Positions 1-64,000 of a stretch of DNA of 64,000 bases are shown here, piece by piece. Numbering within the stretch: the stretch's first letter is position 1; each line of letters opens with the position of its first letter. Below the pieces are notes generated by a model. The model did no database searches. It saw nothing but the letters and a program-made list of their open reading frames with translations, and was not told the origin of the DNA. The translations under genes were made by a program, and so were the position numbers. Source of the stretch: Chiloscyllium plagiosum (lineage: Eukaryota); NCBI RefSeq assembly GCF_004010195.1, contig NC_057718.1, positions 6,424,857 to 6,488,856 of the forward strand. Reading direction: 5' to 3'.

Positions 1-349
1 TGGCTCAGTGGTTAGCACTGTTGCCTCACAGCACCAGAGGCCCAGGTTAGATTCCAAACTCGAATGACTACCTGTGTGGAGTTTGCACATTCGTCTCGTG
101 TCGGCATAGGTTTCCTCTGGGTGCTCCAGTTTCCTCCCACAGTCCAAAGATGTGCAGGTTAGCTGAATTGGCCATGCTAAATTGCCCATAGTGTTTAGGG
201 ATGTTGAGGTTAGGTGCATTAGTCAGGGATAAATATAGGAAAAATAGGGTGGGGAAATGAATCTGGGTGGGTTGCTCATTGGAGGATCGGTGTGGACTTG
301 TTGGGCCAAAGGGCCTGTTTCCACACTGTAGGGATTTTATGATTCTATG
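1..349 (+). mobile_element. HE1-type V-SINE (5' truncated at window edge)
   Basis: tRNA-derived head (TGGCTCAGTGGTTAGCAC), V-domain GTGTGGAGTTTGCACATT...CCCACAGTCCAAAGATGTGCAGG, CR1-like tail GGGCCTGTTTCCACACTGTA. Confidence 0.9.
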
Positions 350-889
350 ACAACAGTTAAAATGCTAATCACGAACAAGTCAACTCATTCAGATATTAAC
401 CAGAACTATTGGTGTGAGATTATTGAAGGCTGTTCTTCCAGTTCTGACACTTGGGGACCAGATATGTTTCTAATCAACCTGTTCAGAGATGTTATTACAC
501 ACCTCCATAACAGATAAGACCTACACCCAGGCCTCCTGCTCCCAGGGTAGGGACTGGACAACCCTATCACAACAGCCCCTACAAATCTGGGATTCCAAAA
601 CAAACAGACAAATTAGTGAACATCTCTTTAGCATATTGACTAGAAGAATATTGCTGCATGTAAAATAATGTTAGGCACCAACATTTGAATTTCTATTGGA
701 TTAGAAGTGAGAGTGAACAATTATTTCTAATTTTGCACTGACAACTGTATTGCTCAGGGAAGATACAGGGTGGGGATGCAATCATCTGAAACTGGCTTTG
801 GGAGCATGATGGAGGGTCACAGGTTGTGGGTTTAATTTGCACTCCAGAGAACTGAGCACCGCATGATCCAAGCTGACTTTCCACAATCG

Positions 890-1110
890 AGTTGCTTCGC
901 TCAGTTAGCTGGATGGCTGGTTTGTAATGCAGAATGACACTAACAGCGTGGCTTCAATTCCCACACTGACTGAAGTTACCATGAAGGACTGTCCTTCTCA
1001 ACCTCTGCCTTCATCTGAGGTGTGCTGACCCTCAACGTAAGGTTGCTACCAGTTGTGTCTCTAATGAGAGAGCAATGCTATGGTGTGTTAAGGCTCTGAC
1101 AATTTTAGTC
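890..1110 (+). mobile_element. tRNA-derived SINE, second family (copy 1)
   Basis: GCTCAGTTAGCTGG A-box-like and TTCAATTCC B-box-like motifs; similar to 1110-1355, 33410-33620 and 48620-48840. Confidence 0.65.
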
Positions 1111-1355
1111 CTGGGGGTCAGTTGGCTGGATGGCTGGTTTGTGATATAGAGTGAGACCAATAGTGCAGGTACAATTCCTGTACTTGTTGAGGATACCATG
1201 AAGATACTGCTTTCTGAATTTTACCCCCTCACTGAGGTGTGATTACCCTCGGGTTAAATCACCACTGACTTCCTCTCTCTGATGAGACAGCAGCCCTCTG
1301 GTCTCTTCCTCTAACAAAAGAGCAGCTCTCTGGGACTTTGGAGCTGCTGACTTTA
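1110..1355 (+). mobile_element. tRNA-derived SINE, second family (copy 2, tandem to copy 1)
   Basis: CAGTTGGCTGGATGGCTGGTTTG...ACCATGAAG...TGAGGTGTG, collinear with copy 1. Confidence 0.6.
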
Positions 1356-1554
1356 AGTGGAGATGGTAAACCCTGTCTACCTTTGCAAATCCGTGTAGAA
1401 TTGCCACTAATTTGAAGATGATACAGGAGTCCATCCCAGTGCCCTGGCTAATATTCAGCATGCAAAGCTAATTGCAGGCCTTTATTTGTTCAAGGAATAT
1501 TTTAACAAGGCAATTTGATCCTGTTAGTTCCAGTTTTCTTATTGAGAATGCATT

Positions 1555-1861
1555 GAGGCAGCATAGTGGCTCAGTAGTTAGCACTGCTACTTCATAGTGC
1601 CAGGGACTTGGATTCAATTCCAGCCTTGGATGACAATCTGTGTAGAGTTTGCACATTCTCTGTGTCCATGTGGGTTTCCTCCCACTGACCAAAGATGTGC
1701 AGGTAAGGTGGATCAGCCATGATAAATTGCCCATAATAGACCACCCATGTTAAATGCAGGCTTAAAGGGTGGGGTGCTAGGTTTGAGTGGGATGCTGTTT
1801 GCAGGGTTGGTGTAGACTCAAAGGGCTGAATGGCCTCTTTCCACACTGTATGGATTCTATG
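1555..1861 (+). mobile_element. HE1-type V-SINE
   Basis: tRNA head, V-domain and CR1-like tail. Confidence 0.85.
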
Positions 1862-1899
1862 AAAGTTGCTAAGTATACATTATAATTTTAATTTGAAAA

Positions 1900-2210
1900 C
1901 GAATAAGGAATCACATGGCATGAAAAGGGTAAGGTTATTCACACCAGTTGATCATTCAATGATGAAAGGCCATGAATTTAAAATTGTTATTAAGAAAATG
2001 AAGTTCAGGGAAGGCTAGAGCAATGAATGCTTTTGCTACACAGTGTACTTAAGAAGGAGACTTGCATTTATTTTGAGGGGAAGTAGGATAAATATTTAAA
2101 GCAAAGGAATGGACAGGACCTTTGGGAGTGTGTAGAGCAGTAGGATTATTTTTGCTTTTTCTCTAACAAAGAACCAAATGGCCCCCTTCTGTGTTGTAAA
2201 CTTCTGTGGT
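1900..2210 (+). mobile_element. Old CR1 LINE 3' fragment
   Basis: Degenerate CR1 ORF2 end and 3'UTR (GGCCATGAATTTAAAATT...CCAAATGGCCCCCTTCTGTGTTG). Confidence 0.5.
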
Positions 2211-2689
2211 TTTGTAGTACAAACTGTCTCCATTCCAGGAATGTCTAGCAAAATATAGCTACTGTTCCAGCCATCTTTGTTCGGCAGCGCTGTCTAAAAC
2301 GCCATGGGCAGAGATCAATTCTCAGAATGTTACTGTTCGCTCATTAAATATGATTAACTCAGAATGACAATACCTACAGTCGTGCAGAAAAGAATCGGAT
2401 GCGACGGCAGCACTTGTGCAGCTTCTGGCTAACTTGTAGCCTGTTAATTGGACATTTTTGGAGTACACTTTGAAAGCCAAAGAATTTAGAACAATTTTCT
2501 GACCTTTAAATGTATTGACACTTTGAGATGTGCCAAAACCAAGTATGTTTAAAGCCAGGCTCCCCTGTACCATTATGCCCAACCTTAGACCTGTTGATCC
2601 TGAAATATTCCTTATGCTTCTCTCTCTAGAAGCTGCCAGACATGCTGCGCATTTCCTGTTTTCGTTTTAATCTGATCTCCACACGATAG

Positions 2690-2890
2690 GAAGGATGACT
2701 AGGCTTTGGAGAGGGTGAAAAAGAGGTTTTCTAAGATGTTGCCTGGATTGGAGTGTATTAACCATAAAGAGGGGTTGGACAAACTTGGACTTTTTTTGCT
2801 TGAGTTTCAGAGGCTGAGGGGCAACTGGGTAGAGGCATATAAGATTTTGAGAGGAATGGATATGGTGGATAATTAGAGTCTTTCTCCTTT
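2690..2890 (+). mobile_element. CR1 LINE 3' fragment
   Basis: Degenerate CR1 ORF2 C-terminal motifs (ALERV.KRF..ML.GL, RLRG.L.E.YKI). Confidence 0.65.
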
Positions 2891-3691
2891 GTATTTGAAA
2901 CCGTGCTCCCTGCATAACAAGAACATCCTTCTTCAAATCAAGAGACCAATTGGCACACAATATTGGAGGTATGCCCTTACCAGTGAGCTGTATAATCGCA
3001 TAAGATGTAGGTTCATTCTCCTTTGCTCATCCACAGAGTGAGGGATAGCAGGTGGGATGGAGGTGGAGTGATGGGGCACCTGTTAAATGTCCTGAGAGGA
3101 GAATGCTGGGAGGCCTGTATGGAATCCCTTCTCTATACTGGGCAACTATTGGAACTGCTTTACCTCCATGTGAGGAAGAGGCACTTAATGAGGTCAATGT
3201 CCCTCAACTCCTTGCCCTTGGTGTTGTCCTGGAGAAGGGTTACACACAAAACATTGACTTCTCCACCTCCTGATGCTGCCTGGCTTGCTGTGTTCTTCCA
3301 GCCTCCTGCCTGTCTACCTAAGTTTAACAGTTGCCAGACAGTCAGGGCTGAGGAAGAAGTCTTGAGTTGCTTAAGAGAAAAAACATCCAGATAGTCAGGG
3401 AGTCTGTGATATGAGACAGTGATGTCTGAACTGCCAAGCTATGAAAGGAAAACTAACTGGAAAATCTGCTGGATGTAGAGGTTTTGGCAAACCTGCCTGT
3501 TTTCACAGAGAGTATCTAAAAGTTAGATAGAAGAAAGCTCCAGAAAGCAATTACAACTGTGCCAACTGAACAAGGAACTTTAAAATGGAGACAGGGAGAC
3601 CTTTCACTGAAGTGTCTGCATGATCATTGTTGAGACTAGAATGGCTGTACCTTTATTTCCTGATATTTGTAATAAAACGGCTTCAAATAAA

Positions 3692-4010
3692 ATCCCTACA
3701 GTGTGGCAGCAGGCTATTCAGCCCATCGGGTCCACGCAACCCTCTGAAGAACGGCCCATCCAGATCCACCCCCTTCTCCAACTCTGCATTTGCCAAAGCT
3801 AATTTACCTAGCCTGCACACCATAGGCAATTTAGCATGGCCAATCCATCTAACCTGTACATCTCTAGACAGTAGGATGAAACTGGAGCACCAGGATGAAA
3901 CCCACACAGAAACGGGGAGAATATGCAAACTCCACACAGTCAGTCACCCAAGGCTGGAATTGAACCCAGGTTCCTAGCACTGTAAGGCAGCAGTGCTAAC
4001 CACTGTGCTG
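3692..4010 (-). mobile_element. HE1-type V-SINE
   Basis: Reverse complement of tRNA head and V-domain (ORF 3683-3937 WSLHILPVSVWVSS is the SINE body). Confidence 0.85.
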
Positions 4011-4284
4011 CTCACAGCGTACAAAATTGCTTGTGTGCAATTTAATGAGAGTTTTTTTCATTTCCTCTTGTGTGCTATAATTTATTTTTAAAAGTACATC
4101 AGCAGCCTCTTGTCAATGACTGACCACCGCAATAATAAATAGCAACAATAAAACGTTTCAGACATCACAGTTTCATATCAAACAGACACAGATTCGCTGA
4201 CTACCTGGACGTTTTTCTCTTAAGCAACTCAAGATTCCATCAAGCCAGGTTTCACTCCGGGAACTGACTTGTCCAATATTCCTA

Positions 4285-4545
4285 GGTAAAAACAATGACT
4301 GCAGATGCTGGAGACCACAGTCTAGATTAGAGTAGTGCTGGAAAAGCACAGCAGGTCAGGCAGCATCCGAGGAGCAGGAAAATCGATGTTTCGGGCAAAA
4401 GCCCTTCATCAGGAATACAGGCAGCGAGCCTGAAGGGTGGAGAGCTAAGTGAGAGGAGGGTGGGGGTGGGGAGAAAGTAGCATAGAATAGAATAGGTGAG
4501 TGGGGGAGGGGATGAAGGTGATAGGTTAGGGGGGAGGGTGCTGAG
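4285..4545 (-). mobile_element. Penelope-like element 3' fragment, family A
   Basis: Similar to 46040-46500; carries a hammerhead motif and the pyrimidine-rich UTR (minus strand). Confidence 0.75.
4381..4416 (-). ncRNA. Minimal hammerhead ribozyme motif (family A; helix III CG>CA decayed)
   Basis: Minus strand: attc CTGATGA a gggc tttt gccc GAAA ca TC gatt. Confidence 0.6.
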
Positions 4546-4611
4546 ATGACAACAATCAGTTGCAAGTATTTCCATTCACAAAGTTCCAATGCGCCCCTCA
4601 CTCATTCCTGT

Positions 4612-4926
4612 GGGCGGCACGGTGGCACAGTGGTTAGCACTGCTGCCTCGCAGCGCCAGAGACCCGGGTTCAATTCCCGACTCAGGCGACTGACTGTGTG
4701 GAGTTTGCACGTTCTCCCCGTGTCTGCGTGGGTTTCCTCCGGGTGCTCCGGTTTCCTCCCACAGTCCAAAGATGTGCAGGTCAGGTGAATTGGCCATGCT
4801 AAATTGCCCGTAGTGTTAGGTAAGGGGTAAATGTAGGGGTATGGGTGGGTTTCGCTTCGGCGGGTCGGTGTGGACTTGTTGGGCCGAAGGGCCTGTTTCC
4901 ACACTGTAATCCAATCTAAATCTAAA
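4612..4926 (+). mobile_element. HE1-type V-SINE, CpG-rich young copy
   Basis: Complete GGGCGGCACGGTGGCACAGTGG head, GGTTCAATTCC B-box, V-domain, tail and AATCT repeats. Confidence 0.95.
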
Positions 4927-5742
4927 TTCCCCTCCAATATACAAAAGAAATGCATCTCACGAGACTTAAAGCTCATTATTTTTTAACTAGTCTGATAAAT
5001 GCATGAATACTCCGAATATTTACCGTGTGCTTCTCAAACCCAAACCCCCAAATAGTCTAGATGTGGAAATGAGCAGTCCGTGTTGTTTGGTGTGACTAAA
5101 CATCCAATGCTATTGATAGAGTGCCCACATGAACTTCAGTCACATGTTTGTGGTGACCAGGCCTACACCAAACCCCTGGGGTAAAAACAAATGCTTATTT
5201 TAGCAAGAAACCAGTTGGAACCCTTTGTCCAAGTTTTTGGAGATCCAAACATGTCAGATCCCAAATCCATGATCTCCCAAACCCATGACTGCATCCAAGA
5301 TGGAGGGAATTCGGAGATTGCATGTCCTGTGTGGAATGTAAAGAGTTGCTACAATGGCAGGGCATGCAAGATAGAATGCAATATGTCCATTGCTCAATCA
5401 CTCAGCATTAGGCCATCCTGAATTCGTCCCCTTGTCGCAACTAATTCAAAAATATGTTGTCAAATGTGGCTGGAGCTGGAGCTAATGTGAGACAGATATG
5501 AATAAAATATTTTATTTCCAGCCCAACTATATAATTCCATCGATAACTGTGTTTCAGAGGGAGATAGCACAATGCTGGCTTTGAACATTTCTCATGACTC
5601 ATTTTCTCAAACTGCTGACTCAGTGTAAAAGATAACCCATATTTTCAAAGTATCTTTCAAATCACAAGGATGTCACAAAAAATGTGGAATACAGCCTTGG
5701 TGGAGATGCTGTCCCATTGAAGGAAAGGTGCCATCCAGGTTT

Positions 5743-5939
5743 AGGGCGTAGGTTTGCTCGCTGAGCTGTAGGTTTGATATCCAGATATTTCATTACCTGG
5801 CTAGGTAACATCATGAGTGGCGACCTCCAATTGAAGGTCAGGAAATGAAACGTCTGGATATCAAACCTACAGCTCAGCGAGCAAGCCTACACCCTAAACC
5901 TCAACCTGAGCTACAAACCTTCACAAACCTTGCAAAATA
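5743..5939. mobile_element. Palindromic Penelope-like element, family C, with decayed hammerhead
   Basis: Inverted arms (5737-5792 vs 5846-5901); TSD CCATCCAGGTTT at 5731-5742 and 5940-5951; minus strand 5781-5820 cca CTCATGA t gttacc tagcca ggtaat GAAA ta TC tgg. Confidence 0.7.
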
Positions 5940-6254
5940 CCATCCAGGTTTTGTGTAACCCAAACTCCTGACCAGATCATTTGCTTTTGGGATGCTGAGT
6001 AAGAGATAGATGTTGATTGGAGAGATATGAGGGAAAGCTTCAAAGTGTTGCCATTGAAAAGCTCTTACATAATACACCTGACAGATTTTATACTCATCTA
6101 ACCTTTGGGACATCAAGCAGTGTACCCTCACTGCTGCACAGAAACTTGTTAACTCTATAATGGAAAATTGTTATCACTGAGTAAGATGCTGTAGCATTCC
6201 AAAGGGCAGGTAAGCATGGTGTGTGATGTGGCATAGTTAGGCTGAAGTTGGTAA

Positions 6255-7030
6255 GGAACATAGAAACTAGGAGCAGGTGTAGGCCATTCGGCCCATCGAG
6301 CCTGCTTCACCATTCAATACGATCATGGCTGATCGTCCACCCCTCCTCTCCCCTTATCTTTTTGATCCCTTCACCTCTAAGAACTATATCTAACTCCTTC
6401 TTGAAAACACTCAATGTTTTGGCCCCAACCTCCTTCTGTGGTGGAGAAGTCTCTAGCATCCCTATTGTCTGGGTGAAGACCTTCCTCCTCATCTCTGTCC
6501 TCAGTTGGTCTATCCCATAACCTTAGACTGTGGCCCTTGGTTCCAAATTTCCAGGTTATTGAGAACATCCTTCCTGCATTTACTCTGTCTAGTCTTATTA
6601 GAATTTTATAGGTTTTGATGAGATCTCCCTTGTTTTAATAAACTTGTGAATATAGCCCTAATCAACCCTGTCTCTCTTTCTTTCGTCAGTCTTCCATCCC
6701 AGGAATCAGTCTGCTAAACCATTGGTGCCTCTCCATTGCCAGAACATTCTTCCTGAGATAAGGAGACCAAAACTGCACACAGCACTCTGGGGTGTTGCCT
6801 CACAGGGACAATGTACAGTTGCAGCAAGACATCTTAGCTCCTGTACTTAAATCCTCTCACTATGAAGACAAACGTACCAGTCGCCTTCTTTGTTAACTGT
6901 TGAACCTGTATATTTTCAGCAACTGATATACAAAGACACCTTTCCCAATTTAAGACCATTCAGATATTAATCTGTCTTCCTGTTTTTGCAAGCAGAGTAG
7001 ATATCTTCATATTTATCCATGTAATATTTC
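6255..7030 (-). mobile_element. CR1 LINE 3' fragment
   Basis: Minus-strand CR1 ORF2 C-terminus (FTQ...EV.AKTLSVFKKELD) plus 3'UTR. Confidence 0.8.
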
Positions 7031-7099
7031 CATGCATTTTTCCATGCCATGTTTACTTCCTTGCAGAGCTTAGTGAACAGGTTAGAATATTTTTGTTTT

Positions 7100-7412
7100 A
7101 GAATTAGAAACATTCCCTTCGCCCCAACAAGTCCACAGGGACCCCTCCGAAGAGTAGCCCACCCAGACCCACTCTCTTACATTTGCCCCTGACTGACGCA
7201 CCTAACCTAAACATCCATGCACACTATGGGGCAATTTAGCCTGGCCAATTCACCTAACCAGCATATCTTTGGATTGTGTGAGGAAATCAGAGCACCAGGA
7301 GGAAACCCACACAGACACAGGGAGATTATGCAAACTCCACACAGGCAGTTGCCTCAGGCTGGAATCGAACTGAAGTCCCTGGTGTTGTGAGGCAGCAGTG
7401 CTAACCATCGAG
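7100..7412 (-). mobile_element. HE1-type V-SINE
   Basis: Reverse complement of HE1 head, V-domain and tail. Confidence 0.85.
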
Positions 7413-7429
7413 CCATCCCACTCTCTGGA

Positions 7430-8040
7430 GGAAAAAATATTATGGCAATCTAAAACATTCCTCAGCACTTTATTGTACAGGACGTTGATTAAGACACTTA
7501 TGGAATGTTGTATGCATTGCAATTCTGGTCTCCCTGCTTTAAGGAAGATGTTGTGAAACTTGAAAAGGTACAGAAAAGATTTACAAGGTTGTCGCCAGGG
7601 TTGGAGGGTTTGATCTATAATGAGAGGGTGAATAGGTTGGGGCCATTTTCCCCAGAGCTGAGTGGTGACCTTATAGAGATTTATAAAATCATGAGGAGAA
7701 TGGACAGGGTGATTAGCCAAGGTCTTTTGCCCAGGACAAGGGAGTTGAAATTAGAGGACATAGGTTTCAGGTGAGTGTGGAGCGATTAAAAAGGGACCTA
7801 TGGGTAACTTTTTCACGCAGAGGGTGATGTGTGTATGGAGTGAGTTGCCAGAGGAATTGGTGGAGACTGGTACAATGACAACATTTAAAGGCATCTGGAT
7901 GGGTATATGCATAGGAAGAATATAGAGGGATATGGGCTAGATGTTGGCTTTTGGGACTAGATTGGTTTGGAATATCTGGTCAGCACGGACAAGTTGGACT
8001 GAAGGATCTATGTCTGTGCTGTACATCTCTCTGACTCAAT
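7430..8040 (+). mobile_element. CR1 (HER1-like) LINE 3' fragment
   Basis: ORF 7505-7774 QFWSPCFKEDVVKLEKVQKRFTR...GDLIEIYKIM. Confidence 0.9.
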
Positions 8041-8879
8041 GAACTTTATTGATTGAAAAATAGTAGGTTCAAACCCATCACTGAATCCACTCCTAGGTAT
8101 GTTGATAGAACTCTGGGGTCTTATCAAAGTGCCAATTCTCACTCATGAAACAAGAGTTACACAAGGTACCAAAGATTCACGCAATTCCATTCTAAAATCC
8201 AACATAAGAGTTTGGACCATTAATCAACCGTGGGAACTCTGGCTGACTCTCCTTTCCTCTCTAGTCCACGGGTGCTAACTAATTTTGAGTTTCTCTGCTC
8301 AGTAGAAAGGATATTGAAGCAGGGGTTTCCCTGGTATTTCCACATCCATATGAACCTCCGATTAACTCAATCCTTCGGTGCAGCTAAATATTGCATTATG
8401 CAATGAGTGCGGTCTATTCAAGGATGCATTGCTTGAGAATAAGAAAAGTCCAGTTTAACAAAGGAGCGCAGACTTCTACCGCAACAGGGAGCCTCACTGT
8501 CGTGGCAAAACACCCGAGGATGGTAAATATTGCCAGTGTCACCCTCGAAAATGTCCCACTTCCACAGGATCGGGATTGGAATGGACTGGGATTCACATTT
8601 GCTCCTTTTGCTGAGGCAGCTAGTTGATTCCATCCCCATTCAAGTTGGATTTCGGTCACCTTGGAATGTGAATCCTGAAGTTTTAATCTGGTGGGCACAT
8701 GGATGATCTTTCTGCACCCATTTAGATAGCCAGCGTACCTCTTTGGAGACTCTCATTGTGTTAACTGTTTACTTTTTAGAAATACTTACGGAAACAGTTA
8801 CTGGCTGTTTTTATGTTTCCATTATCTTTCTCCCATTCTGTAGTTATTACCTACATTTTTTTTAGCCATTTGTATTCAG

Positions 8880-9300
8880 TCTGATCATTTATCACACGAT
8901 TCATTTTTGCATAATGATGTGTTTTATCTTTATATTTGATATCATCTTTGTCTTTTCTCATTAACCATAGATGGTTGGTTGTTCCTTGAAATTGTTTTTA
9001 CTTGTTGGAATGCATCCATTCCTTGTTTTATGAAATATCTCGTAAATGTCTTCCATTGACATGTTGATTTTGACCAGTCTGCTGACAGTTCCAGTAAAGA
9101 GTTTATGTGTTTTTTTATTGCATGTTTATGTCCACTTTTAACCATTCCAAAAAAGATCCTCGCCTCCCTTAAGGGACATTTGGCTTTCACTAAAGTTATC
9201 CCATGATTAGATTCAAAGAGGTATCCTGCCGACCCAAAAATATCCATCAAATTCCAAGCTGTACTTCCATGCATTCATTTACACTATTCATGTTTCACAC
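8880..9300 (-). mobile_element. Old CR1 ORF2 internal fragment
   Basis: ORF 8942-9274 resembles the CR1 endonuclease-RT linker (QWKTF...); highly degenerate. Confidence 0.45.
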
Positions 9301-9369
9301 TTCAAGGTTTGCAAATCGCATTTCACTGGATTAACCCAACCATTTAAATGGCCACCATGAACTGCTTAT

Positions 9370-9680
9370 ACATAGAATCATGGTTGTCTACCATCCAGTA
9401 AAAGGCCCATCGGCCCATTGCGTCAAAAGCAATCCTCATCCCATTTTCCAGCACTTGACCCATAGCTTTGTGTATCTTGGCATCACAAGAGTACATCTAA
9501 AGATTTCTTCAATGTGATGAGGGGTTTTGCCCCTCCCACCCCTTACAGACAGGGATTTCCAGATTCCCACCACCCTCTGGGTGAAAAAGGGTTTTTCCTC
9601 ACAAATCCTCGAAACTTTCATTAAATCTATACCACCCCAGGCATTGATCCCATGAAGAGGAAACGTTTCTTCCTGTCTAC
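9370..9680 (-). mobile_element. CR1 LINE 3' fragment
   Basis: FFTQRVVGIWKSL motif in ORF 9436-9621. Confidence 0.8.
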
Positions 9681-10069
9681 GCTGTCAGAAAACATGTCCC
9701 ATCCTGAGAAAAATAGCAAGCATCATGGTTGTAGGATGGAACTTGCTGGTTTTGGTCACTTCCACCATTTTCAGCACAACAGAGAGGCTCTTTGTCATGG
9801 CAAAAGTACAGGCCTTAGCTTTGTCAAGGCAAGTCCTTTAAATAAAAATCTCTGCACACATTTCCAGTGCAAAGGTTGTTCCTCTGGTACCTTATTGCAA
9901 GTCAAACCCACAGTTTCTATTGAGCTTGAACTTGAACCAAATGCACTTTTCGCCAAATAACTGTTTACACTTTTTGAATTTCTTATTGGTTTTTCCAAGC
10001 TCCCTGCTGAAGACACCTGCGTTCCCAAGTGGAATTGGATTCAGACTAAATCCAAGTTCTCTTAGTGGC

Positions 10070-10610
10070 ATAGAGTCATAGAGTCACACAGCATGAAAAC
10101 AAACCCTTTGGTTCAAGCAGTCCACGCTGACCTTGTTTCCAAACTAAACTATTCCCACCTGCCTGCGTTTGGCATCTATCCCTTCAAACCTTTTCTATTC
10201 ATGTACTTATCCAAATGTCTTTTAAATGTTGTGACTATACCCTCACCCACCCCTTCCTCAGGAAATTCATTCCACACGCAAACCATCCTCTGTGGAAATT
10301 TCCCCTCACAACTTTTTAAATCTTTCTCCTCTCACCTTAAAACTATCCCCCTTTGTTTTGAACTCTCCCACCTCAAAGAAAAGACTTCTGACATTCACCC
10401 TATCCATGTCCCTCATGATTTTATAAATCTCTATAAGGTCACTCCTCAACATCCTAAGCTCCAGTGAAGAAAGTCCCAGCATATCCAGCCTATTTTTACA
10501 TCGCTCCATTTCTGGCAACATCCTGGTAAATCCTTTCTGAACAGTCTCCAATTTGATAATATCCTTCCTATAGCAGGGCGACCAGAACTGGACACAGTAC
10601 TCCACTACTG
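10070..10610 (-). mobile_element. CR1 (HER1-like) LINE 3' fragment
   Basis: EYCVQFWSPCYRKDIIKLETVQK...DLIEIYKIM; CTATGACT tail repeats. Confidence 0.9.
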
Positions 10611-10829
10611 TAGGCATTACGTTTATACAGGATCTTTCTCTAACTGTAATTGCCAGTTAACTGTCTTTAAAATGTTTGCAAAGAGCCAAGGTCTTGACTC
10701 CCTTCACTTTTAATGAGTTAGATATCAAGTTGCAGGGATAGGTACACCTCAATTATTTTCCACTTCATCATAATATTATCCTATTGACCAAGAGTGGACG
10801 TTCTTACTACAAATCTGCTCCAATATCGA

Positions 10830-11520
10830 GATCTTTTCTTTATTCATTCCTGGGATGTGGGTGCTGTTGACTGAGCCAACATTTATTGCCCATCCTTAGT
10901 TGACGTCGCATATAATTCCACCTGCATAAGCTGTTCACCCCCTCTCAACCAATCCTCTGGTCAAAGTGTCATATGTATTTCTATAACGTCCAGCCTTAAT
11001 GGTTCCAATACTCTCCTGGTTAGCCTCCTAACTTCTACTCTATGAAAACTTGAGGTGTTGTTATTGTATCCAAATTTGCATGTGTTTACCTCATCAATCC
11101 TATTTGGTTCCTTAATTATCATTCAGTTTCCTGGCTTTCTTTTACACCCCACTCCCCCCACTACTATAATTTCCCACAGCCCCAGCAGCTTTGCATTCCT
11201 CCGAGACTGGCCTTATTTCCATCACTGACTTCATTCACTCCACCCGTTGGTAGCTCTGTCTTTAGCTACACAAGTCAAAGCTCTGGAATCTCCTTGCTCT
11301 CTGTATCACTCTTTCAAAACATCCTTCAAATTTTTGGAAATCCATTCCAGTACCTCCTTTCTCTGCTTCCTTCATTGGTTCATGTCTGACTCTGAGCAAT
11401 GCACCTTGGGATGTTTTAGCCCAATCAAGCATCAACAATGAATCGCATAACATTGTGCCTTTTATGTTCTTTATTGGGACGTGGAAATTGCAAGCAAGTC
11501 CAGCATTCGTTGCCCACATT
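10830..11520. mobile_element. Degenerate L2-like fragments
   Basis: Minus-strand L2-type tails (CATTTATTGCCCATCC) at ~10840-10900 and ~11470-11520 flank a decayed L2-like ORF2 3' end. Confidence 0.5.
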
Positions 11521-12949
11521 CCATCAGTGACTTTTTTAAAAAAAGGTACAATATCAACGCAACTAGTTGTTGGTGATGTTGGTGCATAGAGACTTTTCTT
11601 CTGAAGGGAAGATTTTTAATTTCTAATGCAGGAAAAATATCATTTCTTGCTTAGGTGGACTCCCTGCAGAGGTCATGGATCATTAACTACCATGACCACG
11701 TTGCCATATCCCACAAGTGAATAAAAATATTTTTAGCAATTACTTGCGCATGTGAAATGTTCATATTGATGGAAAACTCTGCTGCAGCCAAAATGTCAAG
11801 AACAGTAATATGGAAGAAAATGGTTCTTGCCCCTACACTATTTCGTAATTTTAAATTAATTTCTGATCAATTTATCTTCCAATATCTTGCTCATGTTCCA
11901 ACAGTTGCACTCATGTAACAACATTGTCCAATCGTAGCATTTTATTAACCTCATTGTACGGAGCTCCCATCAAGGTTTTCTATTGGGGTGTGACCATTTT
12001 TGAGGAACTTGGCTTTGGTAGAGTCATTCGTGTGCTTTCTTGTGTGTTGACCATTAACAGAGGCAACAGAAATGTCGACTGGAATCTTGGTGTGGTTTCT
12101 GGGCTGTGGGCTGCTGCCTGGGGAGCTGCTGAGAGACCCATGCCCGTCCTTTTGAAGGAGACCCACCCAACACCCACACCAATTGGGCTGAATCAGTGGA
12201 GGAAGTTGCCCTCAAATCAAGGCCCTTGAGGGGAGTGGTGGGTGGTAAAAGCCCCATCTAGTAAGAACCGTACATTGATCTGAGCCTGGTAGCTCTTGCA
12301 TTCGGCATCATCATTGAGGAGGCCGTGGTGCTGCCCAATGCTAACCCTTGGCATGTTCAGGTGGCAGTGTCCCAGGCCACAGCTAAGCAGGTTGGGTGGG
12401 GAGATGGGGTGGGGGAGATGTGGGGATTGTGGATTGGGGGTTGGATGCATGGTACAAGGAGTGAGGGATGTCAGTAGCAAAGGAATGGCAACTCTTTCTC
12501 CCACACCTCCTTATATCCAATCCCACAGTCAGGCTTTGAGTCTCTGATTGTGGGATAGTCACATCCCTCCCTCTGCCCCCACAAGGTCACATGGTCACTG
12601 TAAGGTTTCAAGTTGTCTCACTCACATCACACGGAGAGGAGCCCATCTGCAGATGGGTAGATCAGGTAGCAACAGGACAAAGCCTTTAAACAGTCATTGA
12701 ATGGCCAGCGAAGGGTCTCAATTGGGAGGAACATGAGCTGTGGTTATTCCCGTCCAAAGTGTAATTCTGTTAGAAGCCAACAAGCAATGAAGTCTAGGTA
12801 CAAAACCACCTCACCTCAATAAATACCTCTTCCACCTCCAGGATCACCTGCAGGCAGAGAGGAAGATTCCACCCATGAAACATCTGGTGAAGATTGGCAT
12901 AATCCATGCAAAAAATGGTTAAGAATGGCCAACAAAATCCAACGATGCT

Positions 12950-13170
12950 TAAGAGTGGTGAGCCTATGGGATTCTTTGCCACTGAAAGCAGTTGACAAAT
13001 CATTAAATGTTTTCAAGAAGGAGTTAAGTGTAATTCTTTGGACTAAAGGGATTAAAAGGTATAGGGAGAGTGTGAGAATAGGGTACTGAATTGGTTGATC
13101 ATATGGACAGGCTCAACAAGCTCAAAGGGCTGAATGGCCTATTCCTGTTCCCATTTTCTATGTTTCTCGA
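12950..13170 (+). mobile_element. CR1 LINE 3' end
   Basis: GTGGTGAGCCTATGGGATTC...AAGGGCTGAATGGCCTATTCCTG. Confidence 0.75.
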
Positions 13171-13538
13171 TCTGTGGTAATTTGAAGGAACTGTGCATTG
13201 AGGCTGTGGACAGCTAACGATTGACCAACAATTTCAAGGATGGCACTTACGCAAGGAATGCTGGGAGGTCTGGGCAATGGTCAGTACATCCACCTGGGGT
13301 AGAAGGAGAATAACATGCATGAGGTGCCGGGGGGGCATGTGGATAGATATGTTTGGGAAGGTAACATGTAAAAGGACACACAGGGAGAAACCCTTGCCAA
13401 AATTGGTGATGGGTGTCATCATTGAAATCTCTAAACTCCTGCTTGACAGTAACATGGGAACATCACATTGCCTGGCCGGGTTCAAGAAGAAAGTCCTTCA
13501 CTGTCTTCTGAATAGGATGTATCCAATTTGCCAAGAAT

Positions 13539-13765
13539 TATCCAATTTGCCGCAGAATAACCAAACAAATCTACCCCCTATCCTGATCGTGACCCTGCCA
13601 CCACCACAGCTTTCCAAGTAGCCCATTGATTATAGATTCTCGGCAATAAACCAATATCACAAGAATCTATACCCACATGGGCTACTTGGAAAGTTGTGGT
13701 GGTGGCAGGGTCACGATCTGGGATAGGGGGTAGATTTGTTTGGTTATACTGGGGCAAATTGGATA
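13539..13765. repeat. Long near-perfect inverted repeat (MITE-like hairpin)
   Basis: 13539-13626 is nearly the reverse complement of 13677-13765; inner TATAGATTCT/AGAATCTATA pair at 13631-13640 and 13662-13671. Confidence 0.9.
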
Positions 13766-13785
13766 CTTATTTTCAAGCTTTGCTG

Positions 13786-14140
13786 TGGCGCGGTGACTCA
13801 GTGGTTAGCAATACTGCTTTGCAGCGCAAGGGATTCGGGTTCAATTCCAGCCTTGGGTGACTCTCCGTGTAGAGCTTGCACATTCTTCCTTAGTCTGCGA
13901 GGGTTTCCTCCGGGTGTCTGGTTTCCTCTCACAGTCCAAAGATGTGCAGGTTAGAGTGGATTGGCTGTGCTAAATTGACTATGGTGTTGAGGGATGTGCA
14001 GGCTAGGTGGATTTGCCAGGGTAAATGCAGGGTTACAGGGATAGGGTAGGGGTTGGATCTGAGTAGGATTCTCTTTGGACAGTTGGTATGGACTTGATAG
14101 GCTAAATGGCCTGCTTTCACACTGTAGGGATTCTATGATT
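13786..14140 (+). mobile_element. HE1-type V-SINE
   Basis: tRNA head, V-domain and tail. Confidence 0.85.
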
Positions 14141-14239
14141 CAACCGGAGTTTGCTGAGTCAAATGAGCTCCTGCACTGACTAATTCTTTCAAAGTAGACA
14201 AAGACATGATATTAGATATTCAAGCTTTCATGAGATTTG

Positions 14240-14650
14240 TTCTCGGCAGTGGGCATCATTGGCTGGGCCAACATTTCTTACCCATCTTGAATTGCCCTTG
14301 GGAAGGTGGTGGTGGTGGTGAGCCACTTATCCGAAATCCCACAGCTCCTGGTGCGCAGATACACCCAGAGTGTTGTGAGGAAGGGAGTTCCAGGCTTTTG
14401 GCCCAGCAATGATGAAGGAATGGCAAAATATTTCTAAATCAAAAAGTTGTCTGACTTGGAGGGGAACTTGCAGGTGACGATGTTCCCATGCATCTACTGT
14501 CTTTGTCCTACTAGAGGGTAGTGGTTGTGGTTTTGGAAAGAGCTGTTGAATGAGCCTTGCTGAGTTGTTGTAGTGCATCTTGTAGATTGTACAGACCGCT
14601 GCCATTATGCTTCAGTGGGTGGAGGGAGTGAACACTGGAGACATTCGATG
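14240..14650 (-). mobile_element. L2-clade LINE 3' fragment
   Basis: ORF 14327-14605 AAVCTIYKMH...PKAWNSLP; L2-type tail. Confidence 0.75.
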
Positions 14651-14659
14651 GGATGTCAC

Positions 14660-14790
14660 ACATGGTGGAAAAGCTCAACAGGTCTGGCTGTATCTGTGGA
14701 GAGAAATCAATGTTAACAAATGCTGCCAGACCTGCTGAGCTTTTCCAGCAACTTTTGTTTTTCTTTTTGATTTACAGCATCTGTGTTTTT
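14660..14790. mobile_element. Penelope-like family D palindromic remnant
   Basis: GGAAAAGCTCAACAGGTCTGGC / GCCAGACCTGCTGAGCTTTTCC inverted arms. Confidence 0.65.
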
Positions 14791-14814
14791 TGGTTTTTGT
14801 CACACAAGTGGGCT

Positions 14815-14905
14815 GCTTTCCTGACGAAGGGCTTATGCTCGACACATCGACTCTCCTGCTCCTTGGATGCTGCCCGACTGTCTGTGCTCTTCCAGCACCA
14901 CACAC
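14815..14905 (+). mobile_element. Penelope-like family A fragment with decayed hammerhead
   Basis: CTGACGA a gggc ttat gctc GACA ca TC at 14821-14848. Confidence 0.7.
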
Positions 14906-15057
14906 TGCGACTGCTTTGTCCTGTTGTCTATTTAATGCAACCATAAACTGTATAATCTTTCTTCCTGTGAGAACTCCTTGGCCTTCATTTGGAGACAGGG
15001 ATTTGTGTGTATCAACTTGCAGTTGGCAGATAGTGCAATCAATACAGGCTAACATAG

Positions 15058-15400
15058 AGGAGGCCTAGTGGTATTATCGTTGGACTGTTAATTCAGTGAT
15101 CATGATAACATTCTGGGGACACGGGTTTGAATCCTGTCACAGTGGATGGTGCAATGTGGATTCATTAAATACCTGGAATTAGGAGACTGATGATGACCGT
15201 GAATCCATTGCTGGAAAAACCCATCTGGTTCAATGATGTCCTTGACTGAAGGATACTGCCATCCTTACCTGGTCTGGCCTACGTGTGACTCCAGACGCAC
15301 AGCAATGTGGGTGACTCTCAACTGTCCTCTGGGCAATTAGGGATGGGCAATAAGTGCTGATCTAGCCAATGACACCCTCATCCCATGAATGAATAAAAAG
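15058..15400 (+). mobile_element. tRNA-derived SINE with L2-like tail (third family)
   Basis: GGCCTAGTGG A-box, GGTTTGAATCC B-box, AAAACCCATCTGGTTCA body, GGCAATTAGGGATGGGCAATAA tail; other copies at 42180-42510 (+) and 54740-55400 (-). Confidence 0.8.
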
Positions 15401-16252
15401 GAATAAAAGCATAGCCATCTCAGGACTGACACTGTGCGGTTTGAAGCATAACTCCGGGCTGAAAATTGATGTATAACACAGAATGGAGATGGCAGCAGAG
15501 CTATCGAAAGCACAGAATATTCACCATTGAATAGAAAAGACTGTCACAATGTTAATTGTAATACAGATTCTTTAAAAGTTCTCAGATTAGTTGAGGAAAA
15601 CAAACTTTAGCCATGTATGATAATGTGTCACTGGGAAACTAAGTAAGCTATCGACATTTCCCTGAAATCTAGTCTATTTACAAGTCTTGTCACCAGCCAA
15701 ATACACAATGCACTCTTGTTGGAAGGAGAGCAAGGATGAGTCACCTGGGGTATGGAAATGGTCAGAGTTGAATAGTTTGGTTCGGAGGGCTAGATTAACA
15801 TCCCGGCACATATTTTGGGGCTTGGCAGGTGAGTCCATGGAGCTTTACATTATGAGGAGGTATTATCTCCAGCCTTTCAGACTTCTGTCTAGTTTGAGAA
15901 CCAGCAAGTATTGTCAGAGGAGCTTAATGGAGCTATACATTGGTCCCTCTGCTGGTGATGCTCAAATGCAACACATTCATCAGTTGAAAAAACCACAGGC
16001 AGCTGTGGAAACAGTCAGCAGATCAGACAGCAGCTGCGAGAGAAAAACAAAGCTCCCCTTTCAGATCAATAATCCTTCTTCTGAACTGAAATACATGAGA
16101 GAGCTAACTGTTTTAATTACACAAAGACAGGAAAAGATCTGAAGAGAGAGTCATAACAAGCTGAACGTGGGAGAGAATAAACAACATAATATATAATGAT
16201 GATGTCAAACTATGATGTGGAGGTGCTAGGTGGAAAAAGTCAGAAATCACAC

Positions 16253-16894
16253 TGGGCATAATGAAGCTGCTCCTTTAGCAAGGTATGCTGTCCTTGGGTT
16301 TTTTTTCCAAAGGTCGTAAAAACACAAGTCTGGGCTTGGAAGGGTTTTGGGGCCAATTTGATTATAGCTAACAGATACTGCCTCAAACAAAAGGCTTTCG
16401 AGTTAAAAAAAACACACTTGTACACTGAAAGGCGAGTGGCCAGTTCTCCCAGCTTAGCTTCTCTCTGGTTTGATTTTATTTTTGGGCAGTCTGGCTATTC
16501 ACTGAAAGCAGTCAGGCAGTTATAATGCCTGCTGGACCCAAAGAAGCAGGTCTATGCTGACCCTGTCTGACTTCTCTCCTGGAAGACCCGGGTTTGATTT
16601 TACCTTAGTGCCAAGGGGTATTTATGGGGATTGTTGCAAGAATTTGTAACAACATCATTAAGGTAGGATAATCTGTTGGGTTTTCGGATAGGTTAAGTTA
16701 TTCTGTATTCTGTTTTGTTTGCGTTTCATTTGGTAATCTTGTAAATAAATTCTGTTTTGTTTAAAACTAAGTGGTTTGACCAGCTGAATCACTCCTAGAA
16801 TATCCATGCTATACCTGCTTAAAACAACTGGGAAAGTTAAGGCCTGGGATACTTTCTTGAAAGGTTTTGAGGGGGTCTGGCCTGGTCCATAACA
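16253..16894 (+). mobile_element. Solo LTR-like element
   Basis: ~640 bp insert ending CCATAACA, with an internal AATAAA near 16745; interrupts a family B arm. Confidence 0.55.
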
Positions 16895-16968
16895 CAAGTT
16901 ACAGTCCCAGAAGTTTATTTGAAATCATAAGCTTTCAGACTGCTGCTCCTTCATCAGGTGAAATTACT

Positions 16969-17005
16969 TCATCTGATGAAGGGGCTACGCTCCGAAAGCT
17001 TGTGA
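16969..17005 (+). ncRNA. Minimal hammerhead ribozyme motif (family B variant)
   Basis: tcat CTGATGA a ggggc tac gctcc GAAA gc TT gtga; helices I and II pair using G-U wobbles. Confidence 0.7.
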
Positions 17006-17209
17006 TTTCAAATAAGCCTGTTGGCCTATAAGTTGGTATCATGTGACTTCTGACTTTAAAGCTTTATGGAATGCCGGTTGGGCCCAGCTAGAACCTCACA
17101 CCTACCCTTCAGGAGGATGCAGAGGAGATTCGTTAGACAAGATTATATAGAGGGACTGAAGAAGGTGGGATTGTTCTCCTTAAACAAAGAGGATTTGAAA
17201 GAATTAAAT

Positions 17210-17480
17210 TGTTTTTTTATTGTCACACGTGCTCACTCACATGAGTGCAGTGAAACGTTTACAAGCTGATACCTATGGCGCCATCTTGGGTACAATGTAC
17301 CTCGGCACAGAATTGTGGTACATAGCAGAAAAAAAAGAAGGAAAGTGAAGTTAAACATTACAGTCCTTCTTACTAAACCATAAGGAAACAAAGAAACACA
17401 GTTAATAGTTCAACATCACAGTCCATAAGCACTGGGCCATGCTGGGCTTGCACTCCTCACAAGGTTTGACACCAACCTGA
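17210..17480 (-). mobile_element. Non-LTR-type 3' end element (AAGATGGCG...TTTCACTG...GTGACAATAAA)
   Basis: Minus-strand 3' end with A tail at ~17212; similar to 48915-48990 and 41100-41160. Confidence 0.5.
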
Positions 17481-17484
17481 CTGC

Positions 17485-17660
17485 CTCCTCGAGCTACCTG
17501 TTCCCTCTTTCATCACCTGGAGCTGCCTGTCCCCTCTCTCATCTCCTCGAACTGCCTGTTCCCTCCCTCATTGCCTTGAGCTGCCTGTACCCTCTCTTGT
17601 CTCCTCGAGCTGCCTGTTCCCTCTTTCATCTCCTTGGGTTACCTGTTCCCTGTCTCCCTG
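17485..17660. repeat. ~29-bp minisatellite, ~6 copies
   Basis: Unit approx CTCGAGCTGCCTGTTCCCTCTTTCATCTC. Confidence 0.85.
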
Positions 17661-17739
17661 CCGCTCAGGAATACTGCCATTGATGTGGGGGTCATCTCTT
17701 GCTACAGACTCGCAGCTCACATACAGTGGGGTGGGAACC

Positions 17740-20682
17740 AGAGCTACATATCTGAGAGGGGTGTAGTTGATGGGGCAGTGACAGGATGTAGTGAGTCTAT
17801 CAGGGAGGTTTTACATGTAATGAAACAATGGGATCGGTTGAAGTGTGTCTGCTTTAATGCAAGGAGTGTCAGAAATAAGATTGATGAACTTAGAGCATGG
17901 ATCAGTACTTGGGACTATGATGTTGTGGCCATAATAGAGGCATGAGTTTCACAGGGGCAGGAATGGTTGCTAGATGTTCCAGGGTTGAGAACATTTCAAA
18001 AGAACAGGGAGGGGAGGGGTGAAAAATAGGAGGGGGTGTAGCATTGCTAATTAGAGAGTGCAACTCATCTACAGAAATGAAGGTTGTTGAGGAAGGTTTG
18101 TCTACTGAGTCTTTATGGGTGGAAGTTAGGAACAGCAAAGGAGCAGCCACCTCATTGGGTTTTTTTTTTTAACAGACCCCCTAATAGCAGTAGGGAGATC
18201 AACGAACTCATAGGCTGGCAGATTTTGGAAAAATGCTGATGTAGCAGTGTTGTTGCTTTGGGTGACTTCAACTTTCCCAATATTGACTGGAACCTCCTTA
18301 GTGCAGATGGTTTGGATGGAGCTGTTTTTGTCAGGTGTATTCAGGAGGGGCTTCCTTACTCAGTATGTAGACAGGCTGACGAGGGAAGACGCCATTTTGG
18401 ATTTGGTGCTTGGCAATGAGCCAGGGCAGTGGTCAGATCTCGTGGTGGGAGAACACTTTGGTGACAGTGACCACATTTACCAAAGTCATGGAGAGGGAAA
18501 GCAGCAATTACTATGGGAAGATATTTAATTGGGGAAAAGGAAACTATGAAGCTATCAGACAGGAGTTAGGAAGTACAGATTGGGAGCAATTGTTCCACAG
18601 AAAGGACACAACAGACATGTGGAAACTGTTTAAGGAGCATTTGTTGCAAGTGATGCATACATTTGTTCTTCTGAGACAGGTAAGAAGGGGTAAGATTAAG
18701 GAACCTTGGATGGCGAGAACAGAGGAACTTCTCATCAAAAGGAAGAAGGCAGCTTACGTAAGGTGGAGGAAGCAAGGATCTAGCACAGCTTTAGAAGATT
18801 ACAGGCTTGCTAGAAAGGAGCTCAGAAATGGACGGAGGAGAGCCAGGAGGGGGCACAAGAAAAGCTTGGCAAGAAGGATAAGGGAGAACCCAAAGGCATT
18901 TTACTCATACGTGAGGAATAAGAGAATGATCAGGGAGAAGGTAGGGCCGATCGGGAATAGCGTAGGGAACTTGTGCGTGGTGTCTGGGCAGATTGGGGAA
19001 GCCCAAAATGAGTTTTTTGCTTCGGTTTTCACCAAGGAAAGGGAACTTGTTGTGGATGAGAACTTTGAGGAGCTAGGAAACAGGCTTGAACAGATCGAGA
19101 TTAAGGAAGTTGATGTGCTGGAAAGTTTGGAAAACATTAAAATTGATAAGTCCCAGAGCCAGACCAGATTTATCCTCAGCTGCTCTGGAAAACAAGAAAG
19201 GAGGTTGCTAAGCCGCTGGTGAGGATATTTGCTTCCTCACTCTCCACAGGAGTCATACCGGAAGATTGGAGGGAGGCGAATGTTGTTCCTCTTTTCAAGA
19301 AGGGGAATAGGGAAATTACTAGGAATTACAGACTAGTCAGTTTTACATCAGCAAGGTTTTGGAAAGAACACTGAGGGATAGGATGTATGAGTATTTAGAA
19401 AAGGATAATGTGATTAAAGGCAGTCATCATGGCTTTGTGAGGGGCAGGTCATACCTCACAAATCTTATTGAGTTCTTTGAGGAGGTGACGAGACAGGTCG
19501 ACGAAGGCCAAGCAGTGGATGTGGTGTATATGGACTTCAGCAAGGCATTTGATAAGGTTCCCCATTGTAGGCTCATTCATGAAGTCAGAAGGTATGGGAT
19601 ACAGGGAGATTTGGCTGTCTGGATTCAGAATTGGTTGGCTGACAGAAGGCAGAGAATGGTTGTAGATGGAAAGTATTCTGCCTGGAGGTCAGTGTTGAAT
19701 GGTCCCCCACAGGGCTCTGTTCTTGGGCCTCTGCTCTTTGTAGTTTTTATTAATTACTTGGATGAGGAGGTTGAGTAGTGGGTTAGTAAATTTGTCGATG
19801 ACACAAAGGTTGGCGTGCCATTAATAGTATCGAGGGCTATTGCAGGCTGAAGTGTGACATTGACAGGATGCAGAGCTGGGCTGAGAAATGGCAGATGGAG
19901 TTCAACCTGGATAAATGCGAAGTAATGCATTTTGGAAGGCCGAACTTGAATGCTGAATATAGGATTAAAGACAGGATTCCTGGCAGTGTTGAGGAACAGA
20001 GAGATCTTGGTGTTCAAGTACATAGATCCCTCAAAGTTGCCACCTAAGTGGATAGGGTTTTTAAGAAAGCATTTGGTGTTTTGGCTTTTATTAACGGGGA
20101 AGGTGGGGGGAGGGGTGCTTAAGAGCCGTGAGACTTTGCTGCAGCTCTGTGAGTCCCTGGTGAGACCATTGTGTCTAGTTCTGGTCGCCCTATTATAGGA
20201 AAGAAACGGAGGCTTTGGAGAGGGTTTACCAGGATGCTGCCTGGACTGAAGGGCTTGTCTTACGAAGAGAGGTTGACTAAGCTCTGACTTTTCTCTCTAG
20301 AGAGAAAGAGGAAGACAGGTGACCTGTTCAAGGCGTACAACGTAATGAAAGGCATGGATAGAGTGAATAGCCAGAGACCTTTACTCAGGGCAGGATTGAC
20401 TCTCACAGGGGTCATAGTTTTAAGATATTAGGAGGAAGGTATAGAGGGGTGTCAGAGGTAGTTTCGTTACGCAGAGAGTTGCGAATAAATGGAATGCGTT
20501 GCCATTGGTGGTGGTGGAAGCAGAGTCATTGGGGACATTTAAGTGACTGCTGGACATGCACATGGACAGTAGTGAATTGAGGGGTGTGTAGGTTAGATTA
20601 TTTCTTTTTAGATTAGGATTAATCCTCGGCATAACAGCGTGGGCCAAAGGGCCTGTTCTGTGCTGTACTTTTCTATGTTCTA
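17740..20682 (+). mobile_element. Near full-length CR1 LINE ORF2 (AP endonuclease + RT), disrupted
   Basis: [67 protein letters not shown]; several stops and frameshifts; 3'UTR ends TTCTATGTTCTAT. Confidence 0.97.
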
Positions 20683-21209
20683 TTTTCTGTGCAGAAAGTA
20701 GATTAGACAAAGAAAAAACAATAGTTAAAGAACAGGAAAAGAAAATGTAAGACTTAAAAATAAAAGCATAAAGAGTAAACGAGCCACGCACAAGCAGGGA
20801 CCTGCTGCACTGCGCTGTTACTCCACCGCCATTTTGAAGAGGTGATTTGATGACGACTGGTGGTAAAGGAAAATGAAGGGAAGACAGCAAATGGAACTGA
20901 AGGGGACAGATTTAATGAGCAGGTGATAGTAGGACTTCTTTTTTTGAGCAGACAGTGTTTAGGATCTGATTTGCACTGTTCCATCTCCTCTGTCTAACCC
21001 TCACATAGTTTGGGATTTAAACTGTTCTCTCAGCATTCTCTTCTCTGAGGTAAAAAGCCCAAGCTTCTCCATTCTCTCTATGGAATGAGGTCCATCACCT
21101 TTGAAGCCATGATATCAATAAAAGATATATTAATAAAACACATAGGAGCAACTTCACTGTACATACTGTGGTGTTCAAGAAGACAGTTTTGAGAACCAAC
21201 CAGCAACAT

Positions 21210-21349
21210 TAACCAACCCACCACCACCTGATGAAGGAGCAACGCTCCGAAAGCTAGTGCTTCCAATTAAACCTGTTGGACTGTAACCTGGTGTTGTGTG
21301 AGTTTTTAACTTTGTTCACCCCAGTCCAACACCGGCATCTCCAAACCAT
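21210..21349 (+). mobile_element. Penelope-like family B single-arm insertion
   Basis: TSD AACCAGCAACAT at 21198-21209 and 21350-21361. Confidence 0.85.
21225..21259 (+). ncRNA. Minimal hammerhead ribozyme motif (family B, intact)
   Basis: cac CTGATGA a ggagc aac gctcc GAAA gc TA gtg. Confidence 0.75.
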
Positions 21350-22107
21350 AACCAGCAACATGTAAGAGATGTCAATTTTTCCCAACAGTCCCAACTCTCC
21401 AGGAGTGACTTCTTAGAAAGTTTATCAGAATAGAATTATCTTCAAACCTAAAATGAATTATTGCCGCTCCCACTAGATGCATAGATTGGATCACGCGCTC
21501 CAGGGACAACATAAATCTTTTCTTGCTCTGCTTCAACTCAAGATCAATGTAACTTCAGAGAAACATATTGAACTATGGGGAAAGTTGTGACTTACTCTTA
21601 GGAGGGTAAGGGTGAGTTTGCATTTGCTGGGTAGATTGCCTGATGGATCAATGCACTCCTATCAAATGAAAAACTGTGCATGGATACCCTAGTATTGAAA
21701 AGCCCATCAGGCATTTATTACAACTAATTACTATATACAAATACTGCATTCCTCAAGCACGGAAGTGTCTGGGCTCATATGATCATATTGGATTACAACT
21801 GCAGAACATGCTTCAAGTGATCTGAGGTACGATGCAATTTGAGAACTTATTTGAAAATACATTGATAACATCATCAGCTTGTTTCTTCAAGGTAGACTGA
21901 CATACTCATCATGAGACATGACACACTGACCACAGCACCCCCCCCCCCCTTTCTCCAAAGACAAAATCTTATTCCACACAGATATAAATGGGTGTTGTAC
22001 ATGTTGACAATTTAATAATTGTACTAAGAGGGTCATTGGAGTTTACAAGACCAATATTTCAATCTTCAATACAATGTTTCATGGATTTGACAACCCATCC
22101 TGATTCG

Positions 22108-22190
22108 GTTAAAAGTCACACAACACCGGGTTATAGTCCAACAGGTTTAATTGGAAGCGCTAGCTTTCAGAGCGCTGCTCCTTTGATGAT
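22108..22190 (-). mobile_element. Penelope-like family B fragment
   Basis: CACACAACACCGGGTTATAGTCCAACAGGTTTAATTGGAAGCGCTAGCTTTCAGAGC. Confidence 0.75.
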
Positions 22191-22307
22191 GGTTTATTAT
22201 TTCAGCTCAAACACGGCACTTACAGCATTGTGGATATCTTTCACTTCTGCACAGGGAATTTTTAATTTAGATTTTCTATTCAAATGCATGGAGAGGATAT
22301 TGAAGCT

Positions 22308-22450
22308 ACTGTTCGATTCTTTTATAACATGATATTTCCATTCTTGTGCGACCCCGAGGTATAGAGAAATTGCGCTTTAGAAACGACGCTCAAAGTGTTG
22401 GCGATGTAATCACGTAACAGCCAACACGCATTTTAAATATTTGCGCTTTA
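22308..22450. mobile_element. pogo/Tigger-like MITE, left part
   Basis: Left end TGTTCGATTCTTTTATAACATG resembles the reverse complement of CATGTTCTAGCAGAACGACC (25231-25250); split by a CR1. Confidence 0.5.
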
Positions 22451-25172
22451 CATAGAACATAGAACATAGAATGTTACAGCGCAGTACAGGCCCTCTGGCC
22501 CTCCATGTCGGACCAACCTGTGAAATTAATCTGATGCCCATCTAACTTACACCGTTCCATTATGATCCATATGTATGTCCAATGCCCATTTAAATGCTCT
22601 TAACGTCGATGTGTCTACTACTGTTGCAGGCAGGCCGTTCTGAGTATAAAAACTACCCCTGATATCTGTCCACAATCTAGTTAAAGTTAGGTCCCCTCGT
22701 GTTAGCTTTTACCATCCAAGGAAAAAGGCTCTCACTGTCCACACTGTCTAACCCTCTGATTATCTTATACGTCTTGATTAAGTCTCTCAATCTTCTTCTC
22801 TCCAAAGAAAACAACCTCAGTTCCCTCAGCCTTTCCTCTTAAGACCTTCCTTCCATACCAGGCAACATACTAGTAAATCTCCTCTGATCCCTTTCCAAAG
22901 CTTCCATATCCTTCCTATAATGCGGTGACCAGAATAGTCCAGGTGTGACCTGACCAGTGTCTTGTGCAGCTGAAGCATGACCTCGTGGCTCCGAAACTCA
23001 ATCCCCCACCCAATAAACACTAACACACCATATGTCTTCTTAACAACCCTATCAACCTGGGTGGCAACTTTCAAGAATTTATGCACCTGGACATCGAGAT
23101 CTTTCTGTTCATCTACACTGCCAAGAATTTTACCATCAGCCCAGTACTCTGCATTTGTAACTTCTTCCAAAGTGAACTACCTCACACTTTTCTGCATTAA
23201 ACTTCAGTTTCCACTTCTCAGCCCAGTTCTGCATCTCATCTATGTCCCTCTGTTGCCCATAACATCCTTCGGCATTATCCGCAACTCTGCCTACCTTAGT
23301 GTCATCTGCAAATTTACTAACCTATCCTCTAAGCCCCCCTCCAGATCATTTATAAAAATGACAAACAGCAGAGGCCCCAAAATAGATCCTTGGGTACACC
23401 ACTGGTAACTGAACTCCAGGATGGACATTTCCCATCAACCACCACCCTCTGTCTTCTTCCAGCTAGCCAATTTGTGATCCAAACTATTAAATCATCTTCA
23501 AACCCGAAACTCCATATTTTGTGCAATAGCCTACCATGTGGAACCTTATCAAACGCCTCACTGAAATCTATATAAACCACACCAACCACTTTAACTTCAC
23601 CCACCTGTTTTACCACCTTCTCAAAGAACTTAATAAGGTTAGTGAGGCACGACCTACCCTTCAACAAAACCCATGTTGACTATCCCTAATCAAATTATTC
23701 CTTTGCAGATTATTATAAATCCACCCCCTCCATCTCTTATAACCTTTTCCAACATCTTACCCACAACCGAAGTAAGGCTCACTGGTCTATAATTACCAGG
23801 GTTGTCACGGCTCCCCTTCTTGAACAAGGGAACAACATTTGCCATCGTCAGCCTTCTGGCACTACTCCTGTCAACAATGATGACATAAAGATCAAAGCCA
23901 AAGGCTCTGCAATCTCCTCCCTGGATTCCTAGAGAGTCTGAGGATAAATCCCATCAGGCCCAGGGGTATTATTTATTTTCAGATCTTCCAAAGTTGCTAA
24001 AACCTCCTCTTTGTCAACCTCAATTCCATCTAATCTTGGAGCCTGTATCTCCATATTCTCAATAACATTGCCCTTTTCCAATGTGAATACTGACGAAAAG
24101 TATTCATTAAGCACTTCCCCTCTGTCCTCAGATTCCACACACTACTATGTTTGATTGGGCCTAATCTTACTCTGATCATTCTTTTACTCCTGATATACCT
24201 TTGGAAGTTTTTAGGGTTTTCCTTGATCCTATCTGCCAATAACTTCTCATGTCCCTTCCTGGCTCTTCTTAGCCCCCTCTTTAGATCTTTTATGGCTAAC
24301 TTATAACTCTCAAGTAGGTTCAGTGGTTAGCATTGCTGCCTCACAGCACCAGGAATCTGGATTCAATTCCCCCCTTGGGCAATTCCCTGTGTGGAGTTTG
24401 CACGTTCTCCCTGTGTCTGCGTGGGTTTCCTCCGGGTGCTCCAGTTTCCTCTCACAGTCCAAAGATTTGCAGGTTAGGTGAATTGGCCATGCTAAAGTGC
24501 CCGTAGCATTAGATACAGGGGAATGGGTCTGGGTGGGTTGCTCTTCAGAGGATCAATGTGGACTTGTTGAGCTGAAAGGCCTGTTTCCACATTGTCGGGA
24601 ATCTAATCTAACTGAGCCTTCATGTCTCATCCTCACATAAGCCTTTTTCTTTCTCTTGACAAGAGCTTCAACTTCTTTACTAAACCGTGGCTCCCTCTCT
24701 CGATAACTACCTCCCTGCCTGATAGGTATATACTCATCAAGGAGCTGCAGTAGCTGTTCCTTGAATAAGCTCCATATTTCAAGTGTGTTCATCCCTGCAG
24801 TTTCCTTCCCCAGTCTATCCACCTGAAATCTTGCCTAATCACATAATTTTTGCCTTTTCCCCCGTTCTACCCCTTTCCCTGCGGTATATACCTATCCCTG
24901 CCTATTGCTATTGCTATTGCAAACATAAACAAATTATGGTCACTATCGCCAAAGTGCTCACTTACTTCCATTTCTAATACCTGGCCGGGTTCATTCCCTA
25001 GTACTAAATCCAATATGGCATCGCCCCTTGATGGCTTGTCTACATACTGTGTCAGAAAACCCTCCTGCACACATTGAACAAAAACTGACCCATTTCAATG
25101 GCTTGAGCTATAGTCAATATTGGTGAAGTTAAAGTCCCTCATAACAACTACCCTGAAACTTTCGTTCCAATC
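22451..25172 (-). mobile_element. Long CR1 LINE (endonuclease-RT), disrupted, with nested HE1
   Basis: Minus-strand ORFs: DFNF, LDLVLGNEPGQV...FGDSDH, GRSCLTNLIKFF, FSEAFDKVPH, KVATQVDRVVKK; tail CATAGAA repeats. Confidence 0.95.
24318..24610 (+). mobile_element. HE1-type V-SINE nested in CR1
   Basis: HE1 body with AATCT tail interrupts minus-strand CR1 ORF2. Confidence 0.9.
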
Positions 25173-25252
25173 TAGAAACAGTGTTCCCAATTTGCCAATT
25201 GCGTTATAGTGAATTTGCATTAATGAAATACATGTTCTAGCAGAACGACCCA
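25173..25252. mobile_element. pogo/Tigger-like MITE, right part
   Basis: GCGTTATAG...CATGTTCTAGCAGAACGACC terminal segment. Confidence 0.45.
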
Positions 25253-25304
25253 TCCAACGTTCTGATAGAGATAGAGAGTGCACCCCTCTGAGTCATGTCC
25301 TACA

Positions 25305-26870
25305 TCATAGAACATAGAACATAGAACAGTACAGCACAGAACAGGCTCTACAGCCCACTATGTTGTGCCGACCATTGATCCTCATGTAAGGTAAACCTAA
25401 TGTACGAACTCTCAAATTTCTGTGACCATTCGCGTGTCCAGCAGTCTCTTCAATATCCCCGATGACCTCGCTTCCACAACTGCAACTGGCAACGCATTCC
25501 ATGCTCTCACAACTCTCTGCGTAGAGAACCCGCCTCTGACATCCCCTCTATACTTTCCACCAAACAGCTTAAAACTGTGACCCTTCATGTTAACAATTTC
25601 TGCCCTGGGAAAAAGTCTCTGGCTATCAACTCTATCTATGCCTCTCATTATCTTGTACATCTCAATTAGGTCTCCTCTCTTCCTTCTTTTTTCCAATGAA
25701 AAAAGTCCGAGCTCAGTCAACCTCTCTTNNNNNNNNNNNNNNNNNNNNNNNNNNNNNNNNNNNNNNNNNNNNNNNNNNNNNNNNNNNNNNNNNNNNNNNN
25801 NNNNNNNNNNNNNNNNNNNNNNNNNNNNNNNNNNNNNNNNNNNNNNNNNNNNNNNNNNNNNNNNNNNNNNNNNNNNNNNNNNNNNNNNNNNNNNNNNNNN
25901 NNNNNNNNNNNNNNNNNNNNNNNNNNNNNNNNNNNNNNNNNNNNNNNNNNNNNNNNNNNNNNNNNNNNNNNNNNNNNNNNNNNNNNNNNNNNNNNNNNNN
26001 NNNNNNNNNNNNNNNNNNNNNNNNNNNNNNNNNNNNNNNNNNNNNNNNNNNNNNNNNNNNNNNNNNNNNNNNNNNNNNNNNNNNNNNNNNNNNNNNNNNN
26101 NNNNNNNNNNNNNNNNNNNNNNNNCTTTCCTTCCACTACCACTCGCTGTCTTCTGTTGACGAGCCAATTCTGTATCCAGACAGCTAAGTTCCCCTGTATC
26201 CCATTCCTTCTGACCTTCTGAACGAGCCTACCATGGGGAACCTTATCAAATGCCTTGCTGAAGTCCATATACACCACATCCACCGCTCGACCCTCATCAA
26301 CTTGTCTAGTAACATCCTCAAAGAACTCAATAAGATTTGTGAGGCATGATCTGCCCCTCACAAAGCCGTGCTGACTGCCTTTAATCAAGCCATGCTCTTC
26401 CAGATGGTCATAAATCCTATCCCTCAGAATCCTTTCTAACACCTTTCAGACGACAGACGTGAGACTGACTGGTCTGTAATTGCGGGGATTTCCCTATTGC
26501 CTTTCTTGAAGAGAGGAATTACATTTGCCTCCCTCCAGTCCTCAAGTACGACTCCGGTGGAGAGCGTGGATGCAAAAGTCTTCGCAAGTGGCGAAGCAAT
26601 CACATTTCTTACTTCCCAAAGCGGCCGTGGACAAATCTGGTCTCACCCTGGCGACTTGTCAATTTTAATGTTCGTCAAAACTTTCCGCACATCAGCTTCC
26701 TCAATCTCTATCCATTCCAGCATGCTTACCTGCTCCTCAATGGTTTCATTCACTACAAGGTCCTTTTCTTTAGTAAAGACAAAAGCAAAAAACTCATTTA
26801 GGGCTTCCCCTACCTCCTCAGACTCTATACACAAGTTCTCTATGATATCCCTGATTGGCCCTACTCTTTG
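25305..26870 (-). mobile_element. Young 5'-truncated CR1 LINE containing an assembly gap
   Basis: [23 protein letters not shown]...[16 protein letters not shown]; same subfamily as 17740-20682. Confidence 0.95.
25729..26124. other. Assembly gap (N run)
   Basis: Run of N. Confidence 1.
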
Positions 26871-27029
26871 AATGATATAGGTTAGAGAACACAGGAATAC
26901 AATTGTTTGAAGTTCCTTTCAGCCATATGTAAGTGGCTATGGAGGATTCGCAATTGACCACGTTTGGCAACAGTATCACTAATGCTTGCCATAAAGTATT
27001 GTGAATTCTAAAGCAGACAGTCTTACAAA

Positions 27030-27150
27030 GAATTGCATTTCTTTTGAGCTTTCCACAAGGTCAAGTCATCCCAAGGCACTCATCAGCTAGTGAGTGTTTT
27101 TTTTTGGAGTGTGGTCGCTGCTGTAATGGTAGGAAGCAGGCAATGAGTCG
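27030..27150 (-). mobile_element. DeuSINE (SacSINE1/AmnSINE1-like) 3' relic
   Basis: Reverse complement CCTACCATTACAGCAGCGACCACACTCC...GCCTTGGGATG resembles the Deu-domain/tail as I recall it. Confidence 0.5.
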
Positions 27151-27919
27151 TGAAAGATATTGCGATATTTGCAAGGAATGCACTTGGAACACATTGACAC
27201 CCAGAAATAATGCTTGTTAAGACTTTGGCCTACCACAAAAATTTTGAGCCAAATGCCTGAAGTCCATTCATGGCTCATAAGGGGCTGCTGAGCATCAGTG
27301 CAAGGAGAGTCCTTCGGCTGCCCAACAGGAGTTATCCCAAAACCCAATGGAAAATATTTGATGATAAATCCTTTTATTATGAAACCAGCCTCCATACAAA
27401 ACCAAGACGATAAAACCACCCTGTTGCTGGAGAGCACAGGCTGTCAGGAAATATCCTCCAGCAAGGGGGGCATCACATTGGAGCCGATGTCTCCCCAAAT
27501 CGTAACTGTTCTGGAGAACGTAGGCTCGAAAATAGGAAATGTGCGGTCAGAAGCAAGTGAGTTTGATATCGATAAATGCAAACAGATGAACTTTGTAAAG
27601 GAAGAAAAGTGTGCCAGAGAAATCAATACAGTTAAGTGATTTCTAGAGACCTGGCATTTAAATTGACAACTTTGACTGTGATAATGAGACAGCATTTCAG
27701 GAAATTCTTGACTGTGGCAGGTTTCAGCCAGGCATCTCTAGAGCTCAGGCATTTTGCGTTCCCGTTCCTCAGCCTCCCTCCCCCCCTCCACCCCCCTCCC
27801 AGGAAAGGAGTTTTAATATAAGTAAGCTGTTCTTCAATGATGGCAGTGAGCACTGTTAAAGATCCCTGTGGGAAGCAGGTTCAAAGTCAGTCCCTTTTCC
27901 TGATTTGTTCGCCTACATC

Positions 27920-29290
27920 CTGCCAACCATGATGTCATTCCAAACTAATCCCATCTGCCCTATCTCTCTACTCCCTGCCTGTTCATGTGTCTGTCTGAAT
28001 GCCTCTTAAACATTACTATTGTATCTGTTTCTACCACCTCTCCTAGCAGCGGTGTTTCAGGCACCTACCAACCTCTGTGTCAAAAACTTGCATCTCACAT
28101 CTGCCTTCAACTTTTTCCCTTTCATCTTTAACTTATCCTCTCCGGTTTTTCAGGTCTCTAACACGGGATAAAGACTCCAACTATCCACCCTTTCCATGCC
28201 CCTTATGACTTTTTAGAGTTCTGTCAGCCTTTAATGTTCTAATGAAAACAATCCAAGTTTGTTCACCCTCTCCTTACAGTTAACACACTCCAATCAAGAC
28301 AGCATCCGATAAACCTCTTTAGTATCCTCTCCAAAGCCTCCACATCCTTCCTATAGTGCAGCGACCAGAACTGCATATAATATTCCAAATGTGCCCTAAC
28401 TAAGGTTTTATACAGCTGCAACATGACTTGCTAATTTTTAACACTCAATGCCCCGAATAATGAAGGCAAGTGTGTCATATACCTTCATTATTACCTTGTC
28501 TACTTGTGTTGCCAATTTCAGTGAGCTATGGATTTGCACTGTAAGATCCCTCTAAATAACAAGGGTCCAGTATTTGTTATATATTGGTCTTCTGCATTTG
28601 ACCTCCCAAAATGCATCATCTTATACTTGCCTGGATTAAATTTCATTTGTCCTATTTCTGCCCAACTTTCTATTGTATTCTTTGACAATCATCCTCACTA
28701 TCCACAGCTCCACCAATTTTCATGTCATCTGCAAAATTACTAATCAGATCACTAATATCCAAATCATTCAGAAACCTATTACTAACAACAGAACTAATCC
28801 TTGTGGAACACCACTGATCACAGATCTCCACTAAGAAACCACCCCTCCACAACTATCCTCTGTCTTCTATGACTAGGCAATTTCCATCCAACTTACCAAC
28901 TCACTGTGGATCCTATATGGCTTAATCTTCTGCAAAAGTTACTATGAGGGACCTGGTTAAATGCTTTGGTAAAGTGTTTAGATAACAACAACTGCCCTAC
29001 TCCCATCAATCATCTTTGCCACAATCTCAATAAAACTCAATCATGTTTGTGAAACAAGACTTCTCCTACACAAAGTCATGCCAACTATCCCTAATAAGTC
29101 CTTTCTTTTCAAATGCAAGTTAAGCCTGTCCCGAAGAATCTTCTGCAATAATTTCCCTACTACTGACGTCAGACTCACCAGCCTATACATTTCCTGAATT
29201 TTACTTGCTGCCCTTCTTAAACAAAGGAACAACATGGGCTATTCCTCAGTCTTCCGGTACCTTGCCTGTGGTGAAAGAAGAAACAGAAAT
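27920..29290 (-). mobile_element. CR1 LINE RT fragment
   Basis: YRLVSLTSVVGKLLQKILRDRL; ISNFADDMKIGG. Confidence 0.9.
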
Positions 29291-29299
29291 CTCTTTCAA

Positions 29300-29710
29300 G
29301 GCCTCAGTAAAGTTCTCTGAGGACAAATTTCTTCCCCCAGACAATGGTAAGCCTCTGGAACTCTCTGCCACAGCCAGCAAAATGAATGTTTCCAAGAAGG
29401 AGTTAGATGTAATTCTGAAGGCTAAAGGAGGAAGCAGGAACAGGAGACGAAGTTGGATGATCAGCCATGATCATATCGAATGGCAGAGCAATGCCAAGGG
29501 CTGGATGGCTCACTCCTGATCCTATTTTCTCTCACTCTGGGTGTGCACCAAAACTGGGCTTAAGAAGAACAGGTAAAATAGGAGCAGGCATAGGTCATTC
29601 GATCCTTCAAGTCTGCGATGCCATTTGATAAGATCATGGCTAATCAGACCGGGGCCTTAACTCCATCTTCTCGTCCTGCACCTCACAATATTTGAATCCC
29701 TTCCTGATTT
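29300..29710. mobile_element. Two short CR1 3' ends (+ at 29300-29530; - at 29570-29710)
   Basis: GATCAGCCATGATCATATCGAATGG-type 3'UTR motifs. Confidence 0.65.
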
Positions 29711-30804
29711 ATAACTGAAACAAAAGGAGTGATGCTCCAAAAACTTCTCACTTCACTTTGAACCCAGAATCTGTCCTGAAGTCCTGACTTTGAAGTTGTA
29801 ATCAGCAGTTTGAGTTTTACTTTTAACCCTTCACACCAATAAACAGGCCAACGCCAACAGAAATCCTGTTAAATACAGGCGAAGAGATTGAATCCCTGCG
29901 AATGGCATGTTCTCATCAGAGGACAGGTCTAGAATTCTATTTGGATGCTACATTGTGTTCACTGTAAACAAAGACCATCCCATATGTCGATGGAAATTTT
30001 CTACTTTAAGGAAAAGCATGGAGAGACATCGACTTAACAAATTAAATGTTTGGACTGAACTACATGAAATGGAGTGCTTTTGCCACAGACATCTGACATA
30101 TTCATATCCATTCACGAAGAGCTCAGCGATCCCCTATTCTTTGCCAGAAGCTCAATTTCTCTGAGACTGAAACATTGTGAATCTCCTCATGTTGAAGGCC
30201 AGTATGAAGTCTCATTTCCCTGACTGGGTTTTATCAACACATAATTTTTCATAATTTTGATATCAGTGAGAATTTGCAGCATCAACGAGAGAGTTATGTT
30301 CAGTTTGAACAAGGTTCCATTCATGCCTCAGTTATCTGAACTGCTTTTCTCAGTGTCTGTGTTTTCAGGGAAGGCTGTTTGTGGTTGAAGTCCTGGCTGA
30401 CTGCTTGTGACTACTTCTTATGTCGGTCAGAAAGCTATATCAACAAAGTGGCCACTTCGGGGAATTGTCAGTGCCATGAGATTTGGGTTGAAATCCAGAC
30501 CACATCAGTGTCAGAGAAGTGTCTGCCAATGGGTAATGCAGTAACGCTGGAACAGTCTCAAAATAGTTTCTCACAAGTGCACAGTAGGTGAAAGTGGCAA
30601 TGATTAGTGTGAGCCTTAATTCAAAACAGCTAATGTAAGCATAAAGTATGTGGGGATAGATGTGTTGCAGTTGGTGTTACTCTTCTAATTAAGCGTTGAG
30701 CCAAATCACTTCACATCGATTCAAGTAAATAGAGTAAAATGTACTCTGCTTTCTGATAGTAAGAGGTGAGGAAAATGAGGATTGCTGAACAAGAAAACAA
30801 ACAG

Positions 30805-30900
30805 TAGAGGTAAAAACAATGACTGCAGATGCTGGAAACCAGATTCTGGATCAATGGTGCTGGAAGAGCACAGCAGTTCAGGCAGCATCGAGGAGCTTCA
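30805..30900 (-). mobile_element. Penelope-like family A 3' end
   Basis: GGTAAAAACAATGACTGCAGATGCTGG, as at 4285. Confidence 0.7.
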
Positions 30901-30949
30901 GCAAGAAAACAAACAGTGTCTGCCGAATTTACCTGCATCAGCCTGGATG

Positions 30950-31270
30950 TTAGAAATATTGAAAACTAGAGTAGGATTAGACCATTTGGCCTTCAACAAA
31001 CAATAGGATCATGGCTGATCATCCAACTCAGTCCCCTGTTCAGGCTTTCTCCCCCGCACCCTTTGATCCCTTTAGCTCTGAAAACTGTATCTAACTCCTT
31101 TTTGAAGGCATGAAATATTTTGGCCACAACCCACCTTCTATGGCAGAGGATTCCACAGGCTCCCCACTCTCTGAGTGAAGATATTTCTCCTCATCTCAGT
31201 TGTCCATGGCTTACCTCATATTCTTAGGACGTGGCTCATTGGAAACATCCTTCCTGTATTTACCCTGTTA
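30950..31270 (-). mobile_element. CR1 LINE 3' end
   Basis: GATCATGGCTGATCATCCAACTCAG...TTCCACAGGCTCCCCACTCTCTG. Confidence 0.75.
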
Positions 31271-32136
31271 GGATGATACAACGGATGATACAATGATACA
31301 TGATACAATGGTAGTGGAATTGTTGACTAACCACGTCTATGGAGTGAGTGTATGCATTCCCCAGAAGTGAGGTGAAGTAAAGCCCTCAGTTCTGGAGATT
31401 TTTCTGAATCATAGTCACCTGTTCCTCCCAAGTTATTGTCACCAAATACCTTGTCTCAAATATCTTATCCACCACATCTCAAAATATTACTTTCTGAATA
31501 ATTGAAATTTTAGTGGACCTGTAATAATTGTTTTCACTATCTTCCTAAGGTGCCTATTCCTTAGAATGACCACTATCACAAAATTTACAAGATTTCTTCC
31601 CCTTCAAGGACATGTCATGTCGCGTGGTCATTTATAGTACATTTGTAATTTGACTAAAATACTTAACAAGGGAAATCCTTCCTATTGTGTGTTTTCTAGC
31701 ATTTCTTTGAAGGGGACTACCTTGAAACATGACAGCCTCTATCATTGGTAGCCACATGGGAAAAAAAGGTGGAAAAAGCTGGATTGATTGGAAGACCTAG
31801 TATGGATTTTGAGATCATGTGTAGTGAACGTTTTGGCATTTTTTGTAAAGGTAACAATAAGAGTTGATGGGATAACGCAGTAGAAGTGGTGCACATGGAC
31901 TTTCAGAAAGTATCTAATGCAATGCCCAACAACAGGCTTAAAGGCTGGGGGAGAGTGTGTATTGGAGATCCTAGAGGCCAATATTGGGATTCCTGCTTTT
32001 CCTGATGTTTATTTATGGTCCGGATTTTGGTGGACACAGTACAATTTCAAAGTTTACAGTTGACACAAAACTTGGAAGAGTTGTAAGCTGTGAGGGGGAT
32101 AGTAGAACCCCAAAGGAATATAGACAATTTGATAGA

Positions 32137-32239
32137 CTTTTATAGGATCCCTGAAGAAGGGCTTATGCCCGAAACGTCGATTCTCCTGCTCCTCGGATGT
32201 TGCCTGGCCTGCTGTGTTTTTCCAGCATCACATTTTTCA
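32137..32239 (+). mobile_element. Penelope-like family A single-arm insertion
   Basis: TSD ACAATTTGATAGA at 32124-32136 and 32240-32252. Confidence 0.85.
32147..32182 (+). ncRNA. Minimal hammerhead ribozyme core (family A; helix I weak)
   Basis: atcc CTGAAGA a gggc ttat gccc GAAA cg TC gatt. Confidence 0.6.
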
Positions 32240-32317
32240 ACAATTTGATAGAGTGGGCAAATAGGAGATTGAGGTAGCTCCATGGTGAAATGTGAAATGA
32301 CAGATGGACAACACAAA

Positions 32318-32455
32318 TCGCCCATAGCGTTAGATGGATTAGCCAGTGGTAAATGTAGGGGAATGGGTCTGGGTGGGTTGCTCTTCGGAGGGTCGGTGTG
32401 GACTTGTTGGGCTGAAGGGCCTGTTTCCACACTGTTCTAATCTATTCTAATCTAA
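32318..32455 (+). mobile_element. HE1 SINE 3' fragment
   Basis: GGGTCGGTGTGGACTTGTTGGGCTGAAGGGCCTGTTTCCACACTG plus AATCT tail. Confidence 0.85.
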
Positions 32456-32596
32456 AAGAACTGAAGGCATGTGTGATTACATACCTAGAACAGTGAAAAT
32501 AATAGGACATTTGGAGAGGGCAGTTAATAAAGGATACAATATCCTCAACTTTATTAACAGTGGCATAGAGTACAAGAGTAAGGAGGTTATTCAGAA

Positions 32597-32817
32597 ACAA
32601 AACAGAAATTGGGGGAGAAACTTAGCAAATCTGGCAGCATCTGTGGAGAGAAAGCAGAGTTACAGTTTCACAGAAAGCCTTTGTCTGATGAAGGGTCAAT
32701 GGACCCAGATGTTAATTCTGTTTCTCTCTCTCTCTCCACAGATGTTGTCAGATCTGCTGAGATCTTCCAGCAATTTCTATTTCCGTTTCTGATTTCCAGA
32801 ATCCACAGATCGTTCTT
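32597..32817. mobile_element. Palindromic Penelope-like family D element
   Basis: Inverted arms; TSD GAGGTTATTCAGAA at 32583-32596 and 32818-32831; CTGATGA a gggtc aatg gaccc at 32685-32706. Confidence 0.8.
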
Positions 32818-33409
32818 GAGGTTATTCAGAACTTATTCAAGGCACTGGTTAGACCTCAGCTCAGTTCTAGGCACAATATTATAGGAAGGATGTGAATGTG
32901 TTGAGGAGAGTGCAAAAAGAGTTTACAACGATGGTTGTAGCATCGAGGAACGTCAGTTATGAGAATAAATTGCAGAGGCTGGGAAAGTTCTCATTGCAGA
33001 GATAAAAGATAAATGGAGATTAGATAGAAGGTTTCAAAATCATTAAAGGATAAAGCTAATCGGGAGAAACGTTTCCCGCTCATAAAAGGATCCAGCACAG
33101 CAGGGCATAAATTTAACCTGATTTGAAAATGTAGCAAATATGGCATGAGTAGAAACTATTTCACATGATAAGTGGTTAAAGTCAGGAATGCACTGTCTGG
33201 AAGTGTGGGAGTGCCAGCTTCAATTAAACCATTCAAGAGGGTATTGGATGGTGCTTTCTGTAGGCACAAGGTGCCAGGTATCAGGGAAAAATCAAGAGTG
33301 TGGCAATAAATCAGAATGCTTATTTGGAAAGCTGATAGGAGACATAGTGAGTTGGATGGCCTCCTTCTTGCTATAACCCTTCTATAATTCCAAGATCATC
33401 AGTAAAAAT

Positions 33410-33620
33410 CAGAGCAGAATGGTTTTGGTTTAGCTGGCTGGACAGAGTGAGGCCAACAATATTCCTTCACCAGCTGAGAGATTACCATGAAGGATTTTCC
33501 TTCTCAACCTCTTGTCTTACCTGAGGCATGGTGACTCTCTCAGGTTAAACCACCACCAGCCATCTCCCTGTTATGAGAGAGGAGCCTTAGGGGCTGGTGA
33601 TAGTATATGATGGTGACTTT
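33410..33620 (+). mobile_element. tRNA-derived SINE, second family
   Basis: ACCATGAAGG...CTTCTCAACCTC...TTAAACCACCACCAG, as at 890 and 48620. Confidence 0.6.
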
Positions 33621-34114
33621 ACCATATAGCAGGCTGCAGTCCTACAGCATCCCCTGTTTATCCAGTTTGTACTTTAAGGATACAATAGTCTCTGCCTCAT
33701 TCACTCTCTGCTTTTCATGCTTCAATAATTCGTTAAATGATGACATTTCTCCAAACCTTTCCCTTCAGTCAGTCCATAACAATGCTTGGACGATCCCTCA
33801 ACAGTGTCTCCCCAATGAGCTGGATTAATCTTTGTCTATTCACTGTATTAAATACCTTCCAAGTATAAAAACTTTCACTGTTTCATTGGAATTAGTCCCA
33901 GGAGCTGAAGTCTATGCTAACTATAGCTTTCCATTTCTGATATCTTCCTAATGAGTCAACATTCCTGGTGGATTTAATGTCAAACTGGTAATGATGAGTC
34001 GATAACTGCACACATTGTTTCAACCATCCTGGGAGGAACTATTGTTTTTCTTGAGTTCAAGATACCACAAAGTAGCTCATGGTCAATGACTGGACTTGAA
34101 CAACATTTCAATCA

Positions 34115-34350
34115 TTTATAATGTAGGGAAACGGCAATTACGTAATGCAAGTTCCCAGAAAGAGTAATGAATGCTCAATTCACCTTTTTTTTATGTGATT
34201 TACTCATGGGCTGAATATTGAACAGGGCAGTTAGAGAACTCAACAGCTCTTCTTTAAAAACTGCATTGCAATCTTTCACATGAGGTTAGAGAGGATCTTA
34301 GTTTAACATCTCATTGGCACCCCCAGCGGTACATGCACATGAATGTCAGA
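34115..34350 (-). mobile_element. DeuSINE relic
   Basis: AATGTAGGGAAACGGCA...GTTTAACATCTCAT resembles the reverse Deu-domain. Confidence 0.4.
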
Positions 34351-35024
34351 ATACATAAGAATTTCAAATCAGTAGAGTAGAGTTAGGAAGCTGTGTAAGC
34401 TCTAATCTATTTCTTCCTCTGTGCAAACATCTGAAAGCTATAAACGACAGAAGGTCCCAAACCAGAGGTCAATGCTGACTGATATATGCAGAGTGTCTGC
34501 GCAGTTTCAGGAGAAGATTTCTCAAATCCACACTATCTGCTTCCAGAGGTAGGAGTAAGGTGGTTAGGTATATGAGGGACGTGGAAGGATGGATAGGGAG
34601 CAGTGGTTCCCCATCATTGAAGGGTGACTAACAGGTGGATATTGTTGGAAGGTGAAGGCAGGAGATTTACAGGGTAATTGAGGTTTTGAGGGATCATGGT
34701 GTCACTTGAACTCTCCAAAGAACAACACAGTGCAAAGTTTCAAATGTAGCCACAATCTGCTGCCATTTTAAGGGTTTAAGAGTAGAAACAATACACAGAT
34801 ATAGCTAAAAGAGAATCCATCTTCATTCTGCCATCTTTAACGTGAGTCCTGAGCCCTGACTGATAACACCTGTGCCACCACCCTTCAGTCACCAGTGCCA
34901 GGCCCAGTAACATCAGAGTCGCCACTCTTCAAAAGCAACTCATCATCACTGGGCCCACCTCACCAATGGGCTGCCAATGCCAACTCCAGTGCTAGACCTA
35001 CACTCACCCAACAAACAGGAGACA

Positions 35025-35835
35025 GGGGCTCCAGGCATACCATAACCAGGAGAACCCAGCTCCAGATCTACTACAGCCAGGAGACCCCAGCTCCAGACCA
35101 CCAAAACCAGGAAACACCAACTCCAGACCAACCACAGCCAGGAAACACCAGCTCCAGGCCTACCACAGCCAAGAGACTCCAGCTCTAGACCACCAAAATC
35201 AGGAAACACCAGCTCCAGACCAACCACAGCCAGGAAACACCAGCTCCAGATCTACCACAGCCAGGAGACCCCAGCTCCAGACCAACCACAGCCAGGAAAC
35301 ACCAGCTCCAGATCTACCACAGCCAGGAGACCCCAGCTCCAGACCAACCACAGCCAAGAGACTCCAGCTCTAGACCACCAAAATCAGGAAACACCAGCTC
35401 CAGACCAACCACAGCCAGGAAACACCAGCTCCAGACCAACCACAGCCAGGAAACACCAGCTCCAGACCAACCACAGCCAGGAAATACCAGCTCCAGACCA
35501 ACCACAACTAGGAAACACTAGGTCCAGACCAACCACAGCCAGGAAATACCAGCTCCAGATCTACCACAAACAGGAGACTCTAGCTCCAGGCCTAACACAG
35601 CCAGGAGACTCCAGCTCCAGACCTACCACAAACAGGAAATTCCAGTTCCAGACCTACCACAGCCAGGAGACACCAGCTCCAGACCTACCACAGTCAGGAG
35701 ACACCAGCTCCAGGCCTACCACAGTCAGGATGCCCCATCTCCAAGCTTACCACAAGCAGGAGACATCGGCTCCACGCCTACTACAACCGGGGCAGCCCAG
35801 CTTCCACCTACCACAACCTGGAGACTCCAGCTCCG
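35025..35835. repeat. 31-bp minisatellite, ~26 copies
   Basis: Unit CCAGCTCCAGACCAACCACAGCCAGGAAACA. Confidence 0.95.
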
Positions 35836-35884
35836 TGGCCCTGCCACCTCAACGATGCCTGGAGTCCCCACTGAGGAAGACAAT

Positions 35885-36110
35885 GAACAGAAGAAATGTC
35901 TTTATTGTTTACTCAGTGAGAAGATGGTGGTAATCAGAAATGCACTGCCTGGGAGGGTAGTAAAGGCAGAAAACCTCACAACCTTTGAAAATGAGCACTT
36001 GAAATGGCACAACACTCAGGCCTGTGGGACTGATGCTGGGAAATTTAATGTGTGGAGATAGGCCGACACTGGCTCAATGGGCTGAAGGAGCTGTTCTTTG
36101 CTGCACAATT
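35885..36110 (+). mobile_element. CR1 LINE 3' end
   Basis: RNALPGRVVKAENLTTF plus 3'UTR. Confidence 0.7.
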
Positions 36111-37069
36111 CAATAAGTCTTTCATCAGTCAATCCGGGGCTCTCCATGACTTCATTCTTTTAAAGTGCTTTAACTCTCAAAGTCTAGTTTAGCTCTGCTA
36201 ATCAACATTACACTCAGAGCACCAAGTCCAGTTTAATCACTGTCTAATGAAGGCTCGGCAGAATTTCTGGAGGCTTCAGGCATTGTTCTTCTTATGTGTC
36301 CCTTAACATGACCCGGGTGATTCGAGTGGAAAATAGGTTCCTTTCGGAATGGCCCAAACATCCTTCTCTGCATCAAATACAGAAGCTGGCCAAGGAAATG
36401 CATGCACATACATATAAAGTCCTAAATATGTCAACACGTTTTAGAATAATAACTATTTTTAAATGCACTTGACATCTGGCCCTGATACAATGCCAGAAAA
36501 CTTGATGATTAATGCCAGCCGCAAACAATTCCTTCATGGCTAAGTGACTAGTCTCCATTATTTACTGGCACAACACACACAGGAGCATTTTGTGCGTTTC
36601 TATTGACAAGTGTTAACCAACCACACCAGGGAATTTGTCAATAGGTGTTGAAAACCTGCTGGATTGTGTTACTTTACAATCTGACACCATAAAATCTAAT
36701 TCCACCCAACACGATCAGGAGAATGAGGAGGGAAGGTGAAACAGTGCAGGACATCATCGCAGTGCCTGTGTGGCTCACTGGATAGCATGGATTTCTCAGT
36801 CATGACAAATTCACACTGAAGTACAAAAGCTAGGTTAACTCTGTGTCAGAGCTGCTATTAGTGGCATGAGATAGTAAATGGAAGCCCTCTTTGATCTTCT
36901 GGTTGGATGTGAAAGCCCCATCCATCCCTTCCCCAATGGCTATTGTTTTTAAGAAAGGCAGAGGAGACCTGCAGGTTGGAAGAATAGATGCACAGACTAT
37001 TTTCAAAATGGGGAAAGGCTTCATAAATCTGAAGCCTAAAGGGATTTAGGAGTCCCCATTTAGGATTTG

Positions 37070-37720
37070 CTTAAGGTTAGCATTCAGAGTCGGTTGGCAA
37101 TTACGAATGCAAATGCAATGTTAGCATTCATTCCAGAAAGGTTAGGAAAAAAGAACAGAGATGTACTGTTGAGGCTGCATAAGGCTTTGGTCAGTCCGCG
37201 GTGGGAATACTGTGAGCAGTTTTAGGCCCTGTTTCTAAGGAAGGATGTGCTGGCGTTGGAGGGGGTCCCGAGGAGATTTACAAGAATGATCCTAGGGTTG
37301 AAGGGTTTGTCATATTAGGAACGGTTGAGGACTCTGAGTCTGTGCTCGATGGAGTTTAGGAGGATGAGGGGGGAGCTGATTGAAATGCACAGAATACTGA
37401 GAGACCTGGATACAGTAGACATGGAGAAGGTGTTTCCATGAGTAGGACCCGAGGGCACAGCCTTGGAGTCAAGGGATGACCCTTTAGAACTGGGATGAGA
37501 AGGGATCTTTTCAGCCAGAGAATCTGTGGGACTCATTGCCACAGAGGGTTGTGGATGCCAAGTCATTGAGATTTAAGACATAGATAGGTTCTTGATTGGT
37601 AAGGAGATCAAAGATTACAGGAAGAAGGCAGGAGAACAGTTTGAAAATGTCAGCCATGATTGAATGGTGGAGCAGACTCAATGGGCTGAATGACTTAATT
37701 CTTCTCCTGTATCTTATGGT
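37070..37720 (+). mobile_element. CR1 LINE 3' fragment
   Basis: ANAMLAFI...LVSP.WEYCEQF motifs and 3'UTR. Confidence 0.85.
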
Positions 37721-37739
37721 CTGCAATCCAACACTTAAA

Positions 37740-38335
37740 GTCATAGAGTAATAGGGATGTACAGAATGGAAACAGACCATTTGGTCCAACCCGTCCATGC
37801 CGACCAGATATCCCAACCCAATCTAGTCCTACCTGCAAAAAAATCAAATAATTGATGGAAGTTCTTCCCATTTAGAGTCATAGAGTCATAGAGATGTACA
37901 GCATGGAAACAGACGCTTCGGTCATACCCGTCCTAGTCGTCCAGATATCCCAACCCAATCTAGTCCCACCTACCATATCACTCCAAACCCTTACTCTTCA
38001 TATATCCATCCAAATGCCTCTTAAATGTTGCAATTGTACCAGTCTCCACCACTTCCTCTGGCAGCTCATGCATACACGTACCACCCTCTGTATGAAAAAG
38101 TTGCCCCTTAGGTCTCTTTTATATCTTTCCCCTCTCACCCTAAACCTATGCCCTCTAGTTCTGGACTCCCCTACCCCAGGGAAAAGACTTTGCCTATTTA
38201 TCCTATCCATGCCCCTCATGATTTTGTAAACCTCTATAAGGTCACCCCTCAGCCTCTGACGCTCCAGGGAAAACAGCCCCAGCCTGTTCAGCCTCTCCCT
38301 ATAGCTCAAATCCTTGTAAATCTTTTCTGGACCTT
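37740..38335 (-). mobile_element. CR1 (HER1-like) 3' fragments, two tails
   Basis: ORF 37998-38489 LSYRERLNRLGLFSLERQRLRGDLIEVYKIMRG; tails at 37740 and 37875. Confidence 0.9.
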
Positions 38336-38354
38336 CAACACCATTAGAAGTACC

Positions 38355-38480
38355 TAACCTGGCCATTATCACACAGCTAATAGTGAGAGCTTGCTGTGTG
38401 TACGTTTCTCTGTTTCCTATATTCCAACAGAGACTACATTTCCAAAGTGTGTAGCAGCTTTGTGGCATCTTGGAAGTGAC
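38355..38480 (+). mobile_element. DeuSINE relic
   Basis: CTGGCCATTATCACA...GAGCTTGCTGTG...TTTCCTATATTCCAACAGAGACTACA resembles the Deu-domain. Confidence 0.5.
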
Positions 38481-39159
38481 CAATTCCACCTTGATGGTCT
38501 GCCCAAAGGCTCAAACTGTTCTCTTGATATGAGACATGAGTAAAGCACCACTGGCCTTCCCTTCGGCCTAGTGAGGGCCTTGATTGGCCAATTATTTTCC
38601 GTGCCCTTAAGCTCCAACTATCTACAAGCCCAGAGAGCACTGGGCATTGGCAAAGGAGATGAGAGTCAGAACTTCATTTCCATTTCAATTTTGACTAAAA
38701 GGTGGGGAATGAAGAGGAAACATTCTCTAGGCCTTTCAATCCATCAATTCAAAAACAACTGCCAAATGATTTCTCACCAGTTGGCATCACAAGTGGACAT
38801 CTGAATATTTCATAAATGCTATGAGGTTTTCTGCCTCCCCCACCCTTTCAGGAGGTAAGTTCCAGATTCCCAGTACCCTCTGAGGAAGAAAGATATATCT
38901 CCCATCTCCTCTAAACCTTCTGCACCTCACCTAATTGTTGCCCACACCGCCCCCCCACCTCCCCGTTCATTCATTCCTCCACCATGGGGAAACATTTCTC
39001 TCTGTGAACCCTGTCTATGACCCGGAAATATCTAAACAGGGGTCACCCTTTATGCACTTGTGCCCAGTACACTGGCTAGGGCCAGCCAGCTTGGAGTCAG
39101 TCCCCTGAACGGCAGAGATTCGAACCTCCTGGTTATGTATTTGATTCTGGTCTCCTGGT

Positions 39160-40164
39160 AATTTTTTTTTACTTTTTATCAAACCGTACAAAATACAAAA
39201 GAACAGTCAACAGTGAATACTAAACAGTATTTTACAGGAGAAAGAGGCGACAAGACCAAACCCCAAACCCCACCATACAGCCAGTGAGCAGGGAAATGTG
39301 GTCAAACCCCAAACCCCACCGTACAGCCAATTAGCAGGGAATTGTGGTCAAACCCCAAACCCCACCGTACAGCCAGTTAGCAGGGAAATGTGGAAGAACC
39401 TCAATCCCCCCTTAACTCACCAAAGAGGAATCAGTAAACACTCACAGTTCGATAAACCACAGAATAAAATTACACGGACACCCTGGCAACTCAGAATCTC
39501 CCAACTATATTTTTGTTTTGTCATTCACTTGAAAATCTCTTGGTTATACGTTTTTTCTCTTTTCCTCCCACATTCCTGCCTAACTGCGGTAGTGCTTATA
39601 TTTTCCCCAGCATTCATGTTGTGTGTGTGCAGGTGTGAGACACAGTGAGAGACACAAGGTGCATGAATCTTTATTCATTTCCAACTACCAGGAAGAAAGG
39701 AAACACCCGAGTGGCCAGTGACAAGCACTGCCCTTCACATCAAAGAGCAATGCTGTGTGATCAAACAGTGAAGGGGAGGGCAGGGATTAAATCAAAATAG
39801 AGTTGGAGGGGGAAATAATGCACTCCACTCCCTGCGGCACCTACCTCTCCCTGAACAACTCCAGGGTGTTGGTGGCCACCGTGTGCTCCTTCTCCAGAGA
39901 CACCCGGGCTCTAACGTAACTGCGGAAGAGGGGCAGGCAGTCGGCCCTAACAACTCTCTCCATGGCCCACTGCCTGGACCTGTTGATGGCCAGTTTGGCC
40001 AGGCCCAGGAGCAGACCTACCAGGAGGTCCTCTGGCGTGCCCTCCCCCTCCGTACCAGGTGCTCGAAGATCAGGAGCGTGAGACTGAAGTGCAACCAAAA
40101 TCAGAAAAGGCGGTCTTTAAGAAAATCAATTTGGGAGTGCAAGCGCCCACACTCCATGTATACT
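39160..40164 (-). mobile_element. Tx1/L1-clade LINE 3' fragment
   Basis: VYMECGRL...FWLHFSLTLLIF, DLLVGLLLGLAKLAINRSR...LFRSYVRARVSLE; T-tract at 39162; TCCTGGTTAT at 39127-39136 and 40165-40174. Confidence 0.75.
39256..39392. repeat. ~46-bp tandem repeat x3
   Basis: CAAACCCCAAACCCCACCGTACAGCCA.TTAGCAGGGAA.TGTGG. Confidence 0.9.
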
Positions 40165-40371
40165 TCCTGGTTATATCGGTCAGCCAGGGATTTCTTGATT
40201 GACGTAGGCTAACAAACCCAATCAAGGATCTTGTACGTCAACGAGATCAACTTGGCTCCAACCATAACAGACCCTCATAATTTTCTGCCTCTCAATCATT
40301 CTCCACTCAGTCTCCGTTGCTGCAGTCTGTCTAATCACTATCACTGAACTTTGGCCAATATCCTGGTCAAT

Positions 40372-41615
40372 CACTGCAGATGTATATAATTTGGATAAAT
40401 GTCAGGTTATTCACCTCGGAAGTAAGAACATGAAGGAGGATTCCTACATGAGTGGCTGTAAACTGGGAGAGGGGAGTGCGCAGTGGGACCTGGGTGTCCT
40501 TGTGCACCAGTCGCTGAGGTAAGCATGCAGGTGCAGCAGGCAGCAAAGAAGGCAAGTGGGATGTTGGCCTTCATTGTGAGAGGTTTTGAGTACAGGAGCA
40601 GGGGTATGTTATTGCAGTTATACAGGGCCTTGGTGAGGCCACACCTGGAATATTGTGGCCGTTTTGGTCTCCTTTTCTGAGGAAGGATGCTCTTGCTCTC
40701 GAGGGAGTGCAGTGAAGGCTTCCCAGGCTGATTCCGGGAATAGTGGGACTGATGTATGAGGAGAGATTGATGAGGTTAGGATTGTCTTCACTAGAGTTCA
40801 GATGAATAAGGAGGGTATCTCAAAGAGACTTATAAAATCCTAACAGGACTAGACTGGTAGATGCAGGCAGGACATTCTCAATGGCACGGTGGCTCAGTGG
40901 TTAGCACTATTGCATTACAGCACCAGGGACCTGGGTTCAATCGTTGTCTCGGGTGACTGTCTGTGTGGAGTTTGCATGTTCTCCCTGTGTCTGCATGGGT
41001 TTCGTCCGACAATCCAAAGGTGTGCAGGTTAAGTGAATCGGACATGCTAAAATGTTCATAGTATTCAGAGATGTGCAGGTTAGGTGCATTAGTGAATTGA
41101 AGTTATTGTCATGTGTACTAAGGCACAGTGAAAAGCTTTGTCTTGCCTGTAATACAGGCAGGTCACATAATTAAGTAGCATAGAGTAGTCTGGGGTAAAT
41201 GTAGAGTTGTAGGAGAATGGATTTTGGTGGGTTACTCTTCGGAGGGTTGGTGTGGACTTGCTTCCACGCTGTAGGGATTCTCTGATAGTGGATGTGTCCA
41301 GAACCAGGTGTCATGGTCTGAGGATTTGGGTGGACCATTTAGGACGGAGATGAGGAGACATTTCTTCACCCAAAGAATGGTGAGCCTGTGGAATTCATTA
41401 CCACAGGAAGTAGTTGATGCTAAAACATTGAATGTATTCAAGTGGCAGCTAGATATAGCACTTGGGGCATATGGGATTAAAGGTTATGGGGAGAAAGCTG
41501 CATTAAGCTATTGAGTTGGACAAGCAGCCATGATAGCGATGAATGGCGGGGCAGGCTCAAAGGGCTGAATGGCCTCCTCCTGCTCCTATCTTCTAATGTT
41601 TCAATGTTTCTATCA
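40372..41615 (+). mobile_element. CR1 LINE 3' fragment with nested HE1
   Basis: KKASGMLAFIVRGFEYRSRG.LLQLYRALVRPHLEYC; RHFFTQRMVSLWNSLPQ. Confidence 0.9.
40882..41282 (+). mobile_element. HE1-type V-SINE, itself interrupted at ~41095-41190
   Basis: GGCACGGTGGCTCAGTGGTTAGCAC head, V-domain, tail. Confidence 0.85.
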
Positions 41616-42179
41616 CCTCTGCACCCTCTCCAGTACAATCATATCCCTCCCATCATGTATTTGGCAAGGCATGCTTAATGTCATGAGGGTTTAATTGCAC
41701 TGAAGTTGGAAATGTTGAGTCAAATTTAATTTCCAAACGTGTTGACTGTAGACCCATTGGTAGATCTTGTCTCCAAATCAGAGACTTGCAAGATTGCAGA
41801 TTTAGTGTGATTGGCGAGATAACCAGAGGAGAAATGAGGAGATTTTCTAAGATAATGAGCTCTGATCTGGAATGTGACATGGAAGGATGGTGGGTGCAGG
41901 TACAGTTGTAACTTGAGAAAGGAAACAACATTGGCAGAGAACGGGGAAAAAGGGGAAAGGAAAAGAGTGATTAGTCGATCAGAACTTTAAAAGAGTCAGC
42001 TCAGGTTTGAAGCCTCTGTAACTCTAACCTTGAGATTTTCCATTTTGGTGCCCAAGTGTATTCAATGGTGACAGGGATAGGGTAGGACGCTCTTCAGAGG
42101 GTTGGCTCAGCGGAAAGGACTGATTGGGCACTATCTGCACTGTAGGAATTCTATGATTCCAAAATTCTACAACTAAGAG

Positions 42180-42512
42180 GGAGGTGATGACCTCGTGATA
42201 TTGTCAGCTAGAAATTCAGGGAATGCTCTGGGGGCCAGGTTTGAGTCCTATTATGACAGATGGTGGAATTTGAATTTAATTTAAATAAAATGTCTGGAGT
42301 TAATGATGACCATGAAACCTGTTGCTGATTGTTGGGGGGAAGAAATATCTGGTTCATTAATGTCGTCTCAGGAAGGAAACTCCCTGGTCTGGCCTACATG
42401 TGACTCCAGACGCACAGCATGAGGTTCATTCTTAACTGCCCTCTGGGCAATTAGGAATGGGCAATAAATTCCAGCCCAGCCAGCGACACCCTCTCCAAGA
42501 AAGAATAAAAAA
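42180..42512 (+). mobile_element. tRNA-derived SINE with L2-like tail (third family)
   Basis: Collinear with 15058-15400. Confidence 0.75.
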
Positions 42513-42889
42513 TACGTCCTGCTCTGAGCAAGGAGACAGCTTGATGGATCAATTGGCTTATTAAAAGCAGACTGATGAGCTTCTCAGTGAATCACAGGCC
42601 TTGACGCTGAAATCCCCTGTCTCGCCAAAAGCTGCTGACCAATCAGAAGCTGGCAGGTTGTGGGTCCTATACATCATCGTTGGTGGCCTTGTCATTTGGG
42701 AATCCAATGACAAAATGTTAGACTTTTCCTTTTGGACGTCATGGCAGAGAGAGGTTTCCAGTGCCAGACGCAAAGGTATTGAGGTGTTTTTCAGCAATTA
42801 CCCTCTTGACCCCGTCCCTACCCCAAATGGCCCCACATTTGGGGCAAACAGAGATACTCCTGTAACCTGCAGGAGCGACTGTCCTGCTT

Positions 42890-43155
42890 CAGAAAACTGA
42901 GGGGAATCTAATAGAAACCTGTAGAATTCTAACAGAACTAGGCAGGGTAATTGAAGGAGGGATGTTCCTGATGAGCAGGGAGTTCAGAACCAGGGAGCGT
43001 CTAAGGGCATGGGGTAGACCGTTTAGACTGAAAAGAGGAGATTTCTTCACCCAGAGAGTGGTGAGCCATGATTACACTGAATGCTTGAGCTGTCTGGAAA
43101 GGCCAAATGGCCTACTCATACTCTGATTTTTTTTTTATATATGCTTCTATGTTTC
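42890..43155 (+). mobile_element. CR1 LINE 3' end
   Basis: TGAGGGGAATCTAATAGAAACC...TTCTTCACCCAGAGAGTGGTGAGCC. Confidence 0.75.
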
Positions 43156-43429
43156 CAGATCAGGAAGCTAGTCACTTATCTCACCTGCCCAGGGGTGAGT
43201 GAAGGCCGTTGATTGATTATTAATTGAACACTCAAGGGTCTTAACTATTGTCTGATAAACCTTCTAACTCAGCATCTAATTGTAGGGATGGTATCTCTTC
43301 AGGGCCAACTGGGTGAAGTGTTTCCCCCTCCACACCTCCAGGGATGGGAAGGATTGTGGCCTATGTTTCTGACCTTTCTCGAGTAATTCCACTGCTGACC
43401 ATTGCTCAGTTACAGTTTTAAATCCCACA

Positions 43430-43530
43430 ACACCAGTGCTGCTCAGTTTGAAAGTCAGTGTTTCCAAATAAACCTGTTGGACTATAATCTGGTGTCATGT
43501 GATTTTTAACTTTGTCCACCCCAGTCCAAC
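43430..43530 (+). mobile_element. Penelope-like family B fragment
   Basis: AAACCTGTTGGACTATAATCTGGTGTCATGTGATTTTTAACTTTGTCCACCCCAGTCCAAC. Confidence 0.7.
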
Positions 43531-43621
43531 ATGGGTCCTCTCAATTGCAGTTGGACTAACTGACAAGCTCCCTGGTGCACTTCTCTCTCTCACACTCCCT
43601 GTGACATTCCTTACAACACGT

Positions 43622-43845
43622 ATCCTTCACCCAGGGAGTGGTGAGCCTGTGGAATTCTCTGCCAGTGAAAGCAGTAGAGATCAAAATACCAAGGAGTTTG
43701 ATGTAGTACTGGGAGTTAAAGGGATCAATTATCAGGGAGAAAGTGGGAACAGGGTACTGAGTTCGATGATCAGTCATGATCATATCAAAAGGTGGAACAG
43801 ATTGGACGGGCTGAATGGCCGATTCCTAATCCTATCTTCTGTTCC
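43622..43845 (+). mobile_element. CR1 LINE 3' end
   Basis: TTCACCCAGGGAGTGGTGAGCCTGTGGAATTCTCTGCC...GGGCTGAATGGCC. Confidence 0.75.
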
Positions 43846-46039
43846 TGGAGCTTCCATCAACCTACTGTATTAGAATCCAGTTTGCGAAGATGGGAAATTG
43901 TTTTGTTTCTTGATTGGTTGTGCCTTGTGCTCAAATAAAAAAAGGAGTTTTTATTACATGTTATTACACAAAAATACCTGAAAATGTTTTGCCTTCTTTT
44001 CTGAAGAGCACTGAAAAAGAGACAATGGTCTGGGGCTAGAGTTACCTGCCCACTCCTCAGGTGAGTTTGGGTGTTGGGGAGGAGCTTGCTAGCTCTACCT
44101 TGGTTAGGCCCATAGTGTGGAAGCTTGTAGATGGCTTCCTGCTTCAACACCACAAACCACGCCTTGCTGTGCACGTAACCCCATCTTGCTGCTGCTTGTA
44201 CTAACTTAGAGTTATGCGGGGGTGGAGTAAGAAGGTGTTCAACATGTGGAGGAGTGTCATAAGGGACCTTTGATAGACTGACTGCAGGCTCGCAGGGAGT
44301 AGGGCGTTAGGCCTTGTTCAAAAGGCCCTAAAAACTTGATGGAGGGCGTCTGCGAAGTCCTTATTGACTCCCCAAAACCATGGCCTGGCCTCATTCCATC
44401 ACACACCTGTGTCCTGCGGGTGCCGTTAGAACAGCAAACACCACCTCCTCGGTGTTTTCACTTGATCTGTTGGCCACTGTTTGGCCATGTCTGGAGAGGA
44501 GCCAGACATTCAGCATTCAGCCTGGATTTCCAAGCATGGCTCAGTGGTCCTTGTGGATAGGATGTGATATTACGCACAGTCAATCTTCCTGATAACACTT
44601 ACCGTCTAGGCTCTTCCTTACAGAATGAGTAAGTGGGTGAGGAGTTGCAGTGCTGCTGGTAATTATACAATCAGTGGGAGTCAGGTTCTGAGGGGGTTTA
44701 AGAAATTGACCAGCTTCAGGCTGGTGGGATGAATAGCCTCCACCCTTTTCTTCTTGTTCTTTAGAGGAGGATCTTAACTTGTTGGGAGAACAAAGACAAT
44801 AGCAACTCAATCTGAACAGGAAACCCCCAACAGGTAAATCTCCATCCATGAGAAAGCGAGGATTAATCTTTTAGCGTTGGATTCCACCCAAAAGATTAAC
44901 TCATCTTTCTGGGTCAGTTAATGGATGCTCTGTCTTTCTGTTTATAGTTTGTAAAAAAGAGGAAATCTCCCAGCCACAGTGCGACCTAAAGAGAACATGT
45001 CTCGTTTGGTGTGATTAATAATCAGTGTGACATCCTTTTGTCTGTCCCTGCCAACATTGCTTGATTCCTTCTCCAGTTGGAAGAGTCCAGGACTATCTGT
45101 TTACTCAATTAATCTTCCTTCCAGTGTGGAGGTCAGGAAGTTCTCCAATAACCCTTCTCCTTCCATTGCCATTTCACCTTCCCTATTTCAACAGTGAAAA
45201 TAAAGTCCCTGCAATTCCCAGCAATGGATGACTCAGGCAACAGAGGAACTCATGCAGTGTCTTCAGCTAGCAAAGATGGAGTGAACTGAGTGGTTGGACT
45301 GAGTTCTCTACGAGGTGTCATTATCTATGCTGTGGACATATCTGGATTGCAGTTTCTGTTACCAGTTTTCTCTTTTCATTATATTGTGTCTGATGCTCAG
45401 CAGGAATGCTATCATGTTGTTGCCTGGCATGTTTGATCATACGAAGGGCAGGATAAATCAATGAGCCTGATTTATTTATGGTTGATAATTGCCATTTACT
45501 CTCTTGAATGACTGCAAAGGAATCACTGAGTGCAGGCCATTTTTTTTTGAGGTGACAATTCCAACTTGAAGCTGTGAACTGTGGGCAAGTGTCTCAGGAA
45601 TTGTTCAACATTGGAAGGAATTAGCAATCCCCGATGCTGTTTTATATCCCAGTGAGCAATAATGGCAACACAATTAAGAAGTGCAGTCATTGAGAAAGGC
45701 TAGCACAGCTATCTTTATATGCTGTCTCCAATCCAAGATTGAAAGATAAATCGGGAAGCACCATGATTGGTAATGGTGATGTGTTTGGAGGGTAAAAGGA
45801 TTAATCACAACTGACTTTGTTGTGCTAATAATGAAGCCATAGCACTAAAAGATTCCCTTTGGGGGCAAATGATGGAGAAACACATTCTCTTGGAAGAGTC
45901 TCAATGACAAACAACAGCAATGATAAATGTAATTTTAGACTCTAGACTCACTCAACACTCCAACAGAATCCATCATACTAAAACCAAGGCAAGGGAAAGT
46001 GAGAAAGATCGATATTTGCATGATGACATCTTGCCTGCT

Positions 46040-46500
46040 ATAGGAGAAAGTGAGGGCTGCAGATGCTGGAGATCAGAGTTGAAAATGTGTTGCTGGAAAA
46101 GCGCAGTAGGTCGGGCAGCATCCAAGGAACAGGAGAATCGACGTTTCGGGCATAAGCCCTTCTTCAGGAATGAGGAAAGATAAAAGGTAGGGAGGAGGGA
46201 CTTGGGGGAGGGGTGTTGGAAATGCGATAGGTGGAGGAAGGTCAAGGTGAGGGTGATAGGCCAGAGTGGGGTGCCAGTGGAGAGGTCAGGAAGAAGATTG
46301 CAGGTTAGGAAGGCAGTGCTGAGTTTGAGGGATTTGACTGAGACAAGGTGGGGGGAGGGGAAATGAGGAAACTGGAGAAATCTGAGTTCATCCCTTGTGG
46401 TTGGAGGGTTCCTTGGCAGAAGATGAGGCGCTCTTCCTCCAACCGTCGTGATGCATGGTCTGGCAATGGAGGAGTCTAAGGACCTGCATGTCCTTGGTGG
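46040..46500 (-). mobile_element. Penelope-like element 3' fragment (GIY-YIG C-terminus, UTR and hammerhead), family A
   Basis: Minus-strand translation KDMQVLRLLHCQT / RRLEEERLIFCQGTLQPQGMNSDFSSF, matching the PLE GIY-YIG end motif R.LEE..LIF.LGTL.P.G.N. Confidence 0.8.
46136..46171 (-). ncRNA. Minimal hammerhead ribozyme motif (family A, core intact)
   Basis: attc CTGAAGA a gggc ttat gccc GAAA cg TC gatt. Confidence 0.7.
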
Positions 46501-46879
46501 ACAATAAATGCTGCCTAGCCAGTGACATCCTCGTCCCGTGAATGAATTAAGGAAAGAAAAGGTTTTGATTTTGTGAATAACTAGCTTTATTTGAACTGTT
46601 TTAACTAATAAGTATTTCATTGCTAATGAATGTGATATCTGCTTCTGTCTTTGTGTCGTTGTTTGGACCTGTCCCTAAAACAGCAAGTTTTCCCTTCAGT
46701 GACATCAATATTTCAACAGGTATGTCACTGCCCCTTTAAGAAAGTTGCTTGCGGATGTAGGGGCGTCAGGCCTAGTAACAATTAACATCTGCTTAATGAC
46801 AGCGCTCCATGATGTACTGAAGCAAGGAGGATTCACTAACAATTAGTTAGCATGAGGATACTTTCATTTGTAATTCACC

Positions 46880-47090
46880 AAGAAGAAACTTGAAGTTTTA
46901 TGGTACTTTCAAGGCACCAAAAATGCTTGACGGACAATGAAGCCCTTTTGAATTGTGGTTAACGTGGAGAAATGCAGCAACTAATTTTCAGACACTAAGG
47001 TCGCATAAGAGCAATGAGGTAATGAGCAATCAGCTGATGTAAGTGATGTTGATGAAAGGAGGTGCATTGGTCAGGACGCTTTGAGAAATC
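46880..47090 (-). mobile_element. DeuSINE relic
   Basis: CAATGAAGCCCTTTTGAA...AGCAATGAGGTAATGA...AGTGATGTTG...TTGGTCAGGAC resembles the reverse Deu-domain. Confidence 0.5.
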
Positions 47091-47144
47091 CCTAATTGCG
47101 GTTGATGTTGAATTTTGGCTAAGTTTAGTCTCCTCATCAGGGAC

Positions 47145-47163
47145 TATATATATATATATATAT
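47145..47163. repeat. (TA)n microsatellite
   Basis: TATATATATATATATATAT. Confidence 0.95.
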
Positions 47164-47374
47164 GTTGTTCCCTCAGAGCAAGTGAGATGTTTAATCATGG
47201 TAAGAACCTGCCCATGGAATCATTTGCTGTGGGCAGGCTGTTGTTGCATCATTCTGCAACAGCCCAGCTCCTATCACTTGCTGTGAATGTATTGGATTGA
47301 CTGGCAGATTGATCATCAACCTGGTTGATGTATTATGCCACATCTTCCCAAGTCCTGAAGTAGAACTGCCTTTT

Positions 47375-48160
47375 ATTCTCTGGTGGGACATGGGCGTTGC
47401 TGGCTGGGCCAACATTTATTGTCTGTCATTAGTTGGCCTTGCAAAGGTAGTGGTGAGCCACTGCAGTCCATGTGCTGTCGGTCGACTCGCAATGACCTTA
47501 AAGAGGGAATTCACGACATTTTCACTCAGCAACACTGAAAGATGGCAATATATTTCCAAGTCACGAAGAATTGGAAGGAAATTTGCAGGTGGCATTTGTA
47601 TAGCACAAATGATATTTACCACATGTCAGCCCAAGGCTGGATATTGTTCAGATCTTGCTGCATTTGAACATAAACAGTTTCAGTATTTGAGGAGTTGAAA
47701 TTGGTGCTAACACTGTACAGTCATTAGTGAACATCCCCACTTCTGATCTTACGATGGAGGGAAGGTCATTGATGATGGAACAGAAGATGGTTGGGTCTAG
47801 GACATTACCCTGAGGAACTCCTGCAGAGATGTCCTGGAGCTAAAACAACTGACCTGTAATAACCACGACCATCTTATGTGTCAGGTATGACTCCAACCAG
47901 TGGAGAGTTTGCCCCCAATACTCACTGATTCCAGTTTTCCTTGGGTTCCTTGATGCTACACTTGGCCGAATGCAGCCTCGATGTCAAGGGCTGTCATTCT
48001 CCCCTCCCCTCTGGAATTCAGCTCTTTTGTCTATATTTGAGCCAAGGCTATAATGAGGTCAGGAGCTAAGTGGCCCTGGGGGATCCCAAACTGGACATCA
48101 CTGAGCAGGTTAGTATGAAAGCAATCACTATTGGATAGCGCTATTAATGGCACCTTTCAT
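47375..48160 (-). mobile_element. L2-clade LINE fragments
   Basis: L2 tail GGGCGTTGCTGGCTGGGCCAACATTTATTG; reverse RT motifs ALDIEAAF..V, GVPQG.VL.P. Confidence 0.75.
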
Positions 48161-48267
48161 TAGCATCATGAGCCTAGAGCTTCAAGCCGAGAGGCAGAGA
48201 CACTGCCTACTCAGCTTCAAGACCTCTCAAGGGACTGGGTAAAACCCTAAAAGTAAATTGTTCTGAT

Positions 48268-48405
48268 CAGTTCTGAAGGAGGGCCACTGCACCCAAAATG
48301 TTGACTTTGCTTTCTCCCCACAGACTCTGCCAGACCTGCTGAGTTGCTCCAGCAATTTCTGTTTTAGTTTCAGGTTTCCAGCATTTGCAGATCTTGGTTT
48401 TATTT
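48268..48405 (+). mobile_element. Penelope-like family D single arm, decayed hammerhead
   Basis: agtt CTGAAGG a gggcc actg caccc AAAA tg TT gact. Confidence 0.65.
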
Positions 48406-48619
48406 AAACGAGTGATTTGTGTCGGATCTCCTCATCATTTAAGACCCGAGTCCGAGTGAATCCCGTTTGTCCTAGTGACCTCACAAAGGGCTGATGGTTT
48501 GACTAACTGCATGTTCAATTTTAATATTTTACTGGATTTATCAAAACTGGTAATTTTGTCACTTGCAAGCTTTTTTTGAATTGCTTGCTGTTCTTGGCTG
48601 ATGTTTAATGGTGTTGAGG

Positions 48620-48840
48620 GGTTGGTTAGCTTAATTATCGGACAGCTGGTTTGCAATGCAAGGTAATAACATCAACAGCATGAGTTGAATTCCCACACCA
48701 GCTGAGGTTCCCAGGAAGGACTCTTTTTCTCAACCTCACCCCTCCCCTAAGGCATGGAGACCCACAGATTAAACCACCACCAATCACCTTTCTCTCTCTC
48801 TAATGAAAGAACTGTCCTTTGGCGCTACAGCAACTGTTCC
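48620..48840 (+). mobile_element. tRNA-derived SINE, second family
   Basis: Collinear with 890-1110. Confidence 0.6.
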
Positions 48841-48989
48841 TTTCCATAATATTATTAATAATAACTCTTTAGGAATAGAGTGAGTAGAACAAAGTATTTC
48901 AGTATTTATAATTAGCTTTGTTGTCACATATACTCAATGATTACAGTGAAAAGTTTATACATCACCACTTACAGCACCATCTCAGATAC

Positions 48990-49272
48990 AGAAGTGAAGA
49001 GGTCGTGTTCTTAGGATAAGGGGGTAGCAATTTTGAAACAGAGTTGAGGAAAAACTACTTCTCCCAAAGGGTTGTGAATCTGTGAAATTTGCTCCCCCAA
49101 GGTGCGGTGGATGCTGGGACAGTGAGTAAAGTGAAGGAGGAGTTAGATTTTTAATTTGGAATGGGTTGAAGGGATATGGAGAGAAGGCAGGAAAACGGGG
49201 GTGAAGGAGTGATTGAATGGCAGAGCAGACTCGATGGGCTGAATGGCCTAATTCTACTCCTCTATTTATGAA
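48990..49272 (+). mobile_element. CR1 LINE 3' end, nested
   Basis: TTCTCCCAAAGGGTTGTGAATCTGTG...GGGCTGAATGGCCTAATTC. Confidence 0.8.
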
Positions 49273-49394
49273 GGAACTTAGGCAGGTACAGCTTCTTTAG
49301 TTACAAGATCTCAGAAAATAGAGAAATGAAATGTCCAGTGGTGCAGAAATAAAATTTCAGAACCACGTCTCCCACCCAGACCATGCAGGCACCT

Positions 49395-50402
49395 CGTCTC
49401 CAGTCCACACCGAGCCCTGGCTCCAGCCCACACCTGGCCCTGTCTCCAGTCCACACCAAGCCCTGGCTCCAGCCCACACCTGGCCCTGGCTCCAGTCCAC
49501 ACCGGGCCCTGGCTCCAGTCCACACCGAGCCCTGGCTCCAGCCCACACCGGGCCCTGGCTCCAGCCCACACCTGACCCTGTCTCCAGTCCACACCGAGCC
49601 CTGGCTCCAGCCCACACCGAGCCCTGTCTCCAGTTCACACCGAGCCCTGGCTCCAGCCCACACCAAGCCTTGTCTCCAGTCCATACCGAGTCCTGGCTCC
49701 AGCCCACACCGGTCCTGCCTCCAGCCCACACTGGGCCCTGGCTCCAGTCCACACCGGGCCCTGGATCCAGTCCACACTGGGCCCTGGCTAAAATCCACAC
49801 TGGGCCCTGCCTCCAGCCCACACTAGGCCCTGGCCCCAGTCTGTACTGGTCCCTGGCTCCAGTCCAAACCGGGCCCTGGCTCCATTCTGTACCGGGCCCT
49901 GCCTTCAGTCCACACCAGGCCCTGACTCCAGTCTGTACTGGGCCCTGGCTCCAGCCCACACTGGGCCCTGGCTCCAGCCCACACTAGGCCCTGGCTCCAG
50001 CCCACACTAGGCCCTGGCTCCAGCCCACACTAGGCCCTGGCTCCAGTCTGTACTGGTCGCTGGCTCCAGTCCACACCGGGCCCTGACTCCAGTCTGTACC
50101 CGGCCCTGGCTCCAGTCTGTACCGGGCCCTGGCTCCAGCCCACACTGGGCCCTGGCTCCAGCCCACACTGGGCCCTGGCTCCAGCCCACACCGGGCCCTG
50201 GCTCCAGCCCACACCGGGCCCTGGCTCCAGCCCACACTGGGCCCTGGCTCCAGTCCACACTGGGCCCTAGCTCCAGTCCACACTGGGCTCTGGCTCCAGT
50301 CCACACTGGGCCCTGGCTCCAGTCCATACCAGGCCCAGGCTCCAACCTACACCAGGCCCTTGCTCCAGTCCACACCAGGCCCTGACTCAATCCACACCAG
50401 GC
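49395..50402. repeat. 23-bp GC-rich minisatellite, ~44 copies
   Basis: Unit GGGCCCTGGCTCCAGCCCACACT with variants. Confidence 0.97.
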
Positions 50403-50844
50403 TTTGCCTTGAGGATCATGAGGCTGGGAGACTGCTTCAGAACAACAGGCCAGGCTGGGAGGCCATGTGGGGCATCCGCTGTGCCAGGCTGGGAGGTTGC
50501 CACAACACCAACTGTATGAGTCCAATGCTACAATAACGTGTCAAATTAATATTCCTTTACTGTAACATTGTCTTGTGCTACATTTCTCACTGCATGATAT
50601 CCAGCACAGAACATAAATGCTCTTCCCCTCTTGACATGTGAGAGTCTTCTGACGCACTCCTTCCTGTGTTCTTCTCCATACAATTGTATTTATTTATACT
50701 CCACTGTAAGAAAATCAAACTGAAATATTTACACACGTTGAGAAATGACCCAGAGAAACCAACACCCGTGCTTATGGGCTAAGTAACTAATATCAGAACA
50801 CAGAACATTTCTCTATTTTAAATGATACCTTCACAAAACCTTTA

Positions 50845-51140
50845 GGGTGGCACGGTGGCTCAGTGGTCAGCATTGCTGTCTCACAGCACCAGGGTCCCAG
50901 GTTTGATTCTGTCCTCGGGTGACTGTCTGTGTGGAGTTTGCACATTCTCCCCGTGTCTGCGTGGGTTTCTTCCCACAGTCCAAAGATGTGTAGGCCAGGT
51001 GAATTGGCCGTGCTAAATTGCCCATGGTGTTAGGTGCATTAGTCAGAGGGAAATGGGACTGGGTGGGTTACTCTTCAGAGGGTAAGTGTGGACTTGTTGG
51101 GCCAAAGGACCTGTTTCCACACTGTAGGGAATCTAATCTA
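50845..51140 (+). mobile_element. HE1-type V-SINE
   Basis: Head, V-domain, tail, AATCT repeats. Confidence 0.9.
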
Positions 51141-51978
51141 AAAAAAAATGGGAGGAGAGATAATCGGCTGGGTCGCAGATAAAAGACAAGCGCAGCAGCT
51201 GCAGGAGGATAAGGAGGGTATGGTTGGCGAGAGAGAAAACTCAGCAGAGTGCAATCATAGTTCGAGGGAACATCTGTAAAAATGGACCCTTTGAGTTTTT
51301 CTTTTATATTGTCAGACAGCAGGCTGCAAAAAATAAACAGACCAGGAGTCTGAGACGATGAAAGGAAGCCACACTCAGCAGTGATGAGATCAAACTGTCC
51401 AATGGCTATGCCAGTGCATTCTTTGCCGTCCGTGTCTATGAATAGCTGTCCCACTTAATTTCCAAAGTTCAAATGAGGGATTATTTACCAGAAAGCACAG
51501 TGCTTTCACTGTCACAGAATGTTTTGATCCTCTGGATGTTGGGTCAGACATTCTCTGAGCATGTCCTGCTCAACCTGATGCCTCATCCCCTGCCAATTTA
51601 CAGTGGGTAATCCATGGACATTTGGTTGTGTTTTCAAATAAAGCTGTTGGGCTATAACCTGGTGTCTGTGACTTCCATTGAAATGTGAAAGCAAGGAAGA
51701 GATGCAGAATCAATTACCCAGAAGAAGCCTTTCTGTTTGAATATTATTATCAAACTTTTATTCCAACCTGAGTCATAGAGTCATACAGCTCGGGAAACAA
51801 ACCCTTCGGTCCAACCAGTCCATGCTGAACATAATCCCAAACTAAACTAGTCCCACCTGCCTGCTCCTGACCCACATCCCTCCAAACATTTCCTATTCAT
51901 GTACCTACCCAAACATCTTTTAAACATTGTTAAAAATCACAACACCAGGTTATAGTCCAACAGGTTTAATTGGAAGCA

Positions 51979-52013
51979 CACTAGCTTTCGGAGCGACGCT
52001 CCTTCATCAGGTG
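51979..52013 (-). ncRNA. Minimal hammerhead ribozyme motif (family B, intact)
   Basis: cac CTGATGA a ggagc gtc gctcc GAAA gc TA gtg. Confidence 0.75.
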
Positions 52014-52034
52014 ATTGTGGAGGGCTCGATCGTA

Positions 52035-52071
52035 ACACCTGATGAAGGAGCGTCACTCTGAAAGCTAGTGT
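52035..52071 (+). ncRNA. Minimal hammerhead ribozyme motif (family B, helix II partly decayed)
   Basis: acac CTGATGA a ggagc gtc actct GAAA gc TA gtgt. Confidence 0.65.
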
Positions 52072-54739
52072 GCTTCCAATTAAACCTGTTGGACTATAAC
52101 CTGGTGTTGTGTGATTTTTAACTTTGTACACCCCACTCCAACACCGGCATCTCCGAATCATGACTTTTAAACATTGTAATTGCACCCACATCCATCCCTT
52201 CCTCGGGAAGTTCATTCTTTGCGTGAACCAACCACTGTGTTAAAAATGTGCCCTCGTGTCTTTTTTAAAATCAATCTCCTCTCATCTTTAATATGTGTCT
52301 CCCAGTCTTGAAATCTCCAATTCTAGTGAAAAGACCCATGTCTATACCCCTCATGATTTTATAAACTTCTCTAAGGTCACCTCTCAACCTCCCACATTCC
52401 ATGAATTTAACATCTGACAGAAGGTTTGGCAAAGCATCACTCAATCAGGATTTCCTCTGAATTCATAGCTCAGCTAATCCACTCATGTTCTGAAGTAGCT
52501 TGTCAAACCCAGTCAGCTTCTGCTATTTTGTTTACAGGATTCACTGATGCTAGATAAACTACATGCAAATCAGTGATTTATCAATCTGTTTGCATCCTGT
52601 CTGTTACAAAAAAGACCCTTTGCAGGCTTTGTTACAATCCTAGTTTTGACAAGTTCCAGACAGGATATTTCACGCCATTGAGCCTCTGAATGCAGAGGAA
52701 CACACTGGATCTCACCTGGTTCTTTATTTACCCATTTCTTCGGTTCGTTGTAATCCAGTTAACTTAGAAAATACCCCTTCCTTTGTGCATACCTTTCTCC
52801 CAGATGCCATGAACTCATGTTTTAAAAGGAACCAATTTAAACAGGCACCATGAATTAACAAAAGAAATGAATTTATTAATTACTAAGCGTCAGAAGCAAC
52901 ATATATACATACAGATTCAAAATAAAAGCCGAGTCCAAAAAGACTAACGTGTACAAAATACATAGAGGATCAGTCACTAAATTGCTCTTGAAGAGTAGAT
53001 AGTTGATAACTTTTTCTCAAGGGTTATGGCGAGAAGGCAGGATAGTGGGTTTGAGACGTAGTTCAGCCAAGATTGAATAGGGGAACAAACTCAATGGGCC
53101 AAATGGTCTCATTCTAATTCTTTATCTTGTGTTTGTAACCATTGTAGTGAAGGTCACTGGTAGCACTGGCATTGATAGTTGAACAGTTGTCGTTGTTCTG
53201 GACAGTTTTGGCTTTGTAGGGCGGTTGAAGTTTCTTAATCTTCTATATCCTTGGTATGCAACACTCCAATAGAGAGCATTCCTCCTTTACCTGCAACACA
53301 GGGGTGTAATGACAAGGATAATTTTTCAACTATGACCAATACGGCATCCTAAAGTTTGAACTTAATATGTTACATCTGAGAGCGTTCAGCCCCACTAGTC
53401 CATTCCTGCAGAGTTAAAACTGACTTTTTAGCCTCTATCCTTAAGATTTTGGAAGTTAAAACAGACATATCTACAAAAGATGGCTTTCTGGTTAAACAGA
53501 ACCAAATGTCAGCCACTTGTTATTTCTTCTTGTCACGTCTCTCCATGCTTGAAATGTCATTGACAATTTAAGTGTAACATTTCATGGGGCTTCACTCAGG
53601 ATTCTGCCAGACAGTCACTGAATTTAAATCTGTAGTTTCTCCGTAGCAATCCTCTTTTTGAAATCAGCACATTTTGGAATTAAAAGTAAAAGGATGTCCA
53701 TAAGTACTTTACGATTCTAATCCAACATCATAAGACAAGCTGAATGAACATCTTAAATTACAGACTAAACACTTACAAACTTTAGTGTGCTTTAGGAGAA
53801 GCTGCCCATCATGGGTCTGACATGCTGTCCATTTATTGTAGCCTCATGTTGTCTGATATGTTTGAGGTGCAGTATTCCTTACCGTACATTACCTGATTCC
53901 ATATCGGTATCTTATCAGATTCCATATTGTATCTAGTATTCAAGTCATCATCATTGCAATACTCCCTTATTAGTCCAAAAACATGCCAATGATTTTCTGG
54001 CATTTCACAAATGAACACTTACAAACACATTGTAATAAGCTTTGCAAACAAAGTTAATAAAAATTTCATTTTGCAAACACATTGAGTTAATTTAATCCCT
54101 TTAATTATGACAAGCTTGCAAGAGAAACACTTGGCATACACCAGAATCACAACATAAAATCTTCGTTTTGCTTTGATGGTCTTTTACTTGTACCTTTTGT
54201 CTCAGGAACTCCGGTCAGCTCAGCAGGATTAAGACATTTCATTGCCCCCTTTGGAACCCCCTTTTGATTCTTTCTTCCCCTATAACTCTGTCACAGCTCC
54301 GACATCTGGTTCATGTGCTGCTCTGTCTTTGACATTATGATATCATTTTCTACATGAAGAATTTCTGTCCCACTTCTGGTGATTGCTTGGGAATCTGTTT
54401 CCCTTCTTGGTGATGACAGTGCACAACATTGAGTGTCTTTCCTAAGATGGCTCTGCCATCTCATCTCCTGGCACCACACCAGACTATCTAGCTTCATTCC
54501 TGAGGTTTACATGAAACATTGCAGCAACCAGTTTCTCATCATCTTGATCTCAGGCCTCCTGGTCATCACTAATGTCCTTCAGCTCTAGTATTCTGGTGTA
54601 CTTTCCATATTCAAAAACAATTCAGTAAGGCTCAATCCCATTATAGTTTGTGGAGTTACTCTAAACAGGGTGTCTTATGATTGCAACATTTGCTTTAAAT
54701 CATTGGTCTCAGTTTGAACTTCCAAAACTCATCTGTTTC

Positions 54740-55400
54740 TCATTATTGTTTTATTCATGCATGGGATGAGGGGGTCACTGGCTAGGCCAGCATTTATTGC
54801 TAGTGCTAGTTGACCAGAGGGTAGCTAAAAGCCAAACACGTCGCTGTGGGCTTGGAGTCACATGTAGGCCAGACCAGGTAAGGATAGCAGATTTCCTTCC
54901 CTGAAGAGCATTGATGATCCAGGTGGGTTTTTACAACAATCGATAATGGTTACATGGTCATCATTAGACTGGCTCTTCATTCAAGAGTTTTACTGAATTC
55001 AAAATTAGTGGGCGGCACAGTGGCACAGTGGTTAGCACTGCTGCCTCACAGCGCCAGAGACCCGGGTTCAATTCCCCCCTCAGGCGACTGACTGTGTGGA
55101 GTTTGCACATTCTCCCCATGTCTGCGTGGGTTTCCTCCGGGTGCTCCGGTCTCCTCCCAAAGTCCAAAAATGTGCAGGTTAGGTGCATTGGCCACGCTAA
55201 ATTGCCCGTAGTGTTAGATGCAGGGGTAAATGTATGGGTGGGTGCGCTTCAGCGGGTCGGTGGACTTGTTGGGCCGAAGGGCCTGTTTCCACACTGTGGG
55301 TAATCTAATCTAATCTAAAAAACTGCACCACCTGTCAATGGCTCCGAGTTCTGGCTTGCTAGTCCAGAGATATTATCACTACGTAACTGCATTCTCCATC
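54740..55400 (-). mobile_element. tRNA-derived SINE with L2-like tail (third family), split by HE1
   Basis: Reverse of 15058-15400; HE1 inserted at 55010-55317. Confidence 0.7.
55010..55317 (+). mobile_element. HE1-type V-SINE, young
   Basis: GGGCGGCACAGTGGCACAGTGG head through (TAATC)3 tail. Confidence 0.93.
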
Positions 55401-55727
55401 CCCATTTGCCTGTGGCCATCTTTCTTACTGTGTGCTGTCAACTATCATGCCTTGTATGTGATCAAAAAGGACCTGGGTGACATGAAGTGGGTCCATTGTC
55501 TGAATACAAAGTGACAGTTGACTGTGATTTGCAAATGTTTGAGTCAATGTGAACACTGTTCCTTAACCACAGTAACTTTCATTACCACATCCTCATAGTG
55601 ATGGCTATAGTGGTCAGTGACCATGATTGTGGACTGACCTGACAGTCTAAGAAGGCAACTCTTGCATCCCCCTTTGACCTTGGCGATGACAGTGGAAAGA
55701 ATCTATAGACAAGTTGACATCTGTGAT

Positions 55728-56162
55728 GTAGAACATAGAACGTAGAAGGTAGAACATTACAGCGCAGTACAGGCCCTTTGGCCCTCAATGTTATGCCGAC
55801 CTCTGGAACCAATCTGAAGCCCATCTATCCTACACTATTCCATTTTCATCCCTATGTTTATCCAATGACCTTAAAGTTGGTGAGTCTACTACTGTTACAG
55901 GCCAATGACCTTAAAGTTGGTGAGTCTACTACTGTTACAGGCAGTGTGTTCCACATCCCTACTACTCGGAGTAAAGAAACTACCTCTGACATCTGTCCTA
56001 TATCTATCACCCCTCAATTTAAAGCTATGTTCCCTCATGCTAGCCATCATCATCCAAGGAAAAAGGTTCTCCCTGTCCACCCTATCTAACCCTCTGATTA
56101 TCTTATATGTCTCAATTAAGTCACTTCTCAACCTTCTTATCTCTAACAAAAACAGCTCAAGT
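55728..56162 (-). mobile_element. CR1 3' fragment with internal 40-bp tandem duplication
   Basis: RRLRSDLIETYKIIRGLDRVD; duplication at 55862-55901 and 55902-55941. Confidence 0.9.
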
Positions 56163-56184
56163 CTGTGTTTGACAACCTAAGATA

Positions 56185-56380
56185 GGATAAAACTGAAAGA
56201 ACTGCAGGTGCTGTAAATCAGAAACAAAGTTAGAAATTGCTGGAAAAGCTCTGCAGGTCTGGCAACATCGGTGAAGAGAAAGCAGAGTTAAGTGACCCTT
56301 TCTCTGAACTCTGTCTTCTCTACATGGATGCTGCCAGACCTGCTGAGCTTTACCAGCAAGTTCTGCTTTTGTTTGTCTCT
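56185..56380. mobile_element. Palindromic Penelope-like family D element
   Basis: TGCTGGAAAAGCTCTGCAGGTCTGGCA / TGCCAGACCTGCTGAGCTTTACCAGCA inverted arms. Confidence 0.7.
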
Positions 56381-56384
56381 GATA

Positions 56385-56850
56385 CATTCTCACACATTAG
56401 GTTATTTAATAAGACAAAGGCCCCCGCTGTTGGAGGTAGAATATTGACTGGATAGAGCATGGCTAACACGTAGAAAACAGAGGATAGGCCATTCTCAGGA
56501 TGGCAACCTGTAATCAGTGGAATGCCAAAGGGATCAGTGCTGGTAATACAATTATTTACAACATGTATTAGTGTCTTGAATGAGGAGAGTGAGTGTATTC
56601 TTGCCAAGTTTGAGGATGACACAAAACAGGTCAGAAGGCAGGAAGTGATGATAACACAAAGAGGAACATAGATCAGTTAAAGCAAATTGAGCAAAAGCTT
56701 GGCAGGTGGAATATAACATTTGAAAATGAGAAATTGTGCACTTTTTAGGAAGAATAGAGGAGTTGAATATTTCAATGGAGATAAACTGCAAAAAGCTGCG
56801 ACACAGGGATTTGGGAGTGCTTCTGCATAAAACACACAAAGCTTCCTCCT
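56385..56850 (+). mobile_element. Old CR1 RT fragment
   Basis: SG.P.GSVL, KFEDDTK motifs. Confidence 0.7.
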
Positions 56851-57713
56851 CTAATGATGATTCTGCTTGTTCAATTCTCATTCTGGACAGTCTTTCAGTG
56901 ATGTTCAATATGGACCACAAATATGTACACTTGTCACAAAAACCATCCTTCTGTTTTGACACTTGCTTTGGATCTTGAAGAGTAAGTAATTGTAATCCGT
57001 CACCAATTCAAACTCCATGCTGAGAGAGTATTCAGGGAATTTTTCATATGCCAAACCAATCCTCGACCTTTTCAGTTAGCTGAGCGTATCTTCTCTCCAC
57101 GTCTGTCGGAGATCTGCTTGCATAGGCAGTCATTTGTGAATCCACAGCGGGTATTTCGGACATAGGAGAGTACAGCAGAGGATCAGGCCTTTTGACCCAC
57201 TGTACTGACCGTTCTAAACTAATCCCATCTGCCTACACATGGTCCAAAACCCTCCATTCCCTGGCTGTCTTGCATCTGTCTAAAAGCCCTTTAAACATTG
57301 CTATTGTCTCTGCTGACAGTGTCTGATGTTACTGTATGTGTATTGCCACAACCACAATGGGACATGTCTCTGGTTTTGGTATTTCACTGTGTCCGGGGTA
57401 TCTTGGCGAAGCAAGTCAATCTTTGCTTTAATTTTCCCTGTCAGACCAGATGTTCTGTACACAGGTTGAGCTGCAGATCTCATCTGGAGCTGGTGCAAAT
57501 TCTGAATTTGGTTGAAACACTGGTTGAGACTGCTCTCTGAGCTTCACACAGGAATTCATCAGGTTATAGCACCCTCTTACTTGTGGAGTTCCCTCGCTCA
57601 GAGAGAGTCACTATCCAGTTCAAACACCATGAATTCTGACTCGACAATCTCAATCCCAGCATTCAGGTCCACGATGAAACATTTAATCATTTGAACTGGG
57701 GTTTTAAATGTAT

Positions 57714-57983
57714 CATAGATCCCTACAGTTTGGAAGCACACCATTTGGCCCATTGAGTTCACACCGACCCTCCAAAGAGCGTCTCATCCAGACCCACTCG
57801 ATCCCTATAACTCTACCTATTCTATTCAATCCACCATAACCTGTGCATCTCTGGAGGAAACCAGAGCACCCAAAGGAACACACGCAGACATGGGGAGAAT
57901 GTGCAAGCTCCACGCAGATAATCACCCGAGGGTAGGATTGAACCAGGGTCCCTGATTCAGTGAGGCAGCAGTGCTAACCACTG
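57714..57983 (-). mobile_element. HE1-type V-SINE
   Basis: Reverse HE1 head and V-domain. Confidence 0.85.
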
Positions 57984-59182
57984 ATAGAGCACTGATAAAG
58001 ACCTATAGAACTTTCTGAATCATTTTTACTATATGCATTCATTTGTCTTTATCTGTTGTGTGTGGGCACCATTGAGTCCAAAGTTATTGCTGCATTAGGA
58101 CCTTGGAGCAACATCACAATGATATCATAGAGTTGCACATCACTGTCTATAAATACCACAGTGAGGATGGAGTTAGAGCATGGAATATTCTGGACATTGA
58201 CTGCACACTATCGAAGTCTACATCAGACGCACCACACCATAAATGTGAACACAAAATGAGGTGGATTAGTCCTTACCTGATATAATGATTTAAAGTTGGA
58301 TGACCATGACTAACATTCCCTCAGAGATTATAAGGAAAAGATTAGTCCCACGTCTGACTCCAACAAGCTGTTTCTTTCGTCTCATCAATCCATGTGATAT
58401 TATCACAGTGGCTGGGCTGGGGCAGGCGTTTGGGAAGGAGTTTTGAATGCTTATTGCACTCAATCAAGTCTTAACTCTTTCAGAACTATACACACCTGAT
58501 ACTCTTTATTAATGTGGAAGGTTCTTCATTGGAAGGTGGGGAATGTGGACACTCTGCCTGTCTCTTAATCACCTCAGGCCCCACTAGTGAATTTGCACTA
58601 AGAGGAGATAATTGCTCACTGTCCTGAGTGGAAATCTGATTCAGCATGGTTTCAACTTCCTCTGTCTATCGCTCGATGTCCTCATGAGTGCTCGAGACAA
58701 TCCAATTACTGCCTGTCTGCTTACAATTCCTCTCAGAGATTGCTGACTGGGAATCTGAACCCTCTTCACTTTTAATAACAATGGAAGACATTTCAACCAA
58801 ATCACTATTGTCACATCTTCCTATCACTGTCACACCCGTGTATAATAAATTATTATCAATTTTGGAATTTCGATTTTACATAAAAAAGAAATGCAGATTG
58901 ATTTTGGTTCGCTCTTTGAGGTAGATTGTTTAAAAGAATATATATTGTTTAGACAATAACTTAAATACATCATTTCTAGGAAGGGAAATGACTTCAGTCA
59001 ACTGCATAGAGGGCCCTCTGGTGAAAATGGATAAACTGTTTATACTCTTGAATTTGTGATAAATAATATAAATGAGATGAGGCAATCAGTTTAGCTTTGA
59101 CTGCATAACAGAAGTTTCAAACTCACCATTCAGAGGAATGTGACATTTGTTCAGAAGATAGGACCAAAAGCAATGGCAGTAG

Positions 59183-59305
59183 ACATGATGTGGAGATGCT
59201 GATGTCGGATTGGGAAGGTCAGAAGTCACACAACACCAGGACATAGCCTAACAGGTCTATTTAAAATTATAGGCTTTTGGAACACAGTTCCTTTGACAGG
59301 TGAAG
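59183..59305 (-). mobile_element. Penelope-like family B fragment, old
   Basis: GGAGATGCTGATGTCGGATTGGG...AGAAGTCACACAACACCAGG. Confidence 0.6.
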
Positions 59306-59624
59306 GGTGGCAAATACACGGGATACCCTGCATGCTATCCTGATTGAAAGTATCTTGCCATTCCCTCATTGTCATTGGCCCAAAGTTCTGGAGCACATGG
59401 TCTTAACAATTCTATGGCAGCGCCTTAACAACTTGGACATCTTGTAGTTCAAGATGACACTCACTGCCATCTCTTAAAGGACAATTAGTGCGATGAATGC
59501 TGGTCTTGAGCAGCACTCTCATCTCATGAATGAATTGTTTTCCAATCCATGTCGTCCCAAGACACAATTATAGTGGAGCCTTTGGCCAACCAATCTCTAT
59601 CAGTGAGTCCACAATAGATCCAGG

Positions 59625-60330
59625 TATGAGGTGACAACACAAAGTTAGGTTGGAGGGTCAACAGTGAGAAGGATGCAAAGATACATCAGTGTGAATTGTT
59701 TTAGAGAACAAACACATGGAAGATGAAATGCAATGTGGGTAAATGGGAAGTTATCCATTTTAGCAGCAAAAACAGGCAGATGTATTGCTATCTGAATGAC
59801 AATAGATTGGGCAAGGGATGGACGGTACAATGAGATTTGGGTGTCCTTGTATGCCAGTCACTGAAGGTAAGCACTGCAGGTACAGCAGGCAGTGAAGAAG
59901 GTCAGTGTTGTTTTGGCCTTCATAGCGAGAGAGTTCGAGTACAGGAGCAGGGATGTCTTGCTGTAATTGTACAGGGTCTTGGTGAGACCGCACTTGGAAC
60001 ATTGTATGCAGTTCAGAAGAATGAGGGGTTTGCCATAGAAACCAATACAATTCTAACAGAAAAAGACTGGGTAATGCAAGAAGAAACAAAAACAGAAATT
60101 ACTGGAAAGTCCCAGCAGGTCTGGCAGCATCTATGGAGAGAAATCAGAGTTAAATTCTTGGGCCCAGTGCCCCTTCCTCAGAATGGAGCCTTCAGTTCTG
60201 AAATGATTACTGGACCGGAAACGTTAACTCTGATTTCTCTGCACCAAGGCTGCCAGACTTGCTGAGCTTTTCCAGCAAATGTCAAAGGGCTGAATGGCCT
60301 ACCCCTATTCCTACTTTCCATGATTCTATG
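59625..60330 (+). mobile_element. CR1 fragment interrupted by a family D palindrome
   Basis: DDT.LG, EYRSRDVLL.LYRVLVRPHLE motifs; tail at 60283-60330. Confidence 0.8.
60083..60280. mobile_element. Palindromic Penelope-like family D element
   Basis: Inverted arms; agtt CTGAAAT...GAAACGTT aact at 60194-60229. Confidence 0.7.
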
Positions 60331-60830
60331 TGAAAAAACCTCTGAGTGCTGGAAAGCTGTGGGAAATATACATCCAAATTTACAGGCACCACCAACCTTG
60401 TGTCATGGCTCCATTGCTCACATCCTGAAACATTATTTTCACCTCTTAGTTTGCTTCCCCATCTGCCTCTCCTTTCCCAGTTCCACTCACTTTGAATCAA
60501 TGTTGTGTTTCAGCCAAATTCTCAGACACATAAGGGTGTCCTGCCAGAAAATAAATTACTGAACTATCCAATCCACTTTCCTGAACCACAGCCTTGGGCA
60601 TGGGGTGAGTAGTTCATCTCATTTCATTCCAAATCTACCGCACTGTGGCTGGAAAAATGTGAAAACGTGTTTCCAAAATTTCAAAGATAACAATAAGAGA
60701 TGCCACTGTTTTATTTACACATTGTTCCCCACGGTCCGATTTGGGGACAACCAGATCCTGACCGAACTCTCCAAATGATGGCAAGGATTTCTCTTACCGT
60801 ATTACATCGGTGACGGCGTGTCCAAATCTC

Positions 60831-61050
60831 GGAGGAAGTGGGTACTGCAGATGCTGGAGATTAGAGTCAAGATTAGAGTGGTGCTGTAAAAACACAGCAG
60901 GTCAGGCAGCATCTGAAGAGCAGGAAAATCGATGTTTTGGGCAAAAGCCCTTCATCAGGAATGAAAGGTTTTTGCCCGAAACATCAATTTTCCTGCTCTT
61001 CAGATGCTGCCTGACCTGCTGTGCTTTTCCAGTACCTCTCTAATCTTGAC
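60831..61050. mobile_element. Palindromic Penelope-like family A element
   Basis: 60866-60955 inverted relative to 60962-61050; flanked by CCAAATCTC at 60822-60830 and 61057-61065. Confidence 0.85.
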
Positions 61051-61054
61051 ACAT

Positions 61055-61950
61055 GCCCAAATCTCATCAATTCTAAGCATTGAAGAATGTCAGCCAGTCC
61101 ACACTATAACAAAGTCTCGTATATCAGCCCACACCACCACCTATATATGTTGGAGAGTCTCTGGAATATGTAAAGTACTTCCCATACCTTAGCAACCATC
61201 TTTATCACAAAGTCAACGGCAATGTCCAACTAGTCAACCACACCAGCTAGGCCTTGAATGTACTCCAGCAGTAACTGTTTGGCTTGACAATAAGGACTAC
61301 CATGAGTCAACAGCAGGCACAATACAAAGGGCAGTTATGGCCATCACACTCTTGTACAGCAGTGAGTACTAGATTATGTAGCAATGACACAGAAAGGTGC
61401 GAGAGAAACTCCATCGGAAATACCTCCACCACATTCTCCAGATTTTATGGGATGGCCATTGAACAAATATGGTCACCTTTCTTGAATGCCAGCATTCAGC
61501 CTAACTTCTCCAAAGTCAGCTTTGATAGACTGAAAAATGTGTCAGGAAAGGTCCCACACAAGATACAAAGGAATATTGATTATTACGCACTCAACTAACC
61601 AAATTTCAGTTAATCTGAACATGATCGTAAGGTCCAGATGCTTGGCTAAACTATGTTATCCGGCATTCAATTATCTGGCATTCGATTAAGCAAATGAAAT
61701 ACTCCCCACCCTTGTCTTTTTGGATAATCGAAGTTCCTCTGTACTGTTTTGCCAATGGCCAGCTGTCCAGAGACAGTCAAAGAAAACTCCTCAAAGATCC
61801 TCTGAAGCTCTCCTTGAGGCCCGGTTGAATGACATAAATGATGGGGAGGGGCTCGTGCGAGACTGGGGAGGGCGATGACCTGTCCAGCAAACTGTGTCAT
61901 GCTTTGAGTGACAATGTGGTAAAAATCAGATAGAGAAACAGCCAAGAAGG
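61055..61950 (+). mobile_element. Degenerate RTE-clade LINE fragment
   Basis: TK..YQP, YFPYL and QRK..KD.LK.SL-like motifs; a pogo-like end (GGATAATCGAAGTTCCTCTGTA) is nested at ~61650-61745. Confidence 0.5.
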
Positions 61951-62075
61951 AAGGAAAACGATGTCAATGTGAATCCTGCTGCCTTATGGGACTTTTCACT
62001 CGATCGCTGCCAGTCAGGATTTGTTGAGTCACATGAGGGCCCCAGGCAGAAACATCTGACCTGAGTAGGTGGCAT

Positions 62076-62289
62076 GATTTGGAGATGACGGTGTTGGACT
62101 GGGGTGTACAAAGTTAAAAATCACACAACACCAGGTTATAGTCCAACAGGTTTAATTGGAAGCACACTAGCTTTCGGAGCGTCGCTCCTTCATCAGGTGA
62201 CTGTCATCACTGAAGGAGCAGCAGTCCGAAAGCTAGTGTGCTTCCAATTAAACCTGTTGGACTATAACCTGGTGTTGTGTGATTTTTAA
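62076..62289. mobile_element. Palindromic Penelope-like family B element
   Basis: Inverted arms; imperfect TSD CTGAGTAGGTGGCAT (62061-62075) / CTGAGTACTTGGCAT (62290-62304). Confidence 0.88.
62165..62199 (-). ncRNA. Minimal hammerhead ribozyme motif (family B, intact)
   Basis: cac CTGATGA a ggagc gac gctcc GAAA gc TA gtg. Confidence 0.75.
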
Positions 62290-62393
62290 CTGAGTACTTG
62301 GCATCCTTAAATCTTCGGAACAGTTTACAATGATATTGGGTCTATTTTACACCTTCCTGATATCACTCCTTTGCCTCTTTTCAAGCCACAATA

Positions 62394-62723
62394 TCATAGA
62401 ATCTCAACAGTGTGGAAGTTGGTCATTCAGCCCATCAAGTCCACACCAACCCTCTTGAAGAGCATCCCACTCCCAGACTCATGCCCTATTCCTGTAACCC
62501 TGCAATTCCCGTGGCTAATCCATCTAGCCTGCGCATCTCTGAACATTGTGGGTAATTTAACATGGTCAATCCACCTAACCTGTGGGAGGAAACCGGAGCA
62601 CCCGGAGGAAACCCACACAGACACGGGGAGAATGTGCAAACTCCACACAGGTAGTCGCCTGAGCATGGGATCGAACCTAGGGCTCTAGCGCTCTGAGGCA
62701 CCAATGCTAACCACTGAGCCACT
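62394..62723 (-). mobile_element. HE1-type V-SINE
   Basis: Reverse HE1 head, V-domain and tail. Confidence 0.9.
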
Positions 62724-62821
62724 GAAATAGACACTTCCTTTTTTCCACATCTTTGATCTGTTTACCAACCCCCCCCCTCCAATATTCAAAGCATCATCCT
62801 CTGCTGATTCTGCCAATTTTA

Positions 62822-63463
62822 GTAAGGCGTTTGATAAGGTTCCCCATGGTAGGCTACTTCAAAAAATACAGAGATATGGCATTGAGGGTGAGTTGGAGGT
62901 TTGGATTAGGAATTGGCTGGCTGGAAGAAGACAGAGGGTAGTAGTTGATGGTAAAGGTTCATCTTGGAGTGCAGTTACTAGCGGTGTTCCGCAAGGATCT
63001 GTTTTGGGACCATTGCTGTTTGTCATTTTTATAAATGACCTGGAAGAGGGGTTAGAAGGTTAGGTGAGCAAGTTTGCGGATGATACGAAAGTCGGAGGAG
63101 TTATTGACAGTGAGGAAGGATGTGGCAGGTTACAGCAGGATATAGAGAAGCTGCAGAGCTGGGCAGAAAGGTGGCAAATGGAATTCAATGTAGCTAAGTG
63201 TGAGGTGATTCACTTTGGGAAGAATAACAAAAAGATGGGGTACTGGGCTAATGGTCGGATACTTGGTAGTGTGGATGAGCAGAGGGATCTTGGTGTCCAT
63301 GTACACAGATCTCTGAAAGTTGCCACCCAGGTAAATAGTGCGGTGAGGAAGGCATATGGCGTACTGGCTTTTATTGGTAGAGGAATTGAGTTCCGGACTC
63401 CTGAGGTCATGATGCAGTTGTATAAGACTCTGGTGCGGCCGCATCTGGAATACTGTGTGCAGT
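62822..63463 (+). mobile_element. Young CR1 RT fragment running into a gap
   Basis: [44 protein letters not shown]. Confidence 0.95.
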
Positions 63464-63752
63464 NNNNNNNNNNNNNNNNNNNNNNNNNNNNNNNNNNNNN
63501 NNNNNNNNNNNNNNNNNNNNNNNNNNNNNNNNNNNNNNNNNNNNNNNNNNNNNNNNNNNNNNNNNNNNNNNNNNNNNNNNNNNNNNNNNNNNNNNNNNNN
63601 NNNNNNNNNNNNNNNNNNNNNNNNNNNNNNNNNNNNNNNNNNNNNNNNNNNNNNNNNNNNNNNNNNNNNNNNNNNNNNNNNNNNNNNNNNNNNNNNNNNN
63701 NNNNNNNNNNNNNNNNNNNNNNNNNNNNNNNNNNNNNNNNNNNNNNNNNNNN
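63464..63752. other. Assembly gap (N run)
   Basis: Run of N. Confidence 1.
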
Positions 63753-64000
63753 NCAATCTCCCCCCTTCCCTGGCTTTGAACTTGTTGTCGATTTCTTACA
63801 TTTTTAACTTTTTCCAGTTCTGGGGAAAGGCAATCAGCCTGAACTCTGCTTTCCTTTCCATCGATGCTGCCAGGTCTTTTGAGTATTCTAACATTTTCTG
63901 CAGTTAACTTCAGCCTCTACCATGCTCTATATTTTGCTTTTGTAACATTTGAACACCCAGGTGATGACCAGGATCACAAGGCATTCAAGTTGGCTTTGGG

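Follow-up and report, generated by a model that had tools for sequence, protein, structure and literature searches.

The stretch of DNA analysed here comprises 64,000 nucleotides of the Chiloscyllium plagiosum genome (contig NC_057718.1, positions 6,424,857 to 6,488,856; henceforth the window) and contains 31 fragments of Penelope-like elements (PLEs), which together account for 2,450 bp or 3.8% of its length and include 16 recognisable hammerhead remnants, intact motifs among them. All 11 sites listed in a preliminary description were present in the window and matched that description when the sites were read; its figure of about 8 near-intact cores in 64 kb is overstated: fully intact motifs number six, or seven with a copy whose helix III is CpG-decayed. 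Positions within copies are given below relative to C3 of the catalytic core.

Family A2 is represented by a 3′ fragment of the long form with tail (46042-46255, minus strand, about -106 to +125; 61.8 bits, E 4e-15), which carries an intact hammerhead at 46134-46173, and by a solitary copy with the short 3′ end (32147-32236, plus strand) that begins 4 nt before C3, has an intact core at 32145-32184 and has lost most of the helix I 5′ strand. The family A1 copy (4331-4476, minus strand, -64 to +81) includes a hammerhead at 4379-4418 with an intact core and a helix III palindrome decayed from CG to CA. A head-to-head pair of family A (60831-61039, both strands) combines a hammerhead at 60925-60964(-), in which GAAA has become AAAA, with an inverted arm at 60961-61039(+), and family A fragments at 14720-14902(+) contain a decayed hammerhead at 14815-14854. 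The four family B hammerheads listed at 21225(+), 51979(-), 62165(-) and 16969(+) are all intact. They belong to a solitary copy (21219-21312, plus strand, -9 to +85; hammerhead 21222-21262) and to three head-to-head pairs on both strands: 51929-52124, which folds into a long hairpin (intact hammerhead 51976-52016(-), decayed hammerhead 52033-52073(+)), 62111-62291 (intact hammerhead 62162-62202(-), inverted arm 62211-62291(+) starting from +4) and 16888-17056, of a subfamily with a GUU cleavage triplet (paired hammerhead 16967-17007(+), decayed hammerhead 16923-16963(-)). A family B 3′ fragment from +6 (22108-22183, minus strand) has no complete core. Family C forms one head-to-head pair (5750-5935, both strands) with a hammerhead remnant at 5781-5826(-) and an inverted arm at 5839-5935(+); the remnant reads CTCATGA (G5 to C) and its helix III is CpG-decayed. 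The three family D copies are degenerate, as had been stated: a head-to-head pair at 32636-32744 (both strands; decayed hammerhead 32677-32719(+)), a copy at 48266-48324(+) (decayed hammerhead 48267-48308) and a head-to-head pair at 60126-60244 (both strands; decayed hammerheads 60146-60187(-) and 60192-60231(+)), bringing the head-to-head pairs in the window to seven. Further coreless fragments lie at 43450-43512(+), 51627-51670(+), 59223-59256(-), 30842-30889(-), 3227-3302(+), 56237-56359 and 60249-60278(+).

The loose pattern CTGANGA-N8-19-GAAA matches the window 10 times as opposed to a mean of 3.29 in shuffled sequence (sd 1.75, maximum 8), and none of 100 shuffles reached 10 matches; the match at 35871-35896 is unrelated to the repeats. 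A strict descriptor, for which helices I and II, GAAA and UH are all obligatory, gave five matches in the window; 100 dinucleotide shuffles averaged 0.01 (maximum 1), and the reversed window had none. When a relaxed descriptor was run over 208.9 kb, made up of the window and 48 loci that are enriched by design, it returned 57 unique sites, every one of them in families A-D, and the reversed control of the same 208.9 kb returned no site. The Rfam hammerhead models, put forward in the preliminary description as a check, missed the motifs: none of the families (types I, II, III, HH9 and HH10) reached the gathering score or gave a match within an E limit of 10. These models presuppose a genuine helix III.

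The catalytic core CUGANGA ... GAAA and the UH cleavage triplet are found in type I order in all four family consensuses, with C at H17 in families A and C, A in B and U in D. One extra nucleotide, said to follow CUGANGA throughout, does so between A9 and position 10.1 in 57/57 relaxed-descriptor sites; families A, B and D have A as this unpaired base, and family C has U or, in one instance, C. The 10.1-11.1 pair is G-C in A (18/22), B (19/22) and D (14/15) and G.U in 11/11 copies of C, for which GGTAAC is a minority genome-wide. The helix III palindrome (15.1-15.2-16.2-16.1) is ACGU in A, C and D and AGCU in B; the description of helix III as a 4-nt palindrome is accurate for 51 of the 57 sites, in which AxxU is palindromic, whereas the rest are CpG-decayed. 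With helix III cut down to four palindromic nucleotides, a single copy is unable to close it. Secondary-structure energies neither favour nor exclude a hammerhead dimer.

Helix II spans 4-7 bp across the families and the open helix I 3-4 bp. The preliminary description held that these helices differ between families and yet stay paired, which is borne out as covariation at the family level but is qualified by the shortness of helix I and by a U.U mismatch in family A. The fourth pair of helix II is C-G in A, G-C in B, A-U in C and U-A in D, i.e. four pair types at one position, and the first pair of helix I is C-G in both A and B, A-U in C and U-A in D. Between the homologous families A and D the 2.1-1.1 pair changes from C-G to U-A, the U.U of A at 2.3-1.3 is replaced by G-C in D, and helix II is extended in D by a U-A pair. 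Because covariation was compared on family-level consensuses, the independent events are few. Conservation of the core relative to its flanks, a further check suggested at the outset, was seen in unselected copies with trimmed alignment ends: departures from the majority amount to 10 of 298 non-CpG cells in the core as opposed to 398 of 3,733 elsewhere (Fisher p = 9e-6), which makes the catalytic core about three-fold less variable than the flanks.

Exact layouts of the four families match the genome 64,282 (A), 14,834 (B), 4,001 (C, with intact CTGATGA) and 282 times (D), and the reversed pattern of each matches nowhere in the genome. Their sum of at least 83,399 motifs in 3.56 Gb, about one per 43 kb, substantiates the claim that this genome is densely seeded with hammerhead motifs, and the 282 matches imply that the family D consensus, although a composite, is a real sequence.

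The repeats had been called unrelated; in fact, A and D can be aligned over the full length of both, with a 3′ module that is homologous between them, and are sister lineages, with B and C separate. Nor was the supposition of short elements supported: longer copies of all four families run upstream into a GIY-YIG endonuclease reading frame. In B, C and D the upstream sequence carries, at a distance of 350-720 nt and on the same strand, a YIGET or YVGQT (GIY-YIG) motif, the Pfam GIY-YIG model scores E 0.002-0.003 (about 18.5 bits, below the curated cut-off) in 3/3 family C copies, and the end of the endonuclease frame is found upstream in long A2 copies. At one family B locus (L045) a 229-bp sequence occurs twice in direct orientation, 2,517 bp apart and with 93.9% identity; each repeat contains a hammerhead, and the locus constitutes the one element seen with a pLTR-ORF-pLTR structure and the hammerhead in both pseudo-LTRs (pLTRs). 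The ORF pieces between the repeats are frameshifted and contain ADKGG and YVDD motifs of a PLE-type reverse transcriptase (RT), found in family B only; a Pfam RVT_1 match has E 0.0044 and 17.2 bits, below the curated cut-off. The DKG motif is named as diagnostic of PLEs in a published account (PMC8557442). All four families have an optional 3′ tail with two 3′ ends about 35-38 nt apart, loose ends of reads fall at 46041-46044 and 46079, and the DNA that flanks the 3′ junction is AT-rich. Among the first 100 listed places of each family, A has 6, B 6 and C 8 head-to-head pairs within 1 kb. Inverted 5′-truncated copies adjoin others head-to-head, and a recurrent opposite-strand joint is visible in reads. 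The copies are fragments of autonomous PLEs, either solitary or head-to-head.

We consider it very probable that the repeats are 3′-terminal pieces of four families of endonuclease-positive PLE retrotransposons that carry minimal type I hammerheads; the earlier attribution to several PLE lineages is supported. Each family has one hammerhead located about 75-170 nt past the stop of the RT/GIY-YIG frame and two alternative 3′ insertion ends 80-130 nt beyond the hammerhead, the latter corresponding to the PLE ‘tail’ signature expected from two internal reverse transcription start sites. By extension from published work, the palindromes of two RNAs would pair with each other, giving a double hammerhead that is cut 3′ of GUC (A and C), CUA (B) or GUU (D), in a reaction that is probably slow and protein-assisted. 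The majority of copies would be dead-on-arrival short cDNAs, and the head-to-head pairs would stem from priming by the PLE enzyme on both strands of the cleaved target. Counting against the PLE-hammerhead reading are the lack of an Rfam match, the short helix I with its U.U mismatch in A, the G.U at 10.1-11.1 in C, the sub-cut-off Pfam scores, the rarity of tandems, which would promote dimers in cis, and the lack of cleavage-site ends.

Ordinary SINE-like repeats could in principle resemble hammerheads by chance, given that the CTGANGA and GAAA boxes are short and that one unrelated loose-pattern match does occur, but shuffled and reversed controls yield essentially nothing, one layout recurs with different helices across four lineages and every family has a PLE context; the controls refute this explanation and we reject it. 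A retrozyme-like non-autonomous system, in which short hammerhead units would form tandem arrays and be cut to unit length, circularised and moved in trans by PLE enzymes, had been raised as a possibility. It would agree with the short units of about 95-130 nt that make up about 95% of family A copies, with solo pLTR-like copies that have discrete ends (B at -143, A1 at -64) and with a preprint that ties vertebrate non-LTR retrozymes to PLE pLTRs and finds such retrozymes in its one Chondrichthyes genome (10.64898/2026.07.22.740005). We nevertheless regard it as highly improbable. Neighbours on the same strand and within 1 kb amount to 0 in A, 1 in B and 0 in C for the first 100 listed places; neighbouring copies lie head-to-head rather than in tandem. 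The one family B tandem (L047) duplicates its flanking DNA too and hence resembles a segmental duplication. Furthermore, a circular template predicts a tail upstream of the hammerhead, which copies with the short 3′ end do not have, and the endonuclease reading frame is joined to all four families, in family B within a pLTR-ORF-pLTR element.

The 5′ ends of the copies bear on what the hammerhead does. About 95% of family A copies start within a few bases of the hammerhead 5′ edge; in A2, 28 of 49 copies begin at -8 to +9 and none at +28, and copies that begin at the predicted cleavage site amount to 0/49 (A2) and 0/37 (B) among the sampled genomic copies. One poly-A single-cell RNA run likewise shows no pile-up of read starts at this site, and taken together the two results leave no trace of cleavage in vivo. 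The motif might be kept for a non-cutting role, serving the PLE RNA as a folded 5′ leader or as a protein-binding element, in which case self-cleavage would be infrequent or incidental. Such a role would suit copied RNAs that are uncut across the cleavage site, and the low in vitro activity reported for metazoan PLE hammerheads (PMC4209133). In the anole PLE (PMC11167929), hammerhead mutants left in vitro insertion unchanged, the main substrate was unprocessed RNA and RNA-seq reads ending at the cut site were absent. We still judge this role unlikely, given that the invariant positions are exactly those of the catalytic core and that the UH triplet and the palindrome, which an active dimer requires and a structural element would not, are retained in all four families. 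A tentative further reading, less likely than not, places the start of the copied RNA of these PLEs no more than about 8 nt from the hammerhead 5′ edge and has that RNA pass the cleavage site uncut; the hammerhead would then lie at the very 5′ terminus of the transcript, and the abundant copies of 95 or 130 nt would be complete leader cDNAs and not random 5′ truncations. Transcription might start about 4 nt before C3, and leader cDNAs would be made when the RT uses the internal start site in the 5′ pLTR copy. The ribozyme would serve to remove from the mRNA a capped leader of about 32 nt or, equivalently, uncut RNA alone would be copied.

Dimeric cleavage of minimal hammerhead ribozymes (min-HHRs) was reportedly described by Lunse, Weinberg and Breaker in 2017 (cited in PMC6765202), and metazoan non-LTR retrozymes are said to have been treated by Cervera and de la Pena in 2020 (PMC7229834). 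The CChMVd hammerhead belongs to a viroid, has an unrelated origin and possesses both a full helix III and loop-loop contacts. Its (+) form, in which an additional A follows A9 (De la Pena and Flores 2001, cited in PMC4209133), resembles the motifs described here in having an extra nucleotide between A9 and G10.1. The min-HHRs of metazoan PLEs, with the extra nucleotide after A9 and a palindromic helix III, were described by Cervera and de la Pena (2014; PMC4209133) together with covarying family consensuses and close opposite-strand pairs; every architectural feature listed in the preliminary description was published there, and this kind of motif is not new. Shared features comprise the type I topology, the full core, the unpaired nucleotide between A9 and 10.1, G10.1-C11.1, the short-palindrome helix III, several covarying consensus families per genome, the pLTR location, many solitary copies and close opposite-strand pairs (PMC4209133). 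Family C departs from them by its G.U at 10.1-11.1, and helix II has 4-5 bp in A, B and D as opposed to 7-8 bp in Schistosoma (PMC4209133). The hosts given in that study include fishes, coelacanth (about 4,000), Xenopus (about 9,000) and reptiles, the present shark genome not being named, and the number found here lies about ten-fold above its counts (PMC4209133).

The Poseidon PLE of Anolis carolinensis (PAc; Frangieh et al. 2024, PMC11167929) resembles the present families in having a hammerhead just upstream of two internal RT start sites that give an optional 30-40 nt tail, in priming on both target strands, in its AT-rich targets and in showing no sign of cleaved RNA as template. In PAc the ORF starts inside the hammerhead, whereas in family B the ORF ATG follows the tail, about 120 nt past C3. 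Metazoan non-LTR retrozymes (Li et al. 2026, 10.64898/2026.07.22.740005) share type I topology, a weak palindromic helix III and PLE pLTR kinship; they form tandem arrays that give circular RNAs, whereas the present copies stand alone or head-to-head and run on into PLE coding sequence.

With these families a vertebrate-sized genome of 3.56 Gb joins the hosts of PLE min-HHRs, at a load about ten times the counts termed remarkable in 2014. The purpose of PLE hammerheads is still an open question in recent accounts (PMC8557442, PMC11167929). The sharp 5′ boundary at the hammerhead edge without cleavage-site ends may be new and provides a cheap genome-wide probe of that purpose. For annotation it matters that Rfam overlooks all these motifs and that the head-to-head pairs resemble microRNA precursors; host transcripts could be cut where an intact ribozyme core lies in one of their introns or UTRs.

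The hammerhead layout in the window is not a product of chance. Direct reading of the sequence confirmed it at every site where the preliminary description had placed it, and a strict descriptor requiring helices I and II, the GAAA and the UH triplet returned five matches, against 0.01 per dinucleotide shuffle (never more than one in any of 100 shuffles) and none in the reversed window. Family A misses this descriptor solely because its third helix I pair is U.U; a loose core pattern matched 10 times compared with 3.29 ± 1.75 times in shuffles, and none of 100 shuffles reached 10. The estimate of about eight near-intact cores is slightly high: of the 16 recognisable hammerhead remnants that we counted, six are fully intact and in one more only the helix III CpG has decayed. 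The suggested check against Rfam gave no hammerhead match, either at the gathering score or at E values up to 10.

Across the 3.56-Gb assembly (101,977 contigs) exact matches number 64,282 for family A, 14,834 for family B, 4,001 for family C and 282 for family D, the reversed pattern yielding zero in each case. The D consensus, assembled beforehand as a composite, is therefore a real sequence with 282 exact genomic matches. Family C, to which the window's dead copy (G5 to C) accordingly belongs, has an intact core in its common genomic form. A relaxed descriptor was applied to 208.9 kb comprising the window and 48 loci fetched from the same genome, the latter enriched by design; it found 57 unique sites, every one belonging to families A to D, and none in the reversed control. 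The extra base after A9 is present in all 57, and the palindromic helix III (AxxU) in 51, in line with what had been noted from the window. One further hammerhead-like site, at L008:867-909(+), looks decayed, has a helix II unlike that of the four families and may represent a fifth.

The helices differ between the families yet stay paired, as originally proposed. In helix II, pair 4 is C-G in A, G-C in B, A-U in C and U-A in D, and pair 3 is G-C, A-U, U-A and G-C, respectively; helix I pair 1 is C-G in both A and B, A-U in C and U-A in D. These cross-family comparisons derive from the descriptor parse, a MAFFT alignment of 13 representatives having misaligned family B. The repeats are not all unrelated, as had been thought: A and D have a common 3' module and align throughout, and because they are related the differences between them are informative. 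From A to D, C-G at 2.1-1.1 becomes U-A, U.U at 2.3-1.3 becomes G-C, and helix II of D has one U-A pair more. A covariance model (R1) based on A and D recovers the copies of both in the window; it gives B only 14 bits, and the cross-family covariation was therefore worked out without this model.

A core no more conserved than its flanks would have spoken against the hammerhead reading. Among copies unselected for an intact motif (29 of the subfamily A2, 29 of B and 30 of D), with alignment ends trimmed, CpG sites excluded and deviation counted against the majority base, the core deviates in 10 of 298 cells versus 398 of 3,733 elsewhere (Fisher p = 9e-6), a value obtained from nine core positions per family and from copies that are not independent. 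By family the difference holds in A2 (p = 0.01) and B (p = 0.0003) and is not significant in the 30 D copies alone. Since dead copies decay evenly, the surplus variation outside the core must stem from differences among active lineages, in which the core was fixed.

That these repeats form a short, separate class of element was not borne out; an endonuclease frame upstream, the tail characteristic of Penelope-like elements (PLEs) and the head-to-head neighbours identify them as PLE 3' ends. Copies with long upstream homology extend into protein-coding sequence. Same-strand GIY-YIG motifs precede the hammerhead by 350-720 nt in B (locus L006), C (five loci) and D (L026); three of three family C copies match the Pfam GIY-YIG model at E 0.002-0.003, under the curated cut-off. 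Long A2 copies carry the C-terminal part of an endonuclease frame similar to that of B, which stops ~165 nt before the hammerhead. At the family B locus L045, a 229-bp sequence is present as two direct repeats that are 2,517 bp apart and share 93.9% identity. Both contain a hammerhead, and between them are three ORF pieces, frameshifted, in which ADKGG and YVDD motifs occur; the ATG of this ORF is directly 3' of the repeat's long 3' end. DKG is given as a PLE-diagnostic motif in PMC8557442, and the Pfam RVT_1 match has E 0.0044, below the curated cut-off. Within the window no PLE coding remnant was found at E < 1e-4.

Each of the four families has two alternative 3' ends ~35-38 nt apart, the first some 80-90 nt and the second some 120-130 nt past C3 of the core, and reads drawn from thousands of copies break off at both positions. 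These ends correspond to the optional PLE tail, which PMC11167929 regards as unique to PLEs and traces to two internal reverse transcription (RT) start sites. The short 3' end in A, B and D falls just past four or five consecutive T (L010, L014, L004, L023 and others), a feature absent in C. At L006, a tRNA-like, SINE-looking sequence interrupts the family B copy ~50 nt after the hammerhead.

Copies within 1 kb of each other are mostly arranged head-to-head: among the first 100 listed places we found six head-to-head and no same-strand pairs for A, six and one for B, which also has one tail-to-tail pair, and eight and none for C. Seven head-to-head pairs occur among the 31 fragments of the window, which together occupy 3.8% of it. 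Among the matches listed, several family B head-to-head pairs have members separated by 0.9-1.3 kb (929, 1,113, 1,156, 1,188 and 1,343 bp), which suggests a preferred longer arm length. Sub-threshold Rfam matches to microRNA precursors (E 1e-5 to 0.04) were noted at window positions 51966-52083, 60890-61025, 32625-32758 and 14662-14751; the first three are long hairpins of head-to-head PLE copies, and the fourth overlaps a family A fragment at which a pair arrangement could not be made out. Head-to-head PLE pairs could be mistaken for small-RNA precursors, or serve as such.

With A15.1 and U16.1 flanking only two bases, helix III is, on sequence grounds, unable to close within a single copy. 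Minimal PLE hammerheads act as double hammerheads via the palindrome and are weak in vitro (PMC4209133; review PMC6765202), and for one PLE cleavage required the element's own protein (PMC11167929). By analogy with this published work, cleavage here would proceed in a palindrome-joined double hammerhead; computed fold energies decide neither for nor against such a dimer.

The 5' starts of copies were studied in 209 kb of sequence and one read alignment. Relative to C3, 28 of 49 A2 copies begin between -8 and +9, 17 of 37 B copies between -11 and +10, and 25 of 42 D copies are in start bins -10 to +9; 44 loci were fetched for a central intact motif, which bars starts after C3 in those copies without favouring -4 over -100. 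Another discrete group of copies begins at the pseudo-LTR boundary (-143 in B, -64 in subfamily A1 and near -220 in D). Random 5' truncation would not produce such a distribution of starts. Reads agree with this on a larger scale: their depth drops from about 757 inside the hammerhead to about 40 ten bases upstream. The ratio of upstream to hammerhead depth is 5% in a raw-read run, compared with 5% and 2.7% in two sets of contigs; a second raw-read run gave no aligned reads. Reads have loose ends at positions -3 and -4, and -4 is recurrently joined to +7 on the opposite strand. The run with aligned reads comes from a poly-A single-cell library; as 95% of its reads continue into unlike sequence, it reflects embedded copies, not element expression.

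None of the sampled copies begins at the predicted cleavage site (0 of 49 in A2, 0 of 37 in B), and we infer that the copied RNA usually started at the 5' edge of the hammerhead, uncut. Transcription starting at this edge, together with RT from the internal start site of the leader, would account for the copy starts; alternatively, RT may have stopped there. As to transcription starting at the edge, the base before solitary 5' ends in the stored loci and window is G in 14 of 40 cases (background 21%) and T in three of 40 (background 27%), and G precedes four of the five A2 copies that begin at -4; this excess would fit an additional, cap-derived G, though the signal is weak. A circular template for the short copies was also considered and rejected, since copies with the short end have no tail upstream.

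Families A to D are the same kind of element as the minimal PLE hammerheads of a 2014 paper, which gives consensus families with compensatory changes, G10.1-C11.1 and the palindromic 15.2-16.2, as well as the pseudo-LTR location and close opposite-strand pairs, and in which counts of ~4,000 in coelacanth and ~9,000 in Xenopus were called remarkable (PMC4209133). What is new here is the host and the scale. A literature search, with most subscription journals outside its reach, found no description of such elements in cartilaginous fish beyond a 2026 preprint, which surveys one cartilaginous fish and tandem retrozymes only (10.64898/2026.07.22.740005). For a family A copy with its flanks (window 46030-46230), 0.33-0.80 of sampled words were found in runs of four organisms from nine studies, none of them listed as RNA, and the repeat family seems to be common to related species.

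What the first reader, a model, noticed from the sequence alone, without database searches (positions are those of the whole stretch)
51917..52177. 233-bp double-hammerhead palindrome inserted as one unit with a perfect 14-bp TSD
Seen: an antisense arm (51931-52013) and a sense arm (52036-52163) diverge from a ~20-nt spacer, giving a hammerhead on each strand. The whole element sits inside a CR1 between two CTTTTAAACATTGT copies and has no coding capacity. Established: PLEs often carry inverted terminal repeats. Inference: either a recurrent PLE integration product (template switch or twin priming) or a non-autonomous element mobilised in trans. Transcription in either direction gives one ribozyme plus its antisense, so a long hairpin competes with the ribozyme fold and could be an ADAR or Dicer substrate.
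Basis: partly seen in the sequence, partly recalled or inferred. Interest (0 to 1): 0.75.

Follow-up and report, generated by a model that had tools for sequence, protein, structure and literature searches.

The report
Palindromic Penelope retroelement stub insertion
The palindrome is two cut-short copies of the same end of a Penelope-like jumping gene, joined head to head during one insertion event, a pattern already described for this class and common in this genome; the one extra is that the family's RNA is polyadenylated just behind its small ribozyme motif.

Summary
In detail: 233 bp, a 14-bp duplication, opposed arms, a minimal hammerhead motif per strand, inside a LINE 3' end whose two paralogues in the window cross the site with one copy of the duplicated word. 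Two corrections. There is no spacer: 52014-52035 is element body, so the arms (51931-52038, 52036-52163) meet at a shared CAC. The plus-strand hammerhead has two stem II substitutions. The unit is the described Penelope-like 'inverted truncated copy + tail + TSD' product. It is most likely two cDNAs primed from both target ends at the element's two start sites and annealed at their 3' ends. A single master is unlikely: 14 of 14 listed arm-to-arm joints in public DNA differ, as do 3 of 3 family palindromes here. The scan noted this before on other DNA of this genome (e1-7858806, e1-7789271). New here: 720 of 2232 family RNA reads carry a poly(A)-type run 12-15 nt behind an AUUAAA/AAUAAA hexamer, upstream of both start sites. 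Orthologous empty site, locus-specific transcription and editing remain untested.

The parts
51770..51930 (-). Host LINE (CR1-type, label recalled), 3'-terminal part with 8-nt terminal repeat
51917..51930 (+). Left copy of 14-bp target-site duplication (11 of 14 A/T); last 2 nt also fit the element
51931..52038 (-). Inverted arm, 108 bp: pLTR end without tail, plus 22 nt of element body upstream of the hammerhead
   Evidence: (loose ends behind 52038)
51950..51953 (-). Position equivalent to the family's poly(A) addition site (family-wide RNA reads, not locus-specific)
   Evidence: table 7: 395 and 325 reads with a T run before these places
51965..51970 (-). ATTAAA hexamer of the inverted arm; the commonest listed family variant within it is AATAAA
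   Evidence: table 3, 59, 60
51979..52013 (-). Minimal type I hammerhead motif, intact: helix I 3 bp, core, bulged A, 5-bp helix II, palindromic AGCU; predicted cut between 51982 and 51981
   Evidence: features as in PMC4209133
52014..52035 (-).
   Evidence: table 7
52036..52038 (.). 3-nt microhomology (CAC) shared by both arms: the inner junction
52036..52163 (+). Direct arm, 128 bp: from the 5' strand of hammerhead helix I to the end of the tail
52036..52071 (+). Minimal hammerhead motif, damaged in helix II (52055, 52059)
52079..52119 (+). ATTAAA (52079-52084), poly(A)-site equivalent (52096-52099) and GU-rich downstream stretch of the direct arm
52123..52163 (+). Tail of about 41 nt, present on the direct arm only, ending at an ATG
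   Evidence: hundreds of family contigs end at 52122-52125
52164..52177 (+). Right copy of the target-site duplication
52164..52392 (-). Host LINE continues (C-terminal end of the ORF)

Best explanation
This is a dead-on-arrival insertion of an endonuclease-bearing Penelope-like element (PLE), made in one event. (1) The element's GIY-YIG endonuclease nicks an A/T-rich target in an old LINE on both strands 14 nt apart (TSD shown; enzyme inferred). (2) Both free 3' ends prime reverse transcription inside the element RNA at its two start sites about 40 nt apart. The top strand starts at the tail-less site and copies 108 nt; the bottom strand starts at the tail end and copies 128 nt, stopping at the front edge of the hammerhead (boundaries shown; priming inferred from the anole PLE in vitro). 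(3) The two same-sense cDNAs anneal by 3 nt at their 3' ends and are filled in, which gives a head-to-head palindrome with the tail on one side only (microhomology shown; order inferred). The palindrome is thus built anew at each insertion and is not itself a mobile unit. It most likely does nothing for the host. The two hammerheads lie on opposite strands, can never share one RNA and cannot form the dimer that minimal hammerheads need; one is already decayed; any read-through RNA folds into a hairpin that buries both the ribozyme and the poly(A) hexamer.
For: Single TSD word at 2 of 2 paralogous empty sites in the window, and a multi-copy contig that joins 51913 to 52165 without the insert (X2, depth 89.9, table 5c). 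No host DNA or second TSD at the centre; arm lengths sum exactly. Outer ends are shared: the left end equals the family's most frequent listed contig end (52122-52125; 181-345 contigs per position in each of 3 DNA runs), and the copy at 62073-62290 starts its inverted arm within 1 nt of the same point. Inner ends are not shared: 3 of 3 family palindromes in the window and 14 of 14 listed arm-to-arm joints differ, several with extra bases. The tail is absent from the left arm, so it cannot come from copying that arm back. In the 2 other family palindromes the arms carry different helix II variants, which suggests two templates. PMC11167929 (parts 1-2 of 4 read): an anole PLE cuts and extends both strands at A/T-rich DNA and starts at two internal sites that bound the tail. 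PMC8557442 (passages) and PMC3846280 (passages and Discussion): inverted truncated copy, 30-40-bp tail and TSD are typical. The same hammerhead type followed by AATAAA lies behind GIY-YIG and RT coding sequence in 2 of 2 metagenome hits.
Against: The junction alone cannot separate annealing of two cDNAs from fold-back: CAC can also pair with the GTG 22 nt upstream on its own strand. This copy's two arms are compatible with one template (only two CpG-type changes and a TG slip). 681 of 696 joints were not displayed, and some listed joints have depth 100-1490 against 4-27 for single-copy flanks, so a few palindromes may be multi-copy. The copy number of this copy's own junction was not measured. 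No PLE ORF of this family was seen (tblastn of the L001/L002 frames against the window found nothing). PMC11167929 reports that the start site is not homologous to the cut DNA, so the 2-nt outer overlaps may be chance. The orthologous empty site was not seen.
Confidence: 0.7

Rival explanations
1. Same single insertion event, but the palindrome arises by fold-back. The top-strand cDNA ends in CAC, pairs with GTG on itself across a 22-nt loop, copies itself back, then anneals to a short bottom-strand cDNA that supplies the tail; or self-priming on an antisense RNA, as proposed for rotifer Penelopes.
For: The junction geometry fits a 3-bp stem and 22-nt loop (structure). Other centres have short hairpin-like loops (5 nt at 16963-16967). 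This copy's arms share the GTC loop and the GTGTG form. PMC3846280 Discussion proposes self-priming.
Against: It still needs a second priming for the tail. The arms of the copies at 62 kb and 16.9 kb differ in helix II near the centre, where a fold-back copy should be identical; at 62 kb the 66 nt beyond are identical. Offsets between arm ends in listed joints range from -14 to +67 nt, several with inserted bases.
Confidence: 0.2
2. A non-autonomous palindromic element, formed once and then copied in trans by PLE proteins as a unit.
For: Some joints recur at high depth: 52018-52098 at 1491.7 in X2, and 52018-52072 with the same 12-nt insert at 137 (X1) and 175 (X2). PLEs can move pLTR-bounded cargo in trans (PMC3846280 passages). 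An earlier scan note reports a multi-copy PLE-mobilised repeat in this genome (e1-7858329, unchecked).
Against: No two listed junctions agree (14 of 14 in runs, 3 of 3 in the window). The 52018-52098 joint is only about 23 deep in X1 and X10, though counting there was incomplete. High depth can also come from segmental duplication, passage inside another repeat, or recurrent joining at microhomologies. A near-perfect long hairpin RNA is a poor template (inference).
Confidence: 0.07
3. Two independent insertions head to head, a later rearrangement, or an assembly artefact.
For: No listed contig piece spans this centre (table 8). PLEs tend to insert next to earlier copies (PMC6765202 passage).
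Against: One perfect outer TSD and no inner duplication or host DNA. The arms differ at 2 bases and 1 indel, so one is not an assembler's mirror of the other. Joints of the same kind occur in 3 of 3 DNA runs from 3 studies.
Confidence: 0.03

Closest known systems
Insertion units of canonical EN+ Penelope-like elements: inverted 5'-truncated pLTR, direct pLTR, 30-40-bp tail, TSD (PMC8557442 Fig. 2 legend and passages; PMC3846280 passages on Pen2a_Av; PMC2377424 Fig. 1C legend passage)
   Same: Head-to-head arrangement, tail on one side, short overlap between inverted and direct copies, TSD, microhomology at the 5' junction.
   Different: Both copies are truncated to pLTR size, so no ORF lies between them; the TSD is 14 bp (12-16 bp in other copies here) against 8-10 bp in the rotifer examples; density is several per 64 kb.
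Poseidon element of Anolis carolinensis (PAc) in vitro (PMC11167929, parts 1-2 of 4 read)
   Same: A/T-rich target, two ends about a tail apart, uncleaved hammerhead in the copied template.
   Different: In PAc the ORF starts inside the hammerhead; here the first ATG seen lies at the tail end. The nearest coding relatives found (L001, L002) have a CX3CxxC motif before a C-terminal GIY-YIG domain, which points to Neptune/Nematis (PMC8557442 passages). The clade of this family itself was not determined.
Minimal hammerheads (min-HHR) of metazoan PLE pLTRs (PMC4209133, parts 1-2 of 4 read)
   Same: Conserved core, bulged base before helix II, G10.1-C11.1, palindromic 15.2-16.2, short helix I; that paper already notes pairs 100-700 bp apart on opposite strands in Schistosoma.
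   Different: Helix II is 5 bp; the two cores are only 29 bp apart; one copy has lost G10.1-C11.1 to a wobble.
Non-LTR retrozymes (bioRxiv 10.64898/2026.07.22.740005, parts 1-2 of 5 read)
   Same: Non-coding, hammerhead-bearing, PLE-derived, present in a cartilaginous fish.
   Different: Retrozymes are head-to-tail tandem repeats with same-strand ribozymes; this unit is head to head.
L1 twin-priming 5' inversions (recalled, no call)
   Same: Both target ends prime on the RNA, and the products join by microhomology inside one TSD.
   Different: In L1 the inverted and direct parts are adjacent, non-overlapping RNA segments; here the same segment is copied twice.

Membership tests
EN+ PLE insertion unit | pLTR carrying a minimal hammerhead | tested here: met
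EN+ PLE insertion unit | Inverted 5'-truncated copy directly adjacent at the 5' end | tested here: met
EN+ PLE insertion unit | 30-40-bp tail at one end only | tested here: met
   about 41 nt, 52123-52163; family contig ends pile at 52122-52125
EN+ PLE insertion unit | TSD at an A/T-rich target | tested here: met
EN+ PLE insertion unit | Parent element encodes telomerase-like RT plus GIY-YIG endonuclease | tested here: inconclusive
   No ORF of this family in the window. Indirect only: L001 has RVT_1 at E 1.5e-5, below the Pfam cut-off; L002 has no Pfam hit but GIY-YIG look-alikes at 0.97; both carry the same hammerhead type.
Metazoan PLE min-HHR | Core bases, bulged base at 9/10.1, palindromic 15.2-16.2 | tested here: met
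   both arms
Metazoan PLE min-HHR | G10.1-C11.1 pair and intact helix II, minus-strand arm | tested here: met
Metazoan PLE min-HHR | G10.1-C11.1 pair and intact helix II, plus-strand arm | tested here: not met
   G-U wobble and a C-A mismatch; pair probability about 0.01
Metazoan PLE min-HHR | Self-cleavage as a dimer or with protein help | not testable with these tools
   No pile-up of RNA ends was listed (table 6); a 3'-end library would lose the short product.
Non-LTR retrozyme | Head-to-tail tandem units, each with a same-strand hammerhead | tested here: not met
Non-autonomous master element (MITE-like or MRC1-like) | Dispersed copies share the same internal junction | tested here: not met
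   3 of 3 window copies and 14 of 14 listed joints differ; 681 joints unseen; a few listed joints are high-depth
CR1 LINE (host) | Clade placement by RT phylogeny | not tested
   Only LINE ORF-end homology and RVT_1 in a related copy; the name CR1 is recalled.

The most novel reading that the evidence does not exclude
The pLTR of this family works like a retroviral U3-R-U5. The RNA starts at the front edge of the hammerhead and is polyadenylated about 60 nt further on in the 3' repeat, so both reverse-transcription start sites (23-29 and about 65 nt beyond the poly(A) site) exist only in the 5' repeat of the mRNA. Reverse transcription then starts internally near the 5' end and runs off after about 130 nt, like a strong-stop cDNA. 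A successful jump to the 3' repeat gives arms that reach into the body, as the left arm does; a failed jump gives the abundant 130-bp stubs; two such cDNAs joined give the palindromes. Each palindrome is also a potential two-way poly(A) cassette whose signal is masked by its own hairpin unless editing or decay opens it. Three paper searches and term look-ups in PMC2377424 and PMC8557442 found no account of a pLTR poly(A) site; subscription papers were not searchable.
Probability: 0.3. Interest if true: 0.6.

Novelty: new member of a known kind. Interest (0 to 1): 0.27.

Why it matters
As a locus it is ordinary: one of many such stubs. As a population, these palindromes record each step of PLE integration, whose later stages are still stated to be unvalidated (PMC11167929). 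Fixed outer ends, free inner ends and arms that can differ in subfamily bases allow two-template priming to be told from fold-back by counting in an assembly. If the poly(A) site holds up, it places the RNA's 3' end upstream of both priming sites. That would force an internal-start-and-jump or read-through model, and it would mean the genome is seeded with many ready-made one- and two-way poly(A) signals and dsRNA hairpins.

Tried and rejected
No assembly was available for this window, so no genome-wide count was made. Rfam at gathering score: 0 hits; minimal hammerheads are evidently not captured. An exact 26-nt family motif gave 0 hits in viral contigs and 0 in metagenome contigs; a looser hammerhead motif gave 2 loci from other marine organisms. 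Scan look-up by sequence and near this place: nothing. Sequencing-run search: no RNA holder listed. RNA run X21 gave no reads on the unique flanks, but it is a 3'-end library of which about 2 in 100 was read, so this says nothing on silence. A-to-I editing: A>G plus T>C made up 26 of 106 variable places in RNA against 13 of 60, 13 of 62 and 17 of 78 in DNA (Fisher p about 0.7 each); these are family pile-ups, only 128 of 2232 reads were 99% alike, so the test is uninformative for this locus (my notebook's 26/101 was a miscount). Orthologous empty site in organism B: contigs cover 51388-51822 and 52363-52800, but no listed piece bridges the site. Covariation count on 12 aligned arms: no excess over shuffles (80-500 of 500 reach the observed values); too few, too similar rows, and I set the helix III pair one column off. 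The short hammerhead fragments do not fold better than shuffles (6 of 6 with z above -1), as expected for motifs lacking helix III. TSD search found no convincing duplication for 6 of 11 regions tested (16.9, 56.3, 60.2, 5.8, 13.6, 48.3 kb). The paper on dimer cleavage of PLE hammerheads (PMC5785218) was not seen; its result is known to me only through a review passage and recall. Supplements of PMC11167929 (Fig. S2) and PMC4209133 were not read and may bear on RNA ends. Rejected: MITE or DNA transposon (asymmetric arms, tail, 14-bp TSD); retrozyme (not tandem); an intramolecular ribozyme dimer (opposite strands).
Full report
Verdict. The feature is real. It is a single insertion of two truncated copies of one Penelope-like element (PLE) end, joined head to head. 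The architecture is described in print as typical of PLEs, is frequent in this window, and was noted by this scan on other DNA of the same genome. Interest 0.27.

Observation. The 14-bp direct repeat at 51917 and 52164 is perfect, and the arms are 97% complementary over 76 nt. The word occurs nowhere else in the window. The insert folds at -159.8 kcal/mol, z -22.5. The host is the 3' end of a LINE on the minus strand: its right flank matches the ORF end of an RT-bearing copy in the window, and a related copy carries RVT_1. CR1 is a recalled label. Two paralogues of the host, at 10073-10454 and 37883-38256, pass the site uninterrupted with one copy of the duplicated word. A multi-copy contig of run X2 also joins the two flanks without the insert. 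The duplication is therefore a true TSD. The orthologous empty site was not seen.

Anatomy, corrected. I laid three DNA runs (two of organism A, one of organism B) and one RNA run on 51300-52800. In all four, family sequences match through 52038 and then continue into the same further sequence, so the 'spacer' is element body. The inverted arm is 51931-52038 and the direct arm 52036-52163; they share CAC, and 108 + 128 - 3 = 233. The direct arm alone has a tail of about 41 nt ending at an ATG. The inverted arm starts at the position where family contigs most often end among the listed rows (52122-52125). Each arm holds a minimal type I hammerhead motif of the kind defined in PMC4209133 (parts 1-2 read). 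The plus-strand copy has two CpG-type changes in helix II and barely forms it (probability about 0.01 against 0.49). Rfam does not detect either.

Master element or fresh product? The window holds two more palindromes of this family (62073-62290, with a 15-bp TSD matching at 13 of 15; 16888-17057) and several single arms (21225-21349 with a 12-bp TSD; 22108-22183; 43443-43531; 59184-59262; 51627-51674). All 3 palindromes have different centres. Of 696 joints found in the runs, 15 were displayed; 14 join an inverted arm to a direct arm, and all 14 have different breakpoints, with offsets from -14 to +67 nt and several inserts. The fifteenth links an old fragment to the right arm and was left out. 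Against a purely one-off origin, some joints are deep (100-1490 against 4-27 on unique flanks), and one with a 12-nt insert recurs in two runs, so a minority of palindromes may be multi-copy. This copy's own junction is the reference and could not appear as a joint. Eight of 13 short-range inverted pairs in the window are head-to-head hammerhead-type ends from three families by my reading; the third family is assigned by likeness to degenerate motifs only.

Mechanism. An anole PLE protein cuts A/T-rich DNA on both strands, extends both, and starts at two internal RNA sites that bound the genomic tail; hammerhead cleavage is not needed (PMC11167929, parts 1-2 read). Applied here: nicks 14 nt apart; the top strand primes at the tail-less site, the bottom strand at the tail end; the two cDNAs anneal at 3 nt and are filled in. 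Shown: TSD, boundaries, microhomology, tail asymmetry, variable centres. Inferred: the enzyme, the priming and the order. Fold-back (self-priming is proposed in PMC3846280, Discussion) gives the same junction and remains the main rival. It cannot supply the tail alone, and in the two other palindromes the arms differ in helix II; at 62 kb they are identical over the next 66 nt. No ORF of this family was found. The link to PLE coding sequence is indirect: two marine metagenome contigs carry the same hammerhead type, then AATAAA, behind RT and GIY-YIG sequence with a CX3CxxC motif, which suggests Neptune/Nematis.

Function. The two ribozyme motifs lie on opposite strands and cannot dimerise in one RNA. 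In 4 of 4 read-through models the hairpin reduces helix II and the unpaired hexamer to 0.0. No read could be tied to this locus. The share of A>G and T>C places in RNA equals that in DNA and is uninformative. The copy looks young (identical TSDs; 2 substitutions and 1 indel between arms) and shows decay, not conservation. The best reading is no host function.

What is new. In RNA run X21 (single-cell, poly(A)-selected, about 2 in 100 read), 2232 reads were laid. Of these 395 and 325 carry a long T run before 51950 and 51953, and 76 more, of an indel variant listed at 51979, show T's at the same point (1938 loose-end rows not displayed). This marks a poly(A) site in the element's sense, 12-15 nt after ATTAAA and before a GU-rich stretch; the next 20 nt contain one A, so internal priming on the family sequence is unlikely. 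The commonest listed variant in the hexamer converts it to AATAAA (35-51% of DNA depth at 51969), and 9 of 11 window arms have one of the two hexamers. Reads continue upstream through the uncut hammerhead into at least three different body sequences, so several source loci contribute. Limits: the reads are family-wide, duplicates were not counted, and genomic copies already bearing an A tail there were not excluded. The site lies upstream of both priming sites, so a polyadenylated 3' end cannot be the template. Either the 5' repeat of the mRNA or a read-through RNA is. Earlier notes that arms begin just before the hammerhead (e1-7858061, e1-7858714; seen here in the direct arms at 52036, 62 kb, 21 kb, 16.9 kb and 59 kb) then suggest an LTR-like R region with strong-stop cDNAs. 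I give that 0.3. Searches found no paper stating it; the library lacks subscription papers.

Comparison. It works like, and meets four of five tested features of, an EN+ PLE insertion unit (PMC8557442 passages; PMC3846280 passages; PMC2377424 passages); the coding parent is inconclusive. Opposite-strand hammerhead pairs were noted in 2014. It is not a retrozyme (bioRxiv 10.64898/2026.07.22.740005, parts 1-2 read) and not shown to be a master element. Searches for PLE palindromes with twin priming, and for shark PLE inverted repeats, returned 1 unrelated review, 0 papers and 2 papers (listings only). PMC6155905 passages added nothing on sharks.

Noticed in passing
window 62073-62290 (-): Second young palindrome of the same family with a 15-bp TSD (13 of 15). 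Its inverted arm has a different helix II variant and a 4-nt deletion in the hammerhead core, while 66 nt beyond are identical to the direct arm.
   Followed up: partly
window 16888-17057 and 62211-62290: In both, the tail-less inverted arm carries the same helix II variant (AGCAG) and the direct arm does not, although the two copies belong to an older and a younger subfamily. Unexplained.
   Followed up: no
window 52052-52054, 62180-62182, 21241-21243: Helix II loop variants GTC and GAC are reverse complements of each other, which may reflect in-place inversion of the small hairpin.
   Followed up: no
window 60820-61050, 4298-4416, 30790-30917, 32147-32241, 46043-46173: A second hammerhead-bearing family (helix III word ACGT, no AATAAA seen behind it): one palindrome with an 11-of-12 TSD, one solo copy with a 16-bp TSD.
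   Followed up: partly
window 32597-32817, 56222-56374, 60099-60278, 14663-14750, 48271-48393: A third, older family forming head-to-head palindromes with degenerate hammerhead-like centres; the 32.7-kb copy has a perfect 14-bp TSD.
   Followed up: partly
window 5737-5901 and 13528-13776: Two further long inverted repeats (63-nt arms; about 100-nt arms) not assigned to any family; no TSD found.
   Followed up: no
joints 52018-52098 (X2) and 52018-52072 (X1, X2): Palindrome junctions elsewhere in the genome with depth 10-100 times single copy, one with the same 12-nt insert in two runs: candidates for amplified palindromes.
   Followed up: no
joints with right-arm starts at 52069-52073: 5 of 14 listed joints start the direct arm 1-5 nt after the predicted hammerhead cut (52067/52068); may reflect cleaved templates, or only the 2-nt subfamily indel there.
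   Followed up: no
window 51636-51661 (run X2, record 18): One contig covers 51571-51661 and then 51636-51763, suggesting a 26-bp tandem duplication allele inside an old family fragment.
   Followed up: no
L002 1-109 and 983-1091; L001 1-650: Marine metagenome contigs of a related PLE with inverted internal segments; L001 joins reverse-strand RT sequence to the pLTR-proximal body, i.e. the same head-to-head rearrangement at larger scale.
   Followed up: partly
window 35008-35834 and 49386-50413: Two minisatellite arrays (units of about 31 and 23/46 nt) with long open frames; not examined.
   Followed up: no
window 52735 and 52747: All three DNA runs differ from the window at these two unique-flank positions: private alleles or assembly errors.
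   Followed up: no
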